38,028 bases of DNA, taken from Candidatus Zambryskiibacteriota bacterium. GTDB taxonomy: Bacteria; Patescibacteriota; Minisyncoccia; Phycocordibacterales; WO2-35-19. Shown here piece by piece: positions 1 through 38,028 of the stretch. A model generated the notes under the pieces. The model made no database searches and was not told the origin of the DNA. It saw only the letters and a list, made by a program, of their open reading frames with translations. The stretch spans positions 1-38,028 of the forward strand of contig JAZDOB010000003.1 in the NCBI GenBank assembly GCA_043799105.1. The letters run 5' to 3'. Every line of letters starts with the position of its first letter. Position 1 is the stretch's first letter. Both the position numbers and the translations under genes were made by a program.

Positions 1-31
1 CGATGAGAATGATTGTGATAATATTTTTCAT
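1..31 (-). CDS. 5' end of a gene running off the window (MKNIITIILI..., signal/TM-like start), probably the next gene of the copper cluster
   Basis: ATG at 31-29 regenerated by element copy 1, followed by a hydrophobic open frame to the window edge. Confidence 0.6.
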   Translation of the reverse strand, partial: MKNIITIILI

Positions 32-137
32 CCCGTTAGAAATAGAAGATTACACATTCTAAGTGCGCTCTCTTTTATTTTATTTAATCTGCTAATTTTA
101 TTTATCATAATTTTAATCTTCGTGATTTCTAACGGGA
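31..137 (-). mobile_element. Start-codon-targeted miniature inverted-repeat element, copy 1 (107 bp)
   Basis: 13-bp perfect TIR TCCCGTTAGAAAT/ATTTCTAACGGGA; direct repeat TTCA at 27-30 and 138-141 (TGAA on the gene strand). Confidence 0.85.
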
Positions 138-143
138 TTCATT

Positions 144-1211
144 TTAAAAACTAAACACTGGCGGAACGAGGCCGATAACCACCAGACTGTTTATGATATT
201 GAACAAGGCAAACATTATAACAATAAGGCCGGCAGACTTGAAGAAGATTCCCGATTTTGAACTATTTTTGATGCTAAACGAACTAAAACTGACGAGCGCC
301 AAGATAGGCAAAGTCCCCAGAGCAAATGAGAGCATTGTGAGCCCTCCTTGCATAAAATTGCCGGTGGAGAGAGTGAAAATCTGCATTGATTGGGTAAATC
401 CGCAGGGCAAAAAGAAAGTGGCAATACCGACCAGAAAAGGCGTCAAACTATGATTCAATTTTGAGATCCCCAAGGCGTGTCTTGATAAAAACTTTGGCAT
501 AGACGGTTGAAATTTTTTAGTGAAATGAAAAATATCCAGCAGGTTCAAGCCGAGCACAAGCATCACGAGGCCTATGATTATTCCCAATATAAATGTCCCC
601 AGAGTACCAAGTTGGAATGCCGAACCAATAGCGCCTATTACTCCGCCCAAAATAAAGAAAGAAATTATCCTGCCTATATGAAAAAGGAAAATCGGTTTAA
701 CTTTGCTCGCTCCGCGCCTGCCCGCCTGAAGCGTTCGGGCGGGAAGCTCCTGCGAAGTGGAGGCAAAAGTGGCAGACATAGAGAGCAAAAGTCCTCCGAC
801 AACCGCCATGCAAGTAGAAAGCGAAGCAATGATACCTATCACAAAAGCTGTCCCGTACGAAACACCATTACTTGCGTTTACGAGATTCACTATTCCCATT
901 TTTTGCAGGGCAACAAACAGAACAACAAAAGCCAATGCTATGGGTATGGCAATTTTAAAATCACTCCAATTTTTGTTTTTTATTTGTTTTTCCATGGAGA
1001 GAGAATGCTCTGAGAGTAATCCCGTCAGCTCTTTAGCAATTTCCGAAGGGGTCATATTTTCAAAATCTCCACAAATTTCAACCGACTGCGTTTTAAGACT
1101 TGATTTTGCAGATGAGACTTTTGGGTGCTCTATAAGCTCGCTCTCCGTCAGGAGAACGCAGGCCTGGCAGTGCATATTGTGGACGTGGAATGTGTATGTT
1201 TTGTTTGGCAC
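144..1211 (-). CDS. HMA-domain + DsbD_2/TauE-like multi-TM protein
   Basis: N-terminal MHCQAC metal-binding motif; STCMAVVGG, FHIGR, FLPCGFTQ motifs; many TM segments; GTG start. Confidence 0.8.
   Translation of the reverse strand: MPNKTYTFHVHNMHCQACVLLTESELIEHPKVSSAKSSLKTQSVEICGDFENMTPSEIAKELTGLLSEHSLSMEKQIKNKNWSDFKIAIPIALAFVVLFVALQKMGIVNLVNASNGVSYGTAFVIGIIASLSTCMAVVGGLLLSMSATFASTSQELPARTLQAGRRGASKVKPIFLFHIGRIISFFILGGVIGAIGSAFQLGTLGTFILGIIIGLVMLVLGLNLLDIFHFTKKFQPSMPKFLSRHALGISKLNHSLTPFLVGIATFFLPCGFTQSMQIFTLSTGNFMQGGLTMLSFALGTLPILALVSFSSFSIKNSSKSGIFFKSAGLIVIMFALFNIINSLVVIGLVPPVFSF
706..763 (-). repeat. Nested palindromic elements inserted in frame in the DsbD-like gene
   Basis: Inner hairpin CCCGCCTGAA-GCG-TTCGGGCGGG (721-743) inside a CTTCGC-N4-GCTTCG-type element; encodes STSQELPARTLQAGRRGAS. 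Confidence 0.65.
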
Positions 1212-1242
1212 AAGTCATTATTTTATCACAAAATTAGCTTGA

Positions 1243-2211
1243 CTATATGCCACATCCACTTTGTTGTCTTTGTTCTACAGGAGCGAGCCGTTCGGCACCT
1301 ACGTCACATCCGCTGCCACCACCTGTTTGCGTTGGGGTTGATACCTGTGATGCTATTTTGGAAAACCCCGAATTACTGGAATAATTAATTCCGAGGATTT
1401 CTTGCGGATTTACATCTTTCCATTCAATTCCCTTTCCCTCCATGTAGGTAGCGAGAGTAAGGTAGGTATCCGGAAACCAATAAGAGTTAACCGCCAAAGC
1501 CGCCTTCCACATATCTTGCTCGCTTGCTCCCTGAGAAGCCATGAGCTCCAATAGCCCGAGCATGGCCATTCCGTGGTTGCAATCCGGAAAATGAGTTGAG
1601 TTTCCGCAGCAAGGCCTGTAAATTCCCCGAGAAATTTTATCTACCATAGTCTGTTGTTCGGGAGTTAACTCAAAGAATATGTGCCTGTTATAGTGATCCA
1701 TCGCACTGCCTACTGCCACAGTCCATCCCCCGGTAGAAGCGAAACCGGCTGCTCCTCCGTATTGCGGATTTCTCATCTCTCTCGGGTCATTCAGTATTAC
1801 GTTTCCATTTGAAAGACCGAGGGCCCAGAACAGGTTTAACAAATAACCCGCGTTATCCTCAGTAATTTTTATTTTTCCTTCATTGTTCTCTGAAAGGAAT
1901 TTTTCATATTCATCCGTAAACTGGCCCGCGTAAACATCCCTGAATACTCTTTCGTCAATTACCCCCGCACTTATAAGTTTTTTGCCGAGATCTCCCCAGG
2001 TTGCAGGCAATTCCACTCCCCCCGAAGGCAGTACCCTCTCTTCCAATTCAGTTTTTTGCGCTTGTAGGGCTTTATTTCTTGCCACAATAGTTTTCTGTTG
2101 GGTGCTTGGAAGATTCACCCAATTGTTATACATCCAGGCCCCAGAGAGCATGGCTCCGGCTATGATAATAGATACCGGTATTGACAACTTAAACGATTTT
2201 TTGTTTTCCAT
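1243..2211 (-). CDS. Membrane-anchored Cys/His-motif hypothetical protein
   Basis: 322-aa ORF, N-terminal TM, RPCC..PDCNHG motif, C-terminal GGSGC and SGCGI. Confidence 0.75.
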   Translation of the reverse strand: MENKKSFKLSIPVSIIIAGAMLSGAWMYNNWVNLPSTQQKTIVARNKALQAQKTELEERVLPSGGVELPATWGDLGKKLISAGVIDERVFRDVYAGQFTDEYEKFLSENNEGKIKITEDNAGYLLNLFWALGLSNGNVILNDPREMRNPQYGGAAGFASTGGWTVAVGSAMDHYNRHIFFELTPEQQTMVDKISRGIYRPCCGNSTHFPDCNHGMAMLGLLELMASQGASEQDMWKAALAVNSYWFPDTYLTLATYMEGKGIEWKDVNPQEILGINYSSNSGFSKIASQVSTPTQTGGGSGCDVGAERLAPVEQRQQSGCGI

Positions 2212-2235
2212 ATTATTTATAGTGAATTTGTTGAA

Positions 2236-2466
2236 CTATTCTTTGCAACAATCCACTAATTTGCTGATAACTTCCTCCACCGACTTTTTTTGATTCTTTG
2301 AGGAATCTCTAAGTCCAACCGCTTTCATCCGCTTCAATGTCTCCTTGATGCCAACTTTTTGGATCTCGTTCAGGATGAGGCGCCGACGTTCGCATTTTGC
2401 GCAATGCGGGATATGAAAGGTTTTAGCGAGTTTGGCAATCGCATTCCCTAATTTTAAGGATTCCAT
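2236..2466 (-). CDS. Small hypothetical protein with HCxxC and CC motifs
   Basis: 76-aa ORF in operon spacing; IPHCAKC, DCCKE. Confidence 0.6.
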   Translation of the reverse strand: MESLKLGNAIAKLAKTFHIPHCAKCERRRLILNEIQKVGIKETLKRMKAVGLRDSSKNQKKSVEEVISKLVDCCKE

Positions 2467-2471
2467 ATTTC

Positions 2472-3131
2472 TTAATCTAGATCATTAATTTTATTCCACA
2501 TCATATCGTTTGCTATTCTCATGGTCGGATCGTCATAGACGAATCTGACGATGCCTTCTTTGTCTACGATTACGTAAGTGTGGCCAGGGAGAGAGCCGCG
2601 GTGCATCGACGAAGAGGTAGTCAGCATTCCAAGTGCCTTTGAGCTGTTAGCACCGACATCAAACATGGTTTTTGCCGCAGCAAGCTTCGGCATCTTATCT
2701 ATGGCCTTTTGCCAATCCGCGGCTGAATCGACCACCACGGATATTGCCTGCACCTCGTTTGAATTGAATCTTTCATCGTCCCCAAATGCTACAATCTGGT
2801 TCCAACAGGCCGGGTAACACATAAGCCCCTCATTAAAAAAGAGGACTGTGTATTTGTCTTTGAGATCGGTGGCTGTATATATCTTTCCATCTTTATCTTT
2901 TAGCGATATTTCCGGAAGAGGGTTGTCCACCAGTGAATTTAGTACATCGTAGTCTGCTTCCGCTCCTGCTCCACCGTGATGGTCGGATGCGCCATTTGCC
3001 GCGGCATTATTAGTCTCAGATTGAGCTGTCTGCGATGGAGCAGTTTTGTATAGGCCGAATCCCAACGCCCCTACTCCGATGACGAAAAGCAGGATTGAGA
3101 GAAACGGCAGTAATTCTTTAATTTTTTTCAT
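2472..3131 (-). CDS. Membrane-anchored AhpC/TSA-type redoxin
   Basis: N-terminal TM, thioredoxin-like fold features (CYPAC, ISVVVD, TYVIVDKEGIVRF). Confidence 0.75.
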   Translation of the reverse strand: MKKIKELLPFLSILLFVIGVGALGFGLYKTAPSQTAQSETNNAAANGASDHHGGAGAEADYDVLNSLVDNPLPEISLKDKDGKIYTATDLKDKYTVLFFNEGLMCYPACWNQIVAFGDDERFNSNEVQAISVVVDSAADWQKAIDKMPKLAAAKTMFDVGANSSKALGMLTTSSSMHRGSLPGHTYVIVDKEGIVRFVYDDPTMRIANDMMWNKINDLD

Positions 3132-4011
3132 TGTTTTGCTTGTCCGCCAAAGTTTTAACGTCGGCGGATTTACTTAGTTTGATAAACATATAAGAGACAT
3201 AGGAGATGATTCCGATAAAGATAAGGGCCCAGACGTATTCGGGGATTACTTTTACGTACCCTCCGATGGCATCTAGAAACTTGGCGTTATACAGATTCAT
3301 TTGAAGCTGATAATCGGAGTGGGTAAATAACTTATTGCTCCAAGCAAGATAAGTTATATATCCGCCCATGAGAAGGAATATTACGCTTGATATCAATTCA
3401 GAGATTGTGATTCTCCACTGCAAATTTCCAAACCCCAATCTCACTGTTTTCTTCGCATTTTTGATTTTGTCAGTCAGATTATATTTGTCCAGAAGAGCAG
3501 CAATGAGGAATAGCGGCAAGGTCATTCCAAGCACATAAGCGAGAGTGTATACCGCTCCCCACAATATAGTGCCGCTTGCAATGGAAAGAGTGAGGACTCC
3601 CGCTAAAACAGGAGCACAGCAGGTGGTGGCAATGGCGGAGAAAATCCCGAGAAGATAGATTGATGAGACGTGTCTTTTCATACCGTCTCTTACGGAAGTT
3701 GGAGTGGTGAATTTTTTGCCGAAGAGCATTGAGAGGCCGAGAACGATGAGGAATATGCCGCCAACCGTAAATATCTGATTGTGGTATTTACTGAATGCCT
3801 GGGCCAAAAATGACGCCCCCAGACCGATCGGCAAAAAGACGGTGGCAACACCGAGAAAAAATACAAAAGTCATAAAGAATATTTTGTATTTCTCTTTGAA
3901 GATGTTTGCCAGATATGACGGAAGCAGGACGGTTATACAGCATGGAGCAAAGAGCGCGGCCACTCCGGCCACGAACGCTGCCACAAGCGATGTCCCGACA
4001 AGAATTTCCAT
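3118..4011 (-). CDS. CcdA/DsbD-like transmembrane thiol-disulfide protein
   Basis: APCC..LLPSYL and TCCAPVL motifs, multiple TMs, adjacent to a redoxin. Confidence 0.8.
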   Translation of the reverse strand: MEILVGTSLVAAFVAGVAALFAPCCITVLLPSYLANIFKEKYKIFFMTFVFFLGVATVFLPIGLGASFLAQAFSKYHNQIFTVGGIFLIVLGLSMLFGKKFTTPTSVRDGMKRHVSSIYLLGIFSAIATTCCAPVLAGVLTLSIASGTILWGAVYTLAYVLGMTLPLFLIAALLDKYNLTDKIKNAKKTVRLGFGNLQWRITISELISSVIFLLMGGYITYLAWSNKLFTHSDYQLQMNLYNAKFLDAIGGYVKVIPEYVWALIFIGIISYVSYMFIKLSKSADVKTLADKQNNEKN

Positions 4012-4109
4012 AAGTGAGTGTTAGATAATAATTAGACAACTAATAAAAATATCCGGTAAGGGATACTTATGCAGCACAAAAGAAGCTCCCGCTTCTATGT
4101 GCCGATTAT

Positions 4110-4508
4110 CTAAAAAGAGGGGCTATGTTCTAAAAGAGAAAGCCAAGAGAATATTTTTTGTTTGCCGTAAGAAGAATTGACTTCCATATCCCGCACCCTT
4201 GGTCGCAGTAAATTCAGATTCAGACGAATTAAATTTTTGGAGAATACGAAAAGCAAGACAAGGGCCAAAAGCAAAAGACTAAGCAAAGCTAAATTGGACA
4301 GCGGAGCAACCATACTTGCCAAAATCGCCTGAAACGCGGATATATGATGAAAAGTAAAAGCCGCAATACTTGTCGGGCAGTCTATATCCTCAACTTCGGA
4401 CGCGATACAGCCTCCGTTGTGATTTGGCTCCATGACCATAAGTGCCGCCCCAAAGAAGGCCGCCGTAAACAAACTTATTATCAATATTAACGGAATAATG
4501 CGATTCAT
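4110..4508 (-). CDS. Hypothetical membrane protein (Cys/His motifs, C-terminal HSP)
   Basis: ORF 4110..4568; ATG at 4508 (MNRII) preferred; two TMs. Confidence 0.6.
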   Translation of the reverse strand: MNRIIPLILIISLFTAAFFGAALMVMEPNHNGGCIASEVEDIDCPTSIAAFTFHHISAFQAILASMVAPLSNLALLSLLLLALVLLFVFSKNLIRLNLNLLRPRVRDMEVNSSYGKQKIFSWLSLLEHSPSF

Positions 4509-4572
4509 AATTGGATATATCTCTATGATACCATTTTTGATTTTGTTAGTCGAGGGACCACATGACATATTT

Positions 4573-6798
4573 CTAATAAATCTTTCTCAGTCTCAAAGAA
4601 TTTAAGACAACACTAATGCTGCTGAATGCCATGGCGGCTCCGGCAAAAATCGGATTGAGCAGAATTCCGAATAATGGATACAGGGCCCCGGCGGCAACGG
4701 GGATAAAAGCAATGTTGTAGAAAAAAGCCCAGAACAGATTTTGCTTTATTATTCTCATCGTTCTCTTCGAGAGTCCGATAACTTCAGGAATGAGCATGAG
4801 ATTGCCTCTCATAAGTGTAATGTTGGCCGATTCCATGGCAATGTCTGTGCCTTCACCCATAGCGATACCCACATTGGCTTGTGTAAGCGCCGGAGCATCA
4901 TTTATGCCGTCGCCTATCATTGCGACAATTTTTCCTTTTTCCTGAAGTTCGCGCACCTTCTCCGATTTCTTGTCGGGCAAAACTTCGCTCATGATGTTAT
5001 CTATACCGACTTGAGCCGCTATGGCCTTGGCGGTGCGCTCGTTATCTCCGGTCAGCATCCAAACTTCAACGCCATTCTTCTTAAGAGTCTGTACTGCTTC
5101 GATTGACTCTTTTTTCAAAACATCAGCGACAGCGATTAAACCGATTATCTCATTGTTAACCGCTAAAATCATCGCTGTTTTGCCGTGATTTTCCAAATTC
5201 GATATTTTTTCTTCCCAGACGGTAGTGTTAATTCCATTATCAGCCATTAATTTCCTGTTGCCCAGCAAGATTTTTTTATTTTCAATAATCGCAGAAACTC
5301 CGTGTCCTGAAATGGCCTGAAATTCTTCGACTTTACTCAAGCTGATATTTTCTTCCTTTGCTTTGTTGACTATGGCTAGAGCCAGAGAATGTTCCGATTT
5401 GTTTTCTATACTGGCGGCAATTTGCAAAACATCACCCAAAATATCCGTAACAACCGGTTTACCTTCTGTTAAAGTACCCGTCTTATCCAAAATGACGGCG
5501 GTTATTTTGTTTGCAATTTCAAGAGAGGCGGCGTCTTTAACTAAAATTCCGCGACCAGCCGCGCTACCCGAGGAAACCATAATAGCCATCGGAGTGGCAA
5601 GCCCCAAGGCGCAGGGACAAGCGATTATAAGAACCGCCACAAAATTAACAAGGGCGAAAGTGAAAGCAGGAACAGGCCCGAAGGATAGCCATAGGACAAA
5701 AGTCAAAATTGCGACAATAAACACAGCCGGAACAAAATAGGAAGAGACCGAGTCGGCTAACCTTTGAATTGGCGCCTTGCTGCCTTGGGCCTCTTCTACC
5801 ATTTTAATTATGTGAGAAAGCACTGTGTCTTTGCCGATTTTTGTCGCCTGGAAAGTAAAGGTTCCGAATTTATTTATGGTGCTGCCTATGACTGCGCTCC
5901 CGATTTTTTTGTGAACAGGCATTGATTCTCCCGTGACCATCGATTCGTCAATTTCAGAGTCTCCTTCGATTATCTTTCCGTCAACCGGAATTTTTTCTCC
6001 CGGATGGACAATTATCGCATCTCCAACCTGCACTTCTGAAATTGGAATCTCAATTTCTTTTCCATTCTGTAAAATTTTGGCAGTCTTGGGCTGTAGGCCT
6101 ATAAGTTTTTTTATCGCCTCAGAAGCCCGGCCCTTCATGAGAACTTCAAAATATTTTCCCAAGAGAATCAGGACGATAATGATTGCAGAGGTGTCAAAAT
6201 AAATTGCCGGCGTCAATCCTCCCCTGCTGAAATAAGAGGGAAGCACAGTAACCGCCGCGCTGTAAAAATATGCCGCCAGTGTCCCGATGGCAATAAGCGT
6301 ATTCATATCGGCGGTGCGATATTTAAATAAGAGCCTGAGACCGCTGTAAAATTGGGAGCCGACCCAAAACTGCACCGGCGTCGTAAGCAAGAGGATAATC
6401 CAGTTGTTGTTCAAGATCTTAGGAACAAAGGAAAACCATTCCGGAAAGCTGCCCAAAAATATTAAAACCGAAAGAATGCCGCCAATTATGAGCTTCTGCT
6501 TCATTTCTTTTATCGCCCCCTTATGCTCTGCTTGTGTATGGTGAGCATGGGGATCGGCGATTAATTCTTCTTTTTCCGCAGACTCGGATTTAATATCCAA
6601 ATGGTAACCCGCTTCCTTAACTACCTTTGCAAAATCTGCCGGAGAAATAACATTCTCGTCAAATTCAACCAGGGCCGATTCCGTGGCAAAATTGACCGAG
6701 GCCGAGCGTATGCCTACATTTTTTGAAAGTACGCGCTCAATTGTCGCTACACAACTGGCGCAATGCATTCCGTGAATTTTATATGTTTCCTTTTTCAT
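4573..6798 (-). CDS. copA: Cu(I)-translocating P1B-type ATPase
   Basis: GMHCASC, TGES, CPC, DKTGT, GDGINDAP, YN and MAFSS motifs. Confidence 0.95.
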   Translation of the reverse strand: MKKETYKIHGMHCASCVATIERVLSKNVGIRSASVNFATESALVEFDENVISPADFAKVVKEAGYHLDIKSESAEKEELIADPHAHHTQAEHKGAIKEMKQKLIIGGILSVLIFLGSFPEWFSFVPKILNNNWIILLLTTPVQFWVGSQFYSGLRLLFKYRTADMNTLIAIGTLAAYFYSAAVTVLPSYFSRGGLTPAIYFDTSAIIIVLILLGKYFEVLMKGRASEAIKKLIGLQPKTAKILQNGKEIEIPISEVQVGDAIIVHPGEKIPVDGKIIEGDSEIDESMVTGESMPVHKKIGSAVIGSTINKFGTFTFQATKIGKDTVLSHIIKMVEEAQGSKAPIQRLADSVSSYFVPAVFIVAILTFVLWLSFGPVPAFTFALVNFVAVLIIACPCALGLATPMAIMVSSGSAAGRGILVKDAASLEIANKITAVILDKTGTLTEGKPVVTDILGDVLQIAASIENKSEHSLALAIVNKAKEENISLSKVEEFQAISGHGVSAIIENKKILLGNRKLMADNGINTTVWEEKISNLENHGKTAMILAVNNEIIGLIAVADVLKKESIEAVQTLKKNGVEVWMLTGDNERTAKAIAAQVGIDNIMSEVLPDKKSEKVRELQEKGKIVAMIGDGINDAPALTQANVGIAMGEGTDIAMESANITLMRGNLMLIPEVIGLSKRTMRIIKQNLFWAFFYNIAFIPVAAGALYPLFGILLNPIFAGAAMAFSSISVVLNSLRLRKIY

Positions 6799-6818
6799 AT
6801 TGTATTTATTTCATTAAT

Positions 6819-7280
6819 TTAATTTTTTCCGCTTAAAATCCAAGTAAACGGCCTGTCTATACCGCCAATGCCTTTTATAATCAGACTCAGGTGTTGGGGG
6901 TATGGCTTGATGGGGGCAAAAACCAAGACGCCCTCTCTGTGGTGTCCGCCGGGGTCGGCGCCTTCCCAGCGCAGCGGCTTATACTCCTTCCCGGGGTTAT
7001 TTATAAGTATAGTTGCTTCAACCATATCCTGATCTAATTCCACCGAGTGTGTATTCATAACAACATCAAATTTCCATTCGGTTGATTCCGCAGAAAGATC
7101 AAGAGGTGCTACTGTCACGGTAACATTTTCTCGTCCGTCTGTCCTTGTCTCCCATCGCCGCATATTTGAAACCGGAGAGACATTCTGAGTCGGACCGGAT
7201 GTTTGTTTGGGATAATAAAAAAAGAGAAATCCGCCGATAGACGCGAGTATCAGTATGGATATTGTTATTGATCTATTCAT
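6819..7280 (-). CDS. Exported hypothetical protein with THS and GGHH motifs
   Basis: ATG at 7280 (MNRSIT) overlaps the upstream stop; N-terminal TM; NTHSVEL, DPGGHHREG. Confidence 0.7.
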   Translation of the reverse strand: MNRSITISILILASIGGFLFFYYPKQTSGPTQNVSPVSNMRRWETRTDGRENVTVTVAPLDLSAESTEWKFDVVMNTHSVELDQDMVEATILINNPGKEYKPLRWEGADPGGHHREGVLVFAPIKPYPQHLSLIIKGIGGIDRPFTWILSGKN

Positions 7281-7731
7281 GCGTGTTTTTAAATTTAAAT
7301 ATCCTATTAACAATAAAAGCGATTCCAAACAAGTTAAAGACCAGACCAACCCAAAAGATTTCTACTTGATATTGGGCGACAATAGCCAGAGCTCCCGCGA
7401 TGCCAAGTATCGGCACAATATTCGCCAAATAGTGGGCACAACATGAAATCATGGCCAAAGTAGAAGTTGTTCCTGTTACAGCTACGGTTTTGCCTCCCAT
7501 TTTCATGTCGCTGTTTTTCACCAGCTGCCGCAGGTATAGATACAAACCCATTTGAACTCCAAAACCGATTGCCAAGCCAATCAAGAAATACCAGTAGGTT
7601 TCAAATTGAGACAAGGCAAATTTCATCCCCGATATAAGGCCCACCAATACAAAATACACGGACAGAAGCAGTGCGGCCGCAACAATTGCACTGCGCAAAA
7701 TTTTTAATTTTAATCTAATGGCAACATCCAT
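7273..7731 (-). CDS. Four-TM membrane protein with SCCAH motif
   Basis: ORF 7273..7752, start uncertain; AMISCCAHYL. Confidence 0.7.
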   Translation of the reverse strand: MDVAIRLKLKILRSAIVAAALLLSVYFVLVGLISGMKFALSQFETYWYFLIGLAIGFGVQMGLYLYLRQLVKNSDMKMGGKTVAVTGTTSTLAMISCCAHYLANIVPILGIAGALAIVAQYQVEIFWVGLVFNLFGIAFIVNRIFKFKNTHE

Positions 7732-7843
7732 GGCCTTTATGATTTTCATCATCGTCGGAATGCTTATGAGATTCCCTCATCATAAACAAATGCATGAGCG
7801 GACAAGCAAGTAAGAGCGCAAAAAGTAAAATTTTTGTAATCAT
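7715..7843 (-). CDS. DUF2933-like small His-rich membrane protein (42 aa)
   Basis: LACPLMHLFM motif and His-rich tail; ATG at 7843 overlaps the upstream TGA. Confidence 0.75.
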   Translation of the reverse strand: MITKILLFALLLACPLMHLFMMRESHKHSDDDENHKGHGCCH

Positions 7844-8109
7844 TTTTCCTGTATCAGACTGGAATTGTGCATCCAAACCATGTACAAGCCGAATACCCAC
7901 GAAATAGCCGCGATTAGTACGGCTCCCCAGACAAAACTGCCAAATGTCAGCCAAGTAAATCCGGGCAGGGTTTCAAACAATTTGTGGTGCAACTCTATCG
8001 CCGCCTGGTTTCGAAAAGGCAACAAACCGCTAAACAGACACAGCACATAAATTATTTCCGACCCCAAGACACATTTGGATACATAGGACTTCAAAGATAA
8101 CCTGTCCAT
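7840..8109 (-). CDS. Small membrane protein, DUF5676-like
   Basis: YVLC, HH, PGFTWLTFGSF motifs; operon spacing. Confidence 0.65.
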   Translation of the reverse strand: MDRLSLKSYVSKCVLGSEIIYVLCLFSGLLPFRNQAAIELHHKLFETLPGFTWLTFGSFVWGAVLIAAISWVFGLYMVWMHNSSLIQEK

Positions 8110-8123
8110 AAATTTACATTTAT

Positions 8124-8381
8124 TTAGCCCGCTAAATCTTTTTTCTTTTCCTCAAACTCCTTTTTATCTATCTCGCCTTTGGCGTAGCGTTCTTTTAGAA
8201 TATCAAGAGCATCAGATTTAGAGCCAGAACGGTAATTTTTGCCGCTGACTTCACGTACCAGCCACACGATGAAGATAACGAGCAAGACCCAAAAGACGAC
8301 CATCATGAGGCCGCCTCCAAACCAGCCCATCATACTTCCGGCTCCCCATCCGCCATAATTGTCATATAGTCCGTACATCAT
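8124..8381 (-). CDS. SHOCT-domain membrane protein
   Basis: Met/Gly-rich N-terminus, TM, ALDILKERYAKGEIDKKEF. Confidence 0.85.
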   Translation of the reverse strand: MMYGLYDNYGGWGAGSMMGWFGGGLMMVVFWVLLVIFIVWLVREVSGKNYRSGSKSDALDILKERYAKGEIDKKEFEEKKKDLAG

Positions 8382-8402
8382 AATAATTTAATTAACTTAT
8401 AA

Positions 8403-8666
8403 TTAATTTCTTTTTAATTTATAAACTTCCATTATCTCTTTGGTAGCTTTTGTCCCTTTCCCCCCACTTATCTGAGGGATAACGCAGGAATTGAGATGAT
8501 TTTCCATAAGAGCATCTTCAACACTTGAGAGCGCGTTTTTTGCCGCAGAAGTTTGGGTTATAACATTAATGCAATAAGTTCCCTTTTCAACCATATTTTG
8601 CAGGCCCCTTATTTGGCCCTCAATAATATTCAGTCTTTTTAAAATCCTCGATTTTGGCGTAATCAT
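8403..8666 (-). CDS. csoR: CsoR/RcnR-family copper-sensing repressor
   Basis: RLNIIEGQIRG, YC...Q, HLNSC (C-H-C ligands). Confidence 0.9.
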   Translation of the reverse strand: MITPKSRILKRLNIIEGQIRGLQNMVEKGTYCINVITQTSAAKNALSSVEDALMENHLNSCVIPQISGGKGTKATKEIMEVYKLKRN

Positions 8667-8693
8667 AAAATTGCATTATCTGCTAATGCTCAT

Positions 8694-8722
8694 ATCTTAT
8701 ACCCCCGGGGGGTATATGTCAA
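8694..8722 (-). promoter_or_regulatory. Sigma70 promoter with CsoR operator in the spacer
   Basis: TTGACA-17-TAAGAT; palindrome TATACCCCC-G-GGGGGTATA at 8698-8716. Confidence 0.85.
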
Positions 8723-8736
8723 GTTGGGAGTGTGAA

Positions 8737-9222
8737 TTACTTATTTAATTCCATTTCGGCGCGGTCGGCCAAGTCGATGAAGATTTCTACTTCTTCAACA
8801 TTAAGAGTCCTCGGTTTTGTATCTTTGATACAAAACACTCCGACATATTGGCCGCTCTTGTGGTCAATTAAAGCAATACCTCCGTAAAATCTTATGAACG
8901 GATAGCCGATTACCATTGGGTTGTCAGCGAAGCGTGGATCTTTCAAAGTGTCTTCCACAAAGAAAATATTTTTGGCGAGTAGCGCGTGGCCGCAAAATGA
9001 TATGGCTCTCTCACCTTCCCTCTCTGAAAGCCCTTGATATGATTTAAACCATTCTCTTTTTGAATCCAAAATCGTTATCGTTGAAATGGGAACCTTAAGT
9101 TTTTCTACCGCTTCTTTCGTCATATCATCAAATCGCACTTCAGATTCCGTGTCCAAAATTGCCAGTTTGTGGACGGCTTCCAATCTCTCTTTTTCATTTT
9201 CTGGCATCGGTGCTGATTTCAT
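8737..9222 (-). CDS. Stand-alone GAF-domain protein
   Basis: NEKERLEAV..ILDT, SFCGHA, DPRFADNP, IRFYGG. Confidence 0.85.
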   Translation of the reverse strand: MKSAPMPENEKERLEAVHKLAILDTESEVRFDDMTKEAVEKLKVPISTITILDSKREWFKSYQGLSEREGERAISFCGHALLAKNIFFVEDTLKDPRFADNPMVIGYPFIRFYGGIALIDHKSGQYVGVFCIKDTKPRTLNVEEVEIFIDLADRAEMELNK

Positions 9223-9272
9223 ATTTCGTATTATATTACAAGAGATTAATTATCGGTAGTGGACAAAGCTTG

Positions 9273-9344
9273 GGTGACTAGCCGGATTCGAACCGGCGAA
9301 AACAGCTCCACAAGCTGTCGTGTTACCGCTACACTATAGTCACC
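9273..9344 (-). tRNA. tRNA-His(GTG)
   Basis: Cloverleaf; G-1:C73; anticodon stem ACAGC-TTGTGGA-GCTGT; GGTTCGAATCC. Confidence 0.95.
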
Positions 9345-9400
9345 ATCATAAACACCGAGCTTGGCTCGGCAGAAATACTTTAACACAAATCAGAGTGCGA

Positions 9401-9643
9401 TTAAACTTTTTCTACGTCCGTTCCCTCTTTGACTGCCAAATCAACTTTCAGTCCAACCACTTCGCCTTTGGAAGCTTTTTCCACCGGCTTGTGCTCAATC
9501 TGGAGCGAAACCACATCCTGCTCAAAGTCGGCGCCATGGCCTTCAAACTTTATCCTGTCGCCAATTTTTAAAACGGCATTCAGCTCCACAATGGCAACCC
9601 CAATGTTGTCATAATAATGTGTTACTTTCCCGACCTTTTTCAT
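9401..9643 (-). CDS. Translation-factor-like beta-barrel small protein (U32 C-terminal-like)
   Basis: VGKVTHYYDNIGVAIVEL...GEVVGLKV. Confidence 0.75.
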   Translation of the reverse strand: MKKVGKVTHYYDNIGVAIVELNAVLKIGDRIKFEGHGADFEQDVVSLQIEHKPVEKASKGEVVGLKVDLAVKEGTDVEKV

Positions 9644-9660
9644 AATGGCTGATTATAGCA

Positions 9661-9734
9661 CCCCGTAGTGAATTTTGGCAATGCACAAGGCGTGTAATTT
9701 TTAAAAAATTACCTTGCCAAAATCTACTACGGGG
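9661..9734. mobile_element. 74-bp inverted-repeat element in an extended -10 box
   Basis: Imperfect ~21-bp TIR CCCCGTAGTGAATTTTGGCAA/TTGCCAAAATCTACTACGGGG; direct repeat TAGCA at 9656-9660 and 9735-9739. Confidence 0.75.
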
Positions 9735-9768
9735 TAGCATAAATCGGTATTTTTTGCTTGTGTTTTGA

Positions 9769-9999
9769 TTATATGTCTTTCTCAGATTTTCTCTTTTTTT
9801 TCCAGTTCCAAAATTTGAACTTATCTAAAAACAAAATCCGCACCCCGAGCAGTTCAAGGCCTATTATGGCGAGCCACGAACCGGGAGTAAGAGGTGAAAA
9901 TAAAGCAATAAGACCCACAACGACCAAAACAACTCCGATTGCCTTTTTAACTTTCGGATTGCGATCTATGTATTCTTTAATGATCCTAAACAATTTCAA
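9769..9999 (-). CDS. Small PGPGW-like membrane protein (start uncertain)
   Basis: GVVLVVVGLIALFSPLTPGSWLAIIGLELLG; the called upstream part overlaps tRNA-Leu and was trimmed to TTG. Confidence 0.6.
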   Translation of the reverse strand: MKLFRIIKEYIDRNPKVKKAIGVVLVVVGLIALFSPLTPGSWLAIIGLELLGVRILFLDKFKFWNWKKKRKSEKDI

Positions 10000-10000
10000 G

Positions 10001-10082
10001 TGCTCGGGGGGAGACTTGAACTCCCACGCCTTACGGCATGCGCACCTCAAGCGCACGTGTTTACCAATTACACCACCCGAGC
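10001..10082 (-). tRNA. tRNA-Leu(GAG)
   Basis: GCTCGGG acceptor, TGCGC-TTGAGGT-GCGCA anticodon arm, long variable arm, GTTCAAGT. Confidence 0.95.
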
Positions 10083-10105
10083 AATATGAAAAGTATAGCT
10101 ATTTT

Positions 10106-10534
10106 TTAATTTTTTTCAATTTCTAGAGCGGGAGTTTCAACAACAGTCTCTTCGGCTTCTACCACTTCTCTTATATTTCTCATCTGACGTCTGACATCTT
10201 TTGCCGCTTTTTCGCGGATATGGTAAAGCTTGGCGCGACGGACTTTGGAGCGTTTGACCACTTCTATTTTTTCAATCATAGGAGAATAAAGAGGAAAAAT
10301 TCTTTCTACACCGACACCCGAAGCTACTTTTCTCAAAGTGAAAGTGCCACCCGCTTCTTTGCCGTGTTTAACTGCGAGACATAACCCTTCAAAATCCTGC
10401 AATCTCGTTTTTGGCTTATTGGTCTTTTTGTCTTTTTCAATTATTTTTTGAGTCACACGAACAGTATCTCCGGCCCTGACATCCAGTTTTTTTCTTTCTT
10501 CCATATTTACCGATGATATTTTTATGTTATTCAT
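10106..10534 (-). CDS. rplS: 50S ribosomal protein L19
   Basis: [33 protein letters not shown]. Confidence 0.97.
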
Positions 10535-10535
10535 A

Positions 10536-11384
10536 TTATTTATTCTTGCCTACCCTTCTTCTGCTGACAATAAATTTGTTGGAATATTTCTTGGCTCGAC
10601 GTGATTTTTGGCCCTTGCCGGTCGGTTTGCCCCATAAGGAAATCGCGCGTCTTCTGCCTCTGCCCTGTCTGCCCTCTCCTCCGCCGTGCGGGTGGTCAAC
10701 AGGATTTTGCGCTGTACCTCTAACAGTCGGGCGGATGCCTTTCCATCTGCTTCGTCCGGCCTTGCCGTAATTTTCAAGTCTTTTTTCTTCATTTGAGACC
10801 TCACCAATCGAGGCCCAGCAAGTTTCTTTCACTTTTCGCACCTCGCTTGAAGGCATTTTCAGATCGACAGAGCCACCATCTTTGGCAATCACTTGGACGA
10901 AGTTGCCTGCCGAACGAGCAATCTTGGCTCCTCCATTTGATTTTAATTCAACATTGTAAACAAAAGCGCCTACAGGTATATTTTTGAGAGGCAGTCTGTT
11001 GCCTCGTTTTGCTTCCGCATTTTCTCCCGTCAAGAGCTCCTCTCCTACTTTTATATTTTTGGGTAAAAGGATATATCTTTTTTCTCCGTCTTTATAAACT
11101 GCAAGACCTATAAACCCGGTGCGATTGGGATCGTATTCTACGGAAACAATCTTATAGGGAATATTTATTTTGTTGTATCTGAAATCAATATCTCTAAATA
11201 ATCTTTTGTGTCCTCCGCCTTTGTGGCGAACGGTTATCCTGCCAACATTGTTTCTGCCGTTTGATCTTCTAAAACCGGAAGTCAAGGATTTAGTCGGCTG
11301 ATTTCCGGTCAATACGGATTTATAAGACACATTGGACATATGTCTTCTGGATTTTGATGTCGGTTTGTAAGTTTTGATGGCCAT
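10536..11384 (-). CDS. rplB: 50S ribosomal protein L2
   Basis: [27 protein letters not shown]. Confidence 0.98.
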
Positions 11385-11392
11385 GATAATTA

Positions 11393-11424
11393 ATTTAAAG
11401 ATTTAAAGAAGGAAAGATTAAAAG
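11393..11424. repeat. Four 8-bp tandem units (ATTTAAAG-like) in the rplW-rplB spacer
   Basis: ATTTAAAG ATTTAAAG AAGGAAAG ATTAAAAG. Confidence 0.5.
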
Positions 11425-11425
11425 A

Positions 11426-11713
11426 TTACTCAATTTTGTCACCTTGTTTAAGATACACATAAGCCTTTTTAACCCCGGCTTTTGTCCCCTTCTTTCCCCT
11501 TAAGAAAATTTCTTTGGTTGGATTTTTAACTATATTTATTTTGACCGGAGAAACCTTGTAGAAAACTCTGACAGCTTCCGCTACTTGCTTTTTTGTCGCG
11601 CTAGACGCGATTTCAAAAGTGTGAACATTGGTTCCCGCCACGAAAGTGGCTTTTTCGGTAATGCGAGGTCTCAAAAGGATGTCCGCGTATTTTGATTTTA
11701 AATCTGTAGCCAT
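11426..11713 (-). CDS. rplW: 50S ribosomal protein L23
   Basis: RPRITEK, KKAYVYL; operon position. Confidence 0.95.
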   Translation of the reverse strand: MATDLKSKYADILLRPRITEKATFVAGTNVHTFEIASSATKKQVAEAVRVFYKVSPVKINIVKNPTKEIFLRGKKGTKAGVKKAYVYLKQGDKIE

Positions 11714-11717
11714 AAAA

Positions 11718-12377
11718 TTATTTTAGTCTGGCTGATAAAGTTGCCAGCGACTTTTCCGGATCGGTTATAACAATATATCTGTACTGTAAAATATCCAAAA
11801 CATTCAAGTCTTTTATTTGTCCTACTTCCAAATTGCCAAAATTATTAAAACTCTTCGAAGTATTTTCATTTTTATCGGTTATTGCGATAAAGGCGGCATT
11901 ATTTTTTCTTCCGATAGAACCAATTTCTTTGATTTTAGATAAAGCTGTTATAACATTTTTAGCTTCTTTGGTTTTTGGGGCTTTGAAAGAAAGATTGTCT
12001 AGAAAAACCACTTCGCCATCTTTAAACTTGTGAGAAAGTACCGTAAAAAGAGCCCTGGTTTTCATCTTTTTGTTTATTTTTCTTGCAAAGTTTTTTTCAT
12101 TTCTGGGGCCGTGAGAGACACCGCCTCCAACCCAAATAGGGCTTCTTCTTGAACCGTGTCTGGCTCTACCGGTACCTTTTTGTCTCCAAGGTTTTATGCC
12201 GGAACCGGCCACTTCTCCTCTCGTCTTTGTGTGAGCTATGGGTATTCTTTTATTTCCCATCATAGAAGTCGCGACCTGATGCACCAGAGCTTCATTCCAA
12301 GGTAGACCGAAAATGGTCTCTGGCAATTTAAGAGTTCCTGCTTCTTTTCCTTGCTGATTGTATATCTTCGTTTCCAT
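11718..12377 (-). CDS. rplD: 50S ribosomal protein L4
   Basis: KPWRQKGTGRARHGS. Confidence 0.97.
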   Translation of the reverse strand: METKIYNQQGKEAGTLKLPETIFGLPWNEALVHQVATSMMGNKRIPIAHTKTRGEVAGSGIKPWRQKGTGRARHGSRRSPIWVGGGVSHGPRNEKNFARKINKKMKTRALFTVLSHKFKDGEVVFLDNLSFKAPKTKEAKNVITALSKIKEIGSIGRKNNAAFIAITDKNENTSKSFNNFGNLEVGQIKDLNVLDILQYRYIVITDPEKSLATLSARLK

Positions 12378-12385
12378 ATTGTTTT

Positions 12386-12420
12386 TGAATTATGAATACT
12401 GAATCATGAATTATGCATAA
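12386..12420. repeat. Five 7-bp tandem units (TGAATYA-like) in the rplC-rplD spacer
   Basis: TGAATTA TGAATAC TGAATCA TGAATTA TGCATAA. Confidence 0.6.
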
Positions 12421-12423
12421 TTC

Positions 12424-12987
12424 TTAATTCATACTTCTTACTTCAATTAAAGTTCCTCTTCTTCCCGGCACTGCTCCCGAAATAAGCATTTCGCCCGCTT
12501 CTTTATCAACGCCCAGCACTTTAAGATTTTTGACAGTAATTCTGTCGCCACCCATACGACCAGCCATTCTCATACCCTTTATAACCTTGCCACCGGCTCT
12601 GCCTCCGCCACCGATAGAACCCGGCTCTCTTTCGGAATGTTTTTGACCGTGGCTACGAGGACCGCCGTGAAAGCCGTGTCTTTTTACCACCCCCTGAAAA
12701 CCTTTACCCTTGGAAATAGCGCTTATTGCAACCTTATCGCCAACCGCAAAAGTTTCTATGGATATGCTGTCGCCCTTGTTCAGCGTGGAAGCTTCCTCTG
12801 TTTTTGTTCTGAATTCTTTTCGATTTTTTGAATTATCAATCTGCACAGCATTATAACCGTCTTTTTCTTTGGTTTTAATCTGGGAAACGGTCACCGGTCC
12901 CACGTTTAAGACGGTCGCCGGCTGTACAGCTCCATTCTCCCCAAAAATCTGGGTCATATTCACCTTTTTTGCAAGTATAAATTTCAT
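12424..12987 (-). CDS. rplC: 50S ribosomal protein L3
   Basis: Start MKFILAKK at 12987; SKGKGFQGVVKRH, GMRMAGRMG. Confidence 0.96.
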   Translation of the reverse strand: MKFILAKKVNMTQIFGENGAVQPATVLNVGPVTVSQIKTKEKDGYNAVQIDNSKNRKEFRTKTEEASTLNKGDSISIETFAVGDKVAISAISKGKGFQGVVKRHGFHGGPRSHGQKHSEREPGSIGGGGRAGGKVIKGMRMAGRMGGDRITVKNLKVLGVDKEAGEMLISGAVPGRRGTLIEVRSMN

Positions 12988-13001
12988 TTTAATTAAAAAA
13001 C

Positions 13002-13031
13002 CCTCCTCCGCTAAAGCTTCGGCGGGCGAAG
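13002..13031 (+). repeat. CTYCGC-N4-GCTWCG family micro-element in the rplC leader
   Basis: CCTCCTCCGCTAAAGCTTCGGCGGGCGAAG; relatives at 706-763 and 24219-24248. Confidence 0.6.
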
Positions 13032-13087
13032 AAAAACGCCCATTCGGCTTCAGTAGATTAACAAATCTCCCCCCAAAACGCAAGTCT

Positions 13088-13348
13088 CTACCTATACAAT
13101 TCCGAATGGGTGCCAATTTTCATAAAAATCACAACACCATTGTCTTTTGGTTCGAAAAGAACCCTATAATCACCGGTTATATTTACGCTCCTCCATCCCG
13201 GATATATAAACTCCACCGAATGGTTGCATAACAAAGCGTTAAAAGGCTCTTTTAAAAACAATCCGACTCTTTCAAAATAATTCCGCCTTATTTTAGGAGA
13301 TAATTTTTTAAACTGCTTTTTGAAATTTTTATGTAATCGTATTTCCAT
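13088..13348 (-). CDS. RelE/YafQ-family mRNA interferase toxin
   Basis: HKNFKKQFKKL, RSVNITGDYR, IGTHSELY. Confidence 0.88.
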   Translation of the reverse strand: MEIRLHKNFKKQFKKLSPKIRRNYFERVGLFLKEPFNALLCNHSVEFIYPGWRSVNITGDYRVLFEPKDNGVVIFMKIGTHSELYR

Positions 13349-13621
13349 TTATTTCCCAAGGTATGCTTTCATTTCTTCAACCGTATGAAAAACTGGAGAA
13401 AGATTCTTGCCTTCTTTTATGTCCCTAGAAATCTTTAACAATTCGCGAATCGTTTTGGCATTAAGCCTCGGTCTTTCCACAATATCCACAGTGCAATCGC
13501 CCTCAGCTAAAGATACGGTTGCGTGTCTATAATAATCCGAGAGGGAGAAACCGCCCTTTTTGGCTTGTTTTTGAGCTTTTTCCTTAATTTTTTTATCAAC
13601 TTTAAATATTATTGTATCCAT
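13349..13621 (-). CDS. RelB/DinJ-like antitoxin
   Basis: RHH-like N-terminus, C-terminal KNLSPVFHTVEEM; directly upstream of the toxin. Confidence 0.8.
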   Translation of the reverse strand: MDTIIFKVDKKIKEKAQKQAKKGGFSLSDYYRHATVSLAEGDCTVDIVERPRLNAKTIRELLKISRDIKEGKNLSPVFHTVEEMKAYLGK

Positions 13622-13700
13622 CCCGTTAGAAATAGGAAATTTTTAATTTCCGTAGTTAATTTATAATCCCCAGGATCTCGTTAATATATTTCTAACGGGA
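13621..13700 (-). mobile_element. Start-codon-targeted element, copy 2 (80 bp)
   Basis: 14-bp TIR TCCCGTTAGAAATA; direct repeat TCCA at 13617-13620 and 13701-13704. Confidence 0.85.
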
Positions 13701-13757
13701 TCCATATATAAGAAGTATAAACGTTGTATATATCTTGTCAAGTCCAAAAGTGGATAA

Positions 13758-13786
13758 TTGACACAGACTTTATCCCCCACTACAAT
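13758..13786 (+). promoter_or_regulatory. Sigma70 promoter of the VOC gene (divergent TA promoter at 13741-13714)
   Basis: TTGACA-17-TACAAT; opposite strand TTGACA-16-TATACT. Confidence 0.7.
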
Positions 13787-13816
13787 TAACCCATATTAGT
13801 AGCTAACCAAAATATT

Positions 13817-14167
13817 ATGGGGGAGCATCTTACTCATTTTATGATAAGTGCAAGAGACGTTCACAGTTCCGTTGAATTTTATAAAGAAAAATTTGGCTTT
13901 GAAGTTGAGGACGAAACAGAAAGCTGGGCCGAATTGAAAATGGAAAACGGTATGGAATTGGCCATCAAAAAAGCCGAGGAAGAATCAATTGGTTCAAGCG
14001 GTCTCGGTTTTGCGGTAAACAATTGCAGAAAAGCCACCGATGTACTCAGAGAACGCGGAGCAAAAATTGTAAAAGATTGTGAGCCGAGAGAGAACGGCTC
14101 AAAAATCCTCACTCAAGTCAAAGACCCTGATGGCGATATCATTGGGCTGGTGCAAAAAGTAAAATAA
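13817..14167 (+). CDS. VOC/glyoxalase-family protein
   Basis: SVEFYKEKFGF, KDPDGDIIGL. Confidence 0.85.
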   Translation: MGEHLTHFMISARDVHSSVEFYKEKFGFEVEDETESWAELKMENGMELAIKKAEEESIGSSGLGFAVNNCRKATDVLRERGAKIVKDCEPRENGSKILTQVKDPDGDIIGLVQKVK

Positions 14168-14175
14168 CGCAACGA

Positions 14176-14406
14176 TTAAATATTTTTCAAAATAATTTCG
14201 TATTCTTTCGCGGATATGCCGAGCAAACGAATATTGTTATGAATGATAAAGAGTTCAAGCTGTTTTCTTCTGGGTACTATGATTGGACGAGGTAATCCTT
14301 GTTTCCAATATACTCTATGGTCGCCTTTTTCACGCACAAATTCGCATCCGACATACAAAAGAAATTTTTCAAATTTCTTCCAATGTATGCGAGAAATTTT
14401 TGGCAT
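14176..14406 (-). CDS. hicA: HicA-family toxin
   Basis: GCEFVREKGDH, PIIVP. Confidence 0.85.
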   Translation of the reverse strand: MPKISRIHWKKFEKFLLYVGCEFVREKGDHRVYWKQGLPRPIIVPRRKQLELFIIHNNIRLLGISAKEYEIILKNI

Positions 14407-14409
14407 GCC

Positions 14410-14691
14410 TTAAACAGTTACCGGTAAAACACCTTGGGATACGAAAATTGGTGGCATCCATTGTTTCGTTTTTGAAACTTTTTTCCAACCCAAAGATGAC
14501 AAAACCTCATCAAGAGTTCCGTGTTTGCATATTTCTTCAATAAAAATGCTCACCGCTTCGGCTATATTTTTCTCGGCTTCCTTAAGAGTCTTACCGGCGC
14601 TTGATAAATCCAAAGCAGGAGTATAAGCGACAAATGATTTGTCTTCCTTAAAATAGCTTACCGGAACATTTATTTGCATACGAGCTTTCAT
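14410..14691 (-). CDS. hicB: HicB-family antitoxin (short, no obvious DNA-binding domain)
   Basis: FVAYTPALDLSSAGKTLKEA; ATG at 14691. Confidence 0.82.
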   Translation of the reverse strand: MKARMQINVPVSYFKEDKSFVAYTPALDLSSAGKTLKEAEKNIAEAVSIFIEEICKHGTLDEVLSSLGWKKVSKTKQWMPPIFVSQGVLPVTV

Positions 14692-14721
14692 AAGCACTAT
14701 GATAGCACAAAAATCAAAACG

Positions 14722-15087
14722 TTACATTATCTTGACGTCAATATTTACTCCGGATGGCAAAGAGAGATTGGTCAGAGAGTCCATTATTTTTGGAGAGGGG
14801 TTTATGATGTCTATCACTCTGCGGTGCACGCGCATTTCAAATTGCTCGCGAGCATTTTTATAGACGAAAGGAGAACGATTGACTGTCCATTTTTTTGTTT
14901 CAGTCGGCAGAGGTATCGGTCCCACAATCTTGGCGTCATAACGCAAAGCTGTATCAATAATCTGCTTGACCGAAACATCAAGGATCTTATACTCATAAGC
15001 CATCACTCTGATACGCAATTTAGAAATGGGCTCTTCTTTTTTGGCCTTAGTCGTTTTCTTTGGTTTTTTTAATGTACTCTCTGCCAT
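14722..15087 (-). CDS. rpsJ: 30S ribosomal protein S10
   Basis: GPIPLPT, RSPF, REQFEMRVHRR. Confidence 0.97.
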   Translation of the reverse strand: MAESTLKKPKKTTKAKKEEPISKLRIRVMAYEYKILDVSVKQIIDTALRYDAKIVGPIPLPTETKKWTVNRSPFVYKNAREQFEMRVHRRVIDIINPSPKIMDSLTNLSLPSGVNIDVKIM

Positions 15088-15104
15088 TTTTGTTGTTAAA
15101 GTGC

Positions 15105-15180
15105 GACACTAATCCACTAATTCATGCGAATGACACTAATTTCTTATTCGTAAATTCGTGCACATTCGTGTATTGGTGTC
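15105..15180. repeat. Inverted pair of ATTMGTG-unit micro-repeats between tuf and rpsJ
   Basis: GACACTAAT...ATTGGTGTC ends; left arm matches 34904-34939. Confidence 0.65.
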
Positions 15181-15185
15181 ATGTA

Positions 15186-16388
15186 TTAAGCTACGATTTT
15201 GGTTACTACTCCCGCGCCCACCGTCTTGCCTCCTTCACGGATAGCAAATCTTTGCTGAGCTTCAAGGGCTACCGGAGCTACTAATTTAACTTTAAAAGTA
15301 ACGGTATCTCCCGGCATAACCATCTCTACACCTTCCTTCAAAGTCACCTCTCCGGTCACATCCGTGGTCCTGATGTAGAACTGGGGTTTGTATCCGGTAA
15401 AGAATGGTGTGTGTCTGCCTCCTTCTTCTTTCTTCAAGATGTAAACTTCCGATTCAAAGTCGGTATGAGGAGTAACAGAACCCGGTTTGGCAATAACCTG
15501 ACCGCGGTGCACGTCTTCTTTCTTAAGGCCTCGGAGCAAGATGCCTGCATTGTCTCCAGCCATACCTTCCTGAAGCTGTTTGTTGAACATTTCAATTCCG
15601 GTAACTGTAGTTTTCTGAGCGGCCTTAAGACCAATGACATCTACGTCTTCACCAATCTTAACTACACCCCTTTCAATCTTTCCTGTGACTACGGTACCTC
15701 GGCCCTCAATTGAGAAAATGTCTTCAATCGGCATAAGGAAAGGCTTGTCTAGCTCGCGAGCAGGCTGAGGAATGTAGGTGTCAAGAGTGTTTATAAGTTC
15801 GACGACCTTCCCTGCCCATTCATCACTAGCGTCTTTGGCTTCCAAAGCTTTAAGGGCAGAGCCGCGAATGATGGGGGCGGCGGCGCCGTCGTAATGATTT
15901 TTGGTCAAAAGCTCGCGAATTTCCTCTTCAACCAAATCAATCAAATCCTGTTCGGCCACCATATCGCACTTGTTTAGGAAAACTATAATTTTAGGAACGC
16001 CAACTTGGTAAGCCAAAAGTATGTGCTCTCTGGTTTGGGGCATCACTCCGTCGGTAGCAGCAACAACGAGAACAGCGCCGTCCATTTGAGCTGCGCCGGT
16101 AATCATGTTTTTGATGTAGTCGGCATGTCCCGGAGCGTCAATGTGGGCGTAGTGTCTGGTGGGAGTCCAGTATTCAGAGTGGTGCAAGGCGATGGTAATG
16201 CCTCGAGCTTTTTCTTCCGGAGCGTTATCAATGTTGTCAATGCCTTCAACGCGAGCGCCATATCCTTCACCTTTTTTCATGTCAAGGATCTTAAGAATCG
16301 CCGCTGTCAGGGTTGTTTTGCCGTGGTCAACGTGTCCAATGGTACCAACGTTGACGTGAGGTTTGGAACGATCAAATGCTTCTGCCAT
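15186..16388 (-). CDS. tuf: Elongation factor Tu
   Basis: [26 protein letters not shown]. Confidence 0.99.
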
Positions 16389-16498
16389 AATATTTTGATT
16401 ATTTTGTTATTAATTTCTAAAAACTACAGCGCAAAATACAAGCGCCTTTTTTATCAATAAACTATATACTAACAAACTGGGAAAAGAAGTCAAATACC

Positions 16499-16593
16499 TA
16501 ACTCATCCCCTGCCCCTTCTCTTAAATTAAGAGAAGGGGTCGAAGACCCATCCATAAATCCCCTCTTAGGTTAAGAGGGGTTTGGGGAGTTAG
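16499..16593. repeat. Inverted pair of CCCYTCT-hairpin REP-like elements
   Basis: TAACTCATCCCC..CCCCTTCTCTTAAATTAAGAGAAGGGG and CCCCTCTTAGGTTAAGAGGGG..GGGGAGTTAG. Confidence 0.7.
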
Positions 16594-16595
16594 AC

Positions 16596-16895
16596 TCAAG
16601 CAAAGATGCCGGAGGTGGCGCGTTTGAGACGGGACATCTCTTCGGAGACTATTTTGTCAAAATCGGGTATTCGAGATTTAAGGAAAGAAATAATCTTTTG
16701 GTAATCGCTACCGGCATTGGTGATTGCCTCCTCAAACTCATTCATAGCACCTTCATCCATTACATCAATAGCTCTTTCTACTACCGATTCAAAAAGCAAA
16801 TTTCCTATCTTTTCAATCATTTTTTCCTGCTCTCTTGAATCCATATTTTCCAACCCGAAATCTTTAGCTATTTTTTTATTAAACTCTTCGTTCAT
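16596..16895 (-). CDS. Small helical protein, DUF5663-like
   Basis: FGLENM..EQEKMIEKIG, IPDFDKIVSEE. Confidence 0.7.
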   Translation of the reverse strand: MNEEFNKKIAKDFGLENMDSREQEKMIEKIGNLLFESVVERAIDVMDEGAMNEFEEAITNAGSDYQKIISFLKSRIPDFDKIVSEEMSRLKRATSGIFA

Positions 16896-16919
16896 TATGT
16901 TATGGTTTATTATATAATT

Positions 16920-19900
16920 TTAAGCCGCTTTTTGTAAATTTTCTAATTGTGATGTTTCCAGAGGAAGAGACCCTATGAGACGTAACATATATTCGCCGGG
17001 ATGTTCTTCTTCTCTTGGAATAATTATATTTCCGGTTTGTTTATCAATCTCCCCAATGACGTGTATGAGCCCTTCCAAAAATCGCTGGTTTTGCGGTAAT
17101 TCCATAATTTTCAAAAACTTTGCCGGCAATTTTTCACGCTCTTCTTTTTTGGTGTATTGGATAAGATTTTTTGCCACAAAGCCCTCCAATTCTTTCCACT
17201 CTTTTGAATCTATACCCTTCACTCTGCCAAAGCCCATCATACCTTTCTTGCCGTGAGTCTCATTAATACCGTTTTCAAAAGTTTCTTTGGCTATTTGAGC
17301 AGATACTCTCATTTCTTGAGCTTTTTTAGAATCAGAAACAAAAGTTCTTTCCAAATTTCCATTTCCGGCACCTTCAGTTTTTTGTCCACCAAAAGATCCC
17401 GCGGTCGCCACACCAGCTGCCAACCCGGCTGTCCCCGCCATTCCAGCCATAATCTTTTTATCAATAATCGGAGGTTTTTTAATATTCCTCTCAAGCTCAT
17501 TCAGTCTTTGTTGGTATGCATCAATTTCTTTGTTTAATTGATTTTCATCTAAAGTCTTAGGCACCGGGGCCGGAATCGGTTCAGCTTTTCCAAGGGCTGC
17601 TTTTGCCGTAGCGCTTGGGCTTCCCGAACTTTCCGGTCCCAATCTTATTGGCGTAGGTTCTAGTATCGGCTCTTGCATTGGTTCGGGAATATTTTCAACT
17701 ATTTTAGGTTTAGTCGCTAAAATTTCAGAAACTTTATCAATGGTAAGGGGTTCGTTATGATGTGCAATATTGTAAGTTTCTATTTGTTTTCGTAATTCTT
17801 CGGCATACTCCTGTTCTTTTGGAGTCATATCAGCTGCTCCTTTCAGAACTCTTTTGATTTCATCCGGATCATTCAGAAGTTTTGACAAACTAATTTCTTG
17901 ATTCAGTTCAAGCTTAACTCCAAATCCTTCGTCAGGAATAAAGCCGTATTCCTTTGGATTTTTAACCAACTTATTGGTAAAAAAGCTCACTACATTGTCT
18001 TTTTGACCTGGATTAAAACGATTAAATTGTTCGTTTTCTTTAAATACTTTCTCAATAGCCTTCCAGGCAGAATTAGTATTTCCTTCGATTTTTATATGTT
18101 CCAAATTTTCCGGATTCTCAAAAATTTCTTTTGAAATCTTCATCTGATTTATTTGATCCATATCTATCGGAGGTTTTGGTTTGATATCTTCTATATCTAG
18201 TGACGGCTCCGGAACAGTCGGCTCGGTCAAAACTTCTGGCCCGGGTTTAGGAGCGGAAGGAATATCTGACAGTTTTGGTGTTGGTGCATGTCCGGCAGGC
18301 ATGACATCTGGACGATTGGCTCCCCCCTCGGGAGCAGAAGGTTTACCAACCCCACCCACCAAATGCTCGGAAAGTCCGCTGAGCAATCCGGCCCCCGCGC
18401 CAAGTCCGATAGTCAAAATTGCTTTATTCAATTTAATTTTTCTTCTCTTTTCTCCGTACTCTCCGCTTATCTTGGCCAGCTCTTTTGATTTTTCTTCCAG
18501 TGTTTTGTCTGAGGCTTTCAGAGCTTCAGTTTTTTCTTTTTCTTCTTTATCCAAATCTTCAAGAGACCATCCTTTCTTCCTTTCTCCTATTACAGCGCCC
18601 AATGTCGAACCGCCAAAAGAAGCCCCCGCGCGAGCCAAACGCATGCCCGTGTAGCCAACCGCTCCGATGGAACCGGCAGCCCCGAGACCAAGGCCAATCG
18701 CGGTACCTAGAGTAAAATTTATTGCCATTCTTTGCGCTCTCGGCAATTTCAGATACCACTGCATGGTCCTGCTTCCCGCCATTTTTGCGAGCCCTATTTT
18801 TCCTTTATCTAACCAGGTCTTCTCTCTGTTTGCTTTCAGGGCATTGAGATAGGCATCATTTTCTTTTTGAACTAGTTCTTCAAAAATGGAATCATTAATC
18901 TTCGATTTTTGTTCTGGGGTTGCGGAACTTTCATCTATCCCGAGATTTTCATACGCCTGTCTTTTTAGCAGATCAGCCACCTTTTCTCTTTCTTTGGCAT
19001 ATTTTGTCCGCAAATCTTTGTCGCTAAGTTTCAATGTGCTTCTGTCGGAAGTCTCGTCTTTTGCTAATTCATCTCTCAATTTTTTAAACTCTTTCCATTC
19101 GTCGCTATCATTCCATTCAAGAGTATCTTCCACTGGAGTTATTGGTTGAGATTGAACCTCAGGTTGAATATTTTTCTCCGAAACTTCTGAGATAGCTGGT
19201 TCTGTCATAGCATTTGCGGTCTTCTCTTTGGTAAGTTGATGCTCCAAGGAATCTAATTCCTCCGAGAATTCTTTTGCTTCTTCATCCGGTGATTTTTCCG
19301 CTTCTGATACCGGTTCCTGGGATGATTCCATTTGAATTTCCGGGAGAGATTCTGATATTGGGACAGAAATCGGCTCTATCACAGGTTCGGAGGATACCGC
19401 TGTTTCTGGCGGGACTTCCGGAGCCGAAACGAGTTCTGGAACCGAAGGTTGGATCATTGTTGGGTCCAATTCCATCAATTTAGAAGTGAAAAAAACCTCA
19501 TCGTGTGACGACTCATCATGATAAGGAATGTGAAATTTCTCTTCCGTTTCACTTACTTTATTTAAGAGATTATTGAGAGTATCTTGAATTTCTTTTTCCT
19601 GCTCTTTCATAGCTGAACCATCTTTTAATGCTTTTCGCACCTCGTCCAGTTTTTTCTGAGTCGCAAAAAGTTCTACATTATTTTTTAAATATTCAATTTC
19701 TGTGACCTTATCCATCTCAGGAAGGCTTTCCACCCTAGTTTCCGTTTGTAGCGGGGAAATTGTTTCTGCAGTCAATTTTTTTAGTCTGTTTTCAAGATAT
19801 TCTTTGCTACGACCATTTGTGGTGTGGTTGTAGGTGCTATTGGCCATTTGCTCACTTACTTTACTCATCTCCTCAAATAACTCATCCGTGGATTTACCGG

Positions 19901-20654
19901 GGTTTTCTCCTTCATCGTCATTTAATATACCTAAAGATTTTTTGAGAAATTCAATTTCAAGTTTTTTGTATTTTTCTCTTTTCGCTTCACTCTCGGGGCC
20001 AATCGGCCTTTTTTTCATCTTGCTATTATCTAAAATATCTGAAAAATCTTGTCCATCCACATTAGGTTCACCCTTTTCAAAGGCCTCCTTTTTCCATTGT
20101 GGCCAATTTTCAAACCCTTTGGGAAGTTTTGGTTCCTGCTCTACCTCTTGATAAATCGGCTGTTCCGGTACAGGCTCTGGTTCCGGTTCCGGTTCCGACA
20201 CTAGCGTTGGTTCTTGTACCAATTGAGTTTCCTCAACAATTGGAGCCACTGGTAGGGGAGTTTCAGCTTGGGGTTCAGGAGTTGGCACAGTAGTTTCAGT
20301 CGAAGCTTTAGCTCCTGCATTTTTAGCTGAACGTTCTTCAAAAATTTCTTGCAATTTGCCTATATCTTTTCTGTCTTCGGGATCAAAATTAGAAAGATTA
20401 AAAGGTTTAATGGGTTCTCCTTTTTGAACTCTCTGTGAATTATCACTTAGTTCGGCCGCTGCACTAAGGTCACGCAAATCTTCACTAAATTCCCGACTTG
20501 GTTCAAAACTCTCTAGTTTCTTTTTGAGAATTTCGAGTCGTTCGATCTGTTTACTATTTAATTGTTTTGATGCCACCAATGATAAATATTCATCCTCGAT
20601 ATCTTCTCTTTCTTCAGGATTAATTTCTTGATTTTTTGGAGTTTCTTCATTCAT
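16920..20654 (-). CDS. Large acidic Pro/Glu-rich protein with coiled coils and Gly-rich hydrophobic segments
   Basis: 1246-codon ORF; ATG at 20654 lies 7 nt from a TATAAT. Confidence 0.85.
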   Translation of the reverse strand: MNEETPKNQEINPEEREDIEDEYLSLVASKQLNSKQIERLEILKKKLESFEPSREFSEDLRDLSAAAELSDNSQRVQKGEPIKPFNLSNFDPEDRKDIGKLQEIFEERSAKNAGAKASTETTVPTPEPQAETPLPVAPIVEETQLVQEPTLVSEPEPEPEPVPEQPIYQEVEQEPKLPKGFENWPQWKKEAFEKGEPNVDGQDFSDILDNSKMKKRPIGPESEAKREKYKKLEIEFLKKSLGILNDDEGENPGKSTDELFEEMSKVSEQMANSTYNHTTNGRSKEYLENRLKKLTAETISPLQTETRVESLPEMDKVTEIEYLKNNVELFATQKKLDEVRKALKDGSAMKEQEKEIQDTLNNLLNKVSETEEKFHIPYHDESSHDEVFFTSKLMELDPTMIQPSVPELVSAPEVPPETAVSSEPVIEPISVPISESLPEIQMESSQEPVSEAEKSPDEEAKEFSEELDSLEHQLTKEKTANAMTEPAISEVSEKNIQPEVQSQPITPVEDTLEWNDSDEWKEFKKLRDELAKDETSDRSTLKLSDKDLRTKYAKEREKVADLLKRQAYENLGIDESSATPEQKSKINDSIFEELVQKENDAYLNALKANREKTWLDKGKIGLAKMAGSRTMQWYLKLPRAQRMAINFTLGTAIGLGLGAAGSIGAVGYTGMRLARAGASFGGSTLGAVIGERKKGWSLEDLDKEEKEKTEALKASDKTLEEKSKELAKISGEYGEKRRKIKLNKAILTIGLGAGAGLLSGLSEHLVGGVGKPSAPEGGANRPDVMPAGHAPTPKLSDIPSAPKPGPEVLTEPTVPEPSLDIEDIKPKPPIDMDQINQMKISKEIFENPENLEHIKIEGNTNSAWKAIEKVFKENEQFNRFNPGQKDNVVSFFTNKLVKNPKEYGFIPDEGFGVKLELNQEISLSKLLNDPDEIKRVLKGAADMTPKEQEYAEELRKQIETYNIAHHNEPLTIDKVSEILATKPKIVENIPEPMQEPILEPTPIRLGPESSGSPSATAKAALGKAEPIPAPVPKTLDENQLNKEIDAYQQRLNELERNIKKPPIIDKKIMAGMAGTAGLAAGVATAGSFGGQKTEGAGNGNLERTFVSDSKKAQEMRVSAQIAKETFENGINETHGKKGMMGFGRVKGIDSKEWKELEGFVAKNLIQYTKKEEREKLPAKFLKIMELPQNQRFLEGLIHVIGEIDKQTGNIIIPREEEHPGEYMLRLIGSLPLETSQLENLQKAA

Positions 20655-20692
20655 ACCCAAAATTATAGTTTAAATATAAAGCAAACACAAAG

Positions 20693-20715
20693 CCCGCCTG
20701 TGCAGTACGGGCAGG
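20693..20715. repeat. CCYGCCYG/CGGGCRGG micro-palindrome next to the nusA -35
   Basis: CCCGCCTG-TGCAGTA-CGGGCAGG; same ends as 717-743. Confidence 0.55.
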
Positions 20716-20716
20716 C

Positions 20717-20745
20717 TTGACTGTTTATTACCTCGGGTATATAAT
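20717..20745 (+). promoter_or_regulatory. nusA promoter
   Basis: TTGACT-17-TATAAT. Confidence 0.75.
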
Positions 20746-20771
20746 GGTCGGTGATACTGAAAGATAGATAT

Positions 20772-20797
20772 GCCTGCTGACCGCAGGTTTTTTCTTT
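20772..20797 (+). terminator. Terminator-like hairpin in the nusA leader
   Basis: GCCTGC-TGACC-GCAGGT followed by TTTTTCTTT. Confidence 0.55.
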
Positions 20798-20825
20798 AAA
20801 ATAATTAGAAATTTAATAAAATATC

Positions 20826-21962
20826 ATGTTTGATTTAAAAGTGATTCACTCGGTTTTGGACCAGTTGGAAGAAGAAAGAGGAATACCAAAAGAAAAGGTG
20901 CTTGAAGCCATTGAAATGGCTCTGGCTACCGCTTACAAAAAAGAATACGGCAAGCGCGGGCAAATCATCCGCGCCAAGTTTGACTTGCGTACCGGCTCGG
21001 TAGAAATGAACCAGATCAAAATCGTAGTAGATGATTCAAAAGTGTTTATGAACAAAGAAGATTTGGAAGAGGCCTTGGAAGAGGCAGAGGAGAAAGATGA
21101 CGACAGAGTTCTTTACAATCCGGAACACCACATCTTGCTTCCCGATGCTCAAAAAATAAAAAAGGGGGCAGTGGTAGGAGACGAGATCACCTTCCCTATC
21201 GAATCAAAGGGAGATTACGGGCGCATAGCTTCGCAAACCGCCAAACAAGTCATCATGCAAAAAATAAGGGAAGCAGAAAGATCTTCGGTGCTTAAAGAAT
21301 TCGGTGAAAGAGAAGGAGAAATCATTATGGGCACCGTGCAAAGAATCGAGAGAGGCAATATATTTGTTGATGTAGGAAGAGCCGTCGGCATTTTGCCCTA
21401 TGAAGAACAGATCCCCGGCGAAAGATTCAGTCAGGGTGAGAGAGTTCGGGCATATTTGTATAGAGTGGAAGACGGCCCCAAAGGTGTGGCTCTTCGTCTT
21501 TCCCGTTCTCACCCGCGTTTTCTCATAAAACTTTTTGAAAATGAAGCGCCAGAGCTTGCCAATGAAACAATAGAAATAAAATCGGTTGCCAGAGAAGCCG
21601 GCTCACGCTCCAAAGTGGCGGTTGCCAGTAACGACAATTACATAGACCCTGTCGGTTCTCTCGTCGGCCAAAGAGGGGTGAGAGTAGCCACTGTTACCTC
21701 GGAGCTCGGCGGAGAAAAAATAGACATTATAGAATGGTCCGAAAACCCTATGGAATTTATAGAAGACGCTCTCTCTCCCGCCAAAATAGCTTCCGTTGAA
21801 ATAGACGAGGAAAATCATCAGGCCAACGTTGTCGTTTCTGAAGATCAGCAGTCTTTGGCTATCGGCAAAGGCGGTCAAAACGTGCGTCTCGCCGCCAAAC
21901 TCACCGGCTGGAGAATCGACATAAAGTCAACCAAAGGAGAAGAACTGGAGGTGGCGGAATAA
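20826..21962 (+). CDS. nusA: Transcription termination factor NusA
   Basis: RIASQTAKQVI, S1 and KH domains, AIGKGGQNVRLAAKLTG. Confidence 0.98.
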   Translation: MFDLKVIHSVLDQLEEERGIPKEKVLEAIEMALATAYKKEYGKRGQIIRAKFDLRTGSVEMNQIKIVVDDSKVFMNKEDLEEALEEAEEKDDDRVLYNPEHHILLPDAQKIKKGAVVGDEITFPIESKGDYGRIASQTAKQVIMQKIREAERSSVLKEFGEREGEIIMGTVQRIERGNIFVDVGRAVGILPYEEQIPGERFSQGERVRAYLYRVEDGPKGVALRLSRSHPRFLIKLFENEAPELANETIEIKSVAREAGSRSKVAVASNDNYIDPVGSLVGQRGVRVATVTSELGGEKIDIIEWSENPMEFIEDALSPAKIASVEIDEENHQANVVVSEDQQSLAIGKGGQNVRLAAKLTGWRIDIKSTKGEELEVAE

Positions 21963-22019
21963 AAGAGTATAATTATCATATACGGCTGTGGTTGATTATA
22001 AATAAACTGAATATATGAA

Positions 22020-22087
22020 CCCCGTTAGAAATTCAGAAAACTAATGGGATTCAGTAACAATAAAAAACATGAAAACTTCTAACGGGG
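22020..22087 (+). mobile_element. Start-codon-targeted element, copy 3 (68 bp)
   Basis: TIR CCCCGTTAGAA/TTCTAACGGGG; direct repeat TGAA at 22016-22019 and 22088-22091; regenerates GTG. Confidence 0.8.
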
Positions 22088-22713
22088 TGAAAAACAAATC
22101 ATTATTAATCTTAGTCATTGTTTCTCTTCTGATCTTGCCTGGTTTGTCTTTTGCCCAGTCAACAGCTTCCGGCAATACCGAATCGGAAGATGGAGGAAAG
22201 GCAAAAGAAGTCAGAACCATAAAAGATGAGATAGAAAACAAAAAACAAATTCTCCGACAAGAGATGGCGTCAAGGACGGACGCTATAAAGAGTTCCGTTC
22301 AAGAAAGGAGACAAAACGCCGTCGATAAAGTGATAGAAAGGATAAATCAGTTCGTCAGCAACATTATCAAGAGATACGATGCCGCCACCAACCGCTTGGA
22401 AATATTGGCAGACAGAATAGATTCCAGAATAACTAAAATAGAATCCGGAAATATTGACGTTTCCAAAGCCAAAGAACTTCTAACGGTCGCCAGAGCCAAG
22501 ATAGAAATAGCCAAGGCGGGTGTCAATGACATTGCCAGCACCACCAGTAATACCACGTTTGGTTCTACTACCGCCACCGTCAAAAAAGATTTTGAAGTCA
22601 TAAAAATTCAAATAGAAAAAGCCAAAGAAGATATCAGAGTGGCCCACGCCGCATTGATAGATGTCGTTGAAAATCTAAAACCGGGCCAAAATAAGCTGGA
22701 AAAAGAAAATTAA
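22069..22713 (+). CDS. Secreted coiled-coil hypothetical protein (start ATG 22069 or GTG 22087)
   Basis: Signal peptide ending SFA; helical repeats. Confidence 0.8.
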   Translation: MKTSNGVKNKSLLILVIVSLLILPGLSFAQSTASGNTESEDGGKAKEVRTIKDEIENKKQILRQEMASRTDAIKSSVQERRQNAVDKVIERINQFVSNIIKRYDAATNRLEILADRIDSRITKIESGNIDVSKAKELLTVARAKIEIAKAGVNDIASTTSNTTFGSTTATVKKDFEVIKIQIEKAKEDIRVAHAALIDVVENLKPGQNKLEKEN

Positions 22714-22732
22714 TAATTAAAAATCTAAATAT

Positions 22733-23035
22733 ATGGATACATTCAATCCAAACCAAATGCCTCCGATACCAAGCGACACAAACAAAAAATCGATGGGGCC
22801 ACTTGTTGCCGTTATAATTATTTTGGCGCTTATAATTATAGGCGGTTTGTATTTCCTTAAACAGCGATCCTCACAGGAGACATATGTACCGGCAACAGAA
22901 AATGACGCCATCACCGATTCTTTAAACACCCAGAGTAATTCCGACAACTTAAACTCCATAGAAGCAGATCTGAATGCTACCGATATTAACAACCTGGACC
23001 AAGGCGCCTCTGCCATTGACGCAGAGTTGCAATGA
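22733..23035 (+). CDS. Single-TM hypothetical protein
   Basis: GPLVAVIIILALIIIGGLYF; acidic tail. Confidence 0.75.
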   Translation: MDTFNPNQMPPIPSDTNKKSMGPLVAVIIILALIIIGGLYFLKQRSSQETYVPATENDAITDSLNTQSNSDNLNSIEADLNATDINNLDQGASAIDAELQ

Positions 23036-23060
23036 TTAGTTTTTTTGATAAACTAGCTCG

Positions 23061-24125
23061 GTGCCATACGAAGTTAAAATAAAAAAACTGCCCAAGTCGG
23101 AGGTAGAGATGGGGGCAACATTGCCCGCCGATTTTTTGGTGTCTGCGAGAAAAAAAGCTATTGGGATGTTTTCCACATCTCTTGATATTGCCGGTTTTAG
23201 AAAAGGACATGTACCGGAAAATATTGTAGTTGAAAAAATCGGTGAGGATAAAATCCTTGAAGAAGCTACCGATATCCTCTTAAAAGAGCATTTCCCCAAA
23301 ATCATGGAGGAAAATAAATTGGATATCATCGGTCATCCCAAAATTTCTATCACCAAATTAGCTTTGGGAAACCCCGTTGAATTTAAAGCTGTTTTTGCTG
23401 TTATGCCTGAGTTTGAATTGCCTGACTATAGAAAAATAGCTGCAAGTAGCAAGCAGCAAGTAGCAAGCAAAGAAAAAAGGGAAGATTTAGAAGCGGGCGA
23501 AGAAGAAATAGAAAATGTTTTGCTTCAGATAAGAAAAAATAAAGCCCATTTTGATTATCATGAGAAACATCCTGAAGACAAAACCCATAATCACGAAATT
23601 AAAGATGAGGATTTGCCCGTTTTGGACGATGAGTTCGCCAAAATGGCCGGAAATTTTAAAAATTTGGACGAACTAAAAAATAAAGTTAAAGAAAATATAA
23701 TTGCTGAAAAGAAAATCAGAAATATAGAAAAAAAGAGAGCTGAAATTATAGAAGAACTTTTGAAAAATACAAAAATAGAGATGCCGGAAATATTGATAGA
23801 AAGCGAAACTCAAAAATCTTTGGCTCAAATGGAGGGCGACGTGGAAAGTACGGGAAACAAATGGGAAGAGTATCTTTCCCAAGTCAAAAAAACGGAGGAT
23901 GATTTGAAAAAAGATTTAAGAGAAAGCTCAGAGAAAAAAGCCAAGATCCAGCTTATATTCAATAAAATCGCCGAAGTGGAAAAACTTGAACCCAATAAAG
24001 AAATTTTGGAAAACGAAGTCAAAGAAGTTTTAAAGTACTATCCCAATGCCTCCGAACAAAACGCCCGCATTTATGTCGCCACCATTCTTCTCAATTCCGA
24101 GGTGTTGAAGCTTTTAGAGAAATAA
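23061..24125 (+). CDS. tig: Trigger factor lacking the PPIase domain
   Basis: GFRKGHVP, LPVLDDEFAK; 354 aa; upstream of clpP. Confidence 0.92.
   Translation: MPYEVKIKKLPKSEVEMGATLPADFLVSARKKAIGMFSTSLDIAGFRKGHVPENIVVEKIGEDKILEEATDILLKEHFPKIMEENKLDIIGHPKISITKLALGNPVEFKAVFAVMPEFELPDYRKIAASSKQQVASKEKREDLEAGEEEIENVLLQIRKNKAHFDYHEKHPEDKTHNHEIKDEDLPVLDDEFAKMAGNFKNLDELKNKVKENIIAEKKIRNIEKKRAEIIEELLKNTKIEMPEILIESETQKSLAQMEGDVESTGNKWEEYLSQVKKTEDDLKKDLRESSEKKAKIQLIFNKIAEVEKLEPNKEILENEVKEVLKYYPNASEQNARIYVATILLNSEVLKLLEK
23442..23469 (+). repeat. Four 7-bp GCAAGYA tandem units within tig
   Basis: GCAAGTA GCAAGCA GCAAGTA GCAAGCA. Confidence 0.7.
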
Positions 24126-24271
24126 CCTCATCCCCGGCCCTTCCCCTAGGCGCAGGGGAAGGGAGAGGGATATTAGGATTATCACTATGTGAGATATGTT
24201 TCCCCTCTCCTGCATCTACTCGCCCGGCGTAGCCTTGGCGAAGCGGGGGGAGAGGGGTAAGGGGTGAGGTT
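24123..24271. repeat. Inverted pair of REP-like hairpin elements, the right one interrupted by a CTTCGC-N4-GCTACG element (24219-24248)
   Basis: TAACCTCATCCCC..CCCTTCCCCT-AGGCGC-AGGGGAAGGG; CCCCTCTCC....GGAGAGGGG..GGGGTGAGGTT. Confidence 0.7.
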
Positions 24272-24310
24272 GTATTTTGGAATAATTATGCTATACTTAA
24301 AGCATATGAA

Positions 24311-24414
24311 TCCCGTTAGAAGTCACGGAAATCAAGAGCGGGGTTATTTATAAATAATTTAATTTAGTAGAAAATTGCAGTATTTAGTAATGTGATTTCC
24401 TACTTCTAACGGGA
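24311..24414 (+). mobile_element. Start-codon-targeted element, copy 4 (104 bp)
   Basis: 13-bp TIR TCCCGTTAGAAGT/ACTTCTAACGGGA; direct repeat TGAA at 24307-24310 and 24415-24418. Confidence 0.85.
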
Positions 24415-25004
24415 TGAAAAACACACAAAATTCAATATTAGTGCCAACGGTTATAGAGAAAACTCACAACGGTGAGAGGGCTTATGATATTTATTCACGA
24501 CTTTTGAAAGACAGGATCATATTTTTGGGCGGTCAGATTGAAGATACCATGGCCAACCTCATAATCGCCCAGCTCCTCTTTTTGCAATCCGAAGATTCCA
24601 AAAAAGATATTTCCCTTTATATAAACTCTCCCGGCGGTTCGGTCACTTCTACCCTCGCCATTGTAGATACAATGAAATTTATAAAACCGGATGTTTCTAC
24701 TTTTTGTGTTGGTATCGCCGCAAGTGGCGCTGCTTTGGTCCTTTCGGCAGGAACAAAAGGGAAAAGATTTATTCTCAAAAACGCCGAGGTTATGATACAT
24801 CAGCCGATAGGCGGCACCGAGGGACAGGCGACTGATATCTCCATTCACGCCAAACATATCTTGAAAACAAAAGAGAACCTGAACAAAATGCTAGCCGAAA
24901 ATACGGGGCAACCGCTCACTAAAATCGAAAATGATGTCGAGCGAGACTTCTTTATGTCCGCCGACGAAGCCAAGAAGTATGGAATAGTTGATAAGATACT
25001 CTAA
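24414..25004 (+). CDS. clpP: ATP-dependent Clp protease proteolytic subunit
   Basis: [26 protein letters not shown]. Confidence 0.98.
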
Positions 25005-25022
25005 ACCCAGATATGGCGGAGC

Positions 25023-25063
25023 TCCCCTCGCCTAAACTAGGAGAGGGGTTTGGGGGTGAGGTC
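25023..25063 (-). repeat. Single REP-like hairpin element
   Basis: CCCCTCGCCTA-AAC-TAGGAGAGGGG..GGGGGTGAGGTC. Confidence 0.6.
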
Positions 25064-25206
25064 ATGGACAAAATTCTCTAAATTTTGTATACTACTTCTG
25101 TTATCATTAAATTTCGTAATTTCCTTTAATGTTTTTATTTTCCAATAAAAAAATCAAGTGTAAACTATTTACTGCTCGAAATTAAAGCGGGATTACAACA
25201 AAATAT

Positions 25207-26736
25207 ATGTCATTAAAATTAGCGGTACTCTTAGCGGGTTTAGCCGCTTTGGTGGGTGTCGGCTTCGGATATTTCTTAAGGTGGATTATTTCTTTGGGGC
25301 AACGTGGTTCGGTGGAACTTCGCATCAAACAGATGGAGCTTCACGCACGCGAGGAAGCCAAAAAAATTACGGCAGAGGCGGAAAACAAAGCCGGAGAAAC
25401 TTTGAGAGAAACCCGAGCCGAGTTTAAAGAAAAAGAAGAAAAAATAAAAAAGACCGAGGACCGCCTCATAAAAAAGGAGGAGTTTTTGGACAAAAGACAG
25501 CTTGATATAGACAAGGAAATCGAACAAGTCAAAGAAAAAGTCTCCGAAGTCAGAGCCATAAAGGAAAAAGTGGAGACTTTGGAAAAACAAAAATTTGATG
25601 AGCTTCAAAAGGTCTCAAATCTCTCCGAGGATGAGGCCAAAAATCTTCTACTCCGAGAAATTGAAAGGAAACACGAGGAAGATATAACGGTCAGAATGCA
25701 AAAATTGGAAAACGGCGGTAGCGAAAAAATCGAAACCAAGGCCAGAGAGATACTGACATCTTCCATACAAAGATTAGCCAATTCGGTCTCTTCCGAAGTA
25801 TTTTCTACTACCGTCAGTATTCCTAACGACGAAATAAAAGGCAAAATCATAGGCAAGGAAGGCAGAAACATAAAAGCTTTCGAAAGAGTTTCCGGAGTGG
25901 AAATTATCGTTGACGATACACCGGGACTTATCACCATATCTTCTTATGATTCGGTCAGGAGACAAGTAGCCAGAGTAGCGCTTGAAAACCTCATACAAGA
26001 CGGCCGTATTCAGCCCGCCAAGATTGAAGAGATGGTGGAAAAGGCCAAACAGGAGATAAACAAAATCATAAAAGAAAAAGGTGAAGCGGCCGCTTACGAA
26101 TGCGGAGTCTTCAATCTTGACCCGAGAATTGTTTCCATCTTGGGGCGATTGCATTTCCGTACTTCTTACGGCCAAAATGTTTTGCAACATTCCATTGAAA
26201 TGTCTCACATCGCGGGAATGCTCGCCACCGAAATCGGCGCCAACGTAGCCATCGCTAAAGCCGGTGCCCTGCTTCACGATATAGGCAAAGCAGTAGACCA
26301 CGAAATCGCCGGTACTCACGTAGATATCGGCAGAAGAATTTTACAAAAATTCGGAGCTGATGAAAAAATAATCCGCGCAATGGAATCGCACCATGGCGAA
26401 TATCCTTACTCCACTTTGGAGTCTTACATCGTGCAATCGGCCGACGCCATTTCGGGCGCCAGACCGGGCGCCAGACGCGACAGTGTTGAAAATTATTTGA
26501 AACGCTTGAGTGAATTGGAAGCCATCGCCACCACCATTACCGGCGTGGAGAAAGCTTATGCTTTGCAAGCCGGACGTGAACTCCGTATCTTCGTCACTCC
26601 TTCTCAGGTCAACGATGTTGAAGCCAAAGAAATCGCCCGCGATGTCGCCGTCCGTATCGAAAACGAACTTAAATATCCGGGTGAAATCAAAGTTGTTGTC
26701 ATCCGCGAATCAAGAACGATTGAATTTGCGAGATAA
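25207..26736 (+). CDS. rny: Ribonuclease Y
   Basis: N-terminal TM, coiled coil, KH (IIGKEGRNI), HD (LLHDIGK), ARPGAR. Confidence 0.98.
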   Translation: MSLKLAVLLAGLAALVGVGFGYFLRWIISLGQRGSVELRIKQMELHAREEAKKITAEAENKAGETLRETRAEFKEKEEKIKKTEDRLIKKEEFLDKRQLDIDKEIEQVKEKVSEVRAIKEKVETLEKQKFDELQKVSNLSEDEAKNLLLREIERKHEEDITVRMQKLENGGSEKIETKAREILTSSIQRLANSVSSEVFSTTVSIPNDEIKGKIIGKEGRNIKAFERVSGVEIIVDDTPGLITISSYDSVRRQVARVALENLIQDGRIQPAKIEEMVEKAKQEINKIIKEKGEAAAYECGVFNLDPRIVSILGRLHFRTSYGQNVLQHSIEMSHIAGMLATEIGANVAIAKAGALLHDIGKAVDHEIAGTHVDIGRRILQKFGADEKIIRAMESHHGEYPYSTLESYIVQSADAISGARPGARRDSVENYLKRLSELEAIATTITGVEKAYALQAGRELRIFVTPSQVNDVEAKEIARDVAVRIENELKYPGEIKVVVIRESRTIEFAR

Positions 26737-26793
26737 CAGGAAAGGTCCTCTTACTTTTTCCTTTCGGAAATTTCAAAGTCGCGCCTTCCCTTA

Positions 26794-26925
26794 CTAACTC
26801 ACCAAACCTCTCTTAATTTAAGAGAGGGTTTAAGGTGTCAAAGACGGTCTTTGACACTTTTTAATAAAAAGAAGACGAAGTCATCCTTAAATTCCCCCTT
26901 AAGTTAAGGGGGATTTAGGGGGTTA
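26794..26925. repeat. REP-like inverted pair enclosing a perfect palindrome (26835-26857), likely terminator region between convergent genes
   Basis: CCTCTCTTAATTTAAGAGAGG; GTGTCAAAGAC-G-GTCTTTGACAC; TCCCCCTTAAGTTAAGGGGGA. Confidence 0.65.
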
Positions 26926-28404
26926 TGTCAGTTCATATTCCCTGTTTTCTTCCGGATATATCGCATCCACATCCAAATAATCGCGGAGGCGCTGAGTGAG
27001 AAATAATGAAGATTTCGGTTCGCCCATTATGACAAATACTCGTTTAAGTCCTCTCCCAACCCTCTCCTTGTCAAGGAGAGGGTCACGCGAAGCGAGGGGT
27101 GAGGTCAGAGTATTTACTTTCTCCACAAATTCCAGCAAATGCTCAGAATCTTTATGAGATGAGTAGCCTGTTATATTTTCTATGGTCGCTCTGACCTTAA
27201 TCTTCTCTTTTTTTAATCTTTCCATTTTTCCATCTTTAAATATTTCAATCTCTTTGGCTCCGTCTTGAATACGCCTGCCCAACGTCCCCACCGACTGATA
27301 ACCCACTAAGATAATTGTCGCTTTGGGGTCAGGCAGATAATGCGCTTCATGATTGACTACCCTGCCCCCTTCCGACATTCCCGAGCCAGCCAAAATTATT
27401 TTAGCCCCCGATATTTTTTCTATTTCTGCAGATTCGGAAGCTCGCCCCACAATGCGCAGTCCTGGGAAATCAAAAATATCGTCCCCTTCTTTTATTTCTT
27501 TTTTAACTGATTCCTTGAAATCCTTTTGATATTTCTTATAAATATCCGTCACCTTTTCGGCCAGAGGTGAATCCAAAAATACGGGAATTTGAGGAATTTC
27601 TTTGTCCTCAACCATATTATTTATTTCGTAAAGCAAAACTTGAGTTCTCTCTATTGAAAATGCCGGCATCACTATCGTCCCGCCTCTCTTTATGCCATCC
27701 AAAATGGCTTTTTTTAATTTTTCTCTCCTTTCCGATTTGCTTTCATGATTTCTGTCTCCATAGACGCTCTCCATTACCAGATAGTCCACATCTTTAGGAA
27801 ACTCTGTGTCAGGCAAAAGAGGCGAAGGCGAATTGCCCAAATCCCCCGTGAACGCTATTTTAATCTTTTTTCCTTCCCTCTCCTTGTCAAGGAGAGGGTC
27901 ACGCGAAGCGAGGGGTGAGGACAAAACCATAATAGCCGAGCCCAAAACATGCCCCGCATCCTGCATCTCCAAAAAACAATTATCAAAAAGTTCTATTTTT
28001 TCTTCATAATTTCGCCCTTCCCAGAGAGAAAAAGTTTTGGCTATATCTCTATCTTCAAAAAGAGTTTTGTCAGGATGTCTCGTCTGCATCACTTTTAAGG
28101 CATCTGTAAGCATGGGCAAAGCGAGCTCCATGGTTTCTTTAGTAGAAATTATTTTACCTTTAAAACCGCTCCGCACGAGCTTGGGTACTCGGCCAATATG
28201 GTCCATATGGGCGTGAGTAATCAAAAGAAAATCAACATCGGCTGGATTATATTTAAAGGGCTCAAAATTTTTTTCCTCAGCAAACCTCGCCCCCTGCAAA
28301 AGACCGCAATCAATCAAGATCTTGTGGCCACCGTATTCGTACATTATGTTTGCTCCCGTCGTTGAGCCGACTCCGCCGTAAAATATAAGTTTAGGGTTGC
28401 TCAT
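26923..28404 (-). CDS. MBL-fold beta-CASP ribonuclease (alternative start 28440 inside element copy 5)
   Basis: THAHMDHIG, AGHVLGS, FTGDLG, MESVYG, GSGMSEGGR, YSSH. Confidence 0.93.
   Translation of the reverse strand: MSNPKLIFYGGVGSTTGANIMYEYGGHKILIDCGLLQGARFAEEKNFEPFKYNPADVDFLLITHAHMDHIGRVPKLVRSGFKGKIISTKETMELALPMLTDALKVMQTRHPDKTLFEDRDIAKTFSLWEGRNYEEKIELFDNCFLEMQDAGHVLGSAIMVLSSPLASRDPLLDKEREGKKIKIAFTGDLGNSPSPLLPDTEFPKDVDYLVMESVYGDRNHESKSERREKLKKAILDGIKRGGTIVMPAFSIERTQVLLYEINNMVEDKEIPQIPVFLDSPLAEKVTDIYKKYQKDFKESVKKEIKEGDDIFDFPGLRIVGRASESAEIEKISGAKIILAGSGMSEGGRVVNHEAHYLPDPKATIILVGYQSVGTLGRRIQDGAKEIEIFKDGKMERLKKEKIKVRATIENITGYSSHKDSEHLLEFVEKVNTLTSPLASRDPLLDKERVGRGLKRVFVIMGEPKSSLFLTQRLRDYLDVDAIYPEENREYELT
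27060..27104 (-). repeat. 45-bp in-frame palindromic element, copy A
   Basis: Identical to 27876-27920; encodes SPLASRDPLLDKER. Confidence 0.9.
27876..27920 (-). repeat. 45-bp in-frame palindromic element, copy B
   Basis: CCCTCTCCTT-GTC-AAGGAGAGGG TCACGCGAAGCGAGGGGTGAGG. Confidence 0.9.
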
Positions 28405-28469
28405 CCCGTTAGAAGTTTTATCATCATTAGTTTTAATCATAATCTATATATTGTGGACTTCTAACGGGA
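28404..28469 (-). mobile_element. Start-codon-targeted element, copy 5 (66 bp)
   Basis: 13-bp TIR TCCCGTTAGAAGT/ACTTCTAACGGGA; direct repeat CTCA at 28400-28403 and 28470-28473. Confidence 0.85.
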
Positions 28470-28895
28470 CTCATTTATATTTTTTAAAACTATTTGTCTG
28501 TTATATTCTCTGATGTAAGCATAAAAACAACCGGCTATCGCGCCCAAAAAGTCCATCATCAAATCCATCGTCAAATCAAAAGGATAATTCGCCTTGGCCA
28601 CCATAGTCTGCTTGAAAATTAGTTCGTAAGTTTCCCAGGATACAGCTACGAACATCGCGCCCAAAACAGAAATTAATAAGAATCTCGCCAGACTTCTTTT
28701 TGAAGGATTAAAATAATCGGAAAAGAAATAAAGCCAGACAAAAAGTAGCGACAGAGCAACACCGCCTATGAAATGGACCAAGCTGTCAAACTCGTAAATG
28801 GACCAATAGAGATGATTGACGGTAGCGATGACATGAAGAATTCCGACAATCAGAAACAAAACAAGCATCTCCGGAAAAAGTGGTTTTTTGAACAT
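28461..28895 (-). CDS. Four-TM membrane protein (VanZ/DUF2238-like H..WE..D pattern)
   Basis: DSLVHFIGG, WETYE, DLTMD. Confidence 0.75.
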   Translation of the reverse strand: MFKKPLFPEMLVLFLIVGILHVIATVNHLYWSIYEFDSLVHFIGGVALSLLFVWLYFFSDYFNPSKRSLARFLLISVLGAMFVAVSWETYELIFKQTMVAKANYPFDLTMDLMMDFLGAIAGCFYAYIREYNRQIVLKNINESR

Positions 28896-28909
28896 TAAAT
28901 TATTATAAC

Positions 28910-28937
28910 AAAAAATACCCCCGAAGGGGCATCTTTT
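28910..28937 (-). terminator. Intrinsic terminator of the ncRNA
   Basis: ATGCCCC-TTCG-GGGGTAT followed by a T-tract. Confidence 0.8.
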
Positions 28938-28939
28938 GT

Positions 28940-29086
28940 AGGGTCACCCAGAATAATTCCCTAATTGAAAAATATTAGGTGGGTGGCCTCAGCTAAATTG
29001 GTCAGAATGTCTTTCGACTCTCATTGCAATCTAGAAATGTTGGCCTCCCTGAATATGTGCAATCTAGAAAATATCCGAGTGACCCT
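28940..29086 (-). ncRNA. Structured ncRNA, 6S RNA-like
   Basis: Rod fold with closing stem, central bubble and GAAA apical loop; TATAAT at 29099-29094; terminator downstream. Confidence 0.65.
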
Positions 29087-29160
29087 GTCTTAAATTATAG
29101 ACTACTCCAATATGCCGTCTAGATTTACATCGTACAAAATCTGTTCTTGGATTTAAGTTT

Positions 29161-29748
29161 CTACTTATCAACCCCAAAACGCTTGTAGTTAAATATCTTT
29201 TCATCTTTCCCAAACCAAAATTCTATCTCGTGCTTTGCCTCTTCGGCAGTTTCAGATGCATGCACCAAATTCATTACAGCCCGCTTTTCAAGATTTCCTA
29301 AAATTGGAGAATCAACTGAAAAATCTCCCCTGATTGTCCCCATATCCGCATTGCACGGCAATGTCACCCCCGCAATTTTGCGCACCATATCTACCGCATG
29401 CAAACCCTGTACAACCATCCTGACCAGAGGAGCAGATGTCATGTAATCAACGAGCCAGCCTCTCACTGTATTTCCAATTTCAAAATCGTTATCAGTCCCG
29501 AGCTCTTCTTTGGGATCAACATTATATTTAGCATAAGTTGCAAGCGTCTTGCCTCCTAAGCGGGTAATCCATTCTTTGTCTTTCGGGTAGTGCTCATTTA
29601 TCTGCTCAACTGTCGGCTGAAACATTTCAATAGCTACTATTTTCAAATCGCGTTGCTCAAAACGTTTTATTATTTCTCCTATCAAACCCTTTTGGACACC
29701 GTCGGGTTTTACCATTACAAAAGTTTTCTCTTCTTTGAAGTGTGACAT
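29161..29748 (-). CDS. ndk: Nucleoside diphosphate kinase
   Basis: TFVMVKPDGV, GTIRGDF, NLVHASE. Confidence 0.95.
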   Translation of the reverse strand: MSHFKEEKTFVMVKPDGVQKGLIGEIIKRFEQRDLKIVAIEMFQPTVEQINEHYPKDKEWITRLGGKTLATYAKYNVDPKEELGTDNDFEIGNTVRGWLVDYMTSAPLVRMVVQGLHAVDMVRKIAGVTLPCNADMGTIRGDFSVDSPILGNLEKRAVMNLVHASETAEEAKHEIEFWFGKDEKIFNYKRFGVDK

Positions 29749-29768
29749 AAAATGACTACTTAATTAAT

Positions 29769-30542
29769 TTATAATTTTGTTAATACTTCAATTCCATTTT
29801 TTGTGACCGCAACCGTATGTTCAAAGTGGGCGGAAAGGGATTTGTCGCGAGTGATAAAGGTATAGCCGTTAGAAAGTTTTTTAATTTCCCGACTACCCAA
29901 ACTAAGCATAGGCTCAATCGCTATGACCAAGCCTTCGCGGAGCTCTGGGCCTTCCCCGCGCTTTGCTTTATTGGGCACAAATGGCTCCTCGTGCACGCCG
30001 TAGCCCACCCCGTGGCCCGAGAGCCCTTCTATGATACCAAAACCATATTTCATAGCCACACGCATCACAGCATCGCCTATATCGCCTATATGACCGTGCA
30101 GTCTCATAGCTCTTATGGCCGCCTCCAGCGCCTCGTGAGTCGCCCTTATGAGAGTCGCGGCATCGTCACTTACCTTACCCACCGGCACAGTCACCGCCGC
30201 ATCAGTAATAAAATTTTGAAAAGTCAGACCCAAATCAAGAGAGACAATATCGCCTTCAAATAAAATTCTCTCATTACCGTCATTGGGAATACCGTGCACA
30301 ATCTCCTCATTTATGGAAACGCAAAGAGCCGCCGGAAATGGCCTCTTGGCATCGTAGGGCTGATAGCCCAAAAAAGAAGCCGTGCATCCCGCTTCGTCAA
30401 TAAGTTTTTCGGCATAATCGTTAAGCTCGTTTGTTTTCACTCCCGGTTTAACTTTTTTTGCCACTTCTTTGAGAATCCTAGCATGAATCCTGCCTCCCTC
30501 CCTCATTATGGCTATTTCTTCTTCTGTTTTGTATTTGATCAT
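29769..30542 (-). CDS. map: Methionine aminopeptidase type I
   Basis: SINEEIVHGIP, GHGVG..VHEEP, AIEPM, SAHFEHT. Confidence 0.97.
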   Translation of the reverse strand: MIKYKTEEEIAIMREGGRIHARILKEVAKKVKPGVKTNELNDYAEKLIDEAGCTASFLGYQPYDAKRPFPAALCVSINEEIVHGIPNDGNERILFEGDIVSLDLGLTFQNFITDAAVTVPVGKVSDDAATLIRATHEALEAAIRAMRLHGHIGDIGDAVMRVAMKYGFGIIEGLSGHGVGYGVHEEPFVPNKAKRGEGPELREGLVIAIEPMLSLGSREIKKLSNGYTFITRDKSLSAHFEHTVAVTKNGIEVLTKL

Positions 30543-31129
30543 AAACCGACTTTTTCCATTATTTCTTTGTGCACTTCTTCAATACTGTGCTCGCCGTTTA
30601 TGGAAATAAATTTGTAGCTGGAGTCGTTTTTGAAAAATTCAATAGCCGGCACGACATTTTCTTTGTACCAATTTAATCTTTTTCGCGCTCCCTCTTCGCC
30701 ATCGTCTTTCCTACCTCTGCCCAAAAGCCTTTGCACCGCAACTTCATCCGAAATCTCAATTGAAATAACAATCGGGTTCTCTCTTTTATAAAACTTGATG
30801 GCCGAATCAAGAACCGGCGCTTCTTCCTTTCTTCTGGAAAGCCCGTCAAAAATTATGTGTTCGCTTCCGGTCATATTTTGAACTAAAAATCCAGCCCAAA
30901 TCCATATTGGCATAAACTCCGGCATCAGTCCTCCAGATTCGACTATTTCTTTAGTCAGAGAAGATGTGAAAGAATCCGTTTTTATAAATTCTCGAAATTT
31001 TTCTCCTGTTTCAAGATATAAAGTTTTCCTTTCAGGATCTTTTTCTTTCAAATAATTTATTAAGAGTTCGGCCTGCGTCCCCTTCCCGCATCCCGACGGC
31101 CCAAAGAATATAAATGTTTGTGGTTGCAT
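30539..31129 (-). CDS. adk: Adenylate kinase-family NMP kinase (short LID)
   Basis: GPSGCGKGTQA, RGRKDD; position between secY and map. Confidence 0.85.
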   Translation of the reverse strand: MQPQTFIFFGPSGCGKGTQAELLINYLKEKDPERKTLYLETGEKFREFIKTDSFTSSLTKEIVESGGLMPEFMPIWIWAGFLVQNMTGSEHIIFDGLSRRKEEAPVLDSAIKFYKRENPIVISIEISDEVAVQRLLGRGRKDDGEEGARKRLNWYKENVVPAIEFFKNDSSYKFISINGEHSIEEVHKEIMEKVGL

Positions 31130-31150
31130 ATTTTCAGTATAACAGAAAAA

Positions 31151-31295
31151 AACCTCATCCCCAACCCCTTTTTTCTAACCCCCCCAACCCCCCTTACCTT
31201 AAGGGGGGAGCCACGCAATATAACCATTGTGCAGTTGAACTCTAGAATGTAGTCACCTCTCCCTTAAAGTAAGGGAGAGGAAGGGAGAAGGTTAG
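31151..31295. repeat. REP-like hairpin cluster
   Basis: AACCTCATCCCC, CCCCCTTA-CCT-TAAGGGGG, CCTCTCCCTTA-AAG-TAAGGGAGAGG. Confidence 0.65.
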
Positions 31296-31302
31296 AAATC
31301 GC

Positions 31303-31331
31303 TTGACACCACCGCCCAACTATGCTATACT
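31303..31331 (+). promoter_or_regulatory. Near-consensus sigma70 promoter
   Basis: TTGACA-17-TATACT with extended TG. Confidence 0.8.
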
Positions 31332-31395
31332 TTATAGAGTTGAACATTGTGACAAAATTTAGTTTCTACACAAAACATAGTGCGGAGAGAACAGA

Positions 31396-31575
31396 ATGAA
31401 CAAAACTCTGAAGATATTCCTGGTCGTCATCGTGGGGGCCGTAGCAACAACAGCGATAAATATGGCAATGGGAATAAATATGCCTAAAGTGGCCGGTCCC
31501 GTAGCCGGAATCGTCCATGTTGCCATGTACATGATATGGGGAGGAATCCTCTTTGACACAATCCGAGAAAGTTAG
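31396..31575 (+). CDS. 59-aa two-TM small protein missed by the ORF track
   Basis: MNKTLKIFLVVIVGAVATTAINMAMGINMPKVAGPVAGIVHVAMYMIWGGILFDTIRES; own promoter, GGAG RBS and terminator. Confidence 0.7.
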   Translation: MNKTLKIFLVVIVGAVATTAINMAMGINMPKVAGPVAGIVHVAMYMIWGGILFDTIRES

Positions 31576-31596
31576 TCGGTCCAAGAGCCCCGCACA

Positions 31597-31633
31597 GAAA
31601 AGCCCCGCGCTTTACTGGCGGGGTTTTCTTTTT
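31597..31633 (+). terminator. Intrinsic terminator
   Basis: AAAGCCCCGC-loop-GCGGGGTTTT followed by CTTTTT. Confidence 0.7.
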
Positions 31634-31719
31634 ATTTATTATTTTTTGTAGCGATGCATCGCTACATTTAGCTATATACAAATAAAACGATCGTCCAAAA
31701 TGTTGATAGTTGGTTTTTT

Positions 31720-31754
31720 CTCCCCCTCTTAAGATAAGAGGGGGCTGGGAGTGA
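31720..31754 (-). repeat. REP-like hairpin downstream of secY
   Basis: CCCCCTCTTA-AGA-TAAGAGGGGG..GGGAGTGA. Confidence 0.6.
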
Positions 31755-31772
31755 TATGAAAAAGGAGTGGGG

Positions 31773-33044
31773 CTAATACTCCCTCGCGGAGATTTGAGCG
31801 TCAACTTTTTTGATGAGATCAATGACAACGGAGACCACGATGAGAAGCGAGGTGCCTCCGACAGCAACAGCGGAAATGCCGGTAAAGTATTTAACGATAA
31901 GGGGCAAAACAGCAATAATACCGAGGAAAAGCGCGCCAACCATAGTCAAACGGAAGAGCGTCTTGGCGATATAAGCGGAAGTGGAGACGCCTGGGCGGAC
32001 ACCGGGGATAAAGGCCCCGCTTCTCTGCAGGTTTTTGGATATGGAATCCGGGTCAAAAGTAATAGCGGTATAAAAATAAGTAAAGACGAAAACAAGCAGG
32101 AAATAAGCCACCCCGTAAAACGCCTGATTATTCAAAAGAGAAAGCAAGAAAGAAGAGACGCTTTGAATGATAGTGTTGTTCACGTTAATCAAAAACTTAA
32201 TTATCATCTGAGGGAAAAGCAAAATGGAAAGAGCGAAGATGATTGGTATAACGCCGGCTTGATTTACTCTGAGTGGCAAATAAGTAGAGACCCCACCATA
32301 AACCTTATTGCCTCTCACTTGCTTGGCATAGGTCACAGGTATGGGCCTTTCGGCTTCGGTAATAACCACCACCCCCCAAATAACAACGAGGGCAGCCGCA
32401 ATAAACCCTATATAGGCGGGCAACTGCGAGGCGTCAAAGGCCAACAAAAGTTTACCTAAACTGCCGGGCAATACGGAAACAATACCGGCAAAGATAATAA
32501 GGGAAACTCCGTTGCCTACCCCAAATTCGCTGATAAGCTCGCCAAGCCACGTGAGAAGAATCGAACCGGTAGCAATAACAATGAGGTTCGTAACAAGGTC
32601 AAAAGTGCCCAATTTAGCTAAAATACCTTGGCTCTGAAGAAGAGTGATGAAAGCAAATCCCTGCATAAGAGCCAGGGGAACAGTGAGCAATCTTGAATAC
32701 TGAGAAAACTTTTTTCTGCCAGCGTCCCCCTCTTCCTGATACATGGCTTTGAGCTTGGGAAACATGACCGTCATAAGTTGCATGATGATGGAAGAAGTAA
32801 TGTAAGGAGAAACACCGAGCATAATGATGGAAAGATTTGAAAGGCCGCCACCGGAAAAAATGTTCAATAACCCGAAGAAGTCGTTGCCGGTCAAAAATTG
32901 CTGAAGTCTCAAAGTGTCAATGCCCGGGATTGGAATAACAGCCATCAGACGAAACAAAACCAAGACAAAAAGAGTAAACAAAATCCTGTTTCTTAAAATT
33001 TTATCTCCAAACACCAGTTTTAATTTGTGAATGAAATTAGCCAT
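31773..33044 (-). CDS. secY: Preprotein translocase subunit SecY
   Basis: LGVSPYITSSII, GVGNGVSLIIF, IPGVRPG, GGTSLLI. Confidence 0.98.
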   Translation of the reverse strand: MANFIHKLKLVFGDKILRNRILFTLFVLVLFRLMAVIPIPGIDTLRLQQFLTGNDFFGLLNIFSGGGLSNLSIIMLGVSPYITSSIIMQLMTVMFPKLKAMYQEEGDAGRKKFSQYSRLLTVPLALMQGFAFITLLQSQGILAKLGTFDLVTNLIVIATGSILLTWLGELISEFGVGNGVSLIIFAGIVSVLPGSLGKLLLAFDASQLPAYIGFIAAALVVIWGVVVITEAERPIPVTYAKQVRGNKVYGGVSTYLPLRVNQAGVIPIIFALSILLFPQMIIKFLINVNNTIIQSVSSFLLSLLNNQAFYGVAYFLLVFVFTYFYTAITFDPDSISKNLQRSGAFIPGVRPGVSTSAYIAKTLFRLTMVGALFLGIIAVLPLIVKYFTGISAVAVGGTSLLIVVSVVIDLIKKVDAQISAREY

Positions 33045-33387
33045 TTAAAATTTTTATTTTGGGAAGTCTTCCGCTTCTTGTTTTTATCAGACCTTTTTCC
33101 AAAAGAGCTTTGGCAGTGATCTCTTCTCCTTCTTTGAAATGAGATTTCACACGAGAAATATTTATAGCCAAAGGTTTTTCAAATCTGGACTTGAGGAAAT
33201 TTTTGCCTCGTCCGCGAAGTTTTGGCAATCTTTTTATTATATCTCGCATTTCCGGTCTTTTTTTTCTTCCGCTTCTTGCGTTTTGACCTTTGGTGCCTCG
33301 GCCGGAAGTTTTGCCGCGCGTACCACCACGACCAACTTGTTTGGCTTTTCGGTTTGCTTTATTCTTTTTTAAATTATTAAACTGCAT
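33037..33387 (-). CDS. rplO: 50S ribosomal protein L15 (C-terminally short)
   Basis: VGRG, GKTSGRGTKGQNARSG, RLPKLRG. Confidence 0.9.
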   Translation of the reverse strand: MQFNNLKKNKANRKAKQVGRGGTRGKTSGRGTKGQNARSGRKKRPEMRDIIKRLPKLRGRGKNFLKSRFEKPLAINISRVKSHFKEGEEITAKALLEKGLIKTRSGRLPKIKILNG

Positions 33388-33982
33388 GGTCTTTTAATTT
33401 TTCGATCTTTCCTTTTCTTAATGTCCCCAATGCTTTAATGGTTGCCCGAGCAATATTTAATTTATTTTTGGATCTGGAAAGAATTTTGGAAGAAACTTCT
33501 TTTACACCAGCCAACTCCAGGACCACTCTCACAGCGCTTCCGGCGATCACTCCTTTGCCCGGTGCCGGCATAATGGAGACTCTGGCGCTGGAATATTTGG
33601 CCGTTACCGGATGGTTGATTGAATTTTTTTTGTTCAAAATTATGGTAATCATGTTTTTTTTGGCTGCTTGAGTAGCCTTATCAATGGCGATTGGGGTATC
33701 TCCCGCCTTGCCGATACCCACCCCGACTCGGCCTTTTTTGTCTCCGATAACCATGGCAATGCTAAAACTAAATCTGCGACCGCCAGCCACCACTCTGGTT
33801 ACCCTTCTGACACTGATGATTTTGTTATCAAATTCTTGTCTGGCTCTTTCCGGTCTCCTTGATGGTCTGCGCTCATTTTTGCGTCGGTTTCGGTTGTCCG
33901 GATTAAAATTAACCGCGGCAACCTTAGAAGTTTCCTTTGGAGTTTCAACTTTTTCTATTTCTTTTTTTTCTTCGTTAGGCAT
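33377..33982 (-). CDS. rpsE: 30S ribosomal protein S5
   Basis: RRVTRVVAGGRRFSF, PAPGKGVIAG. Confidence 0.97.
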   Translation of the reverse strand: MPNEEKKEIEKVETPKETSKVAAVNFNPDNRNRRKNERRPSRRPERARQEFDNKIISVRRVTRVVAGGRRFSFSIAMVIGDKKGRVGVGIGKAGDTPIAIDKATQAAKKNMITIILNKKNSINHPVTAKYSSARVSIMPAPGKGVIAGSAVRVVLELAGVKEVSSKILSRSKNKLNIARATIKALGTLRKGKIEKLKDHAV

Positions 33983-34014
33983 ATTTCGATGTTACTCAAT
34001 ATAAATATTTTTAA

Positions 34015-34362
34015 TTAAAATTTAAGACCCCCGCTTCTGGCTCCGTCTGCTACGGCCGAAACCGACCCGGTATAAATATATCCGCTTCTATCAAACACTA
34101 TTTTAGATATTTTTTTTGTTTTGGCCTGTTCGGCAATCGACTCTCCAACCGCTTTGGCTTTTTCCAAAACATTTTTACCTTTTATATCTTTGCTGGTGGC
34201 GGAAGCCAAAGTCACACCCTTGGAATCGTCAATGAGTTGAGCGGTGATGTATTTGTTTGACCTGAAAATGGAAAGTCTCGGTTTATCGCTCACGCCAAAA
34301 ATTTTGGCCCTAATGCGCTTTTTTCTTCTTTCTCTCTGTATTTTTTTTATCTTTGTATCCAT
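34015..34362 (-). CDS. rplR: 50S ribosomal protein L18
   Basis: [22 protein letters not shown]. Confidence 0.97.
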
Positions 34363-34363
34363 T

Positions 34364-34897
34364 TTATACGCTTCTCTTACCCTGCTTTCTCCTTATAACT
34401 TCATCAAAATATCGGAATCCCTTGCCTTTGTAAGGTTCCGGCTTTTTTAAAGCTCTCACTTTGGCGGTAAAACTGCCGACCATCTCCTTGTCTGTGCCGG
34501 AAACGCTGACGACATTTTTTTCAGCTTTAACAGCCAAACCTTGCGGTATTTCCACTTCCACCGGGTGAGAAAACCCTAAAGCCAGCACCAATTTGTTGCC
34601 ACTCACCTGAGACTTGAATCCCACCCCCTCCAGAATAAGTTTCTTTTCAAATCCTTCGTTTACGCCCTTTATCATATTTTTTATGTGAGAGGCATAAGTA
34701 CCCCACAAAGCTTTGGTCTGGTTGTTTTCTTTAACAGGAACCAAAGAAATGTTTTTGCCGTCAATGGTAATGGTAATATCGGAACGGAAAGTCCTCTCCA
34801 AAGCGCCTTTAGGGCCTTTCACGGAAATAACACCGGAAGTCATAGAAACTTCTGTCTTGTCCGGTATAACTATTCCTTTTTTACCTATTCTACTCAT
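34364..34897 (-). CDS. rplF: 50S ribosomal protein L6
   Basis: [20 protein letters not shown]. Confidence 0.98.
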
Positions 34898-34903
34898 TGT
34901 TTT

Positions 34904-34939
34904 ATTAGTGTCATTCGTGTTAATTCGTGTATTTGTGTC
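34904..34939. repeat. ATTMGTG-unit micro-repeat in the rpsH-rplF spacer
   Basis: ATTAGTGTC ATTCGTGTTA ATTCGTGT ATTTGTGTC. Confidence 0.65.
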
Positions 34940-34942
34940 GAG

Positions 34943-35341
34943 TTACCAAATATTAAATAAGACTTCTCCGCCCAAATTATTTTTCTTGGCATCCACATCG
35001 GACATAATACCTTTTGGCGTAGAGAGCACCGACATGCCAAAACCTTTACGAAAGGCCCTTATGCTTTTAGAATCCTGATAAAGTCGCCTGGATGGTTTCG
35101 ACATTCTTTTCACATCGGAAATCATCGGCTCACCGTCTTTGGTATAAAGCAAATCTATATTTATTGATTTGGAAACCTCATCTTTGTTTTTTGAAACGAC
35201 ATCACCTACGTAACCCTTGGCGCTCAGAAGTTCCGTTATAGCCAATTTCATTTTGGAAAAAGGCACTGAAACACTCGATTTGCCCGTGTTTCCGGCGTTT
35301 TTAATCCTTATTATTAAATCTCCTATTGGGTCTGTTACCAT
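34943..35341 (-). CDS. rpsH: 30S ribosomal protein S8
   Basis: [33 protein letters not shown]. Confidence 0.97.
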
Positions 35342-35520
35342 GACGATTTTTTAACTCCCGGAATTTTTCCTTCGTTGGCAAGTTCCCGGAAACAGATTCT
35401 GCAGAGGCCAAAATCTCCCATATAACTCCTCCCTCTGCCACATTTGAAACATCGGTTAGTAGCCCGAGTACTAAATTTCGGTTTTTTGAGAGCTCTTGCT
35501 TTTACTGAAGTTTTTGCCAT
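35335..35520 (-). CDS. rpsN: 30S ribosomal protein S14, zinc-binding (type Z)
   Basis: MAKTS start at 35520; [19 protein letters not shown]. Confidence 0.96.
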
Positions 35521-35567
35521 TTCTAATAATTTTAATACCAATCAAAACGCCCTCTCGGGCTCCCTTA

Positions 35568-35596
35568 AAGCTAACAAATAGGGGCAAAATAGTCAA
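35568..35596 (-). promoter_or_regulatory. Putative promoter of the rpsN-secY unit
   Basis: TTGACT-17-TAGCTT with extended TG. Confidence 0.5.
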
Positions 35597-35603
35597 TAAC
35601 GAT

Positions 35604-35649
35604 AAAAAATAGGGGGCAGGAAAGCTGTTTGCTACAACTTCCCTGTCCC
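35604..35649 (-). terminator. Terminator after the 35664..36002 gene
   Basis: GGGGACAGGGAAG...CTTTCCTGCCCC followed by CTATTTTT. Confidence 0.6.
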
Positions 35650-35663
35650 CCGTCTGACCCCCG

Positions 35664-36002
35664 CTACACAGGCGAAACTTTTTCGATATTAAAAAAACCG
35701 AAACTCCCGCGAGTGTATTCGACCACCACCAGGTCACCCGGGGATAACTGATCGTAAAGTTCCTGGGCGACATTGATACTGCCCTGCCATCCCTTAACTT
35801 TTACGTCTAGAAACCAGCTGTCGGGAAAAAGAATCGGCTCCTCTTCCCAATTTCTTTCTCCGTTGATTGAACAAGGAACCACTCTGTATTGAGCTATTAC
35901 AAACGTTTTACCGACGATGACTCCTTTGTCCCGACCCTTCTCCAGGAAAAGCAGTCGAGGGATAACTTTGATCAGTCTCAATAGCCAACTTGTCGACATC
36001 AT
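35664..36002 (-). CDS. Hypothetical protein (beta-rich)
   Basis: 112-aa ORF, AAAGGAG RBS, upstream TTGACA, downstream terminator. Confidence 0.65.
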   Translation of the reverse strand: MMSTSWLLRLIKVIPRLLFLEKGRDKGVIVGKTFVIAQYRVVPCSINGERNWEEEPILFPDSWFLDVKVKGWQGSINVAQELYDQLSPGDLVVVEYTRGSFGFFNIEKVSPV

Positions 36003-36078
36003 AATAAGCTCCTTTCCGTCTATGTATTCCGTCTATTGTTCTAACGCAATCTGGCACAAATGTCAACGGTGTTATATT

Positions 36079-36231
36079 TTAATTTTTTCTAGTGTCGGCC
36101 CAGAGGGACAAAATTCCCAAAGCCAAAAAGAGTCCCGCTTCCAACCAATTTTGTTTTTGCAAAGCCTCAATCAAAGCAATGCCAAAAAAGATTATAAATA
36201 CCGCTATATTTGTAAATTTTGGTGATTTCAT
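36079..36231 (-). CDS. 50-aa two-TM small protein missed by the ORF track
   Basis: MKSPKFTNIAVFIIFFGIALIEALQKQNWLEAGLFLALGILSLWADTRKN. Confidence 0.65.
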   Translation of the reverse strand: MKSPKFTNIAVFIIFFGIALIEALQKQNWLEAGLFLALGILSLWADTRKN

Positions 36232-36584
36232 TTTTTGGCGGGCGTCTCGGGTTAAGTACCCATGAGGTTAGTAATCATAAGGGTATTTTAGCATATTTCC
36301 GCTAGCCCTGCTGAAGCTCTCGGGTCTAGGTCTCAAATCCCAATGTTACGCCATGTTACACCAGATCGGTCTTTCGGGGCTGTCACATTCACTATCCACA
36401 ACTTTCTTGACACGCCCTGTTCAAGAGGAGTATCATTATTACAAATAAAGATACAACCGAATAATTAATGTCCTAGAGACAGGTTAGTGGTGCGTAAAGC
36501 GTCAATCTACCTGTCGATTTTTGTAGAAGGCCAAGCGCATCACGTGCGATTGGCCTTTATTCATTATTAATTAGCAATATTAAC

Positions 36585-37859
36585 ATGAGTATACATCTAA
36601 TTTGGCACACGGTTGATAAAAAAGTTTCCAACCTCGTGCCCAACATTAAAAATCCTCGGACGATGAGTCCGAAGCAAATTGATGACCTCAAGCGCTCGCT
36701 CAAGAAGTTCAACCTTGTCGAGCTGCCGGTGATCGATCTTGATAACAAAGTCATCGCCGGCCACCAGCGTCTCATGGCCTTAAAGCTCCTTGGGCGAGAG
36801 AACGACACTATTCCGGTGCGCGTTCCGAACCGCAAACTCACCCAGAAAGAGTACGACCAGTATCTCCTAAGCAGTAACCGTATTCACGGCGATTGGGACT
36901 GGCAGGCGTTAGTGGATAACTTCGATATTGAAACGCTTCTCGTAAGCGGCTTTGATGACATGGACTTAACGCACATCTTCGATGACCTCGAAGTTGAGGA
37001 TGACGAGTTCGATGTTGAAAAAGAACTCGAAAAAATTAAGAAGCCCGTCTCCAAGCTCGGTGATCTGTATCAGCTTGGCACGCACCGCATCATCTGCGGA
37101 GATAGCACTGATCCCGAAGTGCTCAAGAAATTGATGGACGGCAAGAAAGCAAACAGTATTCTCCAAGACCCGCCGTACAACATCTCTCTCGACTACAACA
37201 AAGGCATCGGCGGCAAGGGTAATTACGGCGGCACAGTCGACGACGCAAAGTCAGACAAGGAGTACAAGGAATTCCTGAAATCGGCATTGCAAAACGCTCT
37301 CTTGGTTCTTGAAAAAGACGCACACGTTTTCACGTACTGCGACCAGAAGTACATCTGGCTTTTGCAGACACTGTATGCCGAACTTGGCATTACCAACAGG
37401 CGTGTGTGCTTGTGGGTGAAAAATAATTCCATGCCCACGCCGCAAGTCGCGTTTAACAAGCAGTATGAGTCGTGTGTATATGGCACCATTGGCAAGCCGT
37501 ACCTTTCAGAGAAAGTATTAAACCTCTCGGAAGTGCTCAATAAAGAGATTGGCACTGGCAACCGCACGCTTGAGGATATCCTCGACTTGATTGATATCTG
37601 GATGGTGAAGCGCCTGAGCGGATCTGACTATGAGCATCCTACCGAAAAGCCGCCAATGCTGCACGAGAAGCCGCTCCGTCGCTGTACGAAGCCAGGTCAG
37701 ATTATCCTAGACTGCTTTGGTGGTTCAGGTAGCCTGCTTGTGGCATGCGAGCAACTCAAACGCTCTGCGTACTTGGTCGAGCGCGAGCCAATATTTATTG
37801 ACTTAATCATGCGACGCTATGAAAAACTCACCAAAAACAAAGCAAAGAAAGTCGGCTAA
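36585..37859 (+). CDS. ParB-like domain + beta-class N6/N4 DNA methyltransferase
   Basis: NPR, IAGHQR, LGTHRIICGDS, DPPY, HPTEKP, DCFGGSGS. Confidence 0.92.
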   Translation: MSIHLIWHTVDKKVSNLVPNIKNPRTMSPKQIDDLKRSLKKFNLVELPVIDLDNKVIAGHQRLMALKLLGRENDTIPVRVPNRKLTQKEYDQYLLSSNRIHGDWDWQALVDNFDIETLLVSGFDDMDLTHIFDDLEVEDDEFDVEKELEKIKKPVSKLGDLYQLGTHRIICGDSTDPEVLKKLMDGKKANSILQDPPYNISLDYNKGIGGKGNYGGTVDDAKSDKEYKEFLKSALQNALLVLEKDAHVFTYCDQKYIWLLQTLYAELGITNRRVCLWVKNNSMPTPQVAFNKQYESCVYGTIGKPYLSEKVLNLSEVLNKEIGTGNRTLEDILDLIDIWMVKRLSGSDYEHPTEKPPMLHEKPLRRCTKPGQIILDCFGGSGSLLVACEQLKRSAYLVEREPIFIDLIMRRYEKLTKNKAKKVG

Positions 37860-38028
37860 CGGCATCGTCTGGCAGCTCGGTGATCATCGCCTGGCGCAAG
37901 GCGACTGCCGCGATGCGAAGCTCATTAAGGAGCTCCTTGGCGATGAGCGTATCAAGCTCATCTGTACGGATCCGCCGTATGGCGTCGCTGTGGTAGAGGC
38001 TAAGCGTAATTTCCGCACGCTCTTTAAA
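37819..38028 (+). CDS. Second DNA methyltransferase, 5' part
   Basis: MKNSPK..WQLGDHRLAQGDCRD..CTDPPYG, open to the window edge. Confidence 0.85.
   Translation, partial: MKNSPKTKQRKSANGIVWQLGDHRLAQGDCRDAKLIKELLGDERIKLICTDPPYGVAVVEAKRNFRTLFK

Follow-up and report, generated by a model that had tools for sequence, protein, structure and literature searches.

The five miniature elements in the window, by which we mean the whole stretch of 38,028 nucleotides analysed here, are probably MITEs of a small GIY-YIG nuclease element that parasitises translation starts. The parent element is new here, and our literature search found no published description of the family, in agreement with the preliminary description, which had not recognised it as a known one. 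The mechanism of mobility at the DNA level is inferred.

The elements of the window

Each of the five lies at the start of a real gene, where ATG or GTG is regenerated; it carries terminal inverted repeats (TIRs) of 13-14 bp and is flanked by a 4-bp duplication, TGRR (Table 1). On the gene strand all read A-TGRR-[YCCCGTTAGAAR...YTTCTAACGGGR]-TGRR, the duplications being, from copy 1 to copy 5, TGAA, TGGA, TGAA, TGAA and TGAG, and the last base of the element remakes the start codon, A giving ATG and, in copy 3, G giving GTG. The preliminary description had placed the elements at these positions, with these repeats, duplications and start codons, and all were found as it stated; the motifs by which it oriented them, AGAARTCACG at the end away from the gene and TYCTAYTTC at the end adjoining it, are both correct, and all five regenerated starts do open real genes, those of the hosts named in Table 1. 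ClpP was identified as PF00574 (E 9e-83), and the signal-peptide protein has no Pfam match.

Table 1. Coordinates of the five elements in the window and of their flanks.
Feature	Position	Strand	Structure and host
MITE copy 1	31..137	-	107 bp, subfamily A; start codon of cupredoxin-like gene
Copy 1, far side	138..142	-	duplication TGAA 138-141 on +; old ATG = complement of 140-142
Copy 1, gene side	27..31	-	duplication TGAA 27-30; regenerated ATG = complement of 29-31
MITE copy 2	13621..13700	-	80 bp; start codon of 90-aa NikA-like/RHH gene
Copy 2, far side	13701..13741	-	duplication TGGA 13701-13704; old ATG = complement of 13703-13705; promoter-like TTGACA-16-TATACT
Copy 2, gene side	13617..13621	-	duplication TGGA; regenerated ATG = complement of 13619-13621; opens ORF 13349-13621
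MITE copy 3	22020..22087	+	68 bp, C...G ends; start codon of signal-peptide protein
Copy 3, far side	22015..22019	+	old ATG 22015-22017; duplication TGAA 22016-22019
Copy 3, gene side	22087..22091	+	regenerated GTG 22087-22089; duplication TGAA 22088-22091
MITE copy 4	24311..24414	+	104 bp, subfamily B; start codon of clpP
Copy 4, far side	24289..24310	+	extended -10 TGcTATACT 24289-24297, 8 nt, old ATG 24306-24308, duplication TGAA 24307-24310
Copy 4, gene side	24414..24418	+	regenerated clpP ATG 24414-24416; duplication TGAA 24415-24418
MITE copy 5	28404..28469	-	66 bp; start codon of beta-CASP/MBL RNase gene
Copy 5, far side	28470..28474	-	duplication TGAG 28470-28473 on +; old ATG = complement of 28472-28474
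Copy 5, gene side	28400..28404	-	duplication TGAG 28400-28403; regenerated ATG = complement of 28402-28404

The cupredoxin-like gene of copy 1 runs off the window edge and continues on contig C1, and owing to an overlap between the contig ends this copy is also seen as C1:4868-4974. Its old start lies 1 nt beyond the stop of an upstream HMA/DsbD_2 gene, and the element's final base supplies the A of its regenerated ATG. At copy 2 the promoter-like -10 ends 8 nt upstream of the old ATG, which is a leaderless layout, and copies 3 and 5 each hold an internal ATG (at 22069 and 28440) in the same frame as the host gene. The idea that the elements replace the 5' UTR of their hosts, put forward in the preliminary description, is wrong: the old ATG and the promoter stay in place, in a host that shows no Shine-Dalgarno (SD) signal and in which many genes look leaderless.

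Distribution and repeated insertion

The whole genome of this ultra-small bacterium (G000, 543 kb) holds 42 distinct elements, 37 of them at start codons: 35 with an exact duplication of 3-5 bp, a set in which the regenerated start must open an ORF of at least 35 aa, and two more with a decayed left copy. Among the 35 exact cases the duplication is TGAA in 21, TGGA in seven, TGAG in four, and TGCG, TGA or TGAAA in one each. In a congener taken whole as a replicate (G009), 21 of 25 elements lie at starts. The claimed restriction to translation starts is therefore upheld in both genomes, and every oriented copy within each subfamily is co-directional with its host gene. There are 21 matches to the TIR pattern in G000, and a backwards control pattern has no match across the 41 genomes searched; with 42 copies in this genome, the elements occur far beyond chance.

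Across 181 distinct elements, the two TIRs pair at each of positions 1-13 in 95-100% of cases, and from position 14 onwards complementarity is random. The covariation first noticed within the window extends to this larger set, at positions 1, 11, 12 and 13, with G-T pairs at 1% at most, and such a near absence of G-T points to DNA pairing or identity of the ends and not to RNA pairing.

A search for empty orthologous sites, suggested with the preliminary description, did find them. All 16 congeners and all 80 metagenome loci have an empty clpP start, the congeners carrying TGnTAnnnT 6-8 nt upstream of an uninterrupted ATGAAAAAC, and the ruvX start is empty in G000 and occupied by the 280-bp parent element (see below) in G008 and G015. 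In a nested pair, one element sits inside the internal ATGAA of another, and once the inner one is taken out the outer copy is a perfect element of 106 bp; regenerated ATGAA sites have also received tandem insertions. Non-autonomous elements with a true target duplication, as first proposed, are upheld.

These observations bear directly on another reading, that of domesticated host repeats with the nuclease as a trans-acting partner, the repeats serving as translation-gating hairpins or as marks for recombination or ssDNA uptake like those of Ssn/NTS. The patchy presence and absence among congeners, with sites that vary by lineage, argues against it, as do the duplications and the nested and tandem copies, which amount to repeated insertion, and the start of a MEDLDTL... 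protein that holds different subfamilies in G000 and G009. It is true that the hairpins sequester start codons and that many core genes are among the occupied hosts, but as a group the host genes form no coherent functional set. Likewise, the published account of Ssn (PMC11893778) describes small GIY-YIG enzymes of one domain, encoded by genes that have multi-copy hairpin repeats on their flanks, but the SRM motif published there is not enriched in G000 (one match versus 1.8 +/- 1.1 in shuffles). We find domestication quite unlikely, and retain mobile elements that repeatedly enter start codons.

Their specificity for starts may come from an enzyme that reads start-like sequence, from selection, or from both. 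The preliminary description had posed the choice between targeting and selection, to which must be added that start regions have a sequence signature of their own, and this could account for a large part of the specificity: with the score set at the lower quartile, the flank profile recovers 161 starts versus 67 intergenic sites. This suggests that sequence context and purifying selection could give most of it.

A likely parent with a GIY-YIG nuclease

The parent is about 280 bp long (about 275-283 bp), is bounded by the 13-bp inverted repeats YCCCGTTAGARNN common to the MITEs, and has as its sole gene an 86-aa single-domain GIY-YIG nuclease. Looking for long copies with the same ends was another check proposed at the outset; those present are this ~280-bp nuclease element and do not encode a classical transposase. 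The earlier statement that the window contains no transposase holds, the parent lying outside it; it has to be completed in that a likely autonomous parent is present on contig C20 of the same genome (G000:C20:40289-40567), its ORF matching PF01541 GIY-YIG (E 1.5e-16). The AF2 model of the nuclease (pLDDT 91) has UPF0213, Slx1, HIGLE and I-TevI as top fold matches, a PDB profile search finds UPF0213 BH0048 (E 3e-10), and the protein belongs to the UPF0213/SLX1/Ssn-like branch.

A length-constrained TIR pattern has matches in 23 of the order's 401 genomes, and its control has none. Species-representative genomes contain at least 523 confirmed parent loci; those among the matches listed are 65-80% identical and come from many Patescibacteria lineages, Omnitrophota, Planctomycetes, Syntrophales and one Woesearchaeote. 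Both TIRs are present in 75 of the best 80 of these at least 523 loci, and the regenerated start opens a long ORF in 51 of 78 parents and lies within 40 nt of a co-oriented ORF in 11 more. We collected 89 distinct long forms, each of 262-292 bp. The nuclease ORF is all that they contain; it runs into the TIRs on both sides and is conserved between phyla.

This parent is likely the autonomous form of the window elements. Some observations count against the link. The TIR variant of the G000 nuclease element is AGAGAC, versus AGAAAT or AGAAGT in the MITEs of the same genome. Within the genus, a TIR-type nuclease occurs in 4 of 10 MITE-bearing versus 0 of 7 MITE-free genomes, a weak association, and the assemblies of the MITE-rich G009, G007 and G016 have no such copy.

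The case of G009 favours classical cut-and-paste, in which an unseen DDE-type transposase would move both the MITEs and the 280-bp form, with the GIY-YIG gene as a passenger. Perfect TIRs combined with a 4-bp duplication are classically the mark of a DDE transposase, duplications of 3-5 bp being typical of such elements, and the IS1380/piggyBac group, to which the transposase might be related, has 4-bp duplications together with CC(C) ends. GIY-YIG nucleases, in contrast, act by hydrolysis; no strand-transfer chemistry is known for them, and none is known to act as a transposase. However, PF01609, the sole transposase family searched, in MAGs that often lose IS copies, has no match in the MITE-bearing genomes of the genus; its single match among the 17 genomes, in the MITE-free G013, is to a fragment that is truncated and unrelated. 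Moreover, TIR pairs more than 400 bp apart are absent from G000 and G009, where unpaired ends are decayed copies, and in all 89 long forms the conserved nuclease ORF, joined to both TIRs, is the only one. We consider a hidden DDE transposase unlikely, and continue with the GIY-YIG element as parent.

Reading frames and host translation

The nuclease gene seems to borrow the translation start of the host gene itself. It has no stop of its own, and the flank supplies one in 80 of the 89 distinct full-length elements (TGA in 68, TAA in 10, TAG in two), usually the TGA of the duplicated TGAA, which overlaps the regenerated ATG (ATGA). The left flank has an ATG in 59 of the 89 and none in the other 30. 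From this host ATG, 30 of the 59 open an in-frame fusion, nine of them without an ATG of their own; in 10 more the ORF stops -4 to +10 nt from the nuclease ATG, and in 18 the frame overlaps the nuclease ATG out of frame. Both these 18 and the 30 elements with no ATG in the left flank count against the reading preferred below. The in-frame fusion passes via the TIR-encoded residues NPVRD, and a nuclease fused to the original ATG of the host would therefore be expressed from the host promoter and start codon. TGG targets are found in one of 89 full-length elements versus seven of the 35 G000 MITEs, a rarity confined to the former that fits selection for a stop only where the ORF must end.

The host looks largely leaderless: no SD enrichment was found upstream of 532 starts in G000, 139 of which have a TANNNT peak 6-7 nt upstream of the ATG, and CCUCC is absent from the 16S rRNA 3' end in one congener. 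Loss of the anti-SD in part of the Parcubacteria is reported in earlier work (PMC9297842). In RNA folding, the outer stem forms in 30 of 31 copies (median dG -23.8 kcal/mol, median z -5.7) and buries the regenerated AUG within the TIR hairpin. In G000, 15 of 31 copies have an ATG-to-ATG relay whose gaps do not exceed 10 nt; reversed copies give 7 and shuffled interiors 7.5 +/- 2.1, no shuffle among 200 reaching 15. Copies within one subfamily are not independent in these counts. In G009 the relay is found in 9 of 18, a value that 6 of 200 shuffles reach and that is not clearly above them; it fails in about half of copies, with gaps of 18-69 nt in subfamily B. The element may be a short translated stretch between the old and the regenerated starts.

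Were the elements instead silent at the RNA level, through intron-like excision or through ribosome bypass from the old AUG to the regenerated one, their open, conserved frames would be unexpected, the sequence being skipped. The take-off and landing sequences (AUGRR ... AUGRR) are identical and flank the base of a strong stem, which does recall the translational bypassing of phage T4 gene 60. But a group I or II core would not fit into elements of 62-107 nt, Rfam at gathering scores returns two tRNAs only in the window, and the TIR covariation passes through G-T in at most 1%, so that RNA-level silence appears very improbable.

In the reading that we prefer, in which translated MITEs descend from the GIY-YIG element, the family would insert at A|TGRA of translation starts, always co-directionally with the gene, duplicating 4 bp (T-G-R-R), and the terminal A of the insert (G in some copies) would rebuild ATG or GTG before an intact host ORF. 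The nuclease may drive mobility by cutting the target, presumably with a 4-nt stagger, and/or the hairpinned ends. In a host that shows no SD signal and has many apparently leaderless genes, the old AUG would probably remain the ribosome loading site; the ribosome would enter the left repeat arm, melt the hairpin burying the rebuilt AUG, and then either terminate beside it and restart, or read through in frame.

Comparison with known systems

Bacterial MITEs, such as Correia/nemis of Neisseria, are short non-coding multi-copy sequences that have TIRs, duplicate their target and descend from a longer element that has identical ends and does encode a protein; they form RNA hairpins and influence neighbouring genes. 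The elements described here are like them in these respects, but the parent encodes a GIY-YIG nuclease and not a DDE, HUH, serine or tyrosine transposase, the insertions are almost all in start codons and in one orientation, and the elements are not intergenic and would be translated. Rickettsia palindromic elements are likewise inserted in frame in protein-coding genes and translated within the host message. They add internal peptide segments and to our knowledge have no coding parent, whereas here insertion is at the start codon, the stop overlaps the rebuilt start and a coding parent exists.

GIY-YIG homing endonuclease genes, such as I-TevI in group I introns and the free-standing Seg genes of T4, share the catalytic fold (I-TevI is a fold match of the nuclease model) and a selfish way of life: they sit beside or within the genes of their hosts, do very little harm and spread horizontally. 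The nuclease described here differs in having no DNA-binding domain and no intron, in its TIRs and target duplications, and in occupying many unrelated loci per genome and not one cognate allele. IS200/IS605 elements use HUH Y1 chemistry and have neither TIRs nor target duplication, both of which are found here; the likeness lies in small size, ends that act as DNA hairpins, miniature derivatives and a short specific target. Their REP/PATE derivatives are discussed in the study that described Ssn (Chenal et al., Nat Commun 2025, PMC11893778).

By analogy, the closest known system is Ssn/NTS. In that study, Ssn nucleases are single-domain GIY-YIG enzymes specific for ssDNA, with multi-copy hairpin repeats flanking their genes, Ssn modulates transformation in Neisseria, and the NTS-ssnA-NTS layout is termed IS-like; a term search of its text returned no 'start codon', 'duplication' or 'Patescibacteria'. 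In both systems the nuclease consists of one GIY-YIG domain, about 90 aa long, and lacks a DNA-binding domain; they also have in common similarly placed residues (Y5/Y16/E62 here versus Y6/Y17/E64 mutated in SsnA), a nuclease gene bracketed by inverted sequences able to form a hairpin, and repeats amplified to tens of copies near genes, rarely inside. The palindrome ends are a resemblance only (ATTCCC...GGGAAT there, A-TCCC...GGGA-T here). The differences are that one 13-bp TIR pair here encloses the whole gene, whereas there a local hairpin lies on each side, and that the elements described here have clear 4-bp target duplications, exact start-codon insertion, a regenerated start codon, an ORF fused to the TIRs and to the host start and stop, and MITE derivatives.

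Miniature elements at start codons

The five miniature elements with terminal inverted repeats (MITEs, TIRs) of the window are built as the preliminary description had it: in the direction of the gene, all five have the form A-TGRR-YCCCGTTAGAAR ... YTTCTAACGGGR-TGRR, and the element's last base recreates an ATG (GTG in copy 3) on the gene side, the rebuilt start, the original codon on the far side being the old ATG. The genes that begin at the rebuilt starts are real, and encode a cupredoxin-like protein, a 90-aa NikA-like/RHH protein, a signal-peptide protein without a Pfam match, ClpP and a beta-CASP RNase. The first of them runs on into contig C1, which overlaps the window (contig C32) at copy 1, and it is probably this repeat that caused the assembly break.

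The same placement prevails genome-wide. The source genome (G000; 543 kb in 32 contigs) holds 42 distinct elements of 62-279 bp, 35 of which have an exact 3-5 bp duplication at the start codon of an ORF of at least 35 aa. The duplication varies among these copies and is identical within each (TGAA 21, TGGA 7, TGAG 4, TGCG 1, TGA 1, TGAAA 1). Two further elements stand at starts of long ORFs and have a decayed old copy of the duplication; of the others, one is nested in another element's internal ATGAA, one is located 4 nt before an ATG and three lie elsewhere. Read from their translations, the host genes include murG, murC, proS, tsaE, rpmJ, rpmC and rpsD-like N-termini. The TIR pattern alone matches 21 times in G000, and its backwards control never in 41 genomes. 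A second species of the genus (G009) gives the same picture, with 21 of 25 elements at start codons, and in some genomes MITE swarms fill about 7% of all gene starts.

The TIR has a sharp limit at 13 bp, and its arms are 95-100% complementary across 181 distinct elements. The covariation first noticed between its arms is borne out by both-sided changes at positions 1, 11, 12 and 13 with G-T pairs almost absent, a pattern that fits DNA hairpin pairing or homogenisation of the ends better than pairing in RNA. Elements with T...A ends sit on TGRR; those with C...G ends sit mostly on TAAA or TAGA, just ahead of a start. In subfamilies A and B (window copies 1 and 4) a second stem follows the TIR after a CAC/T internal loop, formed by GAAGATTA/TAATCTTC in A and GGAAATC/GATTTCC in B; since these sequences differ and are complementary in both, it is the extended hairpin shape that is conserved, not the ends alone.

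Some copies depart from the rule. A subfamily of 56-69 bp with two internal hairpins, often with C...G ends, occurs in several genera outside start codons, duplicating TTAA, TCAA, TTGA or TATG. Other copies are decaying: the rpsD-like gene no longer has its old ATG (TATAA) and still starts at the rebuilt one, and in one G009 copy the GC part of the right TIR is gone (TTTCTAATAAT-ATG).

Table. Location of the elements and of associated features (G000, source genome; G002 and G009, congeners; C, contig; L, locus label)
Feature	Location	Strand	Remark
MITE copy 1	window 31-137
MITE copy 2	window 13621-13700
MITE copy 3	window 22020-22087
MITE copy 4	window 24311-24414		clpP
MITE copy 5	window 28404-28469
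Overlap of C1 and C32	window 1-137; G000:C1:4868-4978
tRNA genes	window 9273-9343; 10001-10082	minus	only Rfam matches
56-69 bp subfamily	G000:C13:17178-17239; G000:C11:6789-6850; G009:C3:50782; G009:C9:15830; L001; L002; L009; L010
Decaying copies	G000:C30:6865-6970; G009:C10:55500-55600
Fic-motif gene region	G009:C10:62008-63131; G009:C5:1-135		the two contigs overlap
Second GIY-YIG gene	G009:C10:54842-55110 (L078)
16S rRNA 3' end	G002; L202 3000-3042

Evidence for insertion

The proposal that these are insertions into once intact starts is confirmed at clpP, where each of the genus's 16 other genomes has an empty site with an unbroken ATGAAAAAC; the site is likewise unbroken in 80 of the 80 best metagenome loci (74-95% protein identity, the closest reaching only 95%). 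Conversely, the start of ruvX carries a 280-bp element in the relatives G008 and G015 and is empty in G000. In the nested pair, taking out the inner copy leaves the outer one perfect at 106 bp, complete with a duplication of its own. The distribution is patchy: among 41 relatives, the family turns up in 9 of the 16 congeners and in a small number of other genera. Sites can be occupied in more than one genome: the start of a gene encoding MEDLDTL... bears a subfamily-A copy of 106 bp in G000, whereas the copy in G009 measures 79 bp and is unrelated, and murG is occupied both in G000 and in a genome from another family of the order (G037). Possible excision footprints (ATGRR followed by the same TGRR) were found at 3 of 277 ATGRR starts and 11 times genome-wide, about what chance would give by a rough estimate. 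The element family is genuine, not a product of chance, and richer than first described.

A probable parent element encoding a GIY-YIG nuclease

The MITEs had been read as non-autonomous, and this stands insofar as a longer coding element with the same ends exists; it lies outside the window and encodes a GIY-YIG nuclease, no classical transposase. On contig C20 of G000, a 279-bp element with the ends of the MITEs is filled by one 86-aa ORF, and the same architecture of about 280 bp recurs in seven relatives (G008, G015, G014, G037, G038, G027, G053). MITEs and parent have in common the 13-bp TIR and subterminal TTTCCT (gene side) and TCAC (far side), on the strength of which we take the MITEs to be internal-deletion derivatives of the parent. 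The gene-side TTTCCT corresponds to C-terminal codons of the nuclease.

The 86-aa product is one complete GIY-YIG domain (PF01541, 60.9 bits against a cut-off of 22.6, E 1.5e-16). Its AF2 model (pLDDT 91) is nearest in fold to UPF0213 BH0048, the closest solved structure, and to Slx1, HIGLE and I-TevI. Mean column identity is 69%, with Y5, T17, G18, R24, E62 and others invariant. Pfam profile, fold and the conserved Tyr/Tyr/Arg/Glu make it a member of the GIY-YIG nuclease superfamily.

Of 401 genomes sampled from the order, 23 (G000 and 22 others) contain parent-type elements, as do 22 of 223 genera, with no control matches. Species-representative genomes contain at least 523 confirmed loci at 65-80% protein identity and, going by record titles, the hosts among the matches listed comprise many Patescibacteria lineages, Omnitrophota, Planctomycetes, Syntrophales, Thermodesulfovibrionia, a Clostridia MAG and a Woesearchaeote. 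In the best 80 of these loci, both TIRs are present in 75 and the 4-bp duplication is exact in 44, while the left flank contains an ATG in 41 and the right flank a TGAA in 52; 51 of 78 rebuild the start of a long co-oriented ORF and 11 more have one at a distance of up to 40 nt. Where GGAGG-type sites are visible in the host, the parent element stands immediately upstream of that site. A search of phage records returned two matches only, both distant (<60% identity).

Related genes are found in other settings. In G009, a second GIY-YIG gene (54% identical) lies within a different inverted repeat of about 22 bp (CCCCACaCCAACTTAGCTTA...), between a stop codon and the next ATG, which suggests that a GIY-YIG gene between inverted repeats is a general layout with several repeat lineages. 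Other small GIY-YIG paralogues are without these TIRs and directly adjoin an apparent RNase P RNA 5' end or tRNA genes, several having in-frame stops; loci L076 and L082 adjoin a GGAGGAAAGTCCGAAC motif, and L079 and L080 tRNA-like sequence. Next to a further group of paralogues (L083, L084, L086, L088), the conserved downstream gene begins ATGGATCCCGTAGTAG... and encodes MDPVV..., which resembles ATGGA followed by the left TIR (MDPVR...); this could be coincidence or shared ancestry.

The element as a mobile DNA class

The family resembles MITEs and TIR transposons in its TIRs, its duplication, its empty sites and its longer coding element with the same ends. What such a transposon should also have is a parent gene for a transposase of known class, and here the sole ORF is the nuclease. 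The one transposase profile searched, PF01609, is absent from the element-bearing genomes of the 17-genome genus, its lone match, in a genome free of MITEs, being a truncated fragment unrelated to the family. A search of G000 and G009 for long elements and unpaired ends yielded nothing beyond decayed copies and, close to a Fic-family gene, half-sites next to terminators. In G009, a Fic-motif (HPFxxGNGR) gene has at its flanks a 63-bp element and two solitary left-TIR-like half-sites, each with a terminator-like hairpin behind it.

We rejected a homing endonuclease gene, given the single domain, the dozens of unrelated loci occupied and the presence of TIRs and duplications. Group I or II introns and other Rfam families were discarded as well, the window's only matches at gathering scores being two tRNAs.

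Why start codons

Once the elements are taken out of the G000 sequence, ATGRR coincides with the first ATG in 277 of the 539 called genes, and a further 422 sites are intergenic and 3814 lie within coding sequence. If all non-coding ATGRR sites were targeted equally, starts would be expected to hold about 40% of the copies that survive; the observed share is 35 of the 36 ATGRR-flanked copies, an excess with a probability below 1e-10 by our own arithmetic. Start regions do carry an A/T-rich signature of their own, and a flank profile trained on insertion sites, core excluded, ranks starts far above other sites, leaving 161 starts, 67 intergenic and 382 coding sites at its lower-quartile threshold. 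A nuclease reading some 10-15 degenerate bases, together with the loss of genic insertions, could hence produce most of the start pattern. Nested and tandem insertions fit either targeting or selection, and co-orientation with the gene could likewise be mechanistic or selected.

Proposed translation through the element

In G000, starts are not marked by Shine-Dalgarno sequences. Upstream of 532 called starts there is no enrichment (GGAG occurs 31 times, compared with 24 in a control stretch) and G is underrepresented. No 16S rRNA gene was found in the G000 assembly, so that we turned to a congener, whose 16S rRNA ends in ...GGAATATTTCAAG and has no CCUCC anti-Shine-Dalgarno; in another congener (G003; L203-L206) the 16S match falls into four pieces, as if insertions interrupted it. 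PMC9297842 reports loss of the anti-Shine-Dalgarno motif in part of Parcubacteria. In 139 of the 532 starts a TANNNT peak lies 6-7 nt upstream of the ATG (TGnTANNNT in 60), which is the layout of leaderless genes. The clpP genes of congeners show the same -10-type arrangement ahead of the ATG; in the window, a -10 box precedes the old ATG by 8 nt at copies 2 and 4, and copy 1 lies 1 nt past the upstream gene's stop. The possibility that elements supply their own promoter was dropped, as a promoter scan found no promoter-like site facing the host genes inside the five window elements.

RNA folding recovers the TIR stem in 30 of 31 copies (median dG -23.8 kcal/mol, median z -5.7), with the A and U of the rebuilt AUG within the stem and the old AUG 4 nt outside it. 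A ribosome starting at the old AUG would open this hairpin, which may alone suffice for expression of the host gene. The frame from the old ATG is always open through the left arm (M-N/D/S-P-V-R-...), and the right arm with its duplication (TTCTAACGGGATGA) covers three frames, offering a TAA 4 nt before the ATG, a TGA overlapping it, or an in-frame fusion. The subfamilies use these exits differently: in C a single ORF is open across the whole element and ends at ATGA, in A a 9-codon ORF is followed by a 23-codon ORF ending on the TIR's TAA, in D and copy 5 there is an internal ATG in frame, and in B gaps of 18-69 nt remain. Counting only ATG starts and gaps of at most 10 nt, such a translational relay passes in 15 of 31 G000 copies, against 7 in reverse orientation and 7.5 +/- 2.1 in interior shuffles (0 of 200 shuffles reached the observed number), and in 9 of 18 G009 copies, against 6 in reverse orientation and 4.7 +/- 1.7 in shuffles (6 of 200). 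In reverse orientation, most copies fail the relay. As copies within one subfamily are not independent, we regard this support as real but partial.

The reading frame of the nuclease is itself tied to the insertion site. Among 89 distinct full-length elements, the frame extends through the right TIR, encoding ...FLSLTG, and in 80 the flank's first three bases serve as its stop codon (TGA 68, TAA 10, TAG 2); this codon comes from the target duplication and shares bases with the rebuilt ATG (ATGA). The left flank provides an ATG in 59 of the 89. From this host ATG the frame is open into the nuclease (M-NPVRD-...) in 30 of the 59, including 9 that lack an ATG of their own; in 10 the ORF begun at the host ATG ends -4 to +10 nt from the nuclease ATG and in 18 it overlaps that ATG out of frame. 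TGG sites account for 1 of the 89 full-length elements and 7 of the 35 G000 MITE sites (TGGA), a rarity in the former and greater frequency in the latter that selection for the stop codon would predict.

A possible start-codon parasite and the nearest known system

We consider it an even bet that these elements represent an undescribed class of mobile DNA, a 'start-codon parasite' of about 280 bp whose mobility enzyme would be a single-domain, Ssn-like GIY-YIG nuclease and which horizontal transfer would have carried through Patescibacteria, DPANN archaea and several other phyla. Such a parasite would have no promoter, start or stop of its own: it would borrow the start codon of the host gene, end its frame on a stop made by its own target duplication and return the ribosome to the rebuilt start codon. 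If so, a nuclease family would join the known transposase chemistries, and the start codon would be a safe harbour for mobile DNA, with hundreds of targets per genome, where codon rebuilding and translation coupling reverse the damage of insertion. It would also give a testable selfish-element role to the tiny GIY-YIG proteins, a huge family that is for the most part without annotation, and provide a natural experiment on translation starts in CPR bacteria without Shine-Dalgarno pairing. For annotation, insertions of 60-280 bp that split gene starts are a warning of wrong start calls and spurious small ORFs, and a nuclease recognising a short hairpin or start-like sequence could become a tool.

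The preliminary description recognised no known family here, and full-text literature searches turned up neither start-codon-inserting MITEs nor TIR-bounded GIY-YIG elements, while the supplement of PMC11893778 may list homologues from these phyla. A passage in a paper on Patescibacteria names GIY-YIG proteins only as horizontally transferred genes (PMC12455944). The nearest system, going by its description in PMC11893778, is Ssn/NTS. Ssn nucleases are 94-aa single-domain GIY-YIG proteins that cut only single-stranded DNA adjoining a hairpin repeat; their genes are flanked by hairpin repeats, which have been amplified to hundreds of copies, and the authors call the architecture IS-like. The likeness to our family lies in the type of protein, which at 86 aa with one domain is close to the Ssn size (single domain, about 90-100 aa), and in a gene bracketed by its own repeats. 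The repeats themselves differ from the SRM, the repeat of the Ssn/NTS system, in sequence and layout, and the published SRM motif, a regular expression, is not enriched in G000 (1 match against 1.8 +/- 1.1 in shuffles). In contrast to Ssn as described there, the present family has a single long-range TIR pair, a target duplication, a start-codon site and a coding fusion; we class it as a MITE/IS-like element with an Ssn-like nuclease.

Follow-up and report, generated by a model that had tools for sequence, protein, structure and literature searches.

The clpP gene in a 38,028-nt stretch of DNA from a Candidatus Zambryskiibacteriota genome, hereafter called the window, raises the question of how a stable hairpin came to stand between its promoter and its start codon, and how a gene arranged in this way can be translated. 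The gene (24414..25004, + strand) corresponds to 196 predicted amino acids and was assigned to the Pfam family CLP_protease (E = 9e-83). Upstream of it lies TATACT (24292..24297, + strand), a -10-like hexamer of the clpP promoter, followed after 8 nt by the original ATG at 24306; in clpP orthologues of the same genus TATACT or a similar hexamer is found approximately 6-8 nt 5' of the ATG, and clpP looks leaderless. The layout described in an earlier note on this DNA, with TATACT 8 nt before the ATG at clpP and again on the minus strand (13719-13714, ATG at 13705-13703), was confirmed. From the original ATG an upstream ORF, MNPVRSHGNQERGYL (24306..24353, + strand), crosses the 5' inverted repeat and ends at a TAA (24351-24353). 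This ORF is homologous to the N-terminus, MNPVRD, of the full-length nuclease ORFs described below.

The hairpin corresponds to a MITE-like, non-autonomous element of a 102-106-nt family (24311..24414, + strand, terminal T..A pair included), which has inverted repeats at 24311-24325 and 24400-24414 and is flanked by left and right copies of a TGAA target duplicate (24307..24310 and 24415..24418, + strand). The element ends with the A at 24414, which also opens the rebuilt clpP start codon. Orthologues of clpP were found in 23 of the 24 relatives searched, and the site was empty at all 23 orthologous loci. The clpP copy folds with an energy of -36.5 kcal/mol (z = -5.66; none of 200 shuffles was equally stable) into a stem that takes in the first two bases of the host AUG, in agreement with the earlier proposal that the rebuilt start is buried.

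The most probable answer, to which a probability of roughly 0.75 is given, is that the clpP insert and the other four copies in the window derive, by deletion and with loss of autonomy, from an element of approximately 278 bp that carries a GIY-YIG nuclease gene. The hairpin elements have the ends CCCGTTAGAR...YTCTAACGGG, and 40 distinct copies (pairs counted with at most 1 mismatch allowed) are present across the 543-kb genome, including 5 in the window. With at most 1 mismatch the 10-nt end motif occurred 13 times in the window against 2.38 expected, a number reached in 0 of 100 shuffles, and 10 of the 13 occurrences were exact and formed 5 inverted pairs. Genome-wide there were 34 exact inverted pairs, compared with 0 for the reversed control pattern.

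Three of the sister copies in the window are on the minus strand. A 104-nt family copy with its target duplicates occupies 27..142 (element 31-137; TTCA, as read on the + strand, at 27-30 and 138-141), with the host ATG at 31-29 and the old ATG at 142-140; its host gene leaves the contig, and the same copy also forms the end of contig C1. The copy at 13617..13705, of the 76-78-nt family (element 13621-13700; duplicate TCCA on the + strand), has TTGACA-N16-TATACT upstream, its old ATG at 13705-13703 and its host ATG at 13621-13619, from which a 90-aa ORF without a Pfam match at 1e-5 begins. A 64-nt copy (28400..28474; element 28404-28469; duplicate CTCA on the + strand; old ATG 28474-28472) provides the host ATG (28404-28402) of a beta-CASP/metallo-beta-lactamase RNase-like gene of 493 aa. 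The remaining sister, a 66-nt family copy on the plus strand (22015..22091; element 22020-22087; duplicate TGAA; old ATG 22015), has a C..G terminal pair, and the host start is rebuilt as a GTG at 22087 with its G from the element end.

Throughout the genome 35 of the 40 copies coincide exactly with a start codon, the first one of an ORF that is 38 aa or longer, and these counts, together with the empty orthologous sites, bear out the view that a mobile element is located on start codons. The 35 different host genes include rpsD, rpmJ, pheS, a class II aaRS, murG, ftsX and tsaE. Copies at ATGRR sites number 34; 33 of them coincide with gene starts and one lies within another copy. The genome offers 285 such sites at starts, 371 in intergenic and 3849 in intragenic positions, and the bias towards gene starts is strong (p = 2e-11) with the start-plus-intergenic sites as background. 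Tandem insertions are present at rebuilt ATGAA, and 17 of the 20 copies in a congener are also on ATG starts. The orientation of the interior relative to the host gene is constant (27 of 27 copies, 6 multi-copy families), and the interior sequences of different short-copy families are unrelated.

Insertion is accompanied by a 4-bp target duplication, mostly TGAA or TGRR, nearly always at an ATGA-type start and in a single orientation. When the terminal T..A pair is taken as part of the element, 34 of the 39 short copies have a flanking repeat of 4 bp, two have 3 bp, two have 5 bp and one has none; 37 of the 39 carry the T..A terminal pair and 2 carry C..G. A duplication of 5-6 bp, with no terminal pair in the element, was a poorer fit and gave repeat lengths of 0, 2, 6 and 7. 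Insertion of the IS200/IS605 type, without duplication, was rejected, since a change in the target is matched by the same change in the flanking repeat (ATGGA/ATGGA, ATGCG/ATGCG). The last base of the element (A or G) and the duplicated TG form the rebuilt host start codon, and the host ATG is retained in the upstream duplicate, from which it reads on into the 5' repeat (M-N-P-V-R-D). An upstream ATG was present in 32 of 36 copies, as expected from the earlier suggestion that the old ATG is left behind as the start of a short ORF. The duplicated 4-mers vary (TGAA, TGGA, TGAG, TGCG, TTGA, CATA, TAAA), and the preference for start codons is more than the 4-bp target by itself can account for.

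A 277-bp copy in the same genome (G000:C20:40290-40566) contains, between its inverted repeats, a GIY-YIG ORF matching Pfam PF01541 with 50.3 bits (cutoff 22.6; E = 3e-13). It is the only full-length copy in this genome; its repeat reads ..GAGAC compared with ..GAART in most short copies, and its upstream ATG at -6 has been lost. Copies of approximately 278 bp with the same inverted repeats and an intact 86-aa Slx1/UPF0213-like GIY-YIG ORF are found in many Patescibacteria, the ends T/C-CCCGTTAGAR...YTCTAACGGG-A/G forming terminal inverted repeats of 13-14 bp around a single nuclease gene. Pairs 260-290 bp in length were detected in 18 of 301 genomes of the order (control pattern 0), and 13 of those loci had intact ORFs of 86-90 aa with 61-74% identity. 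Residues Y3, Y5, Y16, T17, G18, R24, R26, H30 and E62 were invariant in all 13 sequences, and the invariant residues of the two Tyr boxes, with the Arg, His and Glu, are presumably catalytic, as judged from general knowledge of the GIY-YIG superfamily. Both repeats were present in 68 of the best 80 nuclease loci, surveyed with one genome per prokaryote species, and the mode of the length was 278 bp. Among the best 120 database homologues 47 had the MxPVR start and 105 the FLSLTG end, and the latter C-terminus (..FLSLTG) is encoded by the 3' repeat.

The AlphaFold2 model of the nuclease had a pLDDT of 90.6. The top Foldseek matches were UPF0213 1zg2, At-HIGLE 7wme and Slx1-Slx4 (TM 0.64-0.66, rmsd 2.0-2.3 A over approximately 70 residues), with every E-value above 0.001; the sequence match to 1zg2 had E = 3e-9. 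The group I intron endonuclease model TIGR01453 gave a weak match of 22.8 bits, below its cutoff of 56.05. By domain, motif and fold the element protein belongs to the Slx1/UPF0213-like branch of the GIY-YIG proteins and is a predicted nuclease. A classical insertion sequence with a DDE, DEDD, HUH, serine or tyrosine transposase was rejected, the sole ORF between the repeats being the 86-aa GIY-YIG protein.

The parent element appears to take its translation signals from the insertion site. In many full-length copies the host ATG is the nuclease start (MNPVRD...). An ATG was found at -6 in 35 of the best 80 nuclease loci, and in 20 of these 35 it was in frame and open, compared with 1/3 expected (p = 0.003). 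At the other end the stop codon of the nuclease overlaps the rebuilt start of the host as ATGA, both being formed by the last element base and the duplicated TG(A), and at 50 of the best 80 loci a TGA stop lies within ATGA ahead of the next ORF. Short copies in G037 have in common with the full-length copy its first approximately 30 nt, in which the nuclease ATG lies, and its last approximately 20 nt. On sequence comparison the copies of 60-118 bp descend by deletion from the approximately 278-bp element and are MITE-like. They have perfect terminal inverted repeats of 12-14 bp, a short target-site duplication, many dispersed copies with empty orthologous sites, and a longer coding relative with the same ends (the 277-bp copy, 68 of 80 loci, and G037), all of which are features of MITEs.

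A strong nuclease match (E <= 1e-36) was found in 7 of 18 related genomes with short copies and in none of 23 without them (p = 0.0014, the relatives not being independent), leaving 11 of the 18 genomes with short copies and no strong match. In G033 and the congener G009 no longer repeat-bounded autonomous unit was found, only short pairs and a few single ends. Viral contigs gave 26 pattern matches, with no nuclease relative among them. Thirteen host genes of copies in G009 have an orthologue in the present genome, and the site is empty here in 10 of the 13.

It is possible, but rather doubtful, that the start-codon location reflects survivorship and not targeting. The element would then insert at many TGA-containing 4-mers, intragenic insertions would be lethal in a minimal genome, neutral intergenic ones would be rapidly deleted from a streamlined genome, and start-codon copies would persist because their loss requires exact excision. 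The shortness and variability of the 4-bp duplication are consistent with this, as are the 4 of 40 copies at non-ATG sites and the genome being approximately 90% coding. So is the related genome G027, in which the element family occupies -35 and extended -10 boxes, not start codons, with the box motif again restored by the downstream duplicate. The distribution of ATGRR copies argues in the opposite direction, with 0 copies at the 371 intergenic sites and the single ATGRR-site copy away from a gene start nested inside another copy, and so do the tandem insertions at rebuilt ATGAA. The same start codon, that of the T2SSE ATPase gene, is occupied by a copy of the 77-nt family in G009 and by one of the 104-nt family in this genome, which suggests repeated hits.

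As to translation, the distances between the upstream ATG and the host start in the five window copies (111, 84, 72, 108 and 70 nt) were as first described, and the upstream ORFs (MNPVR../MDPVR../MSPVR..) stop within the element in all five, 28-81 nt before the host start. That four of the five distances are in frame was an accident of the small sample, the values modulo 3 (0/1/2) being distributed 9/14/13 over 36 copies genome-wide. The upstream ORF ends inside the element in 28 of the 32 copies that have an upstream ATG, and 24 of those 28 end 15-81 nt before the host ATG. In the four 77-nt copies a 28-codon ORF is open from the old ATG through to the ATGA overlap, and four copies other than these have their stop at the TAA of the repeat, 4 nt before the host ATG. 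In-frame translation through the element was rejected on the frame distribution and the stops inside 28 of 32 upstream ORFs. Since the nuclease ORF starts at the host ATG in many full-length copies, the upstream ORF of the earlier note is the vestigial N-terminus of the nuclease.

Translational coupling, one of the mechanisms put forward at first, fits the parent, whose TGA overlaps the host ATG, and four short copies, but most short-copy upstream ORFs stop earlier; on the ORF arrangement the coupling is built into the parent element and retained in one short family. The rebuilt ATG indeed lacks an SD sequence, but this is not distinctive, an SD-like 4-mer being found in only 55 of 553 genes. 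The counts do not support a specific preference for leaderless genes or for transcription starts: of 29 element genes 12 have a -10-like hexamer 5-9 nt ahead of the ATG, as do 167 of the 553 others (p = 0.22), the gap genome-wide having its peak at 6-7 nt. The element is a relic of a selfish GIY-YIG nuclease element, which replaces the notion of a mobile translational control cassette. In all 36 copies the minimum-energy fold (mean -28.8 kcal/mol) pairs part of the host AUG, and expression of the host genes behind short copies is therefore only assumed.

An unlikely alternative is that the hairpin is removed or cut in the RNA, for example by RNase III-type cleavage of the stem, as is known for the repeat stem of Neisseria Correia elements, after which the host AUG would have a short 5' end, either unstructured or nearly leaderless. 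The stems are certainly very stable, both in the clpP copy and on average, and leaderless and SD-less starts are widely used by the organism, so that translation could begin on an RNA processed close to the AUG. However, the interiors are unrelated among families, and full-length copies need translation across the 3' repeat, which disfavours obligatory cleavage there. The Rfam matches in the window were two tRNAs only, which also speaks against removal; the element matched no known RNA family at gathering score, and such a family was rejected as its identity. An outward promoter inside the element, from which the host mRNA might start leaderless at the rebuilt ATG, is quite improbable. The fixed orientation would suit a directional signal, and in the copy at C30:6866 TATAAT directly abuts the 5' repeat in place of an upstream ATG, but the nuclease ORF already accounts for the orientation, and the interiors differ among families. 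Moreover, the 12 nt before the ATG are conserved repeat (..AYTTCTAACGGG) with no -10-like hexamer at the typical 6-7-nt gap, and a consensus scan found no promoter-like site in the clpP copy. Programmed ribosome bypassing from upstream ATG-proximal codons to matched codons past the hairpin, also raised by the earlier note, can practically be dismissed in spite of the stable hairpin flanked by duplicated codons: in T4 gene 60 a stop directly follows the take-off codon and take-off and landing codons are matched, whereas here the putative take-off site has no stop after it (upstream ORFs of 6-34 codons), gaps vary widely (66-124 nt), 4 of 36 copies have no upstream ATG, the corresponding stretch is protein-coding in the parent, and bypassing would add nothing because the host ORF owns a complete start codon.

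Returning to descent from a GIY-YIG nuclease element, the nuclease, a relative of structure-specific endonucleases, would recognise the paired repeats and cut, and the insertion would be finished by host repair or ligation. To our knowledge GIY-YIG enzymes are hydrolytic nucleases for which strand-transfer chemistry is not known, which speaks against this part of the proposal. Behind full-length copies and the 77-nt family, hosts would be translated by termination-reinitiation at the ATGA. At other short copies a ribosome on the vestigial upstream ORF may cover the 5' arm, thereby freeing the 3' arm and the SD-less host AUG, which could then be used by ordinary initiation.

The broader proposal, for which the odds are about even, is that these copies represent a new class of prokaryotic transposable element, at approximately 278 bp probably the smallest autonomous one, with an 86-aa Slx1-like, structure-specific GIY-YIG nuclease as its sole protein. 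Such an element would have no start or stop signals of its own, taking the start from the host gene and the stop from the duplicated target and returning a rebuilt, coupled start, and its choice of target may reflect DNA distortions at transcription and translation initiation sites and not sequence alone. No account of inverted-repeat-bounded GIY-YIG elements or start-codon MITEs was found in full-text searches of the openly accessible literature, and the available part of PMC12455944 mentions a GIY-YIG gene solely as a transferred gene.

If the nuclease drives mobility, a GIY-YIG-based family joins the known transposase chemistries and a new lower size limit is set for an autonomous mobile element. 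In this parasitic design one 4-bp duplication provides the start of the parasite, its stop and the start of the host, and the design is tolerated by dozens of essential genes in a minimal genome, including those for ribosomal proteins, aminoacyl-tRNA synthetases, murein and division proteins and ClpP. Element genes probably make up the more than 7,900 protein clusters that at present go by the name 'GIY-YIG nuclease family protein' or 'excinuclease ABC subunit C', and the 95-aa forms among them are fusions to a host start codon. Gene starts adjoining short copies are easily miscalled in annotation, and contigs break at copies in assembly. For CPR biology the copies are natural examples on which SD-less initiation and leaderless initiation can be studied downstream of a stable hairpin.

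Among known systems, the Correia elements of Neisseria and the Rickettsia palindromic elements are bacterial MITEs that form hairpins in transcripts. Compared from general knowledge and not from their sequences, they resemble the present copies in being short, multi-copy and non-coding, with terminal inverted repeats and a short target duplication, in their insertion polymorphism among relatives and in being tolerated in or beside genes of small genomes. The present copies differ in having as parent an approximately 278-bp GIY-YIG unit and not an IS with a DDE-type transposase, and in their start-codon target, the rebuilding of the start by the last element base and the fixed orientation to the gene. 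Like the GIY-YIG homing endonuclease genes, whether intron-borne or free-standing (I-TevI, the T4 seg genes), the parent is a selfish nuclease gene of the superfamily that uses host expression signals; unlike them, it encodes only 86 aa without a DNA-binding extension, has inverted repeats, target duplications and non-autonomous derivatives, and occupies dozens of loci per genome, which is transposon-like spread and not homing to one allele. A homing endonuclease gene, with one cognate site and neither repeats nor duplication, was rejected in view of the 35 host genes, the repeats and the 4-bp duplication. In integron attC sites (RYYYAAC ... GTTRRRY) the AAC and GTT are on the inner side of the paired boxes; attC was rejected, the order here being GTTAGAR ... 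YTCTAAC with GTT and AAC outermost and the copies being dispersed at housekeeping genes, not arrayed.

The best sequence and fold matches are with the standalone Slx1-like/UPF0213 proteins (1zg2, 1ywl) and eukaryotic Slx1, with which the element protein shares a minimal GIY-YIG domain. In the available part of Dunin-Horkawicz et al. (2006; PMC1564403) the Slx1 cluster includes 1zg2 and 1ywl, which represent its minimal standalone form, and the cluster is treated as vertically inherited cellular nucleases. In contrast to that cellular cluster, the gene described here is bounded by inverted repeats that encode its ends, and it behaves as a mobile element. The overlap of the nuclease TGA with the host ATG resembles the ATGA stop-start overlaps of adjacent bacterial genes, but unlike those of operons it is made at insertion, from the last base of the element and the duplicated target.

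The clpP insertion is a 102-bp segment with the left edge CCCGTTAGAAGT and the right edge ACTTCTAACGGG, preceded by ATGAAT and followed directly, on its 3' side, by ATGAAAAAC, the opening of a 196-aa ClpP ORF (Pfam E = 9e-83). A TATACT hexamer resembling a -10 box (24292-24297, plus strand) lies 8 nt before the ATGAAT. On re-reading, the sequence agreed with the description of this site in the earlier note. The 10-nt end motif of the element, which has the inverted ends CCCGTTAGAR and YTCTAACGGG, occurs 13 times in the window with at most one mismatch, compared with 2.38 expected, and its ten exact occurrences form five inverted pairs. In all five copies the short ORF starting at the old ATG (uORF) stops inside the element, as had been stated, and the reported burial of the first base of the start codon was also found in the predicted fold of the clpP copy (-36.5 kcal/mol, z = -5.66), in which the A and U of the clpP AUG lie within the stem. 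The 90-aa ORF at 13352-13621 (minus strand), previously called an antitoxin, had no Pfam match at E ≤ 1e-5, so this name is unconfirmed. A second, G+C-rich repeat family (CCCCTCTCC ... GGAGAGGGG ... GGGGTGAGG; approximately 16-28 motif hits in the genome) is found at 24150-24275, 25040-25062, 27060-27105 and 27876-27921 of the window; it is also present upstream of clpP in several relatives, and two of its copies apparently lie inside a beta-CASP gene.

A ClpP orthologue was present in 23 of the 24 relatives searched, and the repeat pair was absent from all 23 orthologous clpP loci (3.6 kb each). The same-genus orthologues have TATACT or a similar hexamer, 6-8 nt and then ATGAAAAAC, an arrangement which, from its sequence, represents the empty site. 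In the congener G009, 17 of the 20 copies examined occupy ATG starts, and of the 13 host genes with an orthologue in the present genome (G000), 10 are empty here and 3 carry an element, one of these shared sites holding different families (77 nt in G009, 104 nt in G000). Of 41 related genomes, 18 have the element pattern; the number of pairs per genome ranges from 0 to 38, against none for the control. In G027, from another family of the same order, short elements bounded by the same repeats (L045-L061) lie in promoter-like boxes, not on start codons: of 17 copies, about 6 are at TTGAC, with GTTGACA rebuilt downstream, about 5 are in TG-N-TATAAT-like boxes and 1 is on an ATG start, the downstream motif being rebuilt at both the TTGAC(A) and the TGnTATAAT-like boxes.

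The whole genome (543 kb, 40.8 % G+C, 32 contigs, the window being contig C32) contains 34 exact inverted pairs, compared with 0 for the control pattern. Allowing one mismatch gives 42 pairs, corresponding to 40 distinct copies after removal of one nested-copy artefact and of one copy counted twice at the overlapping ends of C1 and C32. Window positions 1-142 and C1:4869-4978 are this same copy, in which C1 ends and C32 begins; the assembly breaks at element repeats, and copy numbers in draft genomes are therefore lower bounds. The first start codon of an ORF (38-748 aa) is exactly occupied by 35 of the 40 copies, one is nested within another copy at an internal ATGAA, and four are elsewhere, one of them 5 nt upstream of an ATG. 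Once the elements are removed in silico, ATGRR is found at 285 first ATGs (among 596 crudely called ORFs), 371 intergenic and 3849 intragenic positions, counts which are approximate because the gene calls are greedy longest-ORF calls. Gene starts hold 33 of the 34 copies at ATGRR sites (p = 2e-11 vs start plus intergenic), a bias beyond what a 4-bp target explains. It could result from targeting of initiation-site DNA or from survivorship in a streamlined genome, the latter being rather unlikely.

In all 39 short copies the base before CCCG is complementary to the base after CGGG, as T..A in 37 and as C..G in 2. If this terminal pair is counted as part of the element, 34 of the 39 have a flanking direct repeat of 4 bp, which is TGAA in 21 of these; the rebuilt start codon thus takes its first base from the element. 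The C..G pair accordingly gives the copy at 22020-22087 (plus strand), which has a relic ATG upstream, its GTG host start. Genome-wide, the ATG-to-ATG distances are split 9/14/13 over the residues 0/1/2 modulo 3; all three frames are used, and a frame constraint is not supported. The interiors of the short copies belong to several unrelated families, and within each of six multi-copy families the interior has a constant orientation relative to the host gene (27/27 copies), hence the element is polar.

The longest copy (277 bp, C20:40290-40566) contains an ORF running from 20 nt into the element through the 3' repeat, the stop codon TGA being formed by the host ATG plus A, and the product of this ORF has a GIY-YIG domain (PF01541, E = 3e-13). 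A degenerate solo 5' end, ATGAAC-CCCGTCGAGATC (C20:40567-40610), some 30 nt upstream of this copy, suggests that the same start codon had earlier received an insertion that is now partly deleted. Pairs of 260-290 bp were found in 18 of 301 genomes of the order (control 0), and intact ORFs of 86-90 aa at 13 loci are 61-74 % identical to the G000 copy; their motif residues do not vary, and the 3' repeat encodes their C-terminal ..KRFLSLTG. Among the 8,000 candidates scored in a profile search, 7,996 protein clusters were found, from many Patescibacteria lineages and with no names other than 'GIY-YIG nuclease family protein', 'putative endonuclease' or 'excinuclease ABC subunit C'. The best 120 clusters include 60 of 86 aa and 46 of 95 aa; 105 end in FLSLTG and 47 begin with MxPVR, which reads as the host ATG and the 5' repeat translated in frame.

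In a set with a single genome for each prokaryote species, relatives are encoded by 547 stretches. The best 80 of these loci were analysed: both repeats are present in 68, bounding a unit of 272-289 bp (mode 278 bp), the nuclease stop is the TGA within ATGA in 50, and 51 directly precede an ORF that is 50 aa or longer or stays open to the locus end. An ATG is found at -6 in 35, and in 20 of them it shares the frame of the nuclease ORF with no stop between, more than the one-third expected (p = 0.003). Some records are titled Omnitrophota, Planctomycetota, Clostridia or a Woesearchaeota archaeon. A C..G-ended full-length class (L086, L103, L106, L117, L118, L129, L147 and L156), mostly from records titled non-Patescibacteria, takes a nuclease stop TAA or TAG from the flank (GTAAA/GTAGA) instead of ATGA.

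Judged from their ends, the short copies are derivatives of this full-length element. Copies of 121-122 nt in the related genome G037, which also has tandem copies at rebuilt ATGAA, match a full-length copy of the same genome over a 5' stretch of ~30 nt that takes in the nuclease ATG and over the final ~20 nt, and the 3' ends of the G000 short families resemble the 3' end of the nuclease ORF (..TTTCCT-RY-YTCTAACGGG). Strong nuclease matches were found in 7 of 18 relatives with short copies and 0 of 23 without, the relatives not being independent. Weaker matches in relatives (E = 1e-22 to 1e-31) may belong to the branch of a second GIY-YIG gene of G000 (L067, C19:7685-7888), 46 % identical and without inverted repeats, which lies just 3' of a tRNA-like sequence.

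The solved structures nearest in sequence are UPF0213 1zg2 (E = 3e-9), 1ywl (6e-5) and the SLX1 homologue 7wme. The first two were assigned to the Slx1 cluster, where they represent minimal standalone domains, and the relevant passages of that paper make no mention of inverted repeats or mobility for the cluster (Dunin-Horkawicz et al. 2006, PMC1564403). An AlphaFold2 model (pLDDT 90.6) gave 1zg2, At-HIGLE and Slx1-Slx4 as best Foldseek matches (TM 0.64-0.66, all E-values > 0.001). Insertion anatomy, orientation, parent and derivative architecture are visible directly in the sequences. Relatives of the nuclease cut branched DNA. The predicted nuclease probably recognises the paired repeats and would make cuts staggered by 4 nt in the target and at both ends of the element, joining then being completed by host functions. 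Joining is the weakest mechanistic step, as we know of no strand-transfer chemistry for the GIY-YIG fold.

The host genes include rpsD, rpmJ, pheS, murG and ftsX, and expression must therefore survive insertion. An SD-like 4-mer 4-11 nt upstream was found in only 55 of 553 genes, and a -10-like hexamer before the ATG peaks sharply at gaps of 6-7 nt (16 % and 6 % of genes), so the organism appears largely SD-less and probably makes many leaderless mRNAs. That the rebuilt ATG lacks an SD, as pointed out in the earlier note, is thus correct but unremarkable. The element is not confined to leaderless genes, since the leaderless pattern was not enriched among element-bearing genes (12/29 vs 167/553, p = 0.22). 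Behind full-length copies, the simplest explanation for translation of the host gene would be that ribosomes terminate and reinitiate at ATGA. In the four copies of 77 nt, an ORF of 28 codons has stayed open between the old ATG and the ATGA overlap despite diverged interiors, and four others have their stop in the repeat, as a TAA 4 nt short of the host ATG. The other 24 copies that have an upstream ATG, among them every copy in the window, carry a uORF that stops 15-81 nt before the host ATG, and for these unmasking is favoured: a ribosome initiating at the old ATG would cover the 5' arm, so that the 3' arm and the AUG become free for initiation without an SD.

No published description of such elements was found in the literature searched in full text, which excludes most subscription journals; this applies to the parent, by its sequence a repeat-bounded unit whose sole gene encodes an 86-aa GIY-YIG nuclease and has its start and stop signals in common with the host start codon. 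MITEs, to which the short copy in the window belongs, are an already known kind of element.
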